Positions 1 to 56,991 of a stretch of DNA of 56,991 nt are shown here, piece by piece. Below the pieces are notes generated by a model. The model was not told where the DNA came from, ran no database searches, and worked only from the letters and a program-made list of their open reading frames with translations. The number at the start of each line of letters is the position of its first letter. Positions within the stretch are counted from its first letter, which is position 1. The position numbers and the translations under genes were made by a program. The DNA is from Octopus sinensis (Eukaryota): assembly GCF_006345805.1 (NCBI RefSeq), contig NW_021833618.1:1-56991 (forward strand). The letters run 5' to 3'.

Positions 1-700
1 GCACGAGTGGAGATGTAGTCATGGATTAGTTTATTCGCAGTTTCCCATTGTTGGTTGAGAGTATTTTTGATAGACATCTACATTGATCGGCCAGAGTAAA
101 AATGATGTGTCTTTTGTTTTCTGAATAGAGATTTTGTGACTTGGATCAGAAGAGTCTTGTATTTCCTGTAGGAATTGGAGTCCTCTCATCGTCAAATGGT
201 CATCGACCGGAAGAATACAGGACTCCCAATGAAGATGATCGATGGGAGTGGATGCAAGGCAGCCAGTTATTGTGCGTAGCCCTGAGTTTTGGATTCTTTA
301 GAGTTTTTGGAGGTTTGAATGAGACAAGTTCCATGACCATGCTGGACTAGCATAGTTCATAGATGTTCTGACAAATTGTTTGTAAACCAAAGTGAGGCAT
401 TCTTTGGCTTGGCCTTAAGTTTGCCCAGATAAGGCACGTAGTGCATTCAGTTTTCGTTTGGCTTTGGTGAAAATGAGCTCCACGTGTTGCGTGAAAGATA
501 GGCATTGATCGAATACGACTCCAAGGATTTTCGGGTTTTTTATGACAGGAATTATTTCGCCGGCCACATTGAGGACTGGGTTTAGGTTGAATTGTCTTTT
601 ATGTGTTTGTGGAGTAACTCATAGAAGGCGTACTCTTCCAGGGAATTCAAATTATAATCACAAAGGCAGTCTAATCCCTTCCAGAGAAGTACTTATTGTC
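1..700 (-). mobile_element. Degenerate non-LTR retrotransposon (I/Jockey-like) RT C-terminal fragment
   Basis: Minus-strand translation KILGVVFDQCLSFTQHVELIFTKAKRKLNALRALSG...YKQFVRTSMNYASPAWS...RIQNSGLRTITGC with internal stops; similar to the RT at 8009-9007. Ends approximate. Confidence 0.75.
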
Positions 701-764
701 GCACAGGACAATCACACACAACCAAAATTAACTAACAACCAAATTTATTATCAAAAAAAGAAAA

Positions 765-1021
765 TTAGTTGGAGGCATCAATCTCGGACTGAGTCTGCTC
801 GATCATTTCGTTGATGGAATTCTCCATTTCGTCAATCCGTCCGCCCATTTGGTCGACTGCGAGTCAGCCACGACAATACTTTTGGCCATTATATCCTCGG
901 ACATGCTCTCGAATTTGCTCTGCAGTTGTTCCAACAGATTCTGGATCTCGTTCGACTCCTCCATTGCCTTTCGAGTTTCCTCGTTTATGTCCATTTCTGA
1001 CTTGTTTCCCGACTCCGCCAT
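765..1021 (-). CDS. HSBP1: Heat shock factor binding protein 1 (77 aa, 2 exons)
   Basis: Removing the 23-nt GT-AG intron 857-879 (gtattgtcgtggctgactcgcag) gives ...LLEQLQSKFESMSEDIMAKIDQMGGRIDEMENSINEMIEQTQSEIDASN*, matching the HSBP1 coiled-coil pattern ([26 protein letters not shown]). Confidence 0.88.
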
Positions 1022-1835
1022 CCTACTAAACAGAGATCACTTATTGGGCATACCACACAACCAAACAACAATTCCTTTATTTTTATGTCATTTCATTATT
1101 ACTTAATTATTATTCCTTCAAAATAAATATACGACAAAGGGGACGAAGGGTGACAAATAATTTTATTATATACAATCAAATCACTCTAAACCGATTCCTA
1201 TAGAGAGGAGACCGGTATATTGCACATCAAATTTACTTATAACGACAAAGTGATATTAATAAAAATTTGTCAATAAGGATTGGCTCGTTTTTAGCCTCGA
1301 TTTAGCAATCGTTTTATTTTTTTGGATAGATCAGTCTGTCGACGGGATCGAGTAATGCAGGGTCTTGAATGCAAACAAAGTGGTAGATTTAGCATTTTTT
1401 GAACATTTGTGCGTAGTAATTTCTCTATATTTTCTGGCCTGTTTGCTTATCTGAGTCATCGTCATTATCTTCAGAAGCTGAGACTGTTTGTATTGGCCAA
1501 CGGGGAATGATTCCTATTCATTGAGATTTTCAGTGGGTAGTTAAAAGTCCAAGTTGACAAATTCTTCTTCTGTCACGTCATTATCGACTAGTTTATTCAT
1601 GAGGGATATGAACACTAAATTGTTTGCATGATTGTTGTGTAAATTACATTTTTACAGGAATGCCAGACTTATTAAGCAGGGGAAGATTGTGTTTTATTTC
1701 ACATCTATCTAAGCTGTGCTAATCCATTAATAGCATCTAAAAAAGAATTTTTGGCAAGTGGTGTCGCAAAAGAGGAACAAGGAAATATTAAAGCAAATAA
1801 TTAGGTTAGTCAATTAGTAACATCCGAAATGTAGG

Positions 1836-2639
1836 TCAAAAGCAATCCTTCCAGCATAGAAGATTGCTTGATGCGGGATATCGGCAGAGGTTGCAATCTA
1901 TTGTGAGTAAACTAACACACCATAGGCTTCCTCAGTGATTATTAGTGTTGCGTCTGTTGTTGCAAATGGATCCATTTCTACACTTTTATCAGTTAATTTG
2001 ATATCTAGCTGATTTGTCACTGTTGTAATCCTTATATTTGAATATATAAGTATACATTATGGGTTGGGACCCATTTGTGAATATGCACATTTTCTGGCCG
2101 TCAATAATACTACAAAGTCAGTAAGTTAAAATACCTCATGTAGAGGGGAAGACTGATTTTTGGCCTCAGGAAAATGGTATTTAATGGCATGTCACTTTAA
2201 TGTTAGAATAAGATTTGTACAGGCTTAATGATCCGACTAGACTTGCAAAGGCATCTACGTTCACGTAACGAAGGTCACTACAGGATTGCAGTTCTCTAAT
2301 GATTCAAAATATTTGAATGTACATATGGCGTAGGTGAATCAACCCGTCAAATGAGTTGTTTAGTATTCTCTTTAGCGAGTCTCCACGACAGTGACTAGTG
2401 TTAATAAAATGTTGATTACAATTGCTCCAAGTACGTTAAATTCGAGAATATTTCTCCATTTGGAAATAGAACGTTGCTAGAAATTGCAATTATTGTGTTA
2501 TGTTCTGCAGCATTTGCTCCATTGAATTCACAGTTTTGCAAAACTCTGATTCAAATAAGAAATTTTTCAAAAACTGTTGTGTTAAATCACAGTCTCTTTG
2601 GACCACTAAGTCAACCAAAAGTAGGACAAGTGAAAGCAT
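1836..2639 (-). CDS. Secreted LRR protein, family copy A1 (intact, 8 exons, 207 aa)
   Basis: Exons 2639-2575, 2545-2420, 2394-2323, 2295-2221, 2194-2135, 2109-2056, 2030-1921, 1897-1836; seven GT-AG introns of 23-29 nt; 624 nt open frame. Hydrophobic N-terminus MLSLVLLLVDLVV; LRR-like 72/75-nt phase-2 exons (FHCRGDSLKRILNNSFDGLIHLRH, IELQSCSDLRYVNVDAFASL); C-terminal CNLC...CWKDC. Confidence 0.85.
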
Positions 2640-3511
2640 TCTAATTAAGGCTAATATTTTATTGCGAATAACTCATTGGTTAGACAACAAATAAATTAAA
2701 AACTTTATTAACTAAATCCAAAACCGAAAATAATAAGAAATTAAGTAATTATTGATCCTAGTTTTTGGAAATTTTTCTCATCTTGAGGGGACTCCATAAC
2801 TCATTATTTCCACATTTACTTTCATGCTCAGAGTCATTTATAACTTGTCAATTTGTTTCATCTGGGGTTTTCGCATTATTAGTTTGTCATTGCAAACAAC
2901 TGCCGTAATGACTTCTTTATTAGGCATATTAATTCCCATTCCTATGCTCCAGAACGATGCTTTCTAGTGTCTTTTTCATTACAAATGCCAGAATGTATGT
3001 TCTTGTCGGGCCTTGAATAAATAATCTTTCGATATAGGAGATTGAACACTTTGTAATACTTTTAAACCTACTCCGTCCCTATTCACAAAAAGATAGAACA
3101 CTATTTTTTTCATTACTGTCGTTTAAATCATATATTTTTACTGGAATGCCACATTTATTAAAGCAGAGAGAGATTGTGTATTATTTACGTCCATCCATGC
3201 AGTGCTAATCCACGGATAGCATATAAGAAAAAATTTTAGGCAAGCGGTGTCGCAGTGGTTTCTGTTTCGGAAGCAGTCAAGATGATTAACAAAGGAATTG
3301 TAGAGAATTGAGCAAGAGGAGAAATGCCTGGTTTCAATTACCTACAAAACACGGATTGGATGCCACCTACGTCGCACCGACTGCTGAAATCGATTGACGA
3401 GATGTCTGATAATATAGAATGATTGAGAAGGAGAGGGAAGAAGTTTGCAGTACTGTGAGCAAGTGTTGGACTGCCCCACCAATCTCACTCACCCGAGATT
3501 AGGGTGTAATA
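1880..3511. repeat. Segmental duplication, paralogous to about 36720-39024
   Basis: Long near-identical runs in the same orientation (e.g. 2700-3511 versus 37550-39024 apart from a MITE in the latter); homology continues through 10873-11100 and 12279-12367 versus 39023-39338 once insertions are removed. Confidence 0.9.
2700..3100 (-). mobile_element. 5'-truncated R4/Dong-like retroelement 3' end
   Basis: Translates SYIERLFIQGPTRTYILAFVMKKTLESIVLEHRNGN, homologous to SYMERLKLDASTRSYIQSLTIKKTLEAMLVEHKHG of the element at 48470-51993. Confidence 0.7.
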
Positions 3512-3619
3512 CAGTCCGACCTTGAATTGGAACACTAAGTGTTCCAAAAACTGAGGTTTTGTCAAAAAATTAATATCAATATAAATTTAATTAAGACGTT
3601 TATTTACGAAACCAAAATT

Positions 3620-6600
3620 TAATTAAGATTAAAATATTTAATTAATTAGGACTTTCAATCCTGATTGATAGTCTCTCTTCTCCTTTTAGGAGAAGAGTCT
3701 GCTGCTTGTTCCTCTTCATTCTCTATCTCTGCGTCGGTTGTTGTGCGTCTTTTATCTTTGAATGAATTCCTGGCGGCATGCCATTTCTACTAGTTGATCG
3801 GTCGCAGAGGTATATTCCTCGCCAGTTATCTTCATTCCATGCTTGTGTTCAATTATCATGCTCTCTAGCGTCCTTTTGAGCACAATCGATTGGATGTATG
3901 TCATTGTAGATTTTTCAATATATAGTTATCCATATAATTTTTGAAGCATCTTGTGACAACACCATCCCAGGTCAGAACCACAGGAATAATTTTAACTTGG
4001 CATTCGTAGAGTAGTGACAGTTCATTTGCAAGGAAATCATATTTTGAAGTTTCTCAACTTCCACTTGTTTTAAGCGGTCCTGAGATGTTATGCCCACCTC
4101 GATTAAGGTTATTTCCTTTTTAATCTTGTCATAAACAAAGATATCCGGTTTATTGAAGTTGACTTTATTTTCTGTTATAATTGACGTGTCAACTTTAATT
4201 TCTACATTTTGAGTTGACAATATCGACTGAACTGAATGAGTCTTTAATTTCCTGTTCTTTTTGATTCCATACATTCGACAAATATGAAGATGGACACATT
4301 TAACCACCTCGTCATGTCTTCGGAGGTAATCGCTATTGAGCATTTTACCACACTGTGTGGCCAGATGATCAACAGTTTGTTTACTTTTTTTACAATGATT
4401 GCATAACGGCCTCGTGTTTGCAAAAAACAAATTTCTATCTTGCAGAAGGCAGTATAATGCTTCACTTCGGGGGCCATTATTTCCTTTGGCTAACCATTCT
4501 GAGGAAGTAGAAAGATCGACATTTGATTCATTCAAGCATTTGAACATAACAGAGTGTAGTACTTGGACTTTATTTTGTTTAGCAAATATTTTTTCTGAAT
4601 GTCTTGGAGAAAATTAATATCTATGCTTTCTGTGTCAGCAATAGCGTATTTAGAGGTAAGAAATCCTGCGATTGTAGTCAAATGCCATTTCTTTGTTTTA
4701 ATAACTCGCAGAATCCCCGACCTTCGCAAACACACAGCCGACTGTCTTTCCAAGCTTTTAAGAAATTGCATGAGTATTAATTCGCTCTTGAACGAGATGG
4801 AGGCAAGTCCTCTTCCAAAAGTTTTGCGGTCTAAATACAGCCTTTCTTTATTTGCAGGCTGGAAATGTAACTTGAGTGTCATGAGCAGTCGACGTATTTG
4901 TTTATCAATGTCATCAAATTCATATGGCTCGATATTAATTAGCCCAATATAATAATTATATAGGGACAATGCATATTCATTTATGGCATAGAATAAATTC
5001 ACCGAATTCAATTTTGTTTTTGACAACATAGTTATTTTTTTACATTCTCCATTATTGAATCCATAACTTTATTCTTGAGGACATTACTTCCTCCATCTTC
5101 AAATACTCCCAAATAGCGATATCCATTGATTCCTTCCAAAGTCTCACAGCATGATAAAGATTTGACATTAGAGGCCGATTTTTCAGAGTTCATCTCCAGG
5201 CCAACAATGTCGAAAAATTCTTTAACAGCTTCCACCATTTTAATAACAGTGTCTTCTTTGAGAGCAAATATCTTTAGATCGTCAATAAAAAATAGGTGAT
5301 TGGTAGAATATGTCAGCATATTTAGATCCTCCTGATTAATTTGCAATTTGGGAAATTTAGAGTTCAGGATCCTGCTTAGGGGATCCATTACCATAACAAA
5401 TAGCAATGGGGATAATGAATCTCCTTGTAAAATTCCTCGAGTTAGCTTTATTGAACCAATTTTTCTTCCATCAAGGTGTAGATTTACTTTCCACTTCTTG
5501 ACTATACTTTTCACAAAGTTAATAATCCAGAGTGGAATTCCAGAGCTGTCCATTATGTGAAATAAAAATTGGTGATCAACCGAGTCAAAGGCTTTCTTTA
5601 CATCCACCCAAGCAGAGTACAGACTGTTTTCATATTCCTTGTTCAAGCATTGATTAATAAATGCTTGCTCTTTCGCACCCTGACATTGCTTTCTGGTTTC
5701 GAGTTGATTGTCTGAAATCAGCCCAAATCCATCCACAAAGTCAAAGAGTTTAGCATTCACACACTTCGTTACAAGCTTGTACAAAGTTGGCATACACGTT
5801 ATAGGACGTAAATCCTTTGGATTCTCACAATCATCCTTTTTTGGAATCAAGTAAGTTAATCCCGTGTAAAACCAACTCTCGGGCATGTACTCACCCTTGA
5901 TTATCCGGATTACTTCATTACACAAGAATTCATGTAATGATTCCATTTTCTTGATGAAAAAGTTATATGTTCCATCGCATCCGCACGCCTTCCAATCAGG
6001 CACATATTTGAGCATATCTTTAACCAACTCATTTGTGAATTGAGGTTCTATAGCTTCACCACCGGTAGACCTCACATCCACACAATTATACGAAACGTGA
6101 TCCATATTTCTCTTTCTCCAGACGTCCTCCCAGAATAAAAAACACTCATTATCATCAAAGCCATATAAGGTTACTTCATTATTCGACGATAAGTTTCGGT
6201 AAAACCTTCTGCGGTTTAATTCGAAGCACGCATTGTCTTTTCGGAACTCTTTCCTCGAGTTATAAATGGATATTTGTTTATCTTTAATTCTGATTAGATC
6301 ATTGATTAAAGTCTCAATTCTCATTAGCCGTAGCGGCAGAGAATATCCATTACATTTTTCTTTTCAGATTGAGGTAATGCTTGCCTCGAAAAGGAATTCA
6401 CTAATTTAATTTCAGCTGCTAATTTCGAAATTTTGTTTTCTGTATTTTCCAACCATGTGCTTTTTGTTTTAGGCCTTATAGTTAAGGCCAAATAAGCACA
6501 CTGTGCAGCATATAATATGTCTGTAATCTGATCCATATTTTGTGGAAGATTATCTTCTGTAATACGATAAATTGCAGAATTCAATCCAGACAGAATATTA

Positions 6601-7160
6601 GTTTTCACTTTATTTTTTTGGATTTTTGGGGTAGGTTTTCGAGACTCTCTAGGAATAGATTTGATTCTTTCGAGTTGGACTTTGAGTTCTTCTAGGCAAT
6701 TCTTGAAGTTAGAAATTTCAATATTCATGTTAGATTTTCCTTCACTACAATCGCCTCTTTTCCCTACATTTTGATTCCCATTTAGTGGTTTGACCATTTT
6801 TTTAGTTGATATAGACTTGAGCACTTTAAGTATTTTTCATTGAACTCTTTCAGAATGAGATCCCAGCCACCTCTAGGCATCCTTCCAAATCTTTCTTTGA
6901 TAGCATAGAACACCTGTGACACCCATTCAGTCTCAGAGACACACTTGACATCCTTAATAATGGCGGACAGGGAATGAAAGTTAGTTGGTGCAGCACGACT
7001 TCCAACTGTAGGATTATTGTTAATATTAGTTCTTGTGCCGTTATCCAGCCCCAGAGACAACACTCCTGCATCCACTATACTGTTTTTATTATTTGATTCT
7101 GCAGAAAGGCCCATGGGATTCGTTTTCTTCTTATTGATAAAAACGGACATGCACAACACA
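3620..7160 (-). mobile_element. Near full-length R4/Dong-like RLE non-LTR retrotransposon, broken ORF
   Basis: ORF pieces 6782-7159, 6324-6824, 5032-6324, 4532-5029, 3972-4547 carry RT (QGDSLSP, FIDD), a CxxC..H..C knuckle, RHD and PDIFVYDK..LIEVG restriction-like endonuclease motifs. Confidence 0.9.
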
Positions 7161-7299
7161 CAACAACCATATATATATAAATTTAATAATTTAATTAATG
7201 CAAAAAAGTCTTAAATATTATTATTTATTAAAAAATAGTCATCGATCCTTTTTCCATAACCATAATTTTTCTTCAAACTACTAAACACATGTAACTATG

Positions 7300-9065
7300 G
7301 AAGGAAGTCTCTTGTCAAGGAAAGAAATCGTCTTAAAAAAGTAGGGATCCGAACCCCGATGCAAAAATCTGTTTGAAACTGTTGAACGACGAAATAAAAG
7401 CTAGTAAATTCAAAACTCAAAGAGCGAAATGGAGGAAAGTACTTACGTCCCTAAACCGTAATCGGTCGACATCCGAGATCTGGAAATCTATTCGGAACAT
7501 CTCGAAGGCTAATGAGGAAACACCTGGAGATGACGAATTCAGCCAAAAAGACCTAAATGCCTTAATAAAATACTACGCGAAAATCTCTTAAAGGATCGTA
7601 TGAAGACTGCCCCTTCCAAACCGCCGCTAAGGAAGCTGAAAAGTAAACATTCAACTCATTTCACTGAAAAAGAAGTATTGGAATCCCTACACCAAACAAA
7701 AGTAACATATTCACATGGTCCCGACGGCATTCCTATAATTCTCCTGAAAAACATAGGGAATGAGGGAATCAGTGTTCTCACAAAATCTACAATTGGTCGA
7801 TTAACTACAACTCAATCCCAACGATTTGGAAATTGGCGAACATCCGCCCAATTTTGAAGAGTGGAAAACCAAAACAAGACCCGGCCTCCTTCAGGCCAAT
7901 TTCCCTATTATGTTCCACGTCAAAAACTCTGGAAAAACTCATCCTCACAAGAATCATTAACAGCATGGATTCAAAAAAGATTGTTCCACTGCAAGCTTCC
8001 TTAGCTCCTTGACTAACTTTATCCGTTCTGGCATTTCGTGCAAGCCAAGACATCAGAAAACTGTACTTTGTTCGCTGGATATCCACAAAGCCTTCGACGC
8101 TGTGCCTAGAAAAAACCTAGCATGGAAAATCTACCAATCAAACATCCCTGAAGACCTCAAGCTCTGGTTGACTAACTTCCTCAGCGGTCGAAGAGGAAAA
8201 GTATGCTTTGGAAACATTCGTTCCATTTCCCGTCTATTCCCAAATGGTGTACCCCAGGGCTCACCATTATCACCTCTCCTATTCAAATTGTTTACGGCCG
8301 ATATTCCGACGCCTAATGGCGATCTGCTTCTGGCCTATGCAGATGACATTGTATTGGCATCACGGGACCAGAACATCCAAACAGCAAAAGGAAGATTACA
8401 ACAAAACCTGGATCACCTAGTTGAGTGGTTTAACGTAAACCGGATGTCGATCAACACAGAAAAATCTGTCACAACTCTCTACTCCTCAGCCAAAAGACTA
8501 TCGAAAACTTCAATCGAAGTTGTTGTGGAGGGAAGAGTATTACCTTTCAGCAAATGGCAAAAGATATTGGGATTAACTTATGACACGCACATGAACTTCT
8601 CTAAACATGTCACAAATGTGCTGAACAAATGTGAAAAGAAAATCAACCTCCTGAAATGCCTAACTGGTCTATGGAAAATGGGAAATCACCCTATACTTAA
8701 AACACTCTACTCACAGTATATCGAACCATGTATCTCATATGTTTGTGCCTCATGGGGGCCACTGATTTCGAATACAAACATCCGTAAAATCTCCGCAACC
8801 CAGAAAGAAGCTTTCACACTTACCGAAAGGTGGTATACAGGTGAAGCTATCAAACCACCAATCTCTTTCGAAACTCTCATTGAGAAGAATACAAAAGGGC
8901 ATCAATGGTATAAAGGAACGATCCGGCCTCAACGATCTTGTGTGGGCTCAAGAGAGCAGCACAGAGCGAAGCTGAGAGCAATGATCAAATTCGTCAGGAT
9001 CACCTAGTTAGTTTTTTTTGGTTAACGGTGGTCTTTGGAATAAATTTGGATTTGATTTTGATTTG
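7300..9065 (+). mobile_element. 5'-truncated I/Jockey-like LINE with RT and (TTTGA)n-type tail
   Basis: ORF 8009-9007 has DIHKAFD, GVPQGSPLSPLLF, YADD; upstream RT N-terminal pieces at 7373-8000; ends AATAAA followed by tttggatttgattttgatttga. Confidence 0.85.
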
Positions 9066-9261
9066 AACAAATTTTGTCTGAAACAGTAAAAATCATTTAA
9101 CAAAATTGGAGCTATGTCTAGAACTGATTCTTCCAATTCATTCACTTTTGTTACTACTTCTTTGACCGTAGTCTGTTTATTTTGCATACCACTGTAAAAA
9201 ATTTCTTCATTATCGCTGCTTTCCGTATTTTCCAACAATTCGTCTACAACTTGTTCTATAA

Positions 9262-10687
9262 CAGGGGTGTCAAACATGCGGCCCTCAGCGTACTTTACCA
9301 AACATAAGTGCGGTCTGATTTAATGGCTATAAAATGCAAAAAATTATTTTTTATTTTTTTACATTTAATTAAAATTTTTAATTGTATTTTTAAATCGTGT
9401 TTGTTAATGTCACGTGCTTCTTCTGGAATAAAATAGAAACGCTCCTTGAAAGATGAACGGAGGGTGTTTCAAGATAAATGGGAACTTCTCTATTTTTGCA
9501 CAATGGTTGATGGAAAAATACATTGTTTTATATGTAACACGAAGATTGAACACGAGACTAAAAAATTGCAATCTTTGCAACTTTAGCTTTCTCGGCAAAG
9601 CCATTGGCTTCTTCTCGAAGATCATTCTGGAAGCAAGAGCAATGGCTATTCCTAAACGTCCACCTCTCGCTGCTTGTAGTCGAAGGATATCCGGTCTGGC
9701 CAAGGAGAGAAATCGCCTCAAAAGGTCAAACCGATGTCTTCTGACACTTAAACAAGGAACTGAAGTCCAATGAACTCAGACACACCTATTTGAAATGGAA
9801 TCGAATTCTTTCTACCGTGAACCGCAATCGTTCAACGGGTGAAGTGTGGAAAGGCATTCGGCACGTGGTCAGGGGGGACGCTCCCGAACCTTTCGAAGAT
9901 TTTGATAAAAAAGACGTGAACAACCTCATGAATTTCTATGCGAAAAATGCACATAAAGATCACAGGAAATCCGACTCACTCCCCTCCAACAGAAGCCTAA
10001 AAAAACGGGCTGAACCGCTCCTCCTCTCGGTAAAGGAGGTGGAAGATTCGGCGTCGAAGGTGTCAGATTTCTAACAGCAATCTTCAACCATTCTATTAAC
10101 AACAACGTAATTCCGGCTTTATGGAAACAGGCCTTAATAAGGCCGATACTGAAGCCTGGAAGACCAAGAGGGGACTCGCTTGATGAGGTCTATCCCGGGT
10201 CATCATTTGCTCATTTTTATTGTATTATTCATCAGCAATATTTGTGCTCAAAGATATTAAAAATGGAATCGGTGTTAAAGGAATTTCAAGAAAGATTTAA
10301 TGATTTTTCGTCTTTTGAACAACAATTTTTACTATTCGCATCACCATTCTCTTTTAATGTTTCTAATGCAGATGAAAGTTTACAAATGGAACTAATCCAC
10401 TCAGATTCTATATTAAAGCTAAATATTTGGAGGTTAGAATACCTGCTTTCTTTTCATATCTTCCTGGAAAGTTTAAAAACTTAAAAAGTTGTCAATCCTC
10501 TGGAAGCAACTCTCACCAAAATTAAAAAGCGATAATTGAATAATTTAGTAACTAAATTATTAACTAAAACTAAATTTTAGTTTCTCTTATTTTGGTTATT
10601 CATCATAATAAATATCAGAACTAATCTTCCCTTAATGAGAAATATTATAAATGCGGCCCTCAAAGCGAAATGAGTTTGACACCCCTG
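9262..10687 (+). mobile_element. Internally deleted hAT (SPIN/Charlie, GTF2IRD2-like) element with nested LINE fragment (about 9590-10190)
   Basis: TIRs CAGGGGTGTCAAAC / GTTTGACACCCCTG; N-terminal KDERRVFQDKWELLYFC..CFIC and C-terminal LKEFQERFNDFSSFEQQFLLFASPF..LQMELI transposase remnants; flanks TTCTATAA / GCCTAGAA match at only 5 of 8 positions. Confidence 0.8.
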
Positions 10688-11100
10688 GCCTAGAATAAAT
10701 CAAATCAAAATTTATTCCAAAGACCACCGTTAACCAAAGTCATTTTAAATGAAAACCTCGATTTGGAACCTAGAATCTAGGCAGAGATCCTACAAAGTGT
10801 TCCAAAAACTGAGGTTGTTCCAAAAACTGAGGTATTCCAGCCCAAGGTCTGTTCCAAATCGAGGTCGGACTGTACTACAAAACAGTCGACGACCATCTCT
10901 GCTACAAGACGGAAATAGTCGACCCCACCAAGAAAATCTCCCATTTTACATGTGTAGAGGAGGTGATACAAATCTTAGAGGCCTATTCGTAAGCACATTA
11001 ATTGTCTCTGTTCTCTCTGCAGCCCGACAACCTCAACCGACTAGGGCCTTTCTTCAACTTGGCGGTTTTTCACTGTGAAGTGAAGGAGATGCCTCACAAG

Positions 11101-12270
11101 CAGTGTTCCCTCTAAGCGAGTGGTAGCTATGCGCGCTGGGCACATTGCATTGTGCAGCGTTATAAGTGACGTATGCAAAAAATTTTGGGGGGGGAAAATT
11201 TTACAATTAAAAAACAATGGTTAAAAAATAGGTCTAGTCAATTGGATATTCTTCTGTTTTTATTTTGTATCCAAAATTTGTATACTCGATCAAGATCCAC
11301 TGTATTCCCACTTGTTAAATAGAACTTAATTTGCATGATCATCTCCAAATGGTCAATCTCAAGTCTATTACGTAGTTTTAGTTTTGATACAGTTCATCAA
11401 ACTAAATCCACGTTCAGCATCAGCACTCGACGCTTGAAATGTGCCACAAATATCCACAAATGTTGCAGTGGCTGAAAATTTTTTCTCCGCTATAAATTAC
11501 ATCTTCAAATGTTTTCAAAGCACCAGAGTGCATTTTTTTCTTTTAAAATAAACTTGAGATCTGTATATTCCGACTGCAGTTTTATGAGTGGGACTTCTGA
11601 AGAGAGTAATTTTCATATTTTTTCGCTAATTTAATTATCTCTCCTCTTTTCCAAATTCAAAGTTGTCTGATTTTGAATTGCTTGAGTGTCAAATGCTACC
11701 ATTCTCTTAATTCGTCAGCTGGAAATCTTTCTTGTAAATGCAGATAAACATGCTCGATAAAGCATAGGATTTCATCTGTATTTGTATCTCCATAACCAGT
11801 TGTTGATAACACATCTTCACACTGTCACTCCAGTAAATTTCATTCCATCCAATATTGAGATTTCAGCTTCGAAATTTTTGCTCTGGCAAACTGTACAGCT
11901 TCTATGGTCGATATACGCTTCTTGGAAAACTGTGCACAAATCTGCTAATTCAGCCAAAATTTCATTTAAGACAGTTAAAGCAACATGAATAAGAGGATTT
12001 TGAAGTTGTTTTAAGCAATATTTTGCAATCGGATCATTATCATCTTCAACCTGCTTAAAAGAAGGAGAATTTTTCTTAAGTCTCATATCAATATTATAGA
12101 CACGTTTTCGTTTTGAAATGAAAATAAGAATATATAAATTCATATAAAAAATTAAAAAAAATAGCAATTTTTAATATTATACTTTCTACTGCGCAGAAAA
12201 AAATTTCGCTGCGCAGCAAGGTGCAAACTGCTGCGCGGCCGCGCACGCGTGCAGCTTAGAGGGAACACTG
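11101..12270 (-). mobile_element. Non-autonomous hAT (ZNF862-like) copy 1
   Basis: TIR CAGTGTTCCCTCTAAG at both ends; perfect 8-bp TSD CTCACAAG; empty site at 39239-39246; retains the hAT dimerisation-type motif TFQASSADAERGFSLMNCIKT. Confidence 0.93.
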
Positions 12271-12699
12271 CTCACAAGACAATAGAAATGGCGGAACAGT
12301 CCGTGGCGACACCAAAGGAGTACTCCACAACAAACACTCCATTTTCATTGCCAAACTCATCCTGGACAATATATCCGTTGGCCCCCATTCTTATATTCAC
12401 TCAATATTTCACAAGCTGAACACATCCCACTTCATTATCTCTTCTTTGCTGTCGATCCGCCTCTTCTGCCAGATTCATAGGCCAGGATACAGCTTTCGTG
12501 TGTTTGACAAGTTCCACTGATGTCTCGTGGTGGCTACTTCCTTCATTCAGTCGCTTATTGATTGCCCCAACATCCATTGCAATACTTGTACGTGATTCGC
12601 CGCCGTGGCTGAGAGTTTATGTTTTTTTAACTGCTGGTGATTCACACACTTGTCATGGAAATTCTACGCTCCTTTTCTGATTTTCCTTGGACACAAATG

Positions 12700-13450
12700 T
12701 GGTTCATTTCAGCAAAGTCTGGAGGAAACAAGGTCTTGACTTTCCGGAAGATCAAATGTCTCAACGAAACTGGGATCGAATAGGATGCAAGCAAACTTTC
12801 AATCTGCTGCTCGAGCATTCCCAAACGCTCTCCTCGACGATGAATCGGTAAAAATTGGAATCTCTCTGCGCCTCGAGCTAAGGCAATGTGTCCCGCACGT
12901 GTATCGTTGTGGCTGCCCTGTTGAGCCTTTCGGTTTGCATCCTTTATCGTGCAGGAGGAGTGCCGGATGGTTTCCAAAACACTCTGCTTTGAATGACATC
13001 ATACGGAGGGCCCTTGATTCGGCGGGATTTCCTTTGGTCCTCGAACCACCGGGTCTTGACCGCGGTGACGGGAACGTTCTGTTGGGATGACCCTTTTCCT
13101 TTTGAGGGCGGAAAAGTCTTCGTATGGGATGCAACTTGCTGGGACACTTTTTCTGCTTCACATTTAACTTTGTGTGCTCTAGAGGCTAAATCTGCTGCTA
13201 AGCAGGTTGAAGATTTAAAGCTAACCAAATATTCTGCATTTCGGATGAGTTTTTCGTGTTGTCGATAGCGGTGGAGACGTCGGGTGCTCTTGATCCAAAG
13301 ACGGAAAAATTCTCTCAAGCTCAAGGTCAAAATCTCAATGCGCACTCACGATCCTCGGAAGGTGGACTGGCTTTTCCAACGGTTCTTGATCGCCGTTATC
13401 CAGGGGAACAGTTTGGCGATCCGTCAGGCCGTATGCCTTTTCATTGATTA
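12700..13450 (+). mobile_element. CRE-like RLE retrotransposon 3' fragment
   Basis: GISLRLELRQCVPHVYRCGCPVEPFGLHPLSC..HSALNDIIRRAL..EPPGLDRGDG, WDATCWDT, IAVETSG motifs, frameshifted. Confidence 0.8.
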
Positions 13451-13531
13451 ATCTTTTAACACATTCTTGGGTTAAATAAAAAGAACAAACAAAAATGTAA
13501 ATTTAATTATATCGATGATGTAAAATAAAAT

Positions 13532-13603
13532 TCCCGCGACCCGGATTCGAACCGGGGACCTAAGGATCTACAGTCCTCCGCTCTACCACTGAGCTATCAC
13601 GGG
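13532..13603 (-). tRNA. tRNA-Tyr(GTA), intronless, 72 nt
   Basis: CCCGTGA TA GCTC AGTGGTA GAGC G GAGGA CTGTAGA TCCTT AGGTC CCCGG TTCGAAT CCGGG TCGCGGG A; complete cloverleaf, C1:G72, downstream T-run. Confidence 0.93.
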
Positions 13604-14039
13604 CATTATTTTTTTTTCCAAATATTATTGGCTTTTAATTGTTCACTAATGTTTTTTATCTGTACTTTCGATATTAATTTTGATTTTTCCCCTCGTACAC
13701 AAATCCTATACAACATTTCTAAGGACTGACATTCAGGCAAACAACTGAGGTCGTAGTCGACATATCTAATCTAGCCAGTGATTATTCGACTATGAATTGT
13801 ATACTTTATAATTTATAACAATAAAAACAACTTCTGGATTAAAACAATAATGACATACAAATAAAAGTACTCAACCGAAAATTTGACAAACATGTATCCT
13901 TTCACATTTTTTAAGTGATGAAACTGGCAAAAAAACAGCTGAAGTACAAAATAATCAGAACAGAAATTACAATGTTAAATTTAATAAGCAAAAGAAGCAA
14001 ATTTATTAAAATTCTATATCAGGGGAGAAATTAAGAAGT

Positions 14040-14540
14040 TAACTAAATTAGATGGGTCGCCGAGCGGATGGACAGGCAATTTCAACGTAATATCGAGAAC
14101 GATGTCCGCTGAAAAACCAGCTCGTTTCACACCTGTTGTGACTCCTCCTCGAGATGATTAAACCAATCTCTGAGAGGAGTTTGAAGCTTGGGGTCCAATT
14201 ATCCCACTGGTCTCGAAAGTCAGAGAGATGAAGCAGCAATCAAACAGCCATATTTGTAGTTTTTCTAAATTCGGCAAGGGCAGATGCAGATCCAGGACGA
14301 GAAGCGGAGTCCATCAACGGTGATGAGGAAAATGAGTCTGGTAACATTCCACACGAATGCCATTCTCTCCCTGACGGGAATAAAGTCGACCCATTAGGGC
14401 GTTTTCCGTCCCCACGGTCAAGTCCTACCGGTTCTAACGTTGAGGGGAATTCAGCGGCGTTAAGCGGGATCCTGTCGATGAGTTGTCCACATCTGCAATG
14501 ATCGGGCTGCCTATCTCTATGCCCAGCCGTAAACAGATTC
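14040..14540 (-). mobile_element. CRE-like RLE retrotransposon 3' fragment
   Basis: Reverse strand reads HCRCGQLID..FPSTLEPVGLDRGDGKRPNGSTLFP..FVWNVT. Confidence 0.75.
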
Positions 14541-15431
14541 CGATTTTAATTTCCTAATATTTTTACCCTTTATTTAATAATTTTTTAATTTACCTTTCAT
14601 AAGGTATTGAACAATTTTAAAAACTAGACTAGTCGGTCGGTAATCATTTTTTTATGGAAAAGAACTTGGATGAAATTACAAGTTGACCAAATAACTAAAA
14701 AAATGAATATTGAAAAAGCATACTTGGCTGAAATAAATCTCAATTACAAATCATTGTCGAAAAAATAACTTTTCTGACCTTTTTTCAGCTGCTGATTTAC
14801 AAATCAGTTTAAACGAACTAGTGTATGTGTCAATGTGGTTTTATACCGGCATTCAAGTAAACAACAATACTTAAAATCTGTCACTAAAACAAACACCCTG
14901 ATATTTAATGTCAACAAGAATCACATGTCTTATTTGTGAATATCTTGGTCGCTGTCATTTGTGTCATGTCTCAGTAGAATTAAATAATATACATTTTGGG
15001 GGAAGAAATTTAATAAATTAAGTAGACAATTGAGTGGTACTTATCTAGAATTGATTTGTTTGGATTGTATCCACTGTATTCTCAGACAATGTAAATAATT
15101 TGAATAAAACAATAAATATAATCCAAATTGAGAAATGTAAATGATTATTAATACACTTTCAAATCTAAATTACACAACATTTAATATATACAATTAAACA
15201 TAACAAGTAATCCATATTCGATTATTTGGAATAATTCAAAATTAAATAGATTGAAGAATACCACTCTCAAAAAAGTAAGTTTCTTCCCAATAACTGAGCA
15301 TGAGAAAACACTAATTATAATGATTAGGGAATAAAAGTAGTACCCAGAACTAAAGCACACTTAATTTGACTTACTACCATGCAAATTTCACGTATTCAAT
15401 ACGAGATATATAATCTAGATTAACGCAAACT

Positions 15432-16032
15432 ATGCATTTGAAATTGTCGAGAATGGAGCCATACAATATTCATTATGAACATAAACTCCGCTTTCTTGCA
15501 AACAAAGACCGGTCCTATTTAATTCAATACCAACTTGAATATTATCTCTCAGAGTAACTAAACTTTGATTATAAATTAGCACAAATATGATGGCTGACGG
15601 CCATCTTGCACTTCTTTCTGACGACTTCGGGTTTATAAAGCTTGAAGAAATCCTGCTCTTCCGGAGAATGAGGAAAGTTGGGGCAACACTTGATGATCTT
15701 ATATCTGCGGTTAAAAGTGGAATCATATTTATCAAATCACATTTTTAGACTCGTATTTCCTTATTTTCGACCCGACCCAGACCAAAGTCAGGGGGATAAT
15801 CACCACACGAGTTATCGAAGTGAAAGGACTATTCAACGGTATTGAAATGACTAGTGAAGAAGTATTGTCTTGAGTACTCATTATAGTTACTCTGGAAACA
15901 CCTGCTGACTCCCTTTGGAATTACCCGGGGCTACTTGACTGGGTGGAGAATGTTCGAGATATAAGTGCTTTTATATGCTGACAACTGTTCCACGGACTAC
16001 ATCGTCGAAATACTCCCGCCAGACACTGTTTA
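15432..16032 (+). CDS. La-motif (LAM) plus probable RRM protein (La/LARP family); start and end uncertain
   Basis: Splicing GT-AG introns 15554-15579 (26 nt), 15717-15748 (32 nt) and 15862-15886 (25 nt) gives IQYQLEYYLSDTNMMADGHL..DDFGFIKLEEILLFRRMRKVGATLDDLISAVKNS..TKVRG..TRVIEVKGL; matches the La motif QLEYYFSDxNLxxDxFL..G(F/W)V..F.R. Confidence 0.65.
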
Positions 16033-16479
16033 ATTTTAAAATAATAAGTTAGTTTAATTGGAGATATACATACATGCCTCTAAACATGGCGAATAACTAC
16101 TATAGCACTGTATCAGTGATATTTACATATTTTAAGAGTGAATCTAAAAATGAAAACAATTTCACATCCATAAGGGCGTATGATTCATATAATGGATATC
16201 CAATTTTATTCCCCTTTATCTATTCATGTATTTAACAAAATAAATTGATATGTTAGATCAACCTCGGGTCTTCTATCAACCTCGAACTGGTCAACAATTG
16301 GGTAGAGGGAACATTAATCTAGCAAATCGTTTTGAGTTAGTGGTCTTCAAATTTAAATACTTTTTATAGTTTCCCTCAATCAAAAAACAGTGCAAGAAAG
16401 TGGCGATGAACCAGGGGTGGCCAACCAGTCGATCAGTCAGAAAAATAAAAACTGAAATTAGACTAGTAATTCGTTATTA

Positions 16480-16740
16480 TTTATTAGATATTATTTATTT
16501 GAAAAAAGCGCCTTGCTATTGCCGAAGTATGTTTCGGATCATTGTCTTGTTGGGAAATAGGATCTTTAATTTCGATTTGTTCAGAAATGAAATAAGATTA
16601 TTCGTTAACATACAAAGCTCCATCCATCTTTTCTTTTATCCAAACAAAATTACTGAATCCATATGGCACCCCATACCATGATATTTCCCTTACTGAATTT
16701 TACTGTTTTTCTCTCTACATTAAAAATGTGTTTGAGTTAA
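16480..16740 (-). mobile_element. Tc1 transposase remnant
   Basis: Reverse strand contains QQDNDPKHTS (Tc1 catalytic second-D motif). Confidence 0.65.
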
Positions 16741-16913
16741 AATCTAAGAATTTCCTTTTGATAAGACTCTGACATTGCAAACGCTAATCGATTCGCACAC
16801 GAATTCACGAGAGATGAAGGCATCTTTCAAATTTATTGCCTTGGCAATCCAAAATTTTAGAAACCAGTCACATTCAGATTCCTTCTTTATAATCTTAATA
16901 ATAAATGGTATGG

Positions 16914-16956
16914 TGTGTGTCTGTCTGTCTGTCTGTGTGTCTGTCTGTCTGTCTGT
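16914..16956. repeat. (GT)/(GTCT)n microsatellite near Helitron 5' end
   Basis: gtgtgtgtctgtctgtctgtctgtgtgtctgtctgtctgtctgtg read directly. Confidence 0.9.
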
Positions 16957-17085
16957 GCACACCCACATTCAAATTGTTACAAACCAGATCAAATTGTCAA
17001 AACCTTCCCTTTTGTAGTTATTCGATAATGAGGCACAATAAAGGTGATATCCTCTAAGAACCTTCTGTCAAAAAATTTTAATAAG

Positions 17086-17865
17086 AAGAATATCCTCGAT
17101 GATGAGGTCCCACAAAACCTTCAAGTCAATTTTCTGCGTTTTTGTTAAAATGAACAACAAGAAAGTCCTCGACTCACATGATGTGGTCCCCCAAAACCTT
17201 CAAGGTAAAAATTAAAAAAATTATTTTCTGCGTTTTTGTTAAAATGAACAACAAGAAAGTCCTCGACTCACATGATGTGGTCCCCCAAAACCTTCAAGGT
17301 AAAAATTAAAAAAATTATTTTCTGCGTTTTTGTTAAAATGAACAACAAGAAAGTCCTCGACTCACATGATGTGGTCCCCCAAAACCTTCAAGGTAAAAAT
17401 TAAAAAAATTATTTTCTGCGTTTTTGTTAAAATGAACAACAAGAAAGTCCTCGACTCACATGATGTGGTCCCCCAAAACTTTCAAGCCAAAAAATTAAAA
17501 AAATTATTTTCTGCGTTTTTGTTAAAATAAACAACAAGAAAGTCCTCGACTCACATGATGTGGTCCCCCAAAACTTCAAGCCAAAAAATTAAAAAAAAAT
17601 TTTCTGCGTTTTTGTTAAAATGAACAACAAGAAAGTCCTCGACTCACATGATGTGGTCCCTCAAAACCTTCAAGCCAAAAAATTAAAAAAATTATTTTCT
17701 GCGTTTTTGTTAAATGAACAACAAGAAAGTCCTCGACTCACATGATGTGGTCCCCCAAAACCTTCAAGCCCAAAAATTAAAAAAAAATATTTCTGCGTTT
17801 TTGTTAAAATGAACGACAAGAAAGTCCTCGACTCACATGATGAGGTCCTCCACAACCTTCAAGCC
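17086..17865. repeat. 94-bp tandem minisatellite, 8 copies plus a degenerate first unit
   Basis: GAAAGTCCTCGACTCACATGATG recurs at 17161, 17255, 17349, 17443, 17538, 17631, 17725, 17820 (period 93-95). Confidence 0.95.
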
Positions 17866-18574
17866 TCGTGAGGCCATTAATTAGCTTAGCTATCTTTTTT
17901 CGATGACATAAATTCTTTTTTGTTAAATTTTCGTTAAAAAAATAAAATAAAAGCTCTAATTGTTATCGACCATGAATAGACTGTGCAATTATCAGATTTT
18001 GAAAACCACTAAAAAAGAAAAAGCAAAAATTATTAGAGATTTACATAATTGATTCTTTTTAACTGCCGAAACTGACAAATTCGATTATGCTACTGTTTAG
18101 ATTTCTTAAAAGATAGAGGCAAATAAAATTTAAATTAGTCATGTAAATTTCAATTTGCCTATATTTAAATCTCCTTGATTTAACAGGCTTTAATTTTTTT
18201 CCTTATAATACTACAAAGATGAAGCTGATTATCATTTTCTTTACCGAAACAGACAAGTTCGATTATGCTAAAGTTTCAATTCCTTTAAACATAGAGGCAA
18301 TTAAGTATAATGGCTTTGATTGGATAATACACTTTACATAAATTTCACTAAATAAATTTACGTAGAAAATTTAATATAAATTACTGATTCGCGTTTACAA
18401 AATCATAAGAATGTCCTATAAAGAGAGATCTGAGAATGTTAACAAACAAGAGAATATGAACCATATAACAAAAAAAAGAAACGAGGGAAGATGTGCTTAA
18501 ATGGTGAGGGAACTTAGACAACAGCTGAACAAGGTCAGGACTGCTGTTAGACTCAACTACGGGTAATAGAATTA

Positions 18575-19379
18575 TGCATTCTAGGTTAATTGTTTGGGAT
18601 GAATGTACGATGGCTCATAAAGGCGCATTCAAGCAGTTGACCGAACATATAGAGATATCAAGAATTGTAGCGACCATTTGTTTGGGGGAGCATTAGTTGT
18701 ATTGGCAGGTGATTTTAGACAGACGCTGCCAATTATTCAAAGAGGGACGCCTGCGGATGAATTGAATGCCTGCCTCAAATCGTCATATTTGTGGACACAC
18801 GTGAAAAAGGTAAGCTTAGATGTAAATGTACATGCACATTTACAAGGCGTTAATAGCATATTCCCACAAATCCTTCTAGATATTGGAAATGGGGCAATCA
18901 CTTCAGAAATGCACGACCAGAAAATTAGGCTACCGGAAGAATTATGTATTTTCGTAGAAACAGCAGAAGAATTATTGAATGCCGTCTATTCCGAACTATC
19001 TGAACACTACGTGAATTTCGACTGGCTGCGTGAACGAGCTATATTAGCTCCACTTAATGATGAGGTACTTAATATAAATTTAGATTTATTAATGAAAATC
19101 CCTGGCAGAGAAAGAATATATAAATCGGTCGACGTTATTATGGACCATGAAAGGGCCTGCGATAGATTTAAGAGACTACAATTTCCGCTGAAGATAAGTT
19201 TTGCTATGACAATAACAAGGCCAGGGACAGTCTTTAAGGTAGTAGGCTTATTTTTAGAGAACGAGTGCTTTTCACATGGCCAGCTGTATGTGGGGTGCTC
19301 AAGGGTAGGTAGAAGAGAAATTTATTTATATTTGCCAAGGATGGACGGACTGCAAACATCGTTTATCCACAGGCCTTAG
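18575..19379 (+). pseudogene. Helitron PIF1-like helicase C-terminal fragment
   Basis: WDECTMAHK, GDFRQTLPII, RAILAPLNDEV, QFPLKISFAMTI, FSHGQLYVGCSRV motifs; central portion deleted. Confidence 0.88.
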
Positions 19380-19699
19380 AATAAGGTTATATCAAAGCAG
19401 GTCGCATTTATATATCTACATAAATTTATAGTTATTTAAGGAAACTGCGAGCGTAGCGAGCAGGGCCTCCGCAGGAGCTAGCTCGCAGTGAGCGAAGCGA
19501 ACTGCGAGCTAGTAATCAATAAATATTTAGTTTACATTGTCAAAAATGAGTTACATACAGAATTCAACAAGGATATGTAGCGAGATGGGATTAATGGTAT
19601 CAGTAAAAGTTTTTTTGATACTATTCGACATGCATATTAGTTACTGAAAAGTGAAGCGCCTTTAAGTCAGAGATGTCTACCTACTCGCCAGTTTAGTTT

Positions 19700-21627
19700 G
19701 ATTCGCCAGTTTAAACATAATAGTTATATTTCCACACGTGCGCCACTTGAAACGATTTTCTTGATAATCCTTGTCCAACCTCCCCTGTTGTATGCTAAGT
19801 TTCTCATTGCGTCCAGATCATCCCCATTTTTAAGCTTGCGGTTGATTGATTTGAGGTCAGCATCCAGCACCTCCGGTAGAGCAATGCGCGGGTGTCCCCA
19901 AAATTTCTTTCCACTAGCGGCAAAATATTCTTCCATAGCCAAATTTGCGGGTGACGTCTGGTCCATCCGTAGGACATGTCCGAACAGTCTCCATCGGGCT
20001 TCCATCACATCCAGAATCACAGGTTGCGCTGAGCATTTACGGTAAAGTGCCCCGTTGTTGATCCGGGTCCGCCATTGTACCCCACATAATATACGCAGTT
20101 GTCTTCGGTGGAAGGAGTTAAGGTTTTTAATTTCGGAAGCAGAGATCCCCCAACAGGAGGAGTTGTATAGAACAATGTACAATGTACGCTGTAAAGACCA
20201 ATGCCATTCCGATGTCCCTGCAATGGCTGCAAAACAGAAGGCTCTCCGACTCTCGCTAGAGAACACAACGGATATGGTCAGAAAACTTTCCTTACAATCG
20301 GAACGCACCAGGATACAGAAAATGATCAAAAAGTTAAACAGCGAACACATTGCAAACGTTTTGGATGCCAGGCTAAAAGAAGTGGAGAATTTAAAGGATT
20401 GTGCACAGATGTTCTTAGCAATAAGGTTGCTTAAGAGGAGGAAGCAAAAGATTAAACTAAAGATCGAGGAACAACAACGGAATATGATTTTTGTGCTGCG
20501 GAACAAGCAGAACTTATTGCTACTCATTTTGAGCGACTTTTTAATGTTGACGGGGAAAAGGTGGACCTAATCACTAGTAATCCGGCAAACCTGATAAATG
20601 AAATCACGGTGGAAGAAGTTATGAAAGCAACGAATAGACTGAAAAGTAATCGCTCTCCGGGACCGGATGGTATAAGTGCTGAGTTACTGAAATAAGGTCC
20701 TAAAACACTGATGGAAATCATGGCCAAAGTACTAAACAAAATGTTTACAACTAATGATCTTCTTCCTTTGGGCAAAGGAATTCTGGTCCCGATTCAAAAA
20801 CCAAATAAGAAGATGGGCTCTGTGGATAACCTGCGACCAGTCATTCTACTCAATACGCTGAGAAAGGTCCTTGCTCTCGTGGTTCTAGACCGTATACAAG
20901 AGCCTGCAAACGAATTCCTGTCTTCGAACCACAGTGGGTTCAGGACGGGTAGATCTACTGCTGATGTGGTCTGGGGACACAGATGGCGTTGCGCTACTTG
21001 CCAAAGATTCGAGAGTGCGACTACAATTCTAGGGATCGACATGTCGAGAGCCTTCGACACAATTCGCCGAGGAAAACTTATTAGTGTTTTGCGGGGATTC
21101 CTCGACGGGGATTGCGTCAGGATGATAGAAGTCCTATTGTCGAACACGGAATTAAAAGTACAAATTGGGAGTACGTCATCCAGGAATTTTTCGACGACAG
21201 TGGGTACCCCTCAGGGAGACTCCCTTTCCCCTTTGCTGTTCGTGATATACCTGGAGGCGTGATCTCAGGCTCTTTTATAACGGACAAATCACCGAAATTG
21301 TATACGCTGACGATGTGGATTTTGTATCACACGACACAGCAGCATTGAGGCGGTTACTTGATGTTGCCCCAGCAGAGCTTGGAAAATGGTTCCTCACTGT
21401 GAACACAACCAAAACGGAAATCACGGAAGTCGCACGCATGAGTTCAAGACTAGATGATGAATGGAGACATTCCAGAAAACTGGGCACACTCCTCGGAGAT
21501 AGTGAGGACATTACCCGAAGGAAAGTACTATCGACGGCCGCGTTGAACAGGCTGAAAACGGATTGGGTGGCTAACAGGCCGGTAACGATTGCGCTTCGTT
21601 TGCGCCTCTACAATGCATTCGTTCTAT
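19700..21627. mobile_element. RTE-clade LINE with 5' inversion (3' part on minus 19700-20195, RT part on plus 20200-21627)
   Basis: Plus part: QGDSLSPLLF, YADD, ends LRLYNAFVL. Minus part begins IVLYNSSCWG..FHRRQLR..RWRLFGHVLR, i.e. the direct continuation. Confidence 0.85.
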
Positions 21628-21813
21628 AAACTACCATTTATCATTTGAACTTTTGATACAAAATCAGTCAAATTCAAAATCTTGGACTGATTGATCTCCC
21701 GAATATGCTGGATAGAATAATGGCAGTTCAGTTAATGTGACAGAACTTGTCTGAAGGAAAGGATATGAGCAATCATAACCCGAACATATTAGCGTTAATA
21801 GTGAATTAGTGTG

Positions 21814-22466
21814 TTAAGAACGAGCCTTGTTCTGGACGGGGAGATACAACTTGAACTCTGCGGGGAGTTCGTCCTCGGAGTAGAGCCTCTCGGAGAAAAA
21901 GACTCGTCGAATGCGGCAGTTTGCATGGATCTAGAATGGGGAGAGGAGTGACCTGGACCCTCAAAGTCTCGATATAATTAGTCCCGTAGGCACGTCTGGT
22001 GAAGTCCGACAGGTTGAACTGTATTTGGTTCCACCCGTCGTCGAGTCGCATGGGCATGGTGCAGATGAAGGGCTTAACTCGGGTGGTGCTTTGGTAGTTG
22101 CTGGCACGGAATCGTCGTTTGACGTTTTTGTCGTCGAGGACTTGGACTTCGAAGGTGAAGTATTTTTTGAGGTTTTTGATGATCATGACAAGAAAGGGGA
22201 GTTTGATGCCGAGAGTGGACAAGTCCATAGGACAGGTGATGTAGGTGGTGCTAAGGAGTGGGGGGAATGAGCGGACCTGACATTAGTGCCGGAAATCTCG
22301 AGGACGAGTGACTGGATGTCGTTGTCGGTGATTCTCTTGATGTGTCCGTTCTTGACCTGTGGTGGTAATAGAGGAGATGTGCCTGTTTGTCCCATATTTG
22401 GAGTGGCTTACTGCCAATGCTGTACAAAATGGACAACATGCCGCTTTGGAAAGTATTAGTGAACAT
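21814..22466 (-). CDS. CFAP20: Cilia- and flagella-associated protein 20 (BUG22), 192 aa, 4 exons
   Basis: Exons 22466-22383, 22356-22277, 22250-21953, 21930-21814; introns 26 nt (GC-AG), 26 nt, 22 nt; 579-nt open frame [60 protein letters not shown]. Confidence 0.96.
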
Positions 22467-22546
22467 TGTAAAATAGGATGGTTATCATGACAACTAGAAC
22501 AGGGTGGCCACAATAAAACAAACAAGAAAGCCAAATAAAGAATGGA

Positions 22547-23368
22547 CTAGTTAGGTTGGTCGGGAGGAGGGTAGCCCATTTGTTGTGCAGCCCACTGCTG
22601 TTGTGCGTAGTGGTACTGTTGGTCCCAGTAGTCCTGCATAGTCCAGTCAGTGAGTCCTCCAAAGTGGTAGAGAGGCATGTGATATGGGCGTGGCCAGCGA
22701 GGGGTGGTGCGACGACCAGTGAGTGGCTGAGCCAGTTTGCACTCGACCTACGTTGACAAGATGGGCCAACTCTCTTGCCACTAATGACGACGTATCTCTC
22801 CATGCACAGACGGTTGACGGGCTCTTGTGAATCGAACGTGACGAATCCGAACCCTCGGTGGCGTTCTCTGTTCTGGTCCATCATCAAAATAGTGTCCGTC
22901 ACCTCACATGTCATTCAACCACCACATTTCCGTAGTACGAAAAAAAGGCCTTTATCGTCTCCTCTGTGCAGTTCGCAGGCAGTCCCCCTATGAAGATCTT
23001 CCCGTCCGACCCATCTCCTCCACCCTTCACTACTCCACCAACTTATTACTTTCCCTCGCGGATTGCACATCTTCGGGTCCACTTGCCTCCATCCACCGTG
23101 CGTCAATGTACCCATCACTTTCTGCACTGACAAAGCAGACTCGAATGTCACAAATCCAAATCCACGCGACTGCCCTGTCTCCACGTCGTCATCACTATGC
23201 ACTCCTCCACTTCACCGAACCGACCAAAGTACGCCTTCATCGATTCTTCTATTTCTAACACCCACATTACCATTATTTGTCTCTGAGGCTACCCCCCAAC
23301 AAATAATTTTCTAATTAATTAAGTTTACTAGTTCTATCATTCATCTACTACCTTTTCTCGTCGCCCAT
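22547..23368 (-). CDS. Two-RRM RNA-binding protein (hnRNP A/B, DAZAP1/Musashi-like); apparent frameshifts
   Basis: KLFVGG, SRGFGFVTF, KIFIGGLP, HRGFGFVTF, VECKLAQP; micro-introns of 20-23 nt plus one of about 41 nt; at least three small deletions relative to the expected frame. Confidence 0.75.
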
Positions 23369-24289
23369 CTTATCCACACCACTAAAACTAATCGACTATT
23401 TATTTTTTACTTTTCTACCCTATTCTATTTTTTACATTTAATTATACTTTATTCCTCCTAATCATCCAAAACAACAAAGTCATGTTTCCTTCCTGAATCG
23501 AGTCATGAGTGTCGTTTATGTGTTTGCCAATAATCAACCCGACGAATGTGCCAGGGTGTCGGAACGAGCAATAATTAATCAGTCCATTCACAAATAAAGC
23601 GGAAATAATTTGTTTTCTATCTGAATTGATGTGATAAAGCGTTCCATTCGGTTGATCATGACTTTCTTGCAAACTCGGCCTCCCTCCAAATCTTTGCATT
23701 TGTAATGAATCCACTCAGTGTAAGTACCCAAAAGTTATAATGGATGACTAAGATGATGGCTACATATACACCAACTGTTCATTAATCATCTACAAATAAT
23801 AATGACTACTCACCAAGGCAGATGTGTACATGCAGGGAGAATGTAATTAAGAAATCAATGAGTTTAAAAATCTACTCTGTTCAGTCAGTGGCTGAGAATA
23901 AACACAATCACGCTTATAAAAATATTGTGCGCATGGCACTCCTCTCATATTTAGATGATCTTCAAAAGGTTTGTTTCACAGTGGAGGTTATCAATTGGGG
24001 GTGATTTTAGACACCCACATATTGTGCCTTGTTTTGTACTGATTGAAGTGCCATTGTCGAGTTTATGGATAGCCAGGGCGCCCAGCTTGGACTCGCATAA
24101 CTTATTGTAATGTGACCACTTATTGCTTTGTTTTTGCGTCTGTTCGCCTTAACAGAAATGTTAGAGACATGTGAAGGACATAGTTGGATTAAAAGTAAGT
24201 CCGAGGATAGTAGGTTTTTGCATAGTGGGAGGTCAGAACCAAAGAGAGATAACTTCGGGTGAAGGTTTGATTGTCGGAAGAAAATAATT

Positions 24290-25160
24290 CCTCAGAATTC
24301 CTCAGTTCTATCCATTTTCCCGTTAAGTTTGTTACGAGTCTTTATAAGGGTGTTTACTTCGTGGCTGTAACTTTGGGAGATTTTTGTATAATTCCTTGAG
24401 GAATGAATTTTTTGGAGGTGGATAAGTGCATAATTGACTGCTGCGTCAGTCAAACGAAAGTTGATAATGTCGAAATCATTCAATGATTTTTTTAGAGCGA
24501 GACAGTAGTCGTCCCAGGAATCTCTTTTGTAATTCGTATAACAACGCCGTTGAATGTCGATGTTTGATTTTAGGTCATTCTCAATAATAATCCGGTTGTG
24601 GTCAGAATTTAGGTCGTAAATGACCTTCCAAGAGATAACAGGGGCCAGAATTGGAGTACACAGCCGGACGTATGAGTATCCAGGGAAAGCGATTTTTGGT
24701 CGAGAGCTTCGTTTCTTGCACCAAAGGAATGTCGTGCTTCTCCAGGAAAGGAATAAAGTTCAGCAGTCTTCGGAGCAATCCCTTTGATGTTGATCTGCAA
24801 GATACGTAATAGGGTCTTCTTGCTGGGGACAGGATTTGGTTCAATGTCTCCGGAAAGGAGAAGGGCGAGTTTGATAAGCAAAGAGGGCTTTGGGAGCAAC
24901 GGCTTCGATAGGGGAGTAGTTGTGGGTCTTTTCGTAGTATAGAACTATCATCTTCCACCGCGAGAAGGTGGCCCACATCGACAGACAAGGCTTTTCCTTT
25001 TTATGCCTCATGCAACCACTGTGTGCATTTTCCTTTTTATGCCTCATGCAACCACTGTGACTCACAAAAATCCTCTGTGCCCACGATCCGGATGGTCTTG
25101 GAGAATTGTCGTCAAACATGACTAGTATTGTGGATACGCATGGAAGAGACACTTCGGTGC
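24290..25160 (-). mobile_element. 5' part of an APE-type LINE with a 2A-like motif
   Basis: LALLLSGDIEPNPVP followed by ILQINIKGI..ELYSF..LVQETKLS (APE endonuclease N-terminus). Confidence 0.7.
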
Positions 25161-25754
25161 CTTGTTTTTATCTCCCCGCCGATGATTTTCTTCCTTGTTT
25201 TTTCTTTTTCTTTTTGCTCAATAAACACTATTCTATTCTATTCTATAAAAAGTACTAATAAAAAAGAGATAAAAACCTATTAAAAATTACGAAGCTAAAT
25301 ATACAAACGCGAAAAAGACGAGACATAGGCCAAATATACACTTCCAGACAGAGAAATTGTGGATGGAGCCCACTTGTAAAGACAATTATCACAAGCAATT
25401 GAGACTCTTATGGAGAAAACCACACCAGAACTATCATTACGAACCCGGTGGGACCAAACAAAGCGGGCAATTTCCAAGGCAGCCAGTATATGTCTTGGAG
25501 TCCGAAATCATTGTGCCCTAAAACTGGATCACCACCCGAACGTGCCAGATATGGCAAAGCATCGCAGAGAGGTACGGCTAAGGCCGCAAACACGTCAGAC
25601 GAGATTAAGAAAAAGGAGCTTAACATCCAACAAAGGGGACTAAAGTGCAAAATTCAAAAGATGAACCGAAAATACTCACGAGAAATCATTACATCCCTAC
25701 TAAAAGATGTGGAATGCCTAAAAGACAATTCAAGGATGTATGCGGCCCTACGAC

Positions 25755-27239
25755 CAGTGTTCCCTCTAAGCTGCGCGCGTGCGCGGCCGCGCAGCAGTTT
25801 GCACCTTGCTGCGCAGCGAAATTTTTTTCTGCGCAGTAGAAAGTATAATATTAAAAATTGCTATTTTTTTTAATTTTTTATATGAATTTATATATTCTTA
25901 TTTTCATTTCAAAACGAAAACGTGTCTATAATATTGATATGAGACTTAAGAAAAATTCTCCTTCTTTTAAGCCGGAATGGTTGATAGAGTACGTCGAAAC
26001 CTTAACACCAGATTCAAAAATTCCCCAACATGTGCAACTGGGTGATATTTTTAGTTTTTCCGAAGACTGCGGAGTTGTTTGTAAAATATGTGGCGACGCT
26101 AAAGCGACTTGTGATTTTGCGAGTGGAAAAACCTGGGATATATGGAAATTGGATTATCTGAAGAGACATATTACCCATAAAATTCATTCAGATTCAATAA
26201 TAAAATTAAGAAGAATTCGAGCAGGAACTGGAATCAGCTGCTTGCTCACAGAGTCTAAGGATGACCGACAGATGAGATTCAAAATGAGTGATCGTGCACG
26301 AAGTAAAATTGAAAAAGTGAAAATTCTCATTGACAATGTTATTTTGGCTCTCTCCATGAATGCTTCATTACTTTCTGTTATGAATATACATGATCATTTG
26401 CTGTTAAAGCTTTGATAAAAAACTACACAATTTTAATTGAATATTTCAAGAAACAGGTTGAAGATGATAATGATCCGATTGCAAAATATTGCTTAAAACA
26501 ACTTCAAAATCCTCTTATTCATGTTGCTTTAACTGTCTTAAATGAAATTTTGGCTGAATTAGCAGATTTGTGCACAGTTTTCCAAAGAAGCTGTATATCG
26601 ACCATAGAAGCTGTACAGTTTGCCAGAGCAAAAATTTCGAAGCTGAAATCTCAATATTTGGATGGAAATGAAATTTACTGGAGTGACAGTGTGAAGATGT
26701 TGTTATCAACAACTGGTTATGGAGATACAATACAGATGAAATCCTATGCTTTATCGAGCATGTTTATCTGCATTTACAAGAAAGATTTCCAGCCGACGAA
26801 TTAAGAGAATGGGTAGCATTTGACAATCAAGCAATTCAAAATCAGACAAACTTTGAATTTGGAAAAGAGGAGATAATTAAATTAGCGAAAAAATATGAAA
26901 ATTTACTCTCTTCAGAAGTCCCACTCATAAAACTGCAGTCGGAATATACAAAACTAAACTACGTAATAGACTTGAGATTGACCATTTGGAGATGATCATG
27001 CGAATCAAGTTCTATTTAACAAGTGGGAATACAGTTGATCTTGATCGAGTATACAAATTTTGGATACAAAATAAAAACAGAAGAGAATATCCAATTGACT
27101 AGACCTATTTTTTTAACCATTGGTTTTTTAATTGTAAAATTTCCCCCCCCCAAAAATTTTTTGCACACGTCACTTTATAACGCTGCACAATGCAATGTGC
27201 CCAGCGCGCATAGCTGCCACTCGCTTAGAGGGAACACTG
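25755..27239 (+). mobile_element. Non-autonomous hAT (ZNF862-like) copy 2
   Basis: TIR CAGTGTTCCCTCTAAG; perfect TSD CCTACGAC (25747-25754 / 27240-27247); zinc-finger-like CKIC..WKLDYLKRH..H remnant. Confidence 0.93.
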
Positions 27240-27985
27240 CCTACGACTACTGCGGACTACTAAGAAAGGACAAAACATCCTCCATATTAAAGACAAGATG
27301 GAAAATTTGTGGGTAATCCGAAAAAAAAGCAGAGCTGATGCTGAATAAAGAAAACACGAAACTTCGAAACCTTGCTGAATAAAGAAAACACGGACTTTCC
27401 CTGTTCCCAGGGAGATGCAAAAGCGTTAAAAATCCCAATCACAGCGGAAGAGGTGGAACTAGCGATAAATAAACTGAGGAACAACAAGAGTGCTGGGCCG
27501 GACAACATAAGCCCCGAGCTCCTAAAATATGGGCCAAAAAAACTCAGCGACACAATTGCAAAAACCCTAAATGAAATTTTCGAAACTAGTACCGATCTGG
27601 GACTTGGAAATGGATTACTAATACCCATACAAATCCAAACAAACCAAAAGGACCCGTAGAAAATCTCCTCCCGATAATACTCCTGAATTCGATACGCAAG
27701 GTGCTGGCAAACGTCGCACTAAGGCGGATAAAGGGTGTGGCGGATCAATATCTATCACCGAGTCAAAGTGGGTTCCGAGATGGGAGGTCTACGGCAGACA
27801 TTGTATGGAGCCACAGATGGCGCTGCGCAACGCACCAAAGATTCAAGAGCACAACTACCGTGCTGGGAATAGATCTCTCCAAAGCCTTCGACTCAATAAA
27901 CAGACAGAAACTGATGAATGTGCTTGAGCAAATACTGGATGAATCATCGGTTAGAACAGGTGTTCTCAACCGGGGGCGAATCGCC

Positions 27986-28330
27986 TGGGGAACCTCCCAG
28001 GGCATTTGCGGCAGGAGAGCGGGTGTAGACCTTTGCGGTCTATATGAGCCCCGCAACGGCATTGGTGAGGCTGGCAAATGTCCAAGCCGAGTCGGAGAGA
28101 TATTCCGATTCTTAAACAGTCTGGGTCCAGGAAGGTTCCAGCTGCAGGGGAAGGATAGGCGTTGATCCAGGCGCCAGTCCGTGGAGATGCTCCGGACAAC
28201 AGACAAGCACGCCGGTGTTGATCTCCGTGAGACAGTAAGTACCGGAAAGACTGAGAGCTGCTGATCTCCGTCCACTCGCGCATAAGGCATAGGTGAACGG
28301 GAGTTTTTAGTCCGCAATCTGTCCACAACG
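27986..28330 (-). mobile_element. CRE-like retrotransposon fragment
   Basis: GAWINAYP..RIGISLRLGLDICQPHQCRCGAHIDRKGLHPLSCRKC. Confidence 0.8.
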
Positions 28331-28439
28331 ATGTGCCGTATTAATTGCTTAATTGATAATCGATAAGATATTTTTTAGGCCCCAGATCTACTTTTTTAAA
28401 AAGATTTAACATCTTTCTTGCACATTTTATGGCAGTTTC

Positions 28440-28617
28440 TCTGCACAAGTGAATGTAACTGAAAAAATATATTCTAACGATATTCATTAACTAACCTAAT
28501 TATTTATTCTGATATTTCTTGTTTCCGCTTTTCCTTATTGTTACATGCACTAGTCAGAATTAAAGGCAAACTTGCAACGTGGATTGCAAGTTGCTATTAA
28601 CTTCATTTAAGTGGTAT
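28440..28617 (+). pseudogene. LRR-family fragment A5 (end of last exon plus 3' flank)
   Basis: Near-identical to 52914-53089. Confidence 0.9.
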
Positions 28618-29887
28618 AGAATATTTAGCGAGTAAACATCAATATCAAGGGTCTCACTAATAATTTTTAATAAAAATTCAATTTTTACATTTGATTTATT
28701 ATTTTATATTTTGATTTTTGAGTTATATACAAAAAACAACCAATTAAGGGACAATGCTCAAAAATTTTTAAATTGTATTTGGACAAGGGGGCGATAAAAT
28801 TTCAAAGGGGGGCGACAAAATATCTAAGGGGGCGATGAACAAAAAAAGGTTGAGAATGCCTGGGTTAGAATAATCAGACTACTACTTGCGAACACAAGAC
28901 TATCTGTGAGGACAGAAGGAGCAACTTCCCGCAGTTTCAAAACAACGACTGGGACACTCCAGGGTGACTCCCTCTCCCCCCTACTATTCACCATCTACCT
29001 TGAATCTGCACTCCGCGACCTCCGTAAATGCTATACGGGAGACATAGAAGAGGCATCCTATGCCGATGATGTGGATTTCGTATCACGGGACGTGACCGCA
29101 CTCCAACACCTATGGAGCTTGGGAGCTTGGGAAATGGGTCCTCAGCGTAAATGTGAACAAAACTGAGATTACGGAAATCAAAAGAGAAGATGATACTACC
29201 CATGAAAGATGGAGACACACTAATAAGCTTGGATCCCTACTGGGAGACGCTGAAGATGTACTAAGGAGGAAAACACTGGCGAATTCGGCATTGGGGAAAC
29301 TGAAGAAAGGATGGCTAAGAACCAAAAAACTTGGAGTTGGCATCAGATGCAGGCTCTAAAACGCGTTTGTGAAACCGATCCTGCTGTACAACGCTGGGAC
29401 ATGGGGATGTTCCTTCAACGATCTACTGAAACTGGACTCATTCCATAGAAGGCAACTAAGAAGCTTACTCGGAATGGAGTGGCCACGTCGAATATCAACC
29501 AATGGTATCTACAACAAGTGTATGTGCTCCTGCATCAGCGCGGATGTAATAGATGCCCGGTGGAGGCTATTTGGGCATGTACTAAGAATGAACCCGGACG
29601 CACCCGCTAACAAAGCGATGGAAGACTACTTCGACAGATGCGACATACCCTTCCGCGGACGACCTAGATCGACACTTCCAACTGCCTTAAACAAAGACCT
29701 AAATCGAGTGAGGAAAAACCTAAAGACGGGGGACGACCTGGACGAATTGAGATCACTCGCATACGACAGAAGAAAATGGAAAAAACTAACCTTAAATATC
29801 GTTACATTGAGTGTTGCACATGCGAGGCTAATATACAAATAGCGTAAATATGTAGTTAGTTTTTAAAAGTAATAAAACTATAAAAAC

Positions 29888-29969
29888 ACCGATATGGCCG
29901 AGCGGTTAAGGCGGTGCACTTAAGATGCATTGGACAGTGTCCTCGTGGGTTCGAATCCCACTGTCGGTA
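29888..29969 (+). tRNA. tRNA-Leu(TAA), 82 nt
   Basis: ACCGATA/TGTCGGT acceptor stem, GTGCA CTTAAGA TGCAT anticodon arm, long variable arm, GGTTCGAATCC T-arm, downstream TTTT. Confidence 0.93.
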
Positions 29970-30027
29970 TTTTCTCAATTTTTAAATAAACTTTTAATAT
30001 TTAAAGTGTGCCGTGGTTGTTGTATAA

Positions 30028-31111
30028 ATGTCGTTTTTTACATCGTATCTTGATAGCAACGAAGCGGAGAGAATAAAAGCATACAAATACAGTGCTGTAG
30101 ACAACAGTCCTGTGTCTAAATACATAACCAAGCCATTCTGGCGTTGGATTGCCGAGTCCTACTACCCGGTCTGGCTATCCCCGAATGTCATATCCCTCCT
30201 CAGTTTGTCTGTCCTCATCATAGCCTATTTTGCCATTGACCAATACGACCATAATTTTTGTGGTTCAACCTACTTGTCGTCTTCCTTCTTCCCATTCCTG
30301 GCTGGGCGTGGCTTGTCACTTCCCTCTGCACATTTCTCTCACACACCCTCGACGGAACTGACGGAATGCAGGCCAGGAAGTTGGGGATCAGCAGTGCAAT
30401 GGGGGAACTCCTCGACCACGGCTGTTTGCCTTTTTGTTGGTCATGTTCGTCTTCTCCTCCCTTTATGTCTGCGGGGGCAGTGGAGGGATGTCACTTGGGA
30501 GATTAGTTTTCAATCTTGGCTCAGTTCTCTTTTTGTTTTATCTCTCACATTGGGAGAAATACATTACTGGCACTCTCTTCCTTCCCTGGGCTTACAATCC
30601 TACTTTTCTGGGACTGACACTTTTCTTGGCCGTTCTTCCACTTTTCCAGCCACTTCCAGCCCTTGGACTGGTTTTCTACAACTTGCACTACTACGAATTG
30701 GCGGAGATAATTTATCAGATCACTATCTGGTGTATATCTGTCCCTGCTTGTTTATATAACGTTCATTCAGCGTATGTTCTGGGGAAATGGAGGACGGGCT
30801 CGTTTAAGGACTCGTTTCGGCCTCTCTGGCCTATTTTGGGCTTCAATTTGATTTTTACTGGATTTTTCATTTTTCCGTCTCAAATGATGCTTTCTCAGCC
30901 AAAATGTGTTTTATGGCTTTATGGAGTGGTGTCTTCAAATATTGTGTTGCGGCTTATTGTGGCACAAATGTGCAGTTTATTGGCTCCCGTCACCAATCCT
31001 TTTTTGCTGCCACTGATTGGACTTTTGGGGATCACCACATTTGATTATTTTATTCCTCTGACATTATTTTGGTCATCTGTCCGATTGTGGTCGAGACAAC
31101 TGGAGGAATAA
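30028..31111 (+). pseudogene. CEPT1: Choline/ethanolamine phosphotransferase (CEPT1/EPT1-like), frameshifted and 3'-truncated
   Basis: YKYSAVDNSPVSKY..PNVIS, TLDGTDGMQARKLGISSAMGELLDHG, SHWEKYITGTLFLPW; two frame changes with no AG available for an intron; the last Asp of the CDP-alcohol motif is missing; C-terminus runs into CRE sequence. Confidence 0.7.
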
Positions 31112-31280
31112 GTGGGGAATCGCTTCGCTTCCTAAAGAAACTTGGACGCTTAGCCACATTAAAAAGCCATGACACACGTGAGACCCGGTGGCTTCTCCAG
31201 TTGATCTCCGTTGCTATCGTGAGAGGCAACGCAACGTCATATGTTGGCGGGGTTCACTTCGGATAGATGGCTTTGTTAAC
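31068..31280 (+). mobile_element. CRE-like 3' end inserted at the end of CEPT1
   Basis: PIVVETTGGISGESLRFLKKLGR..WLLQLISVAIVRGNA. Confidence 0.75.
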
Positions 31281-31539
31281 TTCTAGTAAATAACAGTTTC
31301 TTTCAAAAAAATATATTTAAAGTGTATCTGCGTAAAAAACCGTAATAAAAAACTCCAATGAGCTGGCAATTCCCTCGGACGATCGCCAACGAAACTCTTT
31401 GTAAAAGATGATTTTTTCCGATTGAACTGCCTGGCCGTGTTATGTGCCAGTGTTTAAAATAATGAATTATTTATTTTGTTAAAGCTAAGGACGAGTCAAT
31501 ACATATTGGGAAACTTTTTTAAGAATTGGTTTATTTATC

Positions 31540-31740
31540 TCTAATCGTTTGGAGTCTTCGGAGATCTTCGGTCCCAAGACACTCCGCTTTCTTCGCTCTC
31601 TCGGCCGACGAATGTGAAGAGTAAGACACGATTCAGGAGAGTCATCCTGGCTCTTGGAAGGTCTGTCGATCGCCGTGATCCGTGGGAATGGCTTTGCTAT
31701 TCGCGAGGCCGGCCGAACGTCTCGTGAGGCATTAGTTATT
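31540..31740 (+). mobile_element. Second CRE-like 3' end
   Basis: ESSEIFGPKTLRFLRSLGRR..SWLLEGLSIAVIRGNG. Confidence 0.7.
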
Positions 31741-31754
31741 AAATAATCTTTATA

Positions 31755-33670
31755 CAGTATAACCTCCATTTGGGGCAGACCTCTGGCTTGGGGAACCTCT
31801 ATTTTTGGGGAAACCTCTATTTTTGGGGTAGTTTGAAAAGGATATAATTTTTATGCGGTAATTTCCAAATTTAGAAATTACCGGAACCTCTAAGTGGGGC
31901 ACAGGATTTTTAATTTATATACATATTTGCTATTAAAATTAAAATTAATTATATAAACTTTCATTTGGAAGCCTCGTGTAATTTTTGTATTCTTGTTGTT
32001 ATGGCTCGTAAGCTTAGTCTTGAGTTAAAGATCAAAATTGCCAAGGAATTAAGTGAAAATAAACATCTTACTGAACGAGATATTGTAGATAAGTACAAAA
32101 TTAGTAAAGGTTTTTTATTAATGTAAGTTTTTAGGCGCTGTGTCACGTATTAAAAAAAATTATCTCAATTTTTTTAATACTGGGGCTGTTCAAACAGATT
32201 TTCCCAGAAATATTCAACGCTCTCCTCATACTTTATCCCAAAAATTGGATAAAATTGTTTTTGAGGCTTTCACCAAGACAAGGGAAGAATTTATTCCTGT
32301 GTCCGGTCCTCTTTTAAAAAATATTGCTTCCAAAGTAGCAAGGATGTTGAATTATTCGGCGTTCAAAGGGTCCAATGGCTGGTTGGAAAAATTTAAGAAA
32401 AGACATATGTTGTCATTTAAGACAATTAGTGGAGAGAAAAACTCTTCCGATGTTTCTTCGCTTGATATGTTTTTTTCCAAGTATGATGAATACGTAAAAG
32501 AATATGGTCTTCAAAATATTTTTAATTGCGACGAAACTGGGTTATATATTAAAAGGATACCTTCAAAATCATTTGTAAGTTCGGATGAAGATTGTTTCGG
32601 AATTAAAAGGAGTAAAGAAAAATTCACTATTCTTTTGTCGGTCAGTGCTTGTGGCGAAAAATTGAAGCCATTGTTAGTAGGAAAATATAAATCCCCACGT
32701 TGTATGAAAAACTTTAACCCTGAAGAACATGGAGTTTCATATTCATCATCTAAAAACAGTTGGATGACATCAGAAATATTTATTACATGGCTCACCATTA
32801 CAAATGAACAAATGATTACGCAAAAGAGAAAATTGTTTTGTTACTTGATAACGCAAGCTGTCACAAATATATCCATCTTTCCAACATTGAATTGTTTTTT
32901 CTCCCAAAAAATACAACCTCATTAATTCAACCGTTAGACATGGGTATTATTAAATCTTTCAAGTCCAATTATCTTAACGCTTTATTGGATTTTACTCTTT
33001 ATTTTGAGGACGTTGAGTTACAAATTGTTAATTTAAAAAAAATAAATCTTCGTCATGTCATAATAATTGTTGGAAAAACATGGCAAAATTTAAATCCTGA
33101 AACAATAACGAATTGTTGGGAAACAATTAATAACTGTCGGCAACAGATTCCTAGTTCAAATTTTTTAGTTAACAGTGAGAAAGAAAATTTGGACACGATA
33201 ATTGCAGACGTAATTGCTGAAAATGAAGAAGAAAATAATGATGAGTCAATATATGACCAAACTGAATGCAACTGTTCACACTTGGACACGATAACAGCAA
33301 TGAATAACCTTGAAGAGAATATTCACCGTTTGTTTCCCGATGCGTTAAAAGACTATTACAATTTCAGAAAAATATTGGGCATACATATGAAGAAATCTGC
33401 AACAGGAAACAAAATAACAGATTATTTTCGTGTATAATAGAATAAAAATTTTTTTCTACTTGAAAAATACTCTAATTATCAATAAAATTAGTGGAAAACA
33501 TGTTTAAATGTTCTTAAAAATACTTTATTTATTTATAAATTAATGAAAAATATGCTAAAACTATTAAAATTTTTATAAAAATAAAGAAAATTTCAGACCT
33601 CCATTTTTGGGGAAACCTCTATTTTTGGGGCAATTTTTCAAAATTGATGCCCCAAATGGAGGTTATACTG
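31755..33670 (+). mobile_element. pogo/Tigger-type DNA transposon (CENP-B HTH + DDE_1), frameshifted
   Basis: 23-bp TIR CAGTATAACCTCCATTTGGGGCA, TA TSD; ORFs 32140-32925 and 32838-33437 with FKGSNGWLEKFKKRH, NCDETG, LLDNASCH, QPLDMGII. Confidence 0.93.
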
Positions 33671-35289
33671 TACTCTTTTTTGTCGATAAATAAGTTTTTT
33701 AAAAAAAAGAAATAATGTCGCTGACTTGAGGGTCAGTCCAACGAAGACGCGCTGCGTTCTTTCTAAGTTAATTTTGGAGATTTCTGATTTGTTGCCAGCA
33801 TTAAAATAATTACCGTTTTTATGTGCTTTAGTGTACATTAGACTATTTTTAAATCAACAGCCAGTAATTTTAGTTCAAATATATTTAATTATTATTAAAA
33901 TATATTTTTAATTTACAAATAAATACATTAATCGGAAGGGTTACCGGCGACCCGTGTGAGCACCGGTATTTAATCGAAAGAATATCTATAGCAATAGTCA
34001 GAGGCAATACTCTGGCTATCTGCCAATGACTATTTCTCTTTTGGTTTACATAAATAAAATTTAAATTTTAAAAAAAATAAATACATTATCAATAACGTGT
34101 AATATTGATTTGTGCTGTAGTTATTTATTACAATCAAAATAGACTTTAACTGACAAATGGACAGCTCTGCTTTCTCCGAACAAGTTAAACAAATAATGAA
34201 TCAAACTGAATGCTCAGAAACGACAGCAATAACCTCCCTCAAGGACAACCAACAAATGGTCTCCAAAGCCATATCCGCCATCAGAGAGGGCACTGTAGGC
34301 CAAGTTCCTCTTACTTGATCAGACACAATAGCAAGAATACGGAAAAAAGAAATCCAAGCCCACAAGTGGACCTCAATCAGAGCACGTGCCTTCGAAAGTA
34401 GTTCATGTGACCACTCAGAGACCCCCGCCTACCAAACAAATGTCAAAAAATATTCAAATCAGACAAAAAAGAGGAGATGACGACACTGAGGTGACTCCGT
34501 GGATATATTTAAGCTCGATGGACTCGTATTTACCCCATCAAATAGGAGAGAGGAGGGAGAATATGTTGTTCCTGAGGCTTATAGGCTCAGAAAACGGGAA
34601 ATGTTGGGTTTAATGATTTGATGTTGTGTAGAGATGAGTTATCCTTTGATGTTTCCGACATGTCTGACATTGAGTTGGAGATCACCACGTCTATTCAACC
34701 AAAGAATGTTTCCCCCAACATTAAAGTATTTTTATTAATGTAAATTTAGTTTGAAAATACTGAAAAACCTTCTCGTGTGGAATTTGTAAATGGGGTAGTT
34801 TGTATTATGTGAATTAGAAGGATGTAAAGTGCACAACCTCGCTTGTGTATGACAGCAATGCTAGGGTGGCAACCCAGCAGTGTTCGGGGGGCTTTTCTAT
34901 GGGTATGACGTGTTGACTGTATTTGTCAGAGGAAGGGTTGTTTCCATTCGAGTGGTCGCCCGATTATTGCATTCAGGTCACATTTGGCAGGAAATGTGGC
35001 ATTCCTGAACAGTCCTAATTTATAACATTAATTATTGTCACTGCTTAGTCAATGCATATTAGGATGAACGAGTAAGTAAGCGACGCCTACACCGTTTGAT
35101 ATCCTCGGCCTGGCGAGAGCGAAGGCAGGACATAGTTTACTTTCCATACGGGGCACATTCCTTTGTTGAGGGCAAATAGGAGAGTGGATCCCCTTGGTGA
35201 ACTTTTTTTCCCAAATAAAAGATTCGATGAGCACGTGTAAGAGAGATGAATAATCGGATTTATAATGATCATATTTTTTATAACTTTTA

Positions 35290-35600
35290 TCATCAAGTCG
35301 TGTATTCTTTTTTAAAGATTATTCCGATTGTCTTGACATGGAGTGGAGTTGTCTCAAAGTTCTTTAAAATTCATAATAAGTTATCCATTGAAGATGGAAC
35401 TTGTATATACATCCAATCGGCTGTGCTGAAGAGGACGCTGTAGAGTAGCTCATTGAACACAGACACGGAATGAAGGTAGCTAATGAAGAGTACGCATCGG
35501 CTGCCAATCAACTTGCTAAGCTAGCATGTTGCGAGGACACTCAGCTGAACAACTACGCAGAAATGGAAAATTAAGGGAAGTTTGGGCCAAACTCTTCTTC
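35290..35600 (+). mobile_element. R4/Dong-like 3' fragment
   Basis: IIPIVLTWSGVVSKF..YIQSAVLKRTL. Confidence 0.7.
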
Positions 35601-35679
35601 CAAGCAAAGAAGAGAAATCACTGACGATCTGGATTCTTAACTAAATAATTCAATATATTCCGAGGCATGATGACAATAA

Positions 35680-36000
35680 TATATTTAATCAGGATTGTAA
35701 AAATATTTTACGGATATCTTCAATTACATGCGAACAATATATGTTGTCCCAGTTCCTTTGAGCCGACGGAATGTCCGGGACTTTAAGCCTCCGAGAAACC
35801 CACACGTTGACACCAGCCGCATATTCTAACAACTCGCACTGTTCAGAAGAGGGAAAAAGAACAGAGTTGACGAAATTAGTGGAGGCGGACAACGATGATA
35901 GGTAACACGGAAGGGATAAATCACGGCAAGAGCGAATACCGATGCCCCCATAACGGATGGGCAAATTAGCACGCAGAATATCATCAAATTTGAATTTTAT
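35680..36000 (-). mobile_element. CRE-like RT C-terminal fragment
   Basis: LPIRYGGIGIR..LPCYLSS..QRNWD, matching the QRNWD block of the 12700 copy. Confidence 0.7.
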
Positions 36001-36649
36001 CACCAGTAAATATCATTAAAACTGCACAAGGGCTTTGGAAACCAGATTATCGAGGCGAAATAAGTATTCTTGTTCGGAGAAGCAGGGCGTAGAGCGCATG
36101 AGAAAAGTAAGTTTCGGAATAAAGAGATATTTCTTGAGTAGAAAAAGTTCCAGGTGTGATTCAAGTTTACAGTTTCGTGCGTGTTCTTCTATTGATGAGA
36201 GAAGTTAATATTGTTGTTAAAAATAGAGAGCCACAAGAAATAATAAATTCTAAAAAATGTCAAAAGAGGGCCATGGATTATGTGCTCGTGTGGATACCTT
36301 GTCTAGATCATGAACAGATTCATATCTCTTCTAAATTTTAAATAGTCGTTTTTTGTGGATACTGGCAATGTGCTTACATTGAAATTGATAAATTGATTGC
36401 ACTAATAATTTCTAGTGTCAGCCTTCAAATTATTCATTAAAAATAGTCCAACAACAGATTTTTATAATGTCAATTTGGGATTGACAATCGAGAGAGTATT
36501 TCTCAGAGAGCCGAATCTTAACATATATTTGTAAGAGATCATGTATCTTTGACTGTGACTACTCCATGTAACAACAGATAAGAAGTAGAACAAGGAAATA
36601 TTAGAACAAATAATTAGGTTAGTTAATAACTGATATTCTAATTTTTGAT

Positions 36650-37486
36650 TGATCACGATCCTTTCTCAGGTCCACTCATTCCCCCCACTCCTTAGCACCA
36701 CCTACATTGGGGTGTGATGGTAGCAGAGGTTGCAATCTATTATGAGTAAACTAATCCACCATCTGCAGGTTTCGATATTAGTACTCACGGGTAATATATA
36801 TCTGGTCCTATATTCACACTTTTGTTAGTTAATAACAAGGTGGCGATCGAATAAGTACTGATCGGCGGTCTCGTAATCCTTATAGGTGAATATCCAAGTA
36901 TTCATTATGGGTAGCGCCCCATTCGTGAATATACACATTTTCTGGCCATCAATAATACTATACACTCAGTAATTTAAAATACAGAAAGTTGAGGGGACGA
37001 TTGTTCTTAAATTAAACGCGACTGGAAAATGGAATTTGATGGTATGTAACTTTAATGTTAGAATAAGATTTGTACAGAGATGATAATGCGACTAAACGTT
37101 CAAAGTCATCTACATTCACGTAACAAAGTTTAGTAAAGTGATCTAATGATTCAAAATATTTGAATGTACATAGTATTTAGGTGAATCAACCCGTCAAATG
37201 AGTTGTTTAGTATTCTCTTTAGCGAGTCTCCACCACAGAAACTAGTATTAATAAAATGTTGATTACAATTGCTTCAAGTTCGTTAAATTCGCGAATATTT
37301 CTCCATTTGGAAATACAACGTTGCTATAAATTCGAATTAATGTTCTATGTCCCGCAGCATTTGCTCCATTGAATTTACAGTTTTGCAAATCTCTGATTCA
37401 AATAAGCAATTTTTCAAAAACCGTTCTGTTAAGTCACAGTCACTTTGGACCACTAAGTCAACAAAAAGTAGGACAAGTAAAAGCAT
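36650..37486 (-). pseudogene. LRR-family copy A2 (pseudogene)
   Basis: Same exon/intron layout as A1; exons 1-3 open (MLLLVLLFVDLVVQSDCDLTERDLQNCKFN..FFCGGDSLKRILNNSFDGLIHLNT); 8-nt deletion in exon 4, stop in exon 5, GT>GA donor, foreign 42-bp patch in exon 8. Confidence 0.85.
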
Positions 37487-37813
37487 TCTAATTAAAGCTA
37501 ATATTTTATTGCGAATAACTCATTGGTTAGACAACAAATAAATTAAAAACTTTATTAACTAAATCCAAAACCGAAAATAATAAGAAATTAAGTAATTATT
37601 GATCCTAGTTTTTGGAAATTTTTCTCATCTTGAGGGGACTCCATAACTCATTATTTCCACATTTACTTTCATGCTCAGAGTCATTAATAATTTGTCAATT
37701 TGTTTCATCTGGGGTTTTCGTATTATTAGTTTGTCATTGCAAACAACTGCCGTGATGACTTCTTTATTAGGCATATTAATTCCCATTCCTATGCTCCAGA
37801 ACGATGCTTTCTA

Positions 37814-38486
37814 TACCATTTCCCATACTAAATGGGATTAACACCAAACTAAGTGGGATTAGCAGAAAACTAAGTGGTATTAGCAGAAAACTAAATGGGA
37901 TTAGCAGAAAACTAAATGGGATTAACGTCAAACTAAATGGGATTAACACCAAAAAAATTCTTTTTTTAAATTTTATGTTAATGTCGGCAATATTTCGACA
38001 AATTTGTTTGAGGCAAGCACGGATTAAACATGGTGGTCCAGTTATTATGGTTTTGGACAATGCACCAGCTCACAGTGGTATCGAAGAAGTTCGCTTCTAA
38101 AAAAAACATTGCATCTAAAAGAAACCAAATTTTATTCCAACAAGGAGAAGGCTTATCAATTAAAGAGTATCGAACACGGATACTTGAACAAATAATTGTG
38201 GATAGAATGAAAACCATTACGTCTAAAGATTGTGTAAGCTTTATTTCTGGAATACAGGGAAATATTGCCGACACACTAAATATGGTTAACATAAAATTTA
38301 AAAAAAAGAATTTTTTGGTGTTAATCCCATTTAGTTTGGTATTAATCCCATATTGTTTGGTATTAATCCCATATTGTTTGGTATTAATCCCATATTGTTT
38401 GGTATTAATCCCATTTAGTTTGGTATTAATCCCACTTAGTTTGACGTTAATCCCACTTAGTTTGATGTTAAGTATGGGAAATGGTA
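37814..38486. mobile_element. Tc1/mariner-type non-autonomous element with 21-bp subterminal arrays
   Basis: TIR TACCATTTCCCATACT, TA TSD, empty site gctttcTAgtgtc at about 2965; internal VLDNAPAH remnant; about 6 left and 7 right copies of TGGGATTAACACCAAACTAAA-like units in opposite orientation. Confidence 0.88.
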
Positions 38487-40621
38487 TAGTGTCTTTTTCA
38501 TTAAAAGTGCCAAAATGTATGTTCTCGTCGGGCCTTGAACAAATAATCTTTCGATATAGGAGATAGAACACTTTGTAATACTTTTAAACCTACTCCGTCT
38601 CTATTCACAAAAAGATAGAACACTATTTTTTTTCATGATTGTCGTTTAAATCATATATTTTTACTGGAATGCCACATTTATTAAAGCAGAGGGAGATTGT
38701 GTATTATTTACGTCCATCCAAGCAGTGCTAATCCACGGATGCATATAAGAAAAAATTTTAGGCAAGCGGTGTCGCAGTGGTTTCTGTTTCGGAAGCAGTC
38801 AAGATGATTAACAAAGGAATTGTAGAGAATTGAGCAAGAGGAGAAATGCCTGGTTTCAATTACCTACAAAACACTGATTGGATGCCACCTACGTCGCACC
38901 GACTGCTGAAATCGATTGACGAGATGTCTGATAAATGAAATGATTGAGAAGGAGAGGGAAGAAGTATGCAGTATTATGTTGGACTGCCCCACCAATCTCA
39001 CTCACCCGAGATTAGGGTGTAATACTACAAGACAGTCGACGACCATCTATGCTACAATACGGAAATAGTCGACCCACCTAGAAAGTCTCTTATTTTACAT
39101 GTGTAGGAGGTGATACAAATCTTAGAGGCCTATTCGTAAGCACATTAATTGTCTCTGTTCTCTCTGCAGCCCGACAACCTCAACCGACTAGGGCCTTTCT
39201 TCAACTGGCAGTTTTTCACTGCGAAGTGAAGGAGATGCCTCACAAGACAATAGAAATTGCGGAACAGCCCGTGGTGACTCCAGAGGAGTACTCCACAACA
39301 AACACTCCATTTTCATTGCCAAACTCATCCTGGACAACCTCTGAAGCATTTTGAGTTTCGACTGGATACTTCCATAAAATCCGTAAATAAATCATTTATA
39401 AATTGAACAAAAATTGGCTAACTCAATATTATTCATAAGATATCTGTAAATAAGAAAATTTGTGAGGTTATTCAATAATAATTCGGTGGAAAGCACATTG
39501 CACGAATACATCTTCCAGCCTATAACTTTCTTCAATAATTACTCATGCGTGTTTCCAACATTGTTATGTTTCCATCTTCAATAATTACTCATTTGTGTTT
39601 CCGATCAAACTTAACTATTTATTGTAGTATCTACCAGAACCTCCAACAAATCATTAGATACTGCATTTTTCACTAATCATCAGTCGTTCATTGACAGAAA
39701 ATATATCAATATTGTCAATGGAGCTCAGAAAAGGAGCTCATATTTGTCGTAAACTAGAATTGACGTCGTATGCAATAAAGCGTGATCTAGACTGGCTATT
39801 TCCGTTTGGCGAGGGTTTCCTTACCGCGCAGTCTATCATCACTGAGTCATAGTCTGGCTATTTCAGAGTCCACGACTGAAAGTGTCAGTTGGAGGACTAC
39901 AAAGAGGCACTGAGTCGCCTTCCTTTCTTTTTAGTGTGCAATAAAGTCGATTATCTGTCGCTGTCTCTGCCAAATTGGCATTGCTGACTAAATTAAGCTC
40001 TAAACTCTTTGCTTAATGTAGTGAAATACGTTTACACCAGTAAAAAATGGCTTGCGAAAAGCCACAAATAAAGGTCACTAACCTACCTTACATAGTGAGA
40101 TAGTGGTCACCTAACCAAAGAAAACTGCGATCTGTTGCGCTTAACCAAGGGAATTAATTGACCCTACTTCTGTTGTACTCCATTGGGGGAACATATTGTC
40201 CACACACTCCCTCAAACACATCCATTCGTCATATTACTCAACATGACAACCCCAGGGGACCAAGTCTACTGAGTGTCGGCAAAGTCAAAGAGATGACCTG
40301 TAAAATAAACCATGGTCATTTAGTATGTTCCACAGAGTTTAATGTTCTCGGATGAATTTGTTGTATATGCCTGTCGACAATTGGGAATTATCAGGTGTTG
40401 ACGTAGTAGTAAGAGGGTCACCAAGAGTTCCTTGAATAGAAAAAGCAACTATACACAGCTTCGCAAAACATTTGACAGCATTCGCATTTTCTAAGCGTTA
40501 ATGTGAAGGGACGTGTGAACAGGACTGTCATGAACAAACTAAGTGACTGACAGGCACCCTTGATGTATCTAAAAGGAGTAGGTTGTTGAATGAGATTAGT
40601 AAAGAGAGAGTAAGTGGAGTA

Positions 40622-41100
40622 TTAGAAGAGGGGAGTGAAGGACGTGTTTTTGTACTTAAATCGGTTCCTCATATCCCTGAGTGGAGCATGGGCGTAGTAC
40701 TCGTCGATGGAAGGTCAATCCAGTGGTCGCCCTCGTTGTGGTATAGACTGGCTAATATTGTTCCACCCCTCGACGTCCTTCATGATATCGGCCCCCATGT
40801 TCTTCTTTAGTTGCCTGACATAGCTGGGATATTAATAAACGTGGCACTTATCTTTGAGTAGTGGCTCGATGGCCACCACACTGTCGTAGTTCAACAACTT
40901 GCGGTCTCTACGTGTGAAGAGGACTCGTACCTTTTCCCCACTCGGTAGTGCATGTAGACGTACCAACTCACTGTCGTGAATGTAGGCCGACAATATCAGT
41001 CATATATTGTACTACTCGCCCTGCTCGTCCCATTTATGTCCTGCACACATCACCACCTATATTAACAACTATACAGATGGGCCAACGAAGGAATAAGGAG
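40622..41100 (-). CDS. NDUFA13: NADH dehydrogenase subunit NDUFA13/GRIM-19-like; frameshifted, 5' end not resolved
   Basis: After 23/24-nt introns: VAIEPLL..YVRQLKKNMGADIMKDVEGW..QS(V)YHN..HWID(P)SIDEYYAHAP; resembles IALLPLL..IMKDVPDWKVGESVFH..W.PP; 1-2-nt deletions needed to keep frame. Confidence 0.55.
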
Positions 41101-41196
41101 AGGAGAAATGTGGGTAATGTAAACTACCGACATGCCTACTCGAATAGTCCCTACGTTGGTGGCCACAGAATAACAAGCAAACAAAAGAAAGAACAA

Positions 41197-43943
41197 TCAT
41201 ACACAGTCATACGCCTTATTTGCCTTTTTTAACTGCTTCTTAACCCAATTGACAGTCTTCTTGCCGTTGGGGGTGCATGTGAGCCGGTCGTTGGTCAACA
41301 GTTGGTTGACGGAATCGATGGCGAAGAGGGAACGAGTTTGTGTGGAAAACATGCCCAACATGTCCCTAGGAGTGAGAAGGTGTGGACACCCCAATAGTCC
41401 GCACAAATTTTCGAGGGTGGAAATGTCGTAAATGGAAGAGTTGGCAGCGACGGAAGTGAGAAAGTCGAACAAGGGGAGATGTGGATTGAGAAGGGAAGAG
41501 TGTGATGCTGGTGGTTAAAGAACAAGGCACCCGCGAGTCCCTGGACAATGCCGGTGTATGCCTGAATGCATGCTTCGTGTGTCTGTGAGAGGAGAGCGAG
41601 GCCTTTTGTGTGGACTGGAATGAGGGAAGGGAGGACTTGGTCGAACGAGGCGGAGGCAGCGGATTGGAGTGTGTCGAGGACGAGGGTGGCGAATGGGGCA
41701 AAGTGGTGGCCGAGTAACAAGGCCAAGTCCCCGAAGCCGGCCAAAATGACAGCCTTGAGTTTGTCGGAGGTGTGTGAACTCTGTGGAATAGTGAGGAGAG
41801 TTACGAGGAGGATATTCCAGAGAGAGGACATGAGGGGGTGTAAGTAAAGGAGGATGTGTTCAGGGGAGTGGATGTCGGCGAGGAGTGCCAGACAGGCGAA
41901 CAAGACCTGTGATGGGGAGAGTGGAGAACCTGTTGGTCGTTGTGGGTGTGAGGAGATTAAGCAAGAGGGGGAGGATGGTGTGAGTGTTAGTATCGTCGAG
42001 AAAGGGAGAGAGGGCGTAAAGGGCGTCCTCGTGGACATGGTGGTGGGCGGGGGAGGAGAGGAAGGTGGAGAGGATGTGGAAGGCAGTGTCTGCGTGTGTG
42101 AGTTGTGAGAGGGGGAGGAGGAGGACAATGGACTGTGGTGATGGGGAGGAGTACTCTGATGAGTGCACAGAGGAGTGACTGTACGTGGAATTGATTGTCG
42201 AATTGGAGTGTATGTTGTAGAAATTGGACGATGAGAGGGAAGTAATGTGAGAGGACAGGAGACATGTCGGGGAGTATGTTGTGTGTGATCAGACAGATCA
42301 GAGTCTCGAAGTACACCGAGTCGTAGTGTGTAGTGCAGAGGCGAAAGAGTGCGTCGAACAGATGGTGAAAGTGTGGGGAGAGTGAGTGAGGGGCAGTGGA
42401 AGCAAGAGTGGAGAGTGCCTACAAGTGAATAAGAATGGTAACGTAGCAGGCATTGGTGGCCACTCGTGGTTCGTGTGTGAGACACGTGCGGAGTGTGTGG
42501 GCAATGTGTGGAAGGGGAGGTGGGGGACGTGCTCGCACAACTCCCGAGTACCCAGACGACTGTGTCGCGGACTGCCACACTGGGGTCGGTAGTGGCGAGT
42601 GTGAGGAGGAGGGGGAGGACGCGGAGGGCGTGTGGGGCAATGTTGTGGCGGACGACACAGCCTGGAGTGACACACAAACACGACCGAATGCCATCACGGC
42701 GCCTCCCGCATATTCCAATGGGCATGTCCGATGAACTGTTCTGCAAAGTGGAGGACGTGGGGGAGGATGTGGTCGTGGCAGCATTCGCTGAGGAGTGTGA
42801 GACAGACGGAGGCTGCTTTGGGGGGATCCAGCAGCCGTCGGTGTCGTCATCCTCGTGTTGTTTGGGGAGGTGTGTGAGTATTGGGTATATAATGTGGGGC
42901 ATGGCTGCCTGTGCGTACAACTTGGACGAGTGGGGGGAGGACAACTCCACCTCACAAATGCTCGACCAGAACTCGATTCCCTGGAGGACGTGTGACTCAC
43001 TTTGGATGGCATTGAGCGTGATCTGTACATGTCATGTCCTCACTACCGGGAAGATCAAGTCGGCCATGTAGTCCTCCAAGTACTCGTAAAAGTGTGCGGT
43101 CATGACATCCAGGCACTTGAGGGACATGTCGGCCACGTCCACGTCCGACGAGTGGCACGACTGGCAGACCACCTTCATTATCACGTCCCGTTCATTCTAT
43201 CGTAGACCAGAGGAGGGGGACCTTGGCCTGCAGGAGGGGGACTGTCGAGTGGAGAGCCCTCAGTGCGGCCAATTGGATATATCCACTAAATAGGACAAAC
43301 ACCACTCACACACTCGCCTCCATTCCACGCACAATCGCACTCACCAACAAGTCCTGTGTGTTGGCCATGTACGAACAGTCCTGCACTATTACCACACACA
43401 CACCAGGTCATTCGCTATGAACCCCAGAGCCTCCAAACTGGCCTCCGTCACACGCCCCTCCATCACGTTGTTGCACAATAACACCACTCCCTCCCCCACT
43501 CTCCAAACGCCATCTCCACACACGCCACCGCAGAATACACCATCGCCACACTGCTCGGTCTCCACCTCTCCTTTTCCAGTCCACACACAATCTGCCTCAT
43601 TACTCACTCCTCACATTCCATTTATCCTCTCACGCGCCCACTCTTCCTGCTCTCTCCATCGTTGCGCCAGCCACACACGCTTCTCACTGTTCACACTCCC
43701 AAATATTATATTCTTCAATTGGATGCACGCCTGTCTACATACTACCTCCTTGCTCTCCCCCTTTATTACTTCCGACAGCTCCAACATCACTTCCGTCTAC
43801 ACTTTACTCACACCACCCACTAAATTCCTTTCACACGCCTCCTCCAGCACTTCCAGGCACTTCTTCACTTCACACGGGTCTACAACTTTACACAACACTC
43901 TACTTCCCAACACTGATTGCTCCAACAACATTGACAGATCCAT
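41197..43943 (-). CDS. KPNB1: Importin subunit beta-1; many micro-introns and apparent frameshifts
   Basis: MDLSMLLEQSV, ASLEALGFIANDL, EDDDTDGCWIP, AVMAFG, VRDTVVWVLG, KAVILAGFGDLAL..VLDTLQSA, EACIQAYTGIVQGL, KKTVNWVKKQLKK match importin-beta blocks in the correct order. Confidence 0.85.
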
Positions 43944-43999
43944 CACCACACTACACTCTATTTTATTCCCTCTTTTAATTCATCTAATTTAGCTAATTA

Positions 44000-44760
44000 A
44001 TAATTACTCTTCAATTTTTGTTTTCCGAGTTCCCCATGACTCCACTCTGATCGTCCTCGCCATTATCCTCAATCTCCTCCTGCAGTCTCTGGGTCTCTTA
44101 AGGGACTTGCTGATCTTCATTATATTTCCGCCAGTCCCTATTTACGGAATTTGCAGAGTCCAGGATTTCAGTCCCTATGTTTGTACTCGACAAACATGCT
44201 CTCCAGAGTGGCCTTCCAGAATAACAATCTGCTCAACGGATCCAAAGTCAAAATAAACAACTGAGGAGACAGGGAATCTACTTGGAGTATTCCACGTTCT
44301 ATGTTAACAATTCCCAGATGCTGCTTTCCTAATTTGAGGGAGACCTTCCAATTTGGAACTATTGACATTATAAACTTTGTTACCCATTCAGGAAGCCCGG
44401 AGTTTTTCAGAATCACTGCAAGGAATTCGTGATTGATTGATTCAAAGGCTTTTTTAACATTTACCCATGAAGAAAATAATTTATACTCATGTGACCTGTT
44501 CACACAACAGTTAATAAGTGCTTGCTCCTTTGCACCTTAACAATGCCTCTTAGTGCCAAGTTGACACTCAGAGATTAGACTGGATTCTTTTATAGGAAAT
44601 TATTACATCTGAGTAATCTACTAATTCTTCTATTAGTTTTATCATCAGATCCGCCGAATATGTTGTTTGTGTCTGACATGCGCTGTGCATTGAGCTGACT
44701 CTTAGGCTCTCGACTATTCTTTCAGCCACTTACTCTAGCTCACATCTAGTTTTCTTCTGT
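44000..44760 (-). mobile_element. Internally deleted R4/Dong-like element (mid-RT fused to 3' end)
   Basis: VKKAFESINH..GILQVDSLSPQLF..LDPLSRL joined directly to KATLESMFVEYKH. Confidence 0.75.
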
Positions 44761-46569
44761 ATATACTTGATTTAAATATTGCCAGTTTGTGTCTAAAATG
44801 TACTCATCAGGGAGAATTATTAATACAACATCAAATATTATTGAGGTTATTAGACCTCGATTTGTACTTAGTTTTATCCTTTTTAAGTCTGATTAATTAA
44901 GAGGGCAATGTAATTATTGTTGCCTGCCAACGTGAATTAATCAGCTTACATTTTCAATAGCAGTTGTTTCAATGGCTATGACTAACATTACAAAATGTGT
45001 AAAAAATAGCTCAACTTCAAAGGTATGGTCAACCCTCAATTACTCGAAGATATTTAACAACCTAAGTCGAAAAATGACGACAACGAATATGTTGTTCAGT
45101 GTTTGTAAAACGAGTTGTCCGCAGAAAATAACCATGACTTAGACCAACTGAGGTCCTATTTGACCGATTCATGCAAAATATGTTGATTAAAAACGTAAGA
45201 ATATAATCTGAACATTCAGCAATACCTTTTCACAAAAATTATCGCTGGTCTTTGGAGAAGTTGGATTCATTTACCATGTTTACTTTTCACAAAAATTATC
45301 AAAAATAGCAAATGGAATGCATCTCACCTGGACTAAAGAGATGAGTTGGATTCACTCACTATGCTTACTTTTGCAATGTACATTACTGAAATATAAAGGC
45401 TATCCTTTCTGCAAGCTTGGTCGGTGTGCTCAGCAAATATTATCATAACCCGCTGCACCTGTTGTTATTCAGTCAAAGAATTACTCTGTAAATATATTTT
45501 TCAGTGAACGAGGCTGTCGAATTGTGAGAGCAATGAAGTATCCTCCCGATTGAACTGATTGTTAAAGTGACGCGCTTCCTCTGACACTGAAAGCTGCTAT
45601 GGAAAAAAGCGTAGGATGGACAGATCGAGAGTACGATTGAGAGGTATCAACCAACTCAACCAACAAATAATATATAAAATACTGTTGTGCTGAATACAGA
45701 GGGATCAATGCCATGAAACCAATTGGTGAAAATGTAAAAGAAAAAAAGAATAGAAGATAAGAAAGATTATTCTCTGACCTTGAAAGAAAATCCCACCCTC
45801 CAGTCAATCTGCAATCAAGGAAACTGGGACTTAAAAGACGAGCACTCTTTAACCAACACAAGAGACACGCCAAGCATGGAGACTTAATGGAATTCGCTCA
45901 GTGAAACGACATGACCCGGAAAATTAATGAAGCTACAATGACTGCAGGTTCCATCGGAAACGGACCTATTATTACTGGCAATACCTGTACTTGCTGAGTT
46001 TGGGCAACTTAGTACTAGCGATGTTATTATTTGGCGTATTATTCGTCAGCCCCATTAATAAGGTGCATGTTCTGTTTCCGCAGGTATAGTCTGGAGTGTC
46101 AAACCCATCTCTAAAATAAAATCAAAAATTGAGAATTGGCACAATAGACTTTCCAATTGTCGAATATTTAAATAAACCAAGATTCAAATATCAATGTGCA
46201 TTAGTCTACCAACTTAAATGGTCTTAATTCCCCGACATACATTATTGAAAGACATCACGAAAACAGCACCAATGATGCTCATGAACCAGTCGAACTCTAT
46301 TCTAGGCTGGCAGGGAACTCATACGGCGAGACAAAAGAAAATTACTCCCAAATGCATCAACATGGTAAAAAACCACTCAATTCTGCTGATTTCCTTCCCT
46401 ACACAAACCAGTTGGACTCGACCGTAAGAATGGAAAAAGCCCAGATGAGATGACCATGTTTGAGTGGAGAAGTGGATTGTATAGAACACGACCTTCGCAA
46501 ATCCTCGAGTTGAGGGGAACAGGCCCCCAATTAATATCGTAACTTATTATACAAATAAATAAAGTGTAT

Positions 46570-47296
46570 TCAAGAAATAAGGAAATATAATCAGTGGGGG
46601 GGAATGACGGGGACAGCAATGACGAGACACCCCATTTCTCCAAACTGGAGGACAGAAGAGATGCCGTCCTTGAAGGATATGGAGTTGAGAACCTGCAAAT
46701 GGAATGGGGGAGGCAACCGCGGACTGTCTGACAGTATTGACTGGCTGGAGTTCGTATGCGCGGACTCCCCCGACGTTCAAATAGACCTTTCCATTTCCGT
46801 GGAGGACGGCCTGCATGCCCGTGGAGAGTGCCCGAGTGGATTGCTACAATGAACGAGAAATATAACCAAAGTATTTCCTTGGAGGAGGGGACAGTACTGG
46901 GGAAACAACACCGTGAAGTGTTCTCTCATTAAGTCTAGCACAATGACAAGCACACATACCAGCTATAGGACACACACAACCCACACTCCTCGCCCCCGTC
47001 GACACTATCGGCATCACTCCTTTGCTGTGACCCACCACCTCCTTCACCACCTTCCGTCCTCCCATCACGCACTCCCTTCCACGACACTCCCTTCCACCTC
47101 CCCCACACTCCCCTCTCACTCCCCGCTTGGGTTTCAATACAGGTTCCTCCTTGCTCTTGACAGGTTTTCGAATGGGAGGACTCTCCTGCACACATTTCTT
47201 TGTTCTGTAGGGTGACAAACGAGGTCTCTTCCCCTCATTCTCCGATGCTTCTCTTTTTATTGGAACGAATTTGCGTTTATTGGAAACGGAAGACAA
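46570..47296 (-). CDS. Possible RNA polymerase III subunit RPC4 (POLR3D-like)
   Basis: N-terminal KRKFVP resembles the RPC4 KKxFxP motif; C-terminal LHGNGKVYLNVGG..Q..V resembles RPC4 HKSGKVxLxIG; frame not fully reconstructed. Confidence 0.4.
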
Positions 47297-47699
47297 GGAT
47301 CCGAGTCCAGTGAGTCTAATGGGATGTTCGGTTATAATACATACACCATTCGGGAACCCATTTCTGTAGAACGAGTCTCTCCTTGATCTGTAATCTGAAA
47401 TAATTCACTAAACACACAACCTCCAACTCGCGCATCAAAACATGTGTTTTATTCAATACACTTTTGTTTACATGTCTTGATATAACTTATATTATTCAAC
47501 ATTTAACTAATTAATTAGGTCTCGGTCTTTGGTATGACTAGGTGAGTTGGTAATGTGACACACACTTGGTGGGACGGTAATAAAATACTCAGAAGAAGGT
47601 GATATAACAAGAATAAAGAAGTGATTATTCACTGCCGATTGGATTGCATTGCACGTCTGTATGTTCAATATAATGTGATTGTATTCCAAGCTGGCTGTG

Positions 47700-48400
47700 C
47701 AGTGGTGTTACTTATTTATGGAGTGTTCATCTCAAATAGAATAACAATTAGGGGGATTCTACAAGGAGATAGCATGTCGCCTCTGCTTTTTGTACTCTGC
47801 CTCGAATCATTGAGTAGCTTTCTCAATAAAAAACACGAAAATCTGTCAATAACTCAAAGGGACATGTGCTTAACATGAACCGCCTTGTGTTTTCGGCGAA
47901 ATTAAGTTGTTTGCTCTGTCCTCAAAGCAAATTAACTCTACGGGAAAATGCGTGAGCGAATTCACGGGGCAAATAGGATTGGAACTAAATATCTTCAAGT
48001 TGGAAACCAATTCGCAATTTTTTGGCAATCTGGTGAAAGTGTTGAAGGATAACGAGGGGTATATATGCCTCGGGTACATAGAAAGCCCCAAATCGCTCAT
48101 TCTTTTTGAAACTAAAAAATAGATGGAGTGCGGGTAGCAATGTTATGTAAAACTCGTTTAAATACTGTGAATTCATTCATAGCATTAAATGAGTATGCCA
48201 TTTCATTGCTTGATGATTATGTGGGTACCATGGAGTTTAAGCCATATGGATTCAATGATTTGGATTGTGTTAGTTAGTCCTAGGCTTCCCTATCTTTATT
48301 TTACCTTCTTACCTTCGGATTATTTTACCTTCAGGCCGAAAGTAAAAAGCAAACGGTGTAGGCTGACTATTTTGTATTCTCTCACTAGTTTGATACAAAT
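47700..48400 (+). mobile_element. Degenerate R4/Dong-like RT fragment
   Basis: RGILQGDSMSPLLFVLCLESLS, YICLGYIE. Confidence 0.7.
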
Positions 48401-48469
48401 TATGCATAGTCACTGTAATATAGTCCGAATAATAATTGTCCGAATAATAATGATAAAATAGTTTGAAGT

Positions 48470-51400
48470 GTGACGTGTATGTCTGTTTTCACCAGTCCGC
48501 AAACAAATCCTGAGGGCCTTCCTACACAAAATACAAATAATAATAATCAATCAGAAGTTGGAAACGTGTCTTCAGGGATACATGGAACGCCTGAAACTTG
48601 CAATGATCCTTATATTGAACCTTCACGAACGCATTTGCTCCCCCTTAAATCATTGATAACTGAAACACATTCTAACGACAAATTGCAGTGGATATCTTCT
48701 GTTGTTGATTCGGCTAAACGGAGATTTGGAAGAATCCCTCGTGGTGGATGGAACCTCATTGTACATAATTTCAATACCCGTTTTCTTGTTCAGAAAAGCA
48801 TCTCCGATGTTAAAAAATTATTGAAAGTGAAACCCCATAGTGAGACTTGTGGTAATCAAAATGATGTGGGTGTAACAGAAAACGGAAATTCACTGTCAAA
48901 AACAGAAATTTCTTTATATGGAAAATGTAAAGAAGAATTTAATTTCCAAATTAAGAGAGTTGTATCAATATCAAGGGATTCGAGAAAGCCTACCAAAAAG
49001 ATTCCATATAAATTGGTTAAGAAAGATATTCTGGTTGCTTTGGATGCAGTGATTTCAAATTATGTATTGACTTGTCCTCCAAAGGATATAAACGAAATCA
49101 CGGATATTATTTTTGCAGGACAATGTGCATACGAAAATTTGGTTCTTAAAAATAAAATAAGAACCTCTTGGAGGGAAAATATTGAGAAGAGAATTACTAA
49201 ATTCAAAGAGAACCTCACTCTTATTGCTAATTTCTCCAGTCTGAAATCCAAAAGTGAAAAGGATACGGCCCTGGACTTTATGTGCTCCTTTGGATATAAG
49301 AAGTCGAGAAAGGGAGAAACCACCAGAATATGTACGTTAATTGAAGATAGAATAAAAATCATGGAAAAAAGGATTTCGATTTATGAGTCACGAAAATCAT
49401 TTAGAAGAGACAATTTTTGTTTTGAACTCAACAGAAGGAGGTTTTACCGAAACCTGAATGGTGGAGAAGATAATAAATATACGTTGCCAGAAGGTGAATG
49501 TTTGTCATTTTGGGAGAAGATATGGAAAAAAGATGAAAATCATATTGTTACTGATGTTGTTGGAAAACGTATAACTGGCATAGAACAATCCCCAGTTGAC
49601 ATCAAACCAGACTTTATCAAAAGTATTATTAACTATGCGCCAAACTGGAAGACTTCTGGATGCGATGGAGTATACTGCTTTTTATTAAGAAGTTTGAATC
49701 TCTCCATAATTATTTATGTGATGAAATTTTGAAGATTATTAATGGAGATTACTGTCCTGGTCAGTGGTTTTACACTGGGGTTACATTTCTCATCCCAAAA
49801 AAAGCTTGTTGTGAATCACCTAATGACTTGCGTCCGATTACATGCATGCCTATACTATACAAACTTGTTACAAAATGTGTCAACACTAAACTTACAGACT
49901 ACATTGAAGCTTTTGGTCTTGTTTCGGATAACCAACTGGGAGCTAGAAGACATTGCCAGGGTGCAAAAGAACAGGCTTTAATAAACCAGTGCATTAACAA
50001 TCACTGTGGAAATAACTTATTTGCGACATGGATTGATATAAACAAAGCATTTGATTCTGTTAACTATGAATTTTTATCGCTGGTATTGGATTATTCTGGA
50101 CTCCCTGAGTGGATTGTGAAGTTTATTAAAAGTTTGATAAGTAAATGGAAAGTGATTCTGAATCTCAATGTAAATAGAATTGGAACAGTGAAATTAGAAA
50201 GAGGAATTCTTCAAGGAGATTCACTATCTCCCCAACTTTTTACGCTGGTAATGGATCCGTTGAGCAGGATACTAAATCACAAGTTTCCTAAAATCTGTAT
50301 TGACCATAATGACCCGTCTCAAATAACATACTCAACTAATCATCTGCTATTTATTGATGATTTGAAAATACTTGCTGAGAAAGAAAATACGATCTTGAGG
50401 ATGATGGAAAGTATTGATGAATACTTCAGTGTTGTTGGTCTCAGGAGGAATTCTGAAAAATCTGCAACCAATCTGAATTATGTTAAAGAAACTAGAAGTT
50501 TTGACGGATATGATGGATATCGATATCTGGGAGTCCTGGAGGATAAAGGAAGCAATGTATTGAAGCATGAAGTTATGAAAAAAATTGCAGAAAATGTAAA
50601 GAAGAGAATTGAAAGCTTTGTGAGCACGAAGATAAATGCAGTGAATCTATTCAAGGCGATTAATGAATATTCTCTATCACTTTACAATTACTATATTGGA
50701 CTAATTGACATTGAGCCACACGAGTTTCAAGCCATTGATACCGAAGTTCGAAGGATTCTATCTAATTTACATGTTCATCTGAAACCTGCAAATAAGGAAA
50801 GATTATATATAAGCAGATCTAACCTTGGAAGAGGACTTAATTCAATTGTCCATAAAAGTGAATGCATGTTATACCAATTTTTGACTGATCTTGAAAGAAA
50901 GTCTGCAATGTGTCTCAGAAAGGCTGGAATCTTGCGGGTCTTGAAAATAAATAAAACACATATGGCCACCATCGCAAGATTTCTTACCTTCAAATACAAT
51001 ATTGAAGATCCTTCAGAATTGAATATAAACATAATCAAGGAGAATCAACAAAAGAGTCTAATGAAGATTATTAAATCGAAGATGGTGCATTCCGTACTTT
51101 TCAAATGTTGTGAGGATCAGAATGTTGACATCAATATGTCTACGGAATGGCTAGTGAATGGAAACAACAGTCCGAGATCAGAAGCAATGTATTGTATTAT
51201 TCAGGATCGAAATATATTTTTCAACGATAACGGAGGAATGTGCAATCATTGTAATCAAGCTAAAAAATCTGTTGATCACATGGCTACAAGATGTAGCAGA
51301 ATGCTGAACAGTGATTATACCAGAAGACATAATGAAGTTATAAGATGCATCCATTTGCATCTCTGCCGCCAATATGGAATCAGGAAAACCAAAAGGTTAA

Positions 51401-52070
51401 AGTCACACACAGTCCAGTCAGTTAGCTCAAATCATAAAGTGGAGATAAGAGTGGACATCACCTTGCAGACAGATGTTCATGTAAAAAACAATATACCAGA
51501 TATCTTTGTCCTTGATAAAAAGAAAAACGAAATCACTCTAATTGAAGTCGGAATTACTTCCCACGCCATGTTAAAGCAAGTGGAAGTAGAAAAACTGCAT
51601 AAATATGATCTTCTTGCTGGAGAATTATCTCAAATCCACGGTGCGAAGGGAACGATAATCCCCATTGTCCTCACATGGGACGGGATAGTTTCTAAATTCT
51701 ATAAGTCTTATATGGAAAGACTGAAGTTGGATGCTTCCACTAGATCGTATATACAATCGCTGACGATTAAGAAGACATTGGAGGCCATGCTTGTTGAACA
51801 TAAACATGGAGTGGAAATTGAAAAACATGAGGAACAAGTTTCAAGGGCCACCAACCACCTCCTAAAATTGGCTAGAGAAACAACAGATCCATCAGATTTG
51901 CCGGAAGATGTGTCTCATGTGTCATATGAAGTGTTAGAAGAGGAGAATACGCAGATCCAGTGCAACGGTCCAAAAAGGAGGAGAATTATATAGATTAGTT
52001 AGTTATTAGTAACTAAAGACGTTAATTTATAATTAAATTAAATATTATATTAAAAAAACAGTTTAATAAA
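48470..52070 (+). mobile_element. Near-intact R4/Dong-like RLE retrotransposon (about 1170-aa single ORF with one -1 indel)
   Basis: ORFs 48470-49732 and 49660-51993 join if one T is added to the TTTTT at 49679-49683; RT (QGDSLSP, FIDD), CNHC..H..C, RHN and PDIFVLDK..LIEVG motifs. Confidence 0.93.
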
Positions 52071-52130
52071 TATATCAATTCAATGTCTAACCACTGAGTT
52101 ATTGACAATAAAATATCAGCATTAATTAAA

Positions 52131-52936
52131 ATGCTTCCACTTGTCCTATTTTTTATTCATTTAGTGATCCAAAACGACTGCGATTTGACAAGAAGGTTAT
52201 TGAAGAATTGCTTATTTTAAAAGATATCTTAATTTATACAACTGTATTTTCAATGGAGAAAATGCTGCGGGAGATGGGATAGATATTACCATAAAGAGAA
52301 AAGTTACATTTCCTAATGGAGAAATATTCTCCCATCTAAAAAATTTGAAACAATTGTAATCAATATTTCATTGATATTAGTGAGTGTAAAGGAGACTCGC
52401 TGAAGAAAATACTAAACAACTCATTTGATGGGTTGGATAAATTAGACTATATGTATATTTAAATATTTCGAATTATTAGAATGCTGTATTACTGTGATAA
52501 CCTTCGTTACGTGAATGTAAATAGTTTTGCACGTCTAGCCGCATTATCACATCTGTACAAATCTTATTCTAACATTAAAGTTTTATGCCGTCAAATACCA
52601 TCTTTCAGTCGCCAAAAATCAGTCGTCGTGCCACGCTTTAGTATTTTAAATTACTGACTGTGTAGTTTGTATCACGACCAGAAAGTGTGCATGTTCACAA
52701 ACGGGTCCCAACCCACACTGTATACTTTGTTATTCTCATATAAGAATTACGAAAGTGATGGATGAAGCATATATGATGTTAGCCGACAACAGTGTGGAAC
52801 TAAAATTATATAAAAATCAAAAGATAACCCTCACTATGCAAGAAGCATTTGGTGTATTTGTATACTCACAATAGATTGTAACTTCTGTGACCACCCGATC
52901 CCCAATAATATGATCTGCACAAGTGAATGTAACTGA
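52131..52936 (+). CDS. Secreted LRR protein, family copy A3 (intact, 8 exons, 208 aa)
   Basis: Exons 52131-52195, 52224-52355, 52381-52452, 52480-52554, 52581-52640, 52666-52719, 52745-52851, 52875-52936; introns 28, 25, 27, 26, 25, 25, 23 nt, all GT-AG; 627 nt open. MLPLVLFFIHLVIQNDCDL..FECKGDSLKKILNNSFDGLDKLDYIMLYYCDNLRYVNVNSFARL..CNFC..CTSECN*. Confidence 0.87.
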
Positions 52937-53310
52937 AAAAATATTCTAACGATATTCATTAACTAACCTAATTATTTATTCTGATATTTCTTGTTTCCGC
53001 TTTTCTTTATTGTTACGTGCACTAGTCAGAATTAAAGGCAAACTTGCAACGTGGATTGCAAGTTGCTATTAACTTCATTTAAGTGGTATTGCTTAAACAC
53101 ATTTTTGAAAAGGGTCACCTGTGACTCATCCGAGCACCGGTATCCTGCCAAAAGAGTACGGACACGAGGATAGATGAGTGTTGCCGTTGACTTGACCATT
53201 AGCCTTTCGACTATTCTCTTAGCTACTTTCCTGGCTACCATCTAATTTTGTTTTTAAACTTTCATTATACGAGTAATAACAATCAGGAAAAGCTTAATAT
53301 CTATAAATAA

Positions 53311-53720
53311 GTGAGCCAACATGACTGTGACTTAACACAAATGTTTCAAGAATCACTTAAGGCTTTAGATACGGTGATTTCATTGGAGAATGTTGCGAGA
53401 CATTCAAAATTAATCTTAATTCAACATGACGTTGCATTTCCCTTTGGAAAGACATTCTCCAAATTACAAACATTCTTTTTTATTTCTGTTCTTTTAATCA
53501 TTACAAAATTGAAACATTTGTAATCAACATTTTATCTAATACCCGTTACTGTATCTGAAACTCAGTACAGAAAATACCAGAAAACTCATTTAATGTCGTG
53601 AATGTAAATGCCTTTGCACGTCTTATCAGTTTAAAGCTCTGCACAAATATTATTCTAAAATTACAGTTAGAGCCCGACCCACAATATATACTTAGACATT
53701 TTAATATAACGATTACGAAA
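53311..53720 (+). pseudogene. LRR-family copy A4 (decayed, tandem to A3)
   Basis: QHDCDLTQ, VAFPFGKTFS, intron-2-like gtaatcaacattttat, VNVNAFARL and intron-4-like gcacaaatattattctaaaattacag, with large deletions. Confidence 0.75.
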
Positions 53721-53762
53721 AATTATTTAAAAATATATAAAATCCAATAAATAAAAATTAAT

Positions 53763-54819
53763 TCAATTTGAAATACGTCCAATGTGGTCTTGTACAACAT
53801 TAATTGCAAATTTTCTTATATTAACGCAAATCTTTGACTTTAGTGGGAATTCTTCTTTACATTTCTCACTAATCTCCAAAAAATACAAACTAAACATTTT
53901 AATACAACAAAACCTGCAATTCTCCACAGAAATACAAGCCACCCTTGCCTGGTCCTTCACACTCTCATAGGCCTCCTCTGAACTGTCCATGTCCTCCAAC
54001 TGCCCGACCACGGTCTCCGCAAATTTAACAGCTTCCATAAGACTCTACTAAGTGACCTCAGTCCCTCACATCTACCGAGTACTTTCGCTTAAAATCAGTC
54101 CCTTCACTGCTCTCGTTTAACGTCCTGACACGTTTGCTGATAAACTGTCGACAAATGTCACAAATTCGGATTGAATTGACTTTATATTTGTCGTTGAAAT
54201 CGACTTGAATTTGAGATTTTGAACAGTCAGGCCAATCCATATAAACTGTGGTGAAACATTCTGCGGAATTAAACTCTCAAATCTGCCTGCGTCGTCGTAG
54301 GATATAAAAAAACAGCATTTCGAACAGATTATGTAGCCACAAACTCTGCAATGGTGTCGTCGGTTTATTAAATTGTAGGTTTTTTTACAGCAATAACAAT
54401 TTGAAGACATTTTGTCATCGATCCAAGGCACAGTGGATTTTTCAACCTCCAAAGCCTTGGTTTTTGACAGTCCTCGATTCCCCGTTGCCTCTCGGAGACC
54501 AGCAAGAAGTCGAGAAAGTCTCCAAATCAGTTTGGCGTTGGCTTCTTTGTTTTTTCCGTGTTTTTCACGGAGGTTTTTGAGTAAAGAAGTATCGTCCTTC
54601 ATTAGGCCTATAATTCTGGTTGGTTTAGTGGAGACCTATTTTTTGGGGTTTTATTGTTTGTGGATTGGAGGATTGTTCTTCAAAGTCTATGGGTTAGTCA
54701 ATGTGGGATAGACTGGTAATGGGGTCATTGTGGGTGTTTAGAAAGTGTGATGTTAATTCGTTCTCATTATTATACTTTTTATGACATGAAGGACAAAGAA
54801 ATCCTTCTTTTGGTGGCAT
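53763..54819 (-). CDS. RBSN: Rabenosyn-5-like (C2H2 + FYVE), about 300 aa
   Basis: EGFLCPSCHKKY..LTSHFLNTH, LIWRLSRL, VPWIDD..CYCC..RRHHCRVCG..CSKC, RICDIC; introns of 27, 28, 26 (GC-AG, 54261-54286) and about 31 nt restore the frame. Confidence 0.82.
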
Positions 54820-55789
54820 CCACAATGAAATAAATTATTTATTAATGTATTATTTTATATTAAATAATCTTTATTTAATAATATGCTGTCTTTTAGAAAA
54901 ATATTAATCTTTCCATTGTACCTTACGATCAGTTAATAATACATTTTTCTTATTAATAACATGACCTCCATGTAAATATTTTGTAAAACATATTTAGCTA
55001 GAAGCTCCATTTCAGTTGATTTGAATAAAGCAATAACAGACTTTGGATCTTTAGATTTGACATAAAATTTGTGTATTAATCGTAAATCTAAAGTATTTTT
55101 CATTTAATACTGTGAATTACTCGATGTTTTTGAAATCTATATTTAGCTTGTATGAAAATTTTTTTTAGAAATTTATGTTTCAAAGCATTTTTTAAACGAT
55201 ATTGGATTTTTAATAACGTTTTCACGGTAAAAAATCCTTCGTACTTGACTATTATAAGCTTCTAAACATGATTCATCTGAGCAGATGAATTTCTTCAATT
55301 CCTCGTCAGATATGAATAAAATCTTATTTTGAAATTAACCGGCTAAATTTATGTTTTGAAGTCAAATAAATTTTATATTTTGCTATTCGGATGCAATTCA
55401 AATGAGTTCACTATCAGACCAATTGTTTAGGAGAGACGTCAATATTAATATTAGTTTGGCAATTTCAGAAAGAGACACGGCAGAAATTGATAATTCATTC
55501 TTCGAAGGTAATTGTAATGTGTTTTTTGATCTGAAGACAACTTCGGGTGACGCTCTGATCCAATTTTTTGCATTGTGGTTCTGTCTTTGGAGAATTTTTC
55601 GTCACAAATCTAACACTTGATTTTAGAATTTTCAGCATTTTAGATATCTTTTTGATTGTTTCTAACAAAAATAATGTCTAATTATCACCCTTTTTGTAAA
55701 AAAACAATCAGATTTATTAATATTTCTTTTATAGTGTCCTTAAATTTTATATTCAAACTAGCACGCTGTTTTTACATTCTTGTTTGATA

Positions 55790-56991
55790 TCTGAGATGTC
55801 TTCTCGCTCAAATAAGAAGAGTCGTCATTATCAAAACGAATATTTAAAATATGGGTTTATTCAATGTACTGAAGATACAAAACAGCCTTATTGTCAAATT
55901 TGTTAATGTTCTTTCTCAAATGAAGCAATGAAGCCATCACGATTACAGGATCTTTTCAAACCAAAACATCCGGATAAAATGTCAAAGCCGATTGAATATT
56001 TTCAAACTTTAAAGTACAATTTTCAAAATAAGAAAACGATCAAATCGTTATTCACAAAGCCAGTACATGATGGTTATTTAAATTTATTTACACGTAGTTG
56101 TGGAAGCGCAGATCCATTCTTATAAAATTGCTGAAATTATTGTGAAAACTTCTAGTTCTCATACTATCCCAGAAAATGTAATAATTCCATTGGAAGTAAT
56201 AATATCGGATGTAATGCATCAAGATGCTTCTAAAATATTAAAAGTCTATTTCTTAGCAATGATTCGGTTCGTCGAAGAATCGATGAAATGGATGATAAAG
56301 TAAAAGAAATTCTTATTGAAAGACTGAAACGAAGTAAGTTTTCTTTACAAATTGATGAAAGCGTCATTGTAGATAATAAAGCTGTTTTAATGGGATTTGT
56401 GAGGTTATTTTCGAATTTTTTTTATAAAATTTAGGTATTTCGATAATGAATGTGTATTAAATGAGAATTTATTGTTTGTCGAATTATTAGAAACCTGTAC
56501 AACTGGAATGTCAATATATTCCGTAGTAAAAGTGTTTTGTGAAACAAATGAAATATTATTTGAAAATTTGATTTCCGGTGCGACTGATGCTGCGATGTCA
56601 ATGGTTGGAAGATATAAGGGAATTGTTTCACTTCTTAAAAAAGATTATCCATGGGTCATTACCGTTCATTGTATTTTACATCGCCTTCAACTGGTATGAA
56701 GATTTTATGTTATGATTTACATCAATCTTTAAACATTGTAATCAAAACAATTAACAAAATAAAAACAAGAAGCAAATGTGATCGTCATTTTAGAAAGTTT
56801 TGTAGGGATGCTGATGAAGATTTTATTCGACTTTTATTACATACGGAAGTAAGATGGCTTTTAAAAGGAAATGCTTTAGAAAGATTTGTTAATCTTTACA
56901 ATGCAATAGTCGCATTTTTGCAAACTGAAGAAAACTTGATTTAGACTGAAGAAATCATTTCACGAAAAAAATGATATATTCTATTTGAATT
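55790..56991 (+). mobile_element. Degenerate hAT Buster/Charlie (ZBED5/FAM200-like) transposase, runs off the window
   Basis: YLKYGF..PYCQIC..NEAMKPSRL, FSLQIDES, TDAAMSMVG, VHCILHR, LLLHTEVRWL motifs with stops and frameshifts. Confidence 0.88.

Follow-up and report, generated by a model that had tools for sequence, protein, structure and literature searches.

Animal extracellular proteins with 'typical' LRRs, such as LGR and other hormone-receptor ectodomains, LRRTM, LRRC4 and LINGO, are built from repeats of 24-25 residues, and hormone-receptor genes are laid out with one LRR per phase-2 exon. Mosquito LRIM/APL1 and the amphioxus LRR-only genes are examples of LRR proteins that serve pattern recognition, gamete-recognition proteins evolve fast, and venom families (conotoxins, snake PLA2) combine conserved introns and flanks with hypervariable mature-peptide exons. 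In VLRs, diversity is somatic and results from the copying of cassettes into one incomplete germline gene. For dicyemids, animals of about 30 cells, we know of no host-interface molecule, and no dicyemid LRR family was found in the literature searched. The multigene family described here is, in our judgement with somewhat better than even probability, a lineage-specific, germline-encoded set of small secreted LRR glycoproteins from a parasite co-assembled with its octopus host, most likely a dicyemid, and probably acts in binding at the host interface.

The window, that is the whole stretch of 56,991 nucleotides analysed, belongs to the Octopus sinensis reference assembly (GCA_006345805.1; 13,516 scaffolds, 2719.2 Mb), in which it is one of the unplaced scaffolds. 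A preliminary description had placed five related loci in it, two intact, two decayed and one fragmentary, and all five were recovered. A1 (1836-2639, minus strand) and A3 (52131-52936, plus strand), defined by gene models and spliced alignment, are both intact eight-exon genes at exactly the positions first claimed, and encode a 207-aa secreted-type LRR protein of an A1-like subfamily and a 208-aa protein of an A3-like subfamily, respectively. The A1 exons lie at 2639-2575, 2545-2420, 2394-2323, 2295-2221, 2194-2135, 2109-2056, 2030-1921 and 1897-1836 (minus strand), and those of A3 at 52131-52195, 52224-52355, 52381-52452, 52480-52554, 52581-52640, 52666-52719, 52745-52851 and 52875-52936 (plus strand). 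Exon sizes are thus 65, 126/132, 72, 75, 60, 54, 110/107 and 62 nt (A1/A3); the seven introns, all GT..AG, measure 29/28, 25, 27, 26, 25, 25 and 23 nt, with phases 2,2,2,2,2,2,1 and a TGA stop codon in both genes. The layout is indeed the same in positions and phases, as had been proposed, at a protein identity of 51%. Spliced alignment of A1 gave a score of 1019 with 7 introns, 0 frameshifts and 0 stops, and that of A3 a score of 1055. The A1 locus was found re-assembled on C8338, C8899 and C10868 with 0 mismatches; A3 has a counterpart with identical scores on C10202 and another on C12459 that differs by a single residue.

Both intact genes are bordered by conserved flanks. Upstream of A1, a 47-nt block (2640-2686, minus strand), near-invariant family-wide in an alignment of 27 upstream regions, carries CCAAT at -40 and AATAAAATAT at -24..-15, matches the promoter pattern exactly at 2656-2686 and is presumed to be a core promoter or 5'UTR. 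Downstream alignment delimited a conserved 3' flank of A1 (1740-1835, minus strand) that contains ACTAACCTAATTATT, presumably a 3'UTR. In A3, upstream alignment and pattern match placed the promoter block at 52084-52114 (plus strand), and the conserved 3' flank (52937-53100, plus strand) holds ATTAAA and a hairpin, AACTTGCAA-CGTGGA-TTGCAAGTT; this flank is also present in A5. The remaining loci are degraded. A2 (36650-37486, minus strand; tblastn and spliced alignment) is a decayed A1-like copy, aligned over residues 1-192 with 1 frameshift, deletions, two lost splice sites and aberrant 'introns', and its promoter block (37503-37533, minus strand) still matches the pattern exactly. A4 (53311-53720, plus strand; DNA alignment, tblastn E ~1e-5), in tandem with A3, is truncated and decayed, with an internal deletion, neither exon-1 start nor promoter, and a spliced alignment score of only 67. 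A5 (28440-28617, plus strand; blastn) is a 3'-terminal fragment in which roughly 22 nt of coding sequence, the tail of exon 8 (..CTSECN stop), precede the conserved 3' flank; it shows 92% identity over 158 nt with the family member L050 (blastn).

The loci in the window are real, unannotated members of a family. About 58 loci were modelled in the assembly, 29 of them intact and 27 of these distinct, and they agree in a single eight-exon layout, in intron lengths and in intron phases, with a number of LRR exons that is constant across loci in spliced alignments. A promoter pattern of 28 specified bases occurred 66 times in 2.72 Gb, versus 0 for the reversed control. Such recurrence of layout and promoter excludes a chance resemblance. 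The family was rightly described as invisible to open-reading-frame tracks: its exons of 54-132 nt and introns of 23-30 nt (mean 25.7) explain why standard annotation missed it. All 27 distinct copies hold the frame of about 207 codons and all 14 splice dinucleotides; the intact genes terminate at TGA and TAA and contain no in-frame stops, which indicates a standard genetic code. No processed (intron-less) copy, sought as indirect proof of splicing, was present among 40 scored DNA matches.

Between subfamilies, the shared unit comprises the gene and about 50-100 nt of sequence at either end; it lacks transposon termini, and similarity downstream of the stop fades after about 70-95 nt. Within the A1 subfamily, shared segments reach 2-2.4 kb, as expected of tandem duplication. 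Approximately half of the modelled loci are broken or partial, and two possible mosaic genes were observed. Partial copies are numerous beside intact genes. Some single-frameshift 'pseudogenes' and duplicate contigs may be long-read assembly artefacts (0 mismatches, gaps only), so both the decayed fraction and the copy number, roughly 50 to 65, are uncertain. This clustering of intact, diversified and decaying copies fits the birth-and-death evolution that had been suggested.

The LRR nature of the proteins was borne out by profile searches, and their secreted appearance and the cysteines at both ends were supported as well. All 23 members examined matched Pfam LRR_8, at best with E 1.2e-8; A1 scored 15.9 bits and A3 26.8, against a gathering cut-off of 27. 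Searched against PDB sequences, the family profile matched, over profile positions 37-126, an LRRTM-based protein at the top (E = 2e-15), LGR4/5 (~1e-10 to 1e-12), VLRs (~1e-9), LHCGR (6e-7) and repebodies. The repeats, of 24-25 aa, follow LxxLxLxxN/CxLxxIxxxAFxxL, and the Asn/Cys ladder is spaced by 23, 24, 25 and 27 residues. LRR2 and LRR3 each occupy a phase-2 exon of their own (72 or 75 nt), as had been claimed. Each protein is predicted to contain about 5-6 typical LRRs, four clear repeats of 23-25 aa and one or two irregular ones. LRR_5 (BspA-type) was weakly matched by 20 of the 23 members, with A1 (17.3 bits) and A3 (23.3 bits) below its cut-off of 27.7, and the repeats suit the 24-aa 'typical' class better. 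Neither LRRNT (PF01462) nor LRRCT (PF01463) of Pfam matched A1 or A3 at E <= 10, or any of the 23 members at E <= 1; the end cysteines (C17, C27 and C189, C192, C202, C206, among 9 Cys per protein) form a pattern unlike that of LRRNT/LRRCT.

The alignment also contains 48 invariant columns and conserved sequons at N57, N76 and N145. The hydrophobic N-terminus (hydropathy ~2.4), the nine cysteines and the lack of a TM segment, all noticed beforehand, held up in a hydropathy check: no 19-aa window after residue 20 reaches 1.6. A GPI tail or hydrophobic C-tail was likewise not seen, hydropathy averaged over the C-terminal 15 residues being negative in 27 of 27 proteins, and the protein terminates 19 residues past the first C-terminal Cys, with no 7TM part. 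These features point to secreted proteins, with a predicted solenoid fold that would bring the variable residues together on its concave face. By the same hydropathy evidence, a membrane anchor is absent, and the suggestion of a variant surface antigen is not supported. A novelty search of public proteins, which had also been proposed, returned no homologue among billions of proteins: nothing at E <= 1 for A1 alone, nothing at E <= 1e-3 for the 23-member alignment, and, for an exon-2 profile against 1.84 billion representatives, four weak matches only, all to unrelated repetitive proteins. Their domains were bacterial Ig-like or otherwise unrelated.

Diversification by selection, formerly a guess, could be measured. 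Over all pairs, pN was 0.228, versus 0.178 for 4-fold sites and 0.124 for the cores of introns; 4-fold sites differed by 18% on average (NG86 pS 0.30), and the coding sequence was less conserved than the introns (p = 0.12), the promoter and the 3' flank. Whole-gene dN/dS was 1.24 in close pairs, and whole-gene omega about 1.1 in an ML codon model, a value near 1 that, taken alone, would also fit relaxed constraint. The concave positions, that is the exposed residues of predicted beta-strands, were fixed before testing. Their pN was 0.37-0.46 and their dN/dS 1.35 in all pairs and 2.6 in close pairs, versus 0.58 and 0.96 in the remaining LRR region and 0.27 in the C-cap. Among 5000 random sets drawn in a permutation, 52 reached the observed omega and 2 the observed pN. 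In the ML codon model, omega reached 3.57 at the concave positions, as against 0.92 elsewhere in the LRR region and 0.58 in the caps, with 2dlnL = 35.6 in a likelihood-ratio test against omega = 1; pairwise and tree-based omega both ignore gene conversion, in a family with two possible mosaics. The predicted concave binding face is under positive selection.

The window belongs to a co-assembled animal with ultra-short introns, not to the octopus. All scored copies of its LINE (43 of 43) are on unplaced contigs, as is every match listed for the family members, while chromosome scaffolds carry molluscan 7-unit haemocyanin genes. Introns measure 24-34 nt in actins on unplaced contigs and 22-26 nt in the CFAP20 gene of the window. 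An octopus origin is ruled out by the LINE distribution and the intron sizes. D. japonicum and the myxobolids are the only animals known to have introns below 30 nt; in Dicyema taken from Japanese 'O. vulgaris', introns average 26.2 +/- 1.9 nt and actin2, of 376 aa, is intronless, and the D. japonicum genome has a GC content of 36.7%, 49% repeats and many LINEs. Window GC spans 30-54%, mostly 33-43%, and the window is rich in LINEs (reverse-transcriptase ORFs) and also carries a pogo element and a helicase of Helitron type, which indicates an animal rather than a ciliate source. A ciliate origin (TAA/TAG = Gln) was also ruled out by the stops of the intact genes. A myxozoan origin is less likely, given the mollusc host and a GC of about 37%, versus 29% in the myxobolid H. 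salminicola.

A dicyemid, a parasite of the kidney, is the most likely source, in accordance with introns of about 26 nt, GC of about 37%, LINE richness and an East Asian common octopus as host. The assignment is circumstantial, since no dicyemid marker gene was identified and a search for a second cox1 as parasite marker found nothing in the assembly beyond the mitogenome of the octopus and mitochondrial copies in the nuclear genome. The earlier suspicion of a probable parasite thus gained in substance, that of a short-intron organism assembled together with its host. By contrast, the 'TE-rich compartment' in which the genes had been said to lie is probably the ordinary state of this genome, in view of the repeat content of D. 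japonicum and of a housekeeping gene, CFAP20, within the window.

From a mechanistic point of view, the most likely function of the family, on our analysis, is to bind variable ligands where parasite and host meet. Each gene forms a compact unit of about 0.95 kb, composed of an almost invariant 47-nt promoter/5' block, eight exons, introns of 23-30 nt and a conserved 3' flank. It would encode a signal-peptide-like N-terminus, a two-Cys N-cap, the LRRs and a C-terminal four-Cys cluster that resembles a short LRRCT by position, for a mature protein of about 190 aa. The family expands by tandem and segmental duplication and shrinks by the decay of copies. Scaffold residues, caps, introns and regulatory flanks are kept; solvent-exposed beta-strand residues of the predicted concave face are replaced faster than silent sites. 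Candidate ligands may include components of the octopus renal epithelium or urine, host immune factors and microbes, and the repertoire would track ligand diversity.

The same proteins might serve the parasite's own needs, either microbe recognition in the renal sac or kin and species discrimination among co-resident dicyemid species. A hypervariable concave face in a germline multigene repertoire is a trait of innate recognition families, as in the mosquito and amphioxus examples above, and the absence of an anchor is compatible with a humoral factor. Nothing in the data separates this use from binding at the host interface. The D. japonicum genome paper reported that the gene set is strongly reduced and that LRR genes are few (34 with LRR_4), and we consider this use unlikely. 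Reproductive or developmental recognition, for instance signalling between sperm and egg or between embryo and axial cell in the hermaphroditic gonad, would suit recent duplicates whose whole-gene omega lies close to 1 or exceeds it, as is typical of reproductive proteins, and reproductive stages dominate dicyemid tissues; dozens of clustered paralogues under one invariant promoter are, however, rare for such proteins, and this role is quite unlikely. Another thought, speculative and distinctly improbable, is that the germline repertoire is expressed one or a few genes per cell or individual, as a form of antigenic variation or individual recognition that is LRR-built and independent of VLRs. 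With some 50-65 genes, one invariant promoter and differences mainly on the binding face, the family could form such an expressed repertoire. That repertoire would track host ligands or tell co-infecting dicyemid lineages apart in an animal of so few cells.

A dead gene, spread by segmental duplication or as transposon cargo and drifting neutrally, would explain a whole-gene omega close to 1, the high proportion of damaged loci, the mobile elements that fill the window (LINEs, Helitron-type helicase, pogo) and the hairpin in the 3' flank. Yet the 27 distinct copies keep frame and splice sites despite the 18% divergence at 4-fold sites, rates are strongly uneven among sites, from the invariant columns and constrained caps to the concave face, and the shared unit extends little beyond the gene, so that a non-functional repeat is very improbable. 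Its transposon-cargo version was ruled out by this gene-sized unit, and the longer A1-subfamily segments fit tandem duplication. As for the VLR-like system first envisaged, only the hypervariable concave face is VLR-like, and the mechanism is not. Somatic copying from donor cassettes of the A4/A5 type, or expression of one gene at a time from a shared promoter as in antigenic variation, might be read from the many partial copies beside intact ones, the invariant promoter and the two possible mosaics. However, the intact genes are all complete with their own promoters, no incomplete 'acceptor' gene was seen, and the fragments bear remains of promoter or 3'UTR and frameshifts, like decayed copies rather than donor cassettes. 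Moreover, the proteins have no membrane anchor and the number of LRR exons never varies, and such a system is hardly credible here.

The secreted LRR family, clustered and under positive selection, would be the first concrete candidate for dicyemid attachment to, sensing of or evasion of the cephalopod host. It also illustrates cleanly how genes can stay hidden from standard annotation. The Octopus sinensis reference appears to hold many unplaced scaffolds from a second animal, which matters for users of the assembly gene set and for BUSCO duplication (5.2% duplicated).

Compared with LGR, LRRTM, LRRC4 and LINGO proteins, the family has the same 24-25-aa repeat form, and with LGR/hormone-receptor genes it shares only the single-LRR phase-2 exons, here of 72 and 75 nt. 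Unlike these proteins, it has no 7TM, Ig or FN3 part, no Pfam LRRNT/LRRCT caps, only about 5-6 predicted repeats in a mature protein of some 190 aa, and belongs to a large, fast-evolving multigene family. VLRs are likewise small capped LRR modules (about 170-250 aa) with diversity on the concave beta-sheet, whereas this family consists of at least 27 distinct complete germline genes, with no stalk or GPI signal, non-canonical caps and an unrelated lineage. Tandem clustering, turnover by birth and death and an omega > 1 restricted to the x residues of xxLxLxx are also seen in other LRR families under diversifying selection, among them plant resistance genes (Cf-9/Xa21-type RLPs, RLKs), but the Cf-9/Xa21-type products have 20-30 repeats, a TM anchor and a role in host defence, whereas the present proteins are tiny, soluble and parasite-derived. 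Parasite-encoded expanded LRR families occur in Leishmania (PSA-2/GP46) and, as BspA-like TpLRR, in Trichomonas and Entamoeba; they are thought to act at the host interface, but are GPI/TM-anchored or much larger, of protist origin and of other LRR subtypes. The conserved introns and flanks around hypervariable coding sequence are the signature of conotoxins and snake PLA2, with unrelated fold and biology. The family is read here as germline-encoded, diversifying and secreted, and not as VLR-like in mechanism.

All five LRR loci of the preliminary description (A1 to A5) proved to be real, and its start and end coordinates for the two intact ones, A1 and A3, were recovered exactly. A1 (1836-2639, minus strand) and A3 (52131-52936, plus strand) align as DNA over their full length and into both the 5' and 3' flanks, and unbroken frames of 207 and 208 codons, respectively, result once seven short, equivalently placed GT..AG segments are spliced out. 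The exons measure 65, 126/132, 72, 75, 60, 54, 110/107 and 62 nt (A1/A3) and the introns 29/28, 25, 27, 26, 25, 25 and 23 nt, with phases 2,2,2,2,2,2,1, in agreement with the eight-exon layout, the intron positions and phases and the LRR exons described earlier, while the proteins are 51% identical. A2 (36650-37486, minus) is a full-length copy disrupted by a frameshift, by deletions and by the loss of splice sites, and A4 (53311-53720, plus) is a truncated copy 375 nt 3' of A3. A5 (28440-28617, plus), although not picked up by the protein search, is a true remnant of the family: it spans the final ~22 nt of the CDS and the conserved 3' flank and matches another member at 92% identity.

The 47 nt preceding the ATG are near-invariant even between subfamilies that share only about 50% protein identity; in the window, these blocks lie at 2640-2686 and 37487-37533 (minus) and 52084-52130 (plus). 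They contain a CCAAT, a AATAAAATAT box merely 15-24 nt 5' of the ATG and a short upstream ATG, and a GT..AG mini-intron is possible from -33 to -12 or -2. The upstream pattern TGTCTAACCANTGAGTTATTNNCAATAAAAT matched 66 times with at most two mismatches (46 exactly) in the whole 2.72-Gb assembly, against 0 occurrences of its reversed control in the same 2.72 Gb. Downstream, the conserved 3' flank includes, at 53040-53075 and 28560-28600 (both plus), ATTAAA and then a 9-bp hairpin, AACTTGCAA CGTGGA TTGCAAGTT, about 130 nt past the stop.

At the protein level, Pfam returned LRR matches only (LRR_8 in 23 of 23 members, A1 and A3 scoring below the cut-off). Positions 37-126 of the family profile matched PDB entries for extracellular LRR proteins of animals, including an LRRTM-based protein (2e-15), LGR4/5, LRRC4, VLRs and repebodies. 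An Asn/Cys ladder in the alignment (N46, D/N69, C93, N118 and N145, spaced by 23, 24, 25 and 27 residues) thus delimits four clear repeats and one more (KMCIFTNG) as the fifth; an irregular sixth LRR may also be present. Introns 2, 3 and 4, all in phase 2, interrupt the LxxLxLxxN motif directly ahead of its fourth position, with exactly one repeat per exon in the 72-nt and 75-nt exons. The hydrophobic N-terminus has a mean hydropathy of about 2.4, the C-terminus is hydrophilic, and the hydropathy profile gave no further hydrophobic stretch beyond the N-terminus. Sequons N57, N76 and N145 are conserved. Most members have nine cysteines, and cysteines flank the repeats on both sides (N-terminal C17 and C27; C-terminal C189-x2-C-x9-C-x3-C) in patterns that did not match the Pfam LRRNT and LRRCT models. 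Judging from these sequence features, the proteins are probably secreted and would fold as a solenoid of 5-6 turns, with residues 38-44, 62-67, 86-92 and 111-114 expected on its concave sheet and paired cysteines in the caps. Searches covering 5.8 billion clustered proteins and 1.84 billion representatives turned up no homologue.

The family extends well beyond a few copies: searched with protein queries, the assembly yielded 223 matches at exon level, spread over more than 60 loci. About 58 of these were aligned with a purpose-written protein-to-DNA aligner allowing GT..AG introns, frameshifts and stops. A complete open frame with seven introns was found at 29 loci (27 distinct; one shortened by an insertion), about 14 full-length loci carried frameshifts or stops, and about 17 were partial; some of the single-frameshift "pseudogenes" may be long-read errors. 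Exon number is constant throughout the family, and nearly all full-length copies have introns of 28-30, 25, 27, 26, 25, 25 and 23 nt in identical phases. There are at least five subfamilies, A1-like and A3-like genes co-occur on contigs, and the putative promoter blocks are clustered (at least 12 on contig C9004, five on C12459 and four on C8899). One and the same locus recurs on several contigs, with 0 mismatches and gap differences only, so that the true copy number lies below 66.

The A1 locus itself (L004 versus L002, L003 and L005) appears four times in the assembly, its versions differing by gaps alone (0 mismatches), and two-kilobase family units that are 100% identical share a contig at L052/L053 (C10384, 27.6 kb apart) and again at L063/L064 (C9004, 9.5 kb apart). 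These cases reflect either very recent duplication or redundant long-read assembly. Between subfamilies, the shared stretch is limited to the gene itself with about 50-100 nt on its 5' side and 70-95 nt on its 3' side, and the A1 subfamily shares segments of 2-2.4 kb. Both fit a spread by tandem or segmental duplication better than carriage as transposon cargo. Insertions split two members, L009 (C8338:24399-25555) and L068 (C9480:80525-83019): one insertion lies in the last exon, and the other, about 1.9 kb long, follows exon 2. Positions 11097-11212 of the window match part of the L009 insert at 96% identity.

The window is an unplaced 57-kb scaffold of an assembly of 2,719,151,902 bases in 13,516 sequences. 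Published statistics for Octopus sinensis GCA_006345805.1 list 13,516 scaffolds and 2719.2 Mb, with 30 chromosome scaffolds accounting for 86% of the bases and BUSCO duplication at 5.2% (PMC10700109, Table 1). Two chromosome-size scaffolds (C5 and C28) carry haemocyanin genes of molluscan type, each encoding seven functional units. All listed matches to the LRR family lie on small unplaced contigs, as do 43 of 43 scored copies of one LINE of the window, many at 95-99% identity, with none on the scaffolds carrying 86% of the bases. Actin genes consist of a single long exon on the chromosome scaffolds, and are interrupted by 3-5 introns of 24-34 nt on the unplaced contigs C8911, C12602 and C8460. 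An intact gene for the cilia/flagella protein CFAP20 (about 21820-22466, minus, in a 45%-GC stretch) has, as modelled with a human CFAP20 query, two or three introns of 22-26 nt, the first of them possibly misplaced. Because the family and the LINE are found on unplaced contigs only, and because of these tiny introns in the actins and CFAP20, the window is taken not to be octopus DNA, as these results show.

Introns below 30 nt are known among animals only in myxobolid myxozoans and Dicyema japonicum (PMC13644364). GC content is 29% in the fish parasite H. salminicola and 36.7% in D. japonicum, whose genome has 49% repeats and numerous LINEs (PMC6736024). In Dicyema acuticephalum, taken from Japanese "O. 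vulgaris", intron length is 26.2 +/- 1.9 nt and actin2 (376 aa) is intronless (PMC2222250). In line with this, introns of the LRR family average 25.7 nt, and contig C11053 carries both an intronless 376-aa actin and a family member. A second cox1 was not present in the assembly. From GC, repeats, LINEs, introns of ~26 nt and the intronless 376-aa actin, we conclude on circumstantial grounds that the window is very likely dicyemid DNA co-assembled with that of the octopus host. Many other unplaced scaffolds (e.g., C9004, C12459, C8899, C8911 and C12602) apparently come, like the window, from a second animal, with introns of 22-34 nt. This animal is probably a dicyemid, an unusual organism hidden within its host's reference assembly.

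CFAP20 is an ordinary conserved gene amid the window's transposons. These include several LINE reverse-transcriptase ORFs, a PIF1-type (Helitron-like) helicase fragment and a Tc5/pogo transposase, and they lie at 3972-6836 (minus) and, on the plus strand, at 7961-9007, 18621-19379, 20696-21262, 27590-28165, 32122-33437 and 48467-51993. The LINE at 49.7-51.9 kb was recently active, since copies elsewhere are 95-99% identical. A tRNA-Leu(TAA) lies at 29888-29969 (plus), and a tRNA-Tyr(GTA) at 13532-13603 (minus) is 72 nt long and so intronless, which is unusual for a nuclear tRNA-Tyr gene of a eukaryote. The GC-rich island at 40000-44000 (47-54%) holds a Pro/Ser/Thr-rich ORF of 578 codons (41295-43031, minus) with importin-beta/HEAT matches, partly out of frame, which could be a genuine gene containing tiny introns or else a degenerate copy.

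Averaged over every pair among the 27 distinct LRR genes, the difference was 0.228 for non-synonymous pN, 0.302 for NG86 synonymous pS, 0.178 at 4-fold sites of conserved codons and 0.124 in intron cores. The coding sequence is less conserved than the introns and the 47-nt block, and A1 and A3 do not differ at all in intron 4. Such conservation does not reflect a constraint on tiny introns in general, since actin paralogues share intron positions with unrelated intron sequences. A predicted concave set of 25 codons (x2, x3, x5, x7 and x8 of LRR1-5, putatively the binding face), fixed from the motif before rates were examined, had an NG86 dN/dS of 1.35 over all pairs and 2.6 over close pairs, and an ML omega (GY94) of 3.57. 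The corresponding values were 0.58, 0.96 and 0.92 for other LRR-region codons, and 0.93, 1.89 and 1.21 for residues 150-186. For the caps, they were 0.27 and 0.29 (NG86, C-cap) and 0.58 (ML, both caps); NG86 gave 0.70 and 1.24 for the whole gene, and ML 1.10 for the whole mature protein. Among 5000 random 25-codon sets, 52 attained the observed omega and two the observed pN, and the likelihood-ratio test of the concave set against omega = 1 gave 2dlnL = 35.6. Along the strands, the positions that vary most alternate (38/40/42/44, 63/65/67, 86/89/92), the pattern expected of exposed strand residues. All these estimates leave out gene conversion (there are two possible mosaics), draw on non-independent pairs and rely on an assembly that may contain errors. 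We are confident that the family is real and protein-coding, of LRR type, and under site-specific positive selection.

From a mechanistic point of view, the product would be a soluble, glycosylated LRR binding module, whose putative ligand-binding face diversifies under selection with the scaffold, regulation and splicing signals kept. In a parasite that clings to the renal epithelium of the octopus, bathed in urine, the simplest reading is that secreted binders act as a repertoire towards the host, and we give this host-interface role close to an even chance. Candidate roles include adhesion, capture or masking of host molecules, and interference with host recognition. Such binders could instead serve the parasite's own recognition of microbes or kin, a distinctly less probable reading, or reproductive recognition, which seems unlikely. 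That the family is a dead repeat is very improbable, as 27 intact frames with all splice sites, 48 invariant columns and rate differences of about six-fold between site classes do not fit neutral decay. A VLR-like or switching system is less credible still, the family having no somatic assembly design, the defining test for VLRs. The earlier interpretation, diversified host-interaction proteins akin to VLRs or variant antigens, holds in outline; its analogies were overstated, given this and the absence of the anchor that defines variant surface antigens.

As regards known systems, the family belongs to the LRR superfamily and may be likened in function, as an LRR recognition family, to VLRs, plant Cf/Xa21 clusters and mosquito LRIMs. 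It scores below the cut-off for BspA-type proteins and, unlike LGRs, has no 7TM. Searches of the dicyemid literature yielded no such LRR family, the D. japonicum genome paper reporting only 34 LRR_4 genes. The family is an unannotated, previously undescribed example of a well-known type of LRR system. Its evolutionary signature resembles that of venom gene families, in which introns are conserved and exons hypervariable.

Follow-up and report, generated by a model that had tools for sequence, protein, structure and literature searches.

A clustered family of predicted secreted mini-LRR proteins, diversifying at the predicted concave face, and its inactivated copy A2 on a probable dicyemid contig of an octopus assembly

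In a window of 56,991 nt (the whole stretch of DNA analysed here, from contig NW_021833618.1 of the Octopus sinensis assembly GCF_006345805.1), two related genes, A1 and A2, differ from each other in exons 1-3 mostly by amino acid replacements, while their introns and upstream flanks are nearly identical. A sequence-only reading of the window had ascribed this pattern either to strong diversifying selection or to exon-limited gene conversion from a donor pool, and the question raised by the locus is which of these processes acts here and on what kind of gene. Our best explanation, to which we give a probability of about 0.75, is that the locus belongs to a clustered family of secreted mini-LRR proteins of a dicyemid-type parasite, that the concave face of these proteins is diversifying, and that A2 was inactivated by conversion.

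The A2 locus and its divergence from A1

The A2 gene model was rebuilt on the minus strand from an alignment of three copies and, later, one of 33 copies. Its six exons measure 65, 126, 72, 67, 67 and ~133 nt and its five introns 29, 25, 27, 26 and 25 nt; the introns are all GT..AG and in phase 2. The parts of the locus, its surroundings and the other two copies in the window are as follows (handles such as L020 denote family copies):

37422..37486, minus strand: A2 exon 1, with the ATG at 37486; codes for the predicted signal peptide MLLLVLLFVDLVVQS and for the first part of the N-terminal cap
37393..37421, minus strand: A2 intron 1, 29 nt, phase 2
37267..37392, minus strand: A2 exon 2, 126 nt; N-cap cysteine and first LRR, with hypervariable codons 23-25, 38-48 and 62-63
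37242..37266, minus strand: A2 intron 2, 25 nt, phase 2, between x3 and L4 of the LRR motif
37170..37241, minus strand: A2 exon 3, 72 nt, one LRR running from FFCGG through the invariant framework DSLKRILNNSFDGL to a hypervariable end
37143..37169, minus strand: A2 intron 3, 27 nt; contains the 5' junction of the converted tract
37076..37142, minus strand: A2 exon 4, with an 8-nt deletion and a frameshift leading to a stop at codon 92
37050..37075, minus strand: A2 intron 4, 26 nt, GTACAAATCTTATTCTAACATTAAAG
36983..37049, minus strand: A2 exon 5, with a 7-nt insertion common to L020 and L027
36958..36982, minus strand: A2 intron 5, 25 nt
36825..36957, minus strand: out-of-frame remnant of A2 exon 6 (C-terminal cap region)
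36462..37142, minus strand: converted tract of ~0.7 kb, acquired by gene conversion or double recombination from a truncated pseudogene of the L020 type
37487..37813, minus strand: A2 proximal upstream region, 98.5% identical to its A1 counterpart
37814..38486, no strand assigned: non-autonomous element of the Tc1/mariner type; insertion point 328 nt upstream of the A2 ATG
38487..39025, minus strand: distal part of the upstream flank of the duplicated unit; identity to A1 (2967-3512) 96.8%
1989..2639, minus strand: A1, intact paralogue, 172 aa
52131..52765, plus strand: A3, intact paralogue of the second clade, 167 aa

A2 is a pseudogene, one inactivated copy of the family, which had been overlooked before, and the selection signal described below is therefore a property of the family and not of the A2 locus. 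The 8-nt deletion in exon 4 is also present in L020 and L027. Downstream of the junction in intron 3, A2 and the pseudogenes L020, L021 and L027 share 97-99% identity (positions 1641-2325 and 2367-2569 of the A2 locus match L020/L027), while upstream of the junction A2 resembles the A1 clade; flank of the unit type resumes at 36099, running downwards. On both sides, the outer flanks of the A2 unit match L004, L005 and L008 at 96-98%, and since all three share these flanks, L004 is not singled out as an allele of A2. CCAAT- and TATA-like boxes (CTAACCAATGAG...AATAAAATAT) stand upstream of A2 and are kept even in the A3 clade. The Tc1/mariner-type element, with a TA target-site duplication, carries terminal inverted repeats (TACCATTTCCCATAC) and has arms made of 21-nt tandem repeats, and the corresponding site in A1 is empty. 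The A1 locus recurs on three other contigs at 99.9-100% identity. A3 is ~77% identical to A1 and A2, and its clade has a 28-nt intron 1 and six extra exon nucleotides, with the frame kept.

Comparison of A1 (2639-1989) with A2 (37486-36825) reproduced the counts of the sequence-only reading. Introns 1-4 differ at two of 107 nt (1/29, 1/25, 0/27 and 0/26), whereas exons 1-3 differ at 28 of 263 nt (6/65, 14/126 and 8/72), mostly by replacement, with 20 replacement and two silent codons (Fisher's test of exons 1-3 versus introns 1-4, p=0.003). The upstream flank, described as near-identical, differs at 22 of 862 nt, with five differences in the 326 nt up to the transposon (98.5% identity) and 17 in the 536 nt beyond it (96.8%); the comparison of exons 1-3 with this flank gave p=3.5e-7. 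By NG86, exons 1-3 carry 25.0 non-synonymous and 3.0 synonymous changes (dN 0.134, dS 0.054, ratio 2.46), an excess of dN over dS that is not significant for this single pair (p=0.15). The motifs FHCRG and IELQSC of A1, FFCGG of A2, and FECKG and IMLYYC of A3 were all found again, and the suggested clustering of replacements at exposed LRR positions held for concave LRR codons set beforehand (8/12 versus 12/75 of the other codons, p=6e-4). Exons 4-6 of the two copies, left unmentioned earlier, are 24-30% different and intron 5 is 16% different, and the 3' flanks are essentially unrelated (70% identity). The exon/intron contrast is confirmed as real, and it is family-wide.

A clustered gene family and the source of the contig

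The family comprises ~50 clustered genes, the predicted proteins of which (~165-172 aa) would consist of a signal peptide, a short cysteine-containing N-cap, ~4 LRRs of 24-25 residues and a conserved C-terminal cap. In the 33-copy alignment, all copies keep the six exons and five GT..AG introns, with their frame and boundaries, and cysteines are invariant at positions 17, 27, 66, 93 and 141. The frame is open from ATG to stop in 24 of the 33 distinct copies and broken in nine; the truncated copies L020, L021, L027 and L047 are degenerate pseudogenes with common frameshifts. The intact A1-clade copies share a conserved ATG, signal peptide and proximal 245 nt of upstream sequence, and a CCAAT/TATA-like block is conserved between the clades. 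The assembly is redundant, with several loci present 2-4 times at 99.4-100% identity, and some of the 'paralogues' on separate contigs may be alleles of different parasite individuals.

Pfam LRR_8 matched A3 with 28.3 bits (cut-off 27) and A1 with 16.1 bits, and the family profile matched PDB structures of LGR4, LRRTM, LRIG1, TLR13, TLR5-VLR and VLRs at E=6e-13 to 1e-5, the best being LGR4 (E=5.7e-13) and LRRTM (7.5e-13), with the repeats in canonical motif register. These matches point to typical (LRR_8-type) LRR proteins; the Pfam model for BspA-type LRRs (LRR_5) scored 17.9 and 24.5 bits, under its cut-off of 27.7. Animal extracellular 'typical' LRR ectodomains (LGR4/5, LRRTM, LRIG, TLRs, Nogo receptor) have the same 24-residue LxxLxLxxNxLxxIxxxxFxxL register. 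The genes of the family have one repeat per ~72-75-nt exon with introns at a constant motif position; LGR and glycoprotein-hormone-receptor genes, too, have one LRR per ~72-bp exon. Unlike these ectodomains, the family has only ~4 repeats, no transmembrane or other domain, no match to Pfam LRRNT or LRRCT, and an orphan C-cap. For this cap (QKMCIFTNGSQPIMYTYIFKYKDY), no relative was detected in a set of 1.84 billion representative proteins; HMMER, run exhaustively with the exon-6 ORF, returned two weak repetitive matches only, a homologue search with full-length A1 found none, and a search of a phage collection gave no match.

The contig itself, a point missed by the sequence-only reading, appears to derive not from host DNA but from a second organism that was assembled together with a genome of the Octopus vulgaris type. 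Only unplaced contigs carry the family, the LINE of the window and the intron-4 26-mer, and one of these contigs (292 kb) has at least eight family copies. Actin genes have exon gaps of 19-45 nt on unplaced contigs versus introns of 2-6 kb on the chromosomes, and the mitochondrial COX1 of the assembly is 100% Octopus vulgaris. The window's importin-beta is 22-25% identical to animal importins, and its best matches are animal. Dicyema introns measure 26.2±1.9 nt (PMC2222250), animal introns below 30 nt are known from Myxozoa and Dicyemida only (PMC13644364), and the genome of D. japonicum has a GC content of 36.7%, is 49% repeats and contains LINEs in many copies (PMC6736024). The family introns (25-29 nt) and the exon gaps of the actins on unplaced contigs agree with the ultra-short introns of a dicyemid nuclear genome, and on this circumstantial evidence the second organism is most likely a fast-evolving animal with ~26-nt introns, a renal-sac dicyemid. 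A ciliate origin, considered for 25-nt GTA..TAG introns, was rejected given the standard stop codons, the LINE/Helitron/pogo repeats and the animal best matches of the importin. The unplaced contigs of this chromosome-level octopus assembly appear to hold megabase-scale parasite sequence, which matters for its annotation.

Diversifying selection and the constraint on introns

Diversifying selection across the family, one of the two processes proposed earlier, is well supported: among ~30 paralogues omega exceeds 1 gene-wide, and a site class of ~5 recurs periodically at LRR x positions. The codon site models suggested as a check were run with our own code, which reproduces the iqtree lnL of -3889.01 (relative branch lengths fixed; NEB, not BEB). 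For 24 intact paralogues the whole-gene M0 omega is 1.37. The LRT is 234.7 for M8 versus M7, 214 for M8 versus M8a and 218.9 for M2a versus M1a, the latter with 16.7% of sites at omega 5.3; across models ~17-21% of codons have omega near 5.3, and 41% of codons are at omega 0.10. Exon-wise partitions with their own trees, which mitigate but do not remove the inflation of site-model LRTs by recombination, were significant in five of five cases (summed LRT 168.9). A significant codon class with dN/dS > 1, robust to recombination, is present in the family.

Pairwise counts gave pN > pS in 54 of 55 pairs of the A1 clade. At 20 concave codons chosen beforehand, pN/pS was 2.5 and 2.0, with pN > pS in 55/55 and 36/36 pairs, respectively. 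For the A1 clade, pN/pS is ~1.2 at codons beyond the patches, and in the A3 clade whole-gene pN is below pS, the selection signal being confined to the patches. Changes per site at codon positions 1, 2 and 3 were 1.67, 1.19 and 1.16. A raised NG86 pS at patch codons was set aside as a path-averaging artefact of multi-hit codons. Selected sites recur with a period of ~24 residues (40/42/44, 62-67, 86-92, 111-117 and 131-136) and correspond by motif register to x2, x3, x5, x7 and x8 of each repeat; this register would place them on the concave LRR face, the predicted binding surface. Tyr, Asp, Asn, Ser, Lys and Arg abound at the x positions of LxxLxLxxN, set in a leucine framework that is conserved. 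It is these x-position residues, on the predicted concave beta-sheet, that diversifying selection repeatedly replaces.

The introns, to which the exons had been compared earlier, evolve ~1.5-2.5 times slower than synonymous sites and are therefore not a neutral benchmark, which the sequence-only reading had missed. Intron 4 is identical in 44 of the 53 copies of the assembly. Since every phase-2 intron lies at one repeat position, between x3 and L4, a near-invariant intron has hypervariable codons on either side. The introns are conserved because the copies are recent and because splice-signal constraint is strong in ultra-short introns; such introns can interrupt hypervariable coding patches, with the predicted splicing signals almost wholly intronic. 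Likewise, because units of several kb were duplicated, the flanks, promoters and introns of recent copies are still 95-99% identical. Pairwise BLAST identities were used for the flanks after a nine-unit (2.6-kb) global alignment was dropped, the inflated flank diversity of which beyond -250 and +1000 is due to non-homologous insertions.

Recombination, alternative explanations and known systems

Recombination and conversion between paralogues shuffle segments and also kill genes, in a birth-and-death mode of evolution. The PHI test gave p<=0.001 in both clades, A2 itself is a mosaic in which the L020-type tract (~0.7 kb) represents a segmental transfer between family members, as in known conversion systems, and L008 is another, with an exon 2 like that of L007, an exon 4 like those of L012 and L009, and an exon 6 like that of L006. 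These findings, the position of the A2 junction in intron 3 and the existence of possible donors (nine of 33 distinct copies and four truncated ones are broken) favour the reading that exon-sized tracts are copied from silent or pseudogene donors, with the introns as homology anchors, in the manner of programmed antigenic variation or of the diversification of chicken immunoglobulins. We nevertheless regard this reading as unlikely. The hypervariable patches form 21-25 haplotypes in 27 genes, so that each is nearly unique to its gene and the diversity does not come from a small cassette pool; the pairwise-distance correlation between neighbouring patches is equally low across introns and across exon frameworks, and the tracts are thus not exon-bounded. 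Each intact copy has its own promoter region, ATG and signal peptide, which gives no sign of a donor-fed single expression site. Moreover, neither dN > dS nor an omega near 5 at periodic sites arises from conversion by itself, and the single clear conversion destroyed its gene. Exon-limited conversion from a donor pool, as proposed earlier for the exon/intron contrast, was accordingly not borne out, the patches being unique and not exon-bounded.

Mis-assembly of a repeat family, or the mixing of parasite strains or species in one assembly, is improbable, although every copy is on unplaced contigs, several loci recur at near-identity (see above) and A2 lacks an independent replicate. Against it, one contig carries three divergent copies and the 292-kb contig at least eight, A1 and A3 are base-for-base identical on independent contigs, and the A2 tract differs by 1-3% from L020 and L027 and is therefore no simple mis-join of them. 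Very improbable, too, is the reading that the patch codons owe their diversity not to selection but to targeted hypermutation, through a local mutator or templated mutagenesis. Of the hypervariable codons that differ, half do so at 2-3 nt, with neighbouring synonymous divergence of ~5%, as such a process might leave them, but at hypervariable codons that keep the same residue synonymous differences are not raised (0.024 vs 0.037 and 0.035 vs 0.075 elsewhere), and the vicinity holds neither a template repeat nor a dedicated enzyme; the reverse transcriptases of the window are ordinary LINE ORFs. Least probable of all is relaxed constraint, under which decaying pseudogenes would have gathered their replacement excess by neutral drift. 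The frameshifts of A2 and eight other distinct copies and the pN/pS of ~1.2 outside the patches of the A1 clade are what it would expect, but neutral decay leads to omega near 1 and not 5.3, and would not leave 41% of codons at omega 0.10, 24 of 33 frames open, framework, cysteines and splice sites conserved, and variable sites periodic; the site-model, partition and concave-codon results already contradict it.

Under the preferred reading of a diversifying family of a dicyemid-type parasite, the proteins would be secreted ligand binders that form a germline-encoded repertoire at the parasite-host interface or serve self/partner recognition; their splicing, expression and secretion are predicted from the DNA. 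The analogy with immune receptors drawn earlier is fair for how the family works, but it is not a statement of membership. Like the family, the VLRs of lamprey and hagfish are small capped LRR binders with diversity at concave x positions and variable sites rich in Tyr, Asp, Asn and Ser. VLR diversity, however, arises somatically by insertion of cassettes into an incomplete germline gene, whereas the intact copies of the family are complete germline genes (24 of 33 distinct germline copies), with their own promoter region and signal peptide and with no stalk or GPI signal.

The body of a dicyemid has some 30 somatic cells. Dicyemids are not known to have an immune or adhesion repertoire, and we know of no molecules by which they contact the cephalopod host. 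No LRR family of dicyemids came up in a search of the literature, and LRRs go unmentioned in the published D. japonicum genome paper. It is possible, and we put it forward tentatively, that dicyemids carry a germline VLR-like library of ~50 secreted mini-LRR binders, driven by a host arms race or by clone or species recognition in the renal sac; if true, this would be the phylum's first candidate host-interface gene family. A bolder version holds that pseudogene-to-gene conversion at the invariant introns, somatic or clonal, might vary the expressed repertoire. For roles in host attachment, immune evasion or host specificity, such a clustered, strongly diversifying family of predicted secreted binders is an obvious candidate, and it offers a concrete handle for experiments.

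The same evolutionary regime of clustering, omega > 1 at x positions, recombination and many pseudogenes is seen in plant NLR and receptor-like-protein LRR clusters, where birth-and-death evolution and conversion between paralogues go along with diversification of the solvent-exposed xxLxLxx residues. The family differs from these by its unrelated lineage and architecture, its minimal, predicted secreted proteins and the introns that bisect each variable strand. Crotaline PLA2, three-finger toxins, conotoxins and, at the host-parasite interface, schistosome MEG/VAL proteins are likewise secreted, multicopy and of accelerated evolution, and in such families exons outpace introns and flanks, with dN > dS in the mature peptide (PMC2711939, PMC6062510, PMC3862624, PMC4350168). 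The present family is not homologous to these; its introns are 25-29 nt long and themselves constrained, and its variation is periodic on a repeat scaffold, unlike that of toxin-type families, which is spread over a toxin loop. With trypanosome VSG, Borrelia vlsE and Anaplasma msp2 the family shares a large size, many pseudogenes and segmental pseudogene-to-gene transfer, here into A2. Unlike those systems, it gives no evidence that promoterless donor cassettes feed one locus or that there is a single expression site, as the intact copies keep their upstream region, ATG and signal peptide, and the transfer into A2 inactivated its recipient.

The LRR gene family and its copies

Pattern searches located exactly three copies of a small split LRR gene in the window, of which A2 is the copy under study:

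36825-37486, minus strand: A2, a small split gene
1989-2639, minus strand: A1, the second copy
52131-52765, plus strand: A3, the third copy

In the sense-strand gene model six exons are separated by introns 1-5 of 29, 25, 27, 26 and 25 nt; exons 1-5 measure 65, 126, 72, 75 and 60 nt, and exon 1 starts with the ATG. All five introns are in phase 2 and have GT..AG boundaries, in most cases GTA..TAG, and a branch site resembling CTAAC or CTGAC. A1 and A3 have open frames of 172 and 167 aa, respectively, and their predicted proteins consist of a hydrophobic N-terminus (MLSLVLLFVDLVVQS), a short cap with cysteine, about four repeats of 24-25 residues and a conserved C-terminal block (QKMCIFTNGSQPIMYTYIFKYKDY).

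A3 scored 28.3 bits against Pfam LRR_8 (cut-off 27) and A1 scored 16 bits, below that cut-off. A profile of 13 family members matched the solved structures of LGR4, LRRTM, LRIG1 and TLR13, as well as TLR5-VLR chimeras, VLRs and the Nogo receptor (E range 6e-13 to 1e-5), with the canonical register kept in the alignments to solved LRR structures. Every intron lies at the same position in the repeat, between x3 and L4 of LxxLxLxxN, and exons 3 and 4 carry one repeat each. LRRNT and LRRCT had no match in the family proteins, the C-terminal cap had no relative among 1.84 billion representative proteins, and a word-indexed search with the full-length protein returned no relative. A BspA-type LRR identity was rejected because its score fell under the Pfam cut-off.

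A whole-assembly DNA search returned 126 candidates, of which at least 40 were scored matches, and a second search with A3 as query added further copies; the 26-nt intron 4 occurs 53 times in the assembly (44 exact), and a reversed-pattern control gave 0. We compared 43 loci, each with 1.5-kb flanks, representing 33 distinct full-length sequences (24 with intact and 9 with frameshifted reading frames) and 4 truncated copies. The copies are clustered, with at least eight on one 292-kb contig and at least five on a 455-kb contig, and fall into two main, interspersed clades, A1-like and A3-like. Several loci are present 2-4 times on different contigs at 99.4-100% identity, which indicates that the assembly is redundant for this organism and independently verifies the A1 and A3 sequences; some of the compared sequences may be alleles of different parasite individuals.

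Two otherwise intact copies, L005 (C12459:22841-23497) and L009 (C8899:44737-45392), have an in-frame TAG at codon 154 in the conserved C-cap, a codon that is TAT (Tyr) or TGG (Trp) in the other copies; the two may be truncated variants or pseudogenes of recent origin. All clades share a conserved 3′ block, GGTGTGTTAGTTTACTCACAATAGATTGCAACCTCTGC, which begins some 130-170 nt after the stop codon (examples at window 1900-1935, 36745-36780 and 52845-52885), is separated from it by a poorly conserved spacer, and could be a 3′-UTR or termination element.

Positive selection on the predicted concave face

The sequence-only reading had held that A1 and A2 diverge in their exons mostly by replacement while introns and flanks stay near-identical, and its counts were reproduced exactly, with differences at 2 of 107 nt in introns 1-4 and at 6/65, 14/126 and 8/72 nt in exons 1, 2 and 3, comprising 20 replacement and 2 silent codons. 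The upstream flank differs at 5 of 326 nt up to a transposon insertion and at 17 of 536 nt beyond it, and exons 1-3 diverge more than introns 1-4 (p=0.003) and more than the upstream flank (p=3.5e-7). The replacements cluster, as had been proposed, at LRR concave positions, which we fixed in advance (p=6e-4), and the motifs FHCRG/FFCGG/FECKG and IELQSC/IMLYYC had been quoted correctly. For this pair dN was 0.134 and dS 0.054 (ratio 2.46), an excess not significant in the pair alone (p=0.15).

With more copies omega stayed above 1. Our own codon-likelihood program, which matches the iqtree M0 likelihood of -3889.01, was applied to 24 intact genes over 160 codons with fixed relative branch lengths and NEB, and gave an M0 omega of 1.37. 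The results showed that M2a (-3648.51) fitted better than M1a (-3757.94; LRT 218.9), with 41% of sites at omega 0.10, 42% at omega 1 and 16.7% at omega 5.3, and that M8 was favored over M7 (234.7) and M8a (214). The PHI test indicated recombination in both clades (p<=0.001); M1a/M2a was therefore rerun with the alignment split into five blocks and a separate tree for each, and every block was significant (LRTs 17.5-56, sum 168.9 on 10 df). Independently of any tree, whole-gene pN exceeded pS in 54 of 55 A1-clade pairs. At 20 codons fixed beforehand from the motif (x2, x3, x5, x7 and x8 of four repeats), pN/pS reached 2.5 for A1-clade and 2.0 for A3-clade genes, with pN > pS in 91/91 pairs, compared with 1.2 and 0.5, respectively, in the rest of the mature protein. 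Parsimony changes per site were 1.67, 1.19 and 1.16 at codon positions 1, 2 and 3. Sites with posterior >0.95 (10, 21-23, 38, 40, 42, 44, 48, 62, 63, 65, 67, 84, 86, 87, 89, 92, 111, 112, 117, 131, 133, 135 and 136) are spaced with a period of about 24 residues and are mostly occupied by Tyr, Asp, Asn, Ser, Lys, Arg, Thr and His; where codons differ there, two or three bases have changed in half of the cases.

The introns are not quite a neutral yardstick. Pairwise intron divergence is 0.026 within the A1 clade, 0.042 within the A3 clade and 0.126 between clades, against synonymous pS of 0.05-0.07, 0.12 and 0.29, and tree changes per site are 0.48 for introns and 0.20 for the 5′ splice site, against 0.66 for third positions of invariant-residue codons and 0.85 for four-fold sites. 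Intron 4 (GTACAAATCTTATTCTAACATTAAAG; window 2195-2220, 37050-37075 and 52555-52580) shows no difference among the three copies in the window and is identical in 44 of 53 copies genome-wide although pS between the two clades is about 0.29, a conservation far above that of the other four introns, for which splice-signal constraint is the sole explanation we offer. Thus, the low intron divergence noted earlier is real but partly reflects splice-signal constraint in ultra-short introns; since dN>dS persists when flanks and synonymous sites serve as the comparison, the main conclusion stands.

The mosaic copy A2 and the place of gene conversion

A2 is a broken gene copy. Its exon 4 lacks 8 nt and its exon 5 has gained 7 nt, so that the frame ends at codon 92. 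Likeness to A1 is confined to the 5′ half; divergence reaches 24-30% in exons 4-6 and 16% in intron 5, and the 3′ flanks are unrelated. Over the stretch from exon 4 to ~450 nt beyond the stop, A2 shares 97-99% identity with a truncated pseudogene lineage located elsewhere in the assembly (L020, L021 and L027) that has the same -8 and +7 nt lesions, while its outer flanks on both sides match the ordinary duplication unit of three other loci (L004, L005 and L008) at about 98%. Together, these data indicated that A2 arose through gene conversion or double recombination, with the 5′ junction of the converted tract inside or beside the invariant intron 3. The insertion in its conserved upstream region is as follows:

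37814-38486: non-autonomous Tc1/mariner-type element, 328 nt upstream of the A2 ATG

The element, which A1 lacks at the corresponding site, has a TA target-site duplication; its inverted arms consist of 6-7 tandem 21-nt units and its center holds a transposase ORF remnant.

Diversifying selection and conversion from a donor pool had been offered as alternative sources of the exon/intron pattern, and the former is the one that the M2a and M8 tests bear out. Recombination is real in the family, A2 being its direct example, but the six hypervariable patches each have 21-25 distinct haplotypes among 27 genes, the pairwise-distance correlations between neighboring patches are low throughout (r ~0-0.5), with no further drop where an intron rather than an exon framework lies between them, and synonymous differences are not raised at hypervariable codons encoding the same residue, all of which argues against a donor pool. 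The last observation also disfavors local hypermutation. In addition, all intact genes retain their ATG and signal peptide together with the proximal upstream region, where diversity is 0.01-0.025 over -245..-1, and a CCAAT/TATA-like block is conserved even between clades, so that nothing points to one expression site supplied by silent donors, and the family falls outside what defines an expression-site system. In its mode of working it resembles VLRs and plant LRR resistance-gene clusters, in both of which the diversity lies at concave x positions; a VLR-type system was rejected because the germline genes are complete. The exon-versus-intron pattern resembles that of accelerated-evolution venom and parasite secretory families (PMC2711939, PMC6062510, PMC3862624, PMC4350168).

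The genes most likely form a birth-and-death family of small, putatively secreted LRR binders, in which recent unit duplications and occasional conversion keep flanks, promoters, introns and framework alike, positive selection repeatedly swaps concave-face residues, and pseudogene lesions are sometimes passed on through conversion, as exemplified by A2. The analysis established the gene structure, the size of the family, selection, recombination and the mosaic make-up of A2. Judged from their sequences, the proteins may be secreted, bind ligands and act at a parasite-host interface.

Source of the window DNA and its other features

The assembly (2.72 Gb) has chromosome-sized scaffolds, and its mitochondrial COX1 is 100% identical to that of Octopus vulgaris. 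In assembly searches the LRR family and a LINE reverse-transcriptase element of the window were found on unplaced contigs and never on chromosomes, and actin gene introns are 2-6 kb on chromosomes vs exon-to-exon gaps of ~19-45 nt on unplaced contigs. The window also carries the following gene:

41295-43031, minus strand: intronless importin-beta-like ORF, 578 aa, with HEAT and importin-beta repeats

This ORF shares no more than 22-25% identity with animal importin beta-1, a divergence far too great for a mollusc. Its GC content is ~47-54% in a neighborhood of 33-40%, and it could be a retrocopy or a gene that evolves very fast. Among animals, myxozoans and dicyemids are the only groups in which introns <30 nt are known (PMC13644364); those of Dicyema acuticephalum from O. 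vulgaris measure 26.2±1.9 nt and its proteins are highly divergent (PMC2222250), and in D. japonicum repeats make up 49% of the genome, LINE copies are numerous and GC content is 36.7% (PMC6736024). In the LRR family the five introns average 26.4 nt, and the window has ~33-45% GC and is rich in LINE, Helitron (PIF1) and pogo fragments. The window contig and the unplaced family contigs thus appear not to be octopus DNA, and on this circumstantial evidence we infer that the window derives from a dicyemid whose DNA was assembled together with that of its octopus host. The data point to substantial co-assembled dicyemid-like parasite sequence in the assembly, with the same loci in several redundant copies. 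The literature searched held no dicyemid LRR family.

A repeat of about 1.2 kb is present as inverted copies at 11100-12273 and 25752-27240 (94-100% identity, 13-16 kb apart), with fragments in the A2 upstream flank (39100-39337), and many unplaced contigs carry copies of the transposable element at 50000-51500 with 96-100% identity. A tandem array at 17129-17865 comprises 7.8 copies of a 94-nt unit (96% matches). The remaining features are:

5032-6363, 7961-9007 and 49633-51993: three LINE-type reverse-transcriptase ORFs
18621-19379: PIF1-helicase (Helitron-like) fragment
32122-32925: Tc5/pogo transposase fragment
13532-13603, minus strand: tRNA gene (Rfam RF00005, 71.5 bits)
29888-29969, plus strand: tRNA gene (Rfam RF00005, 60.8 bits)
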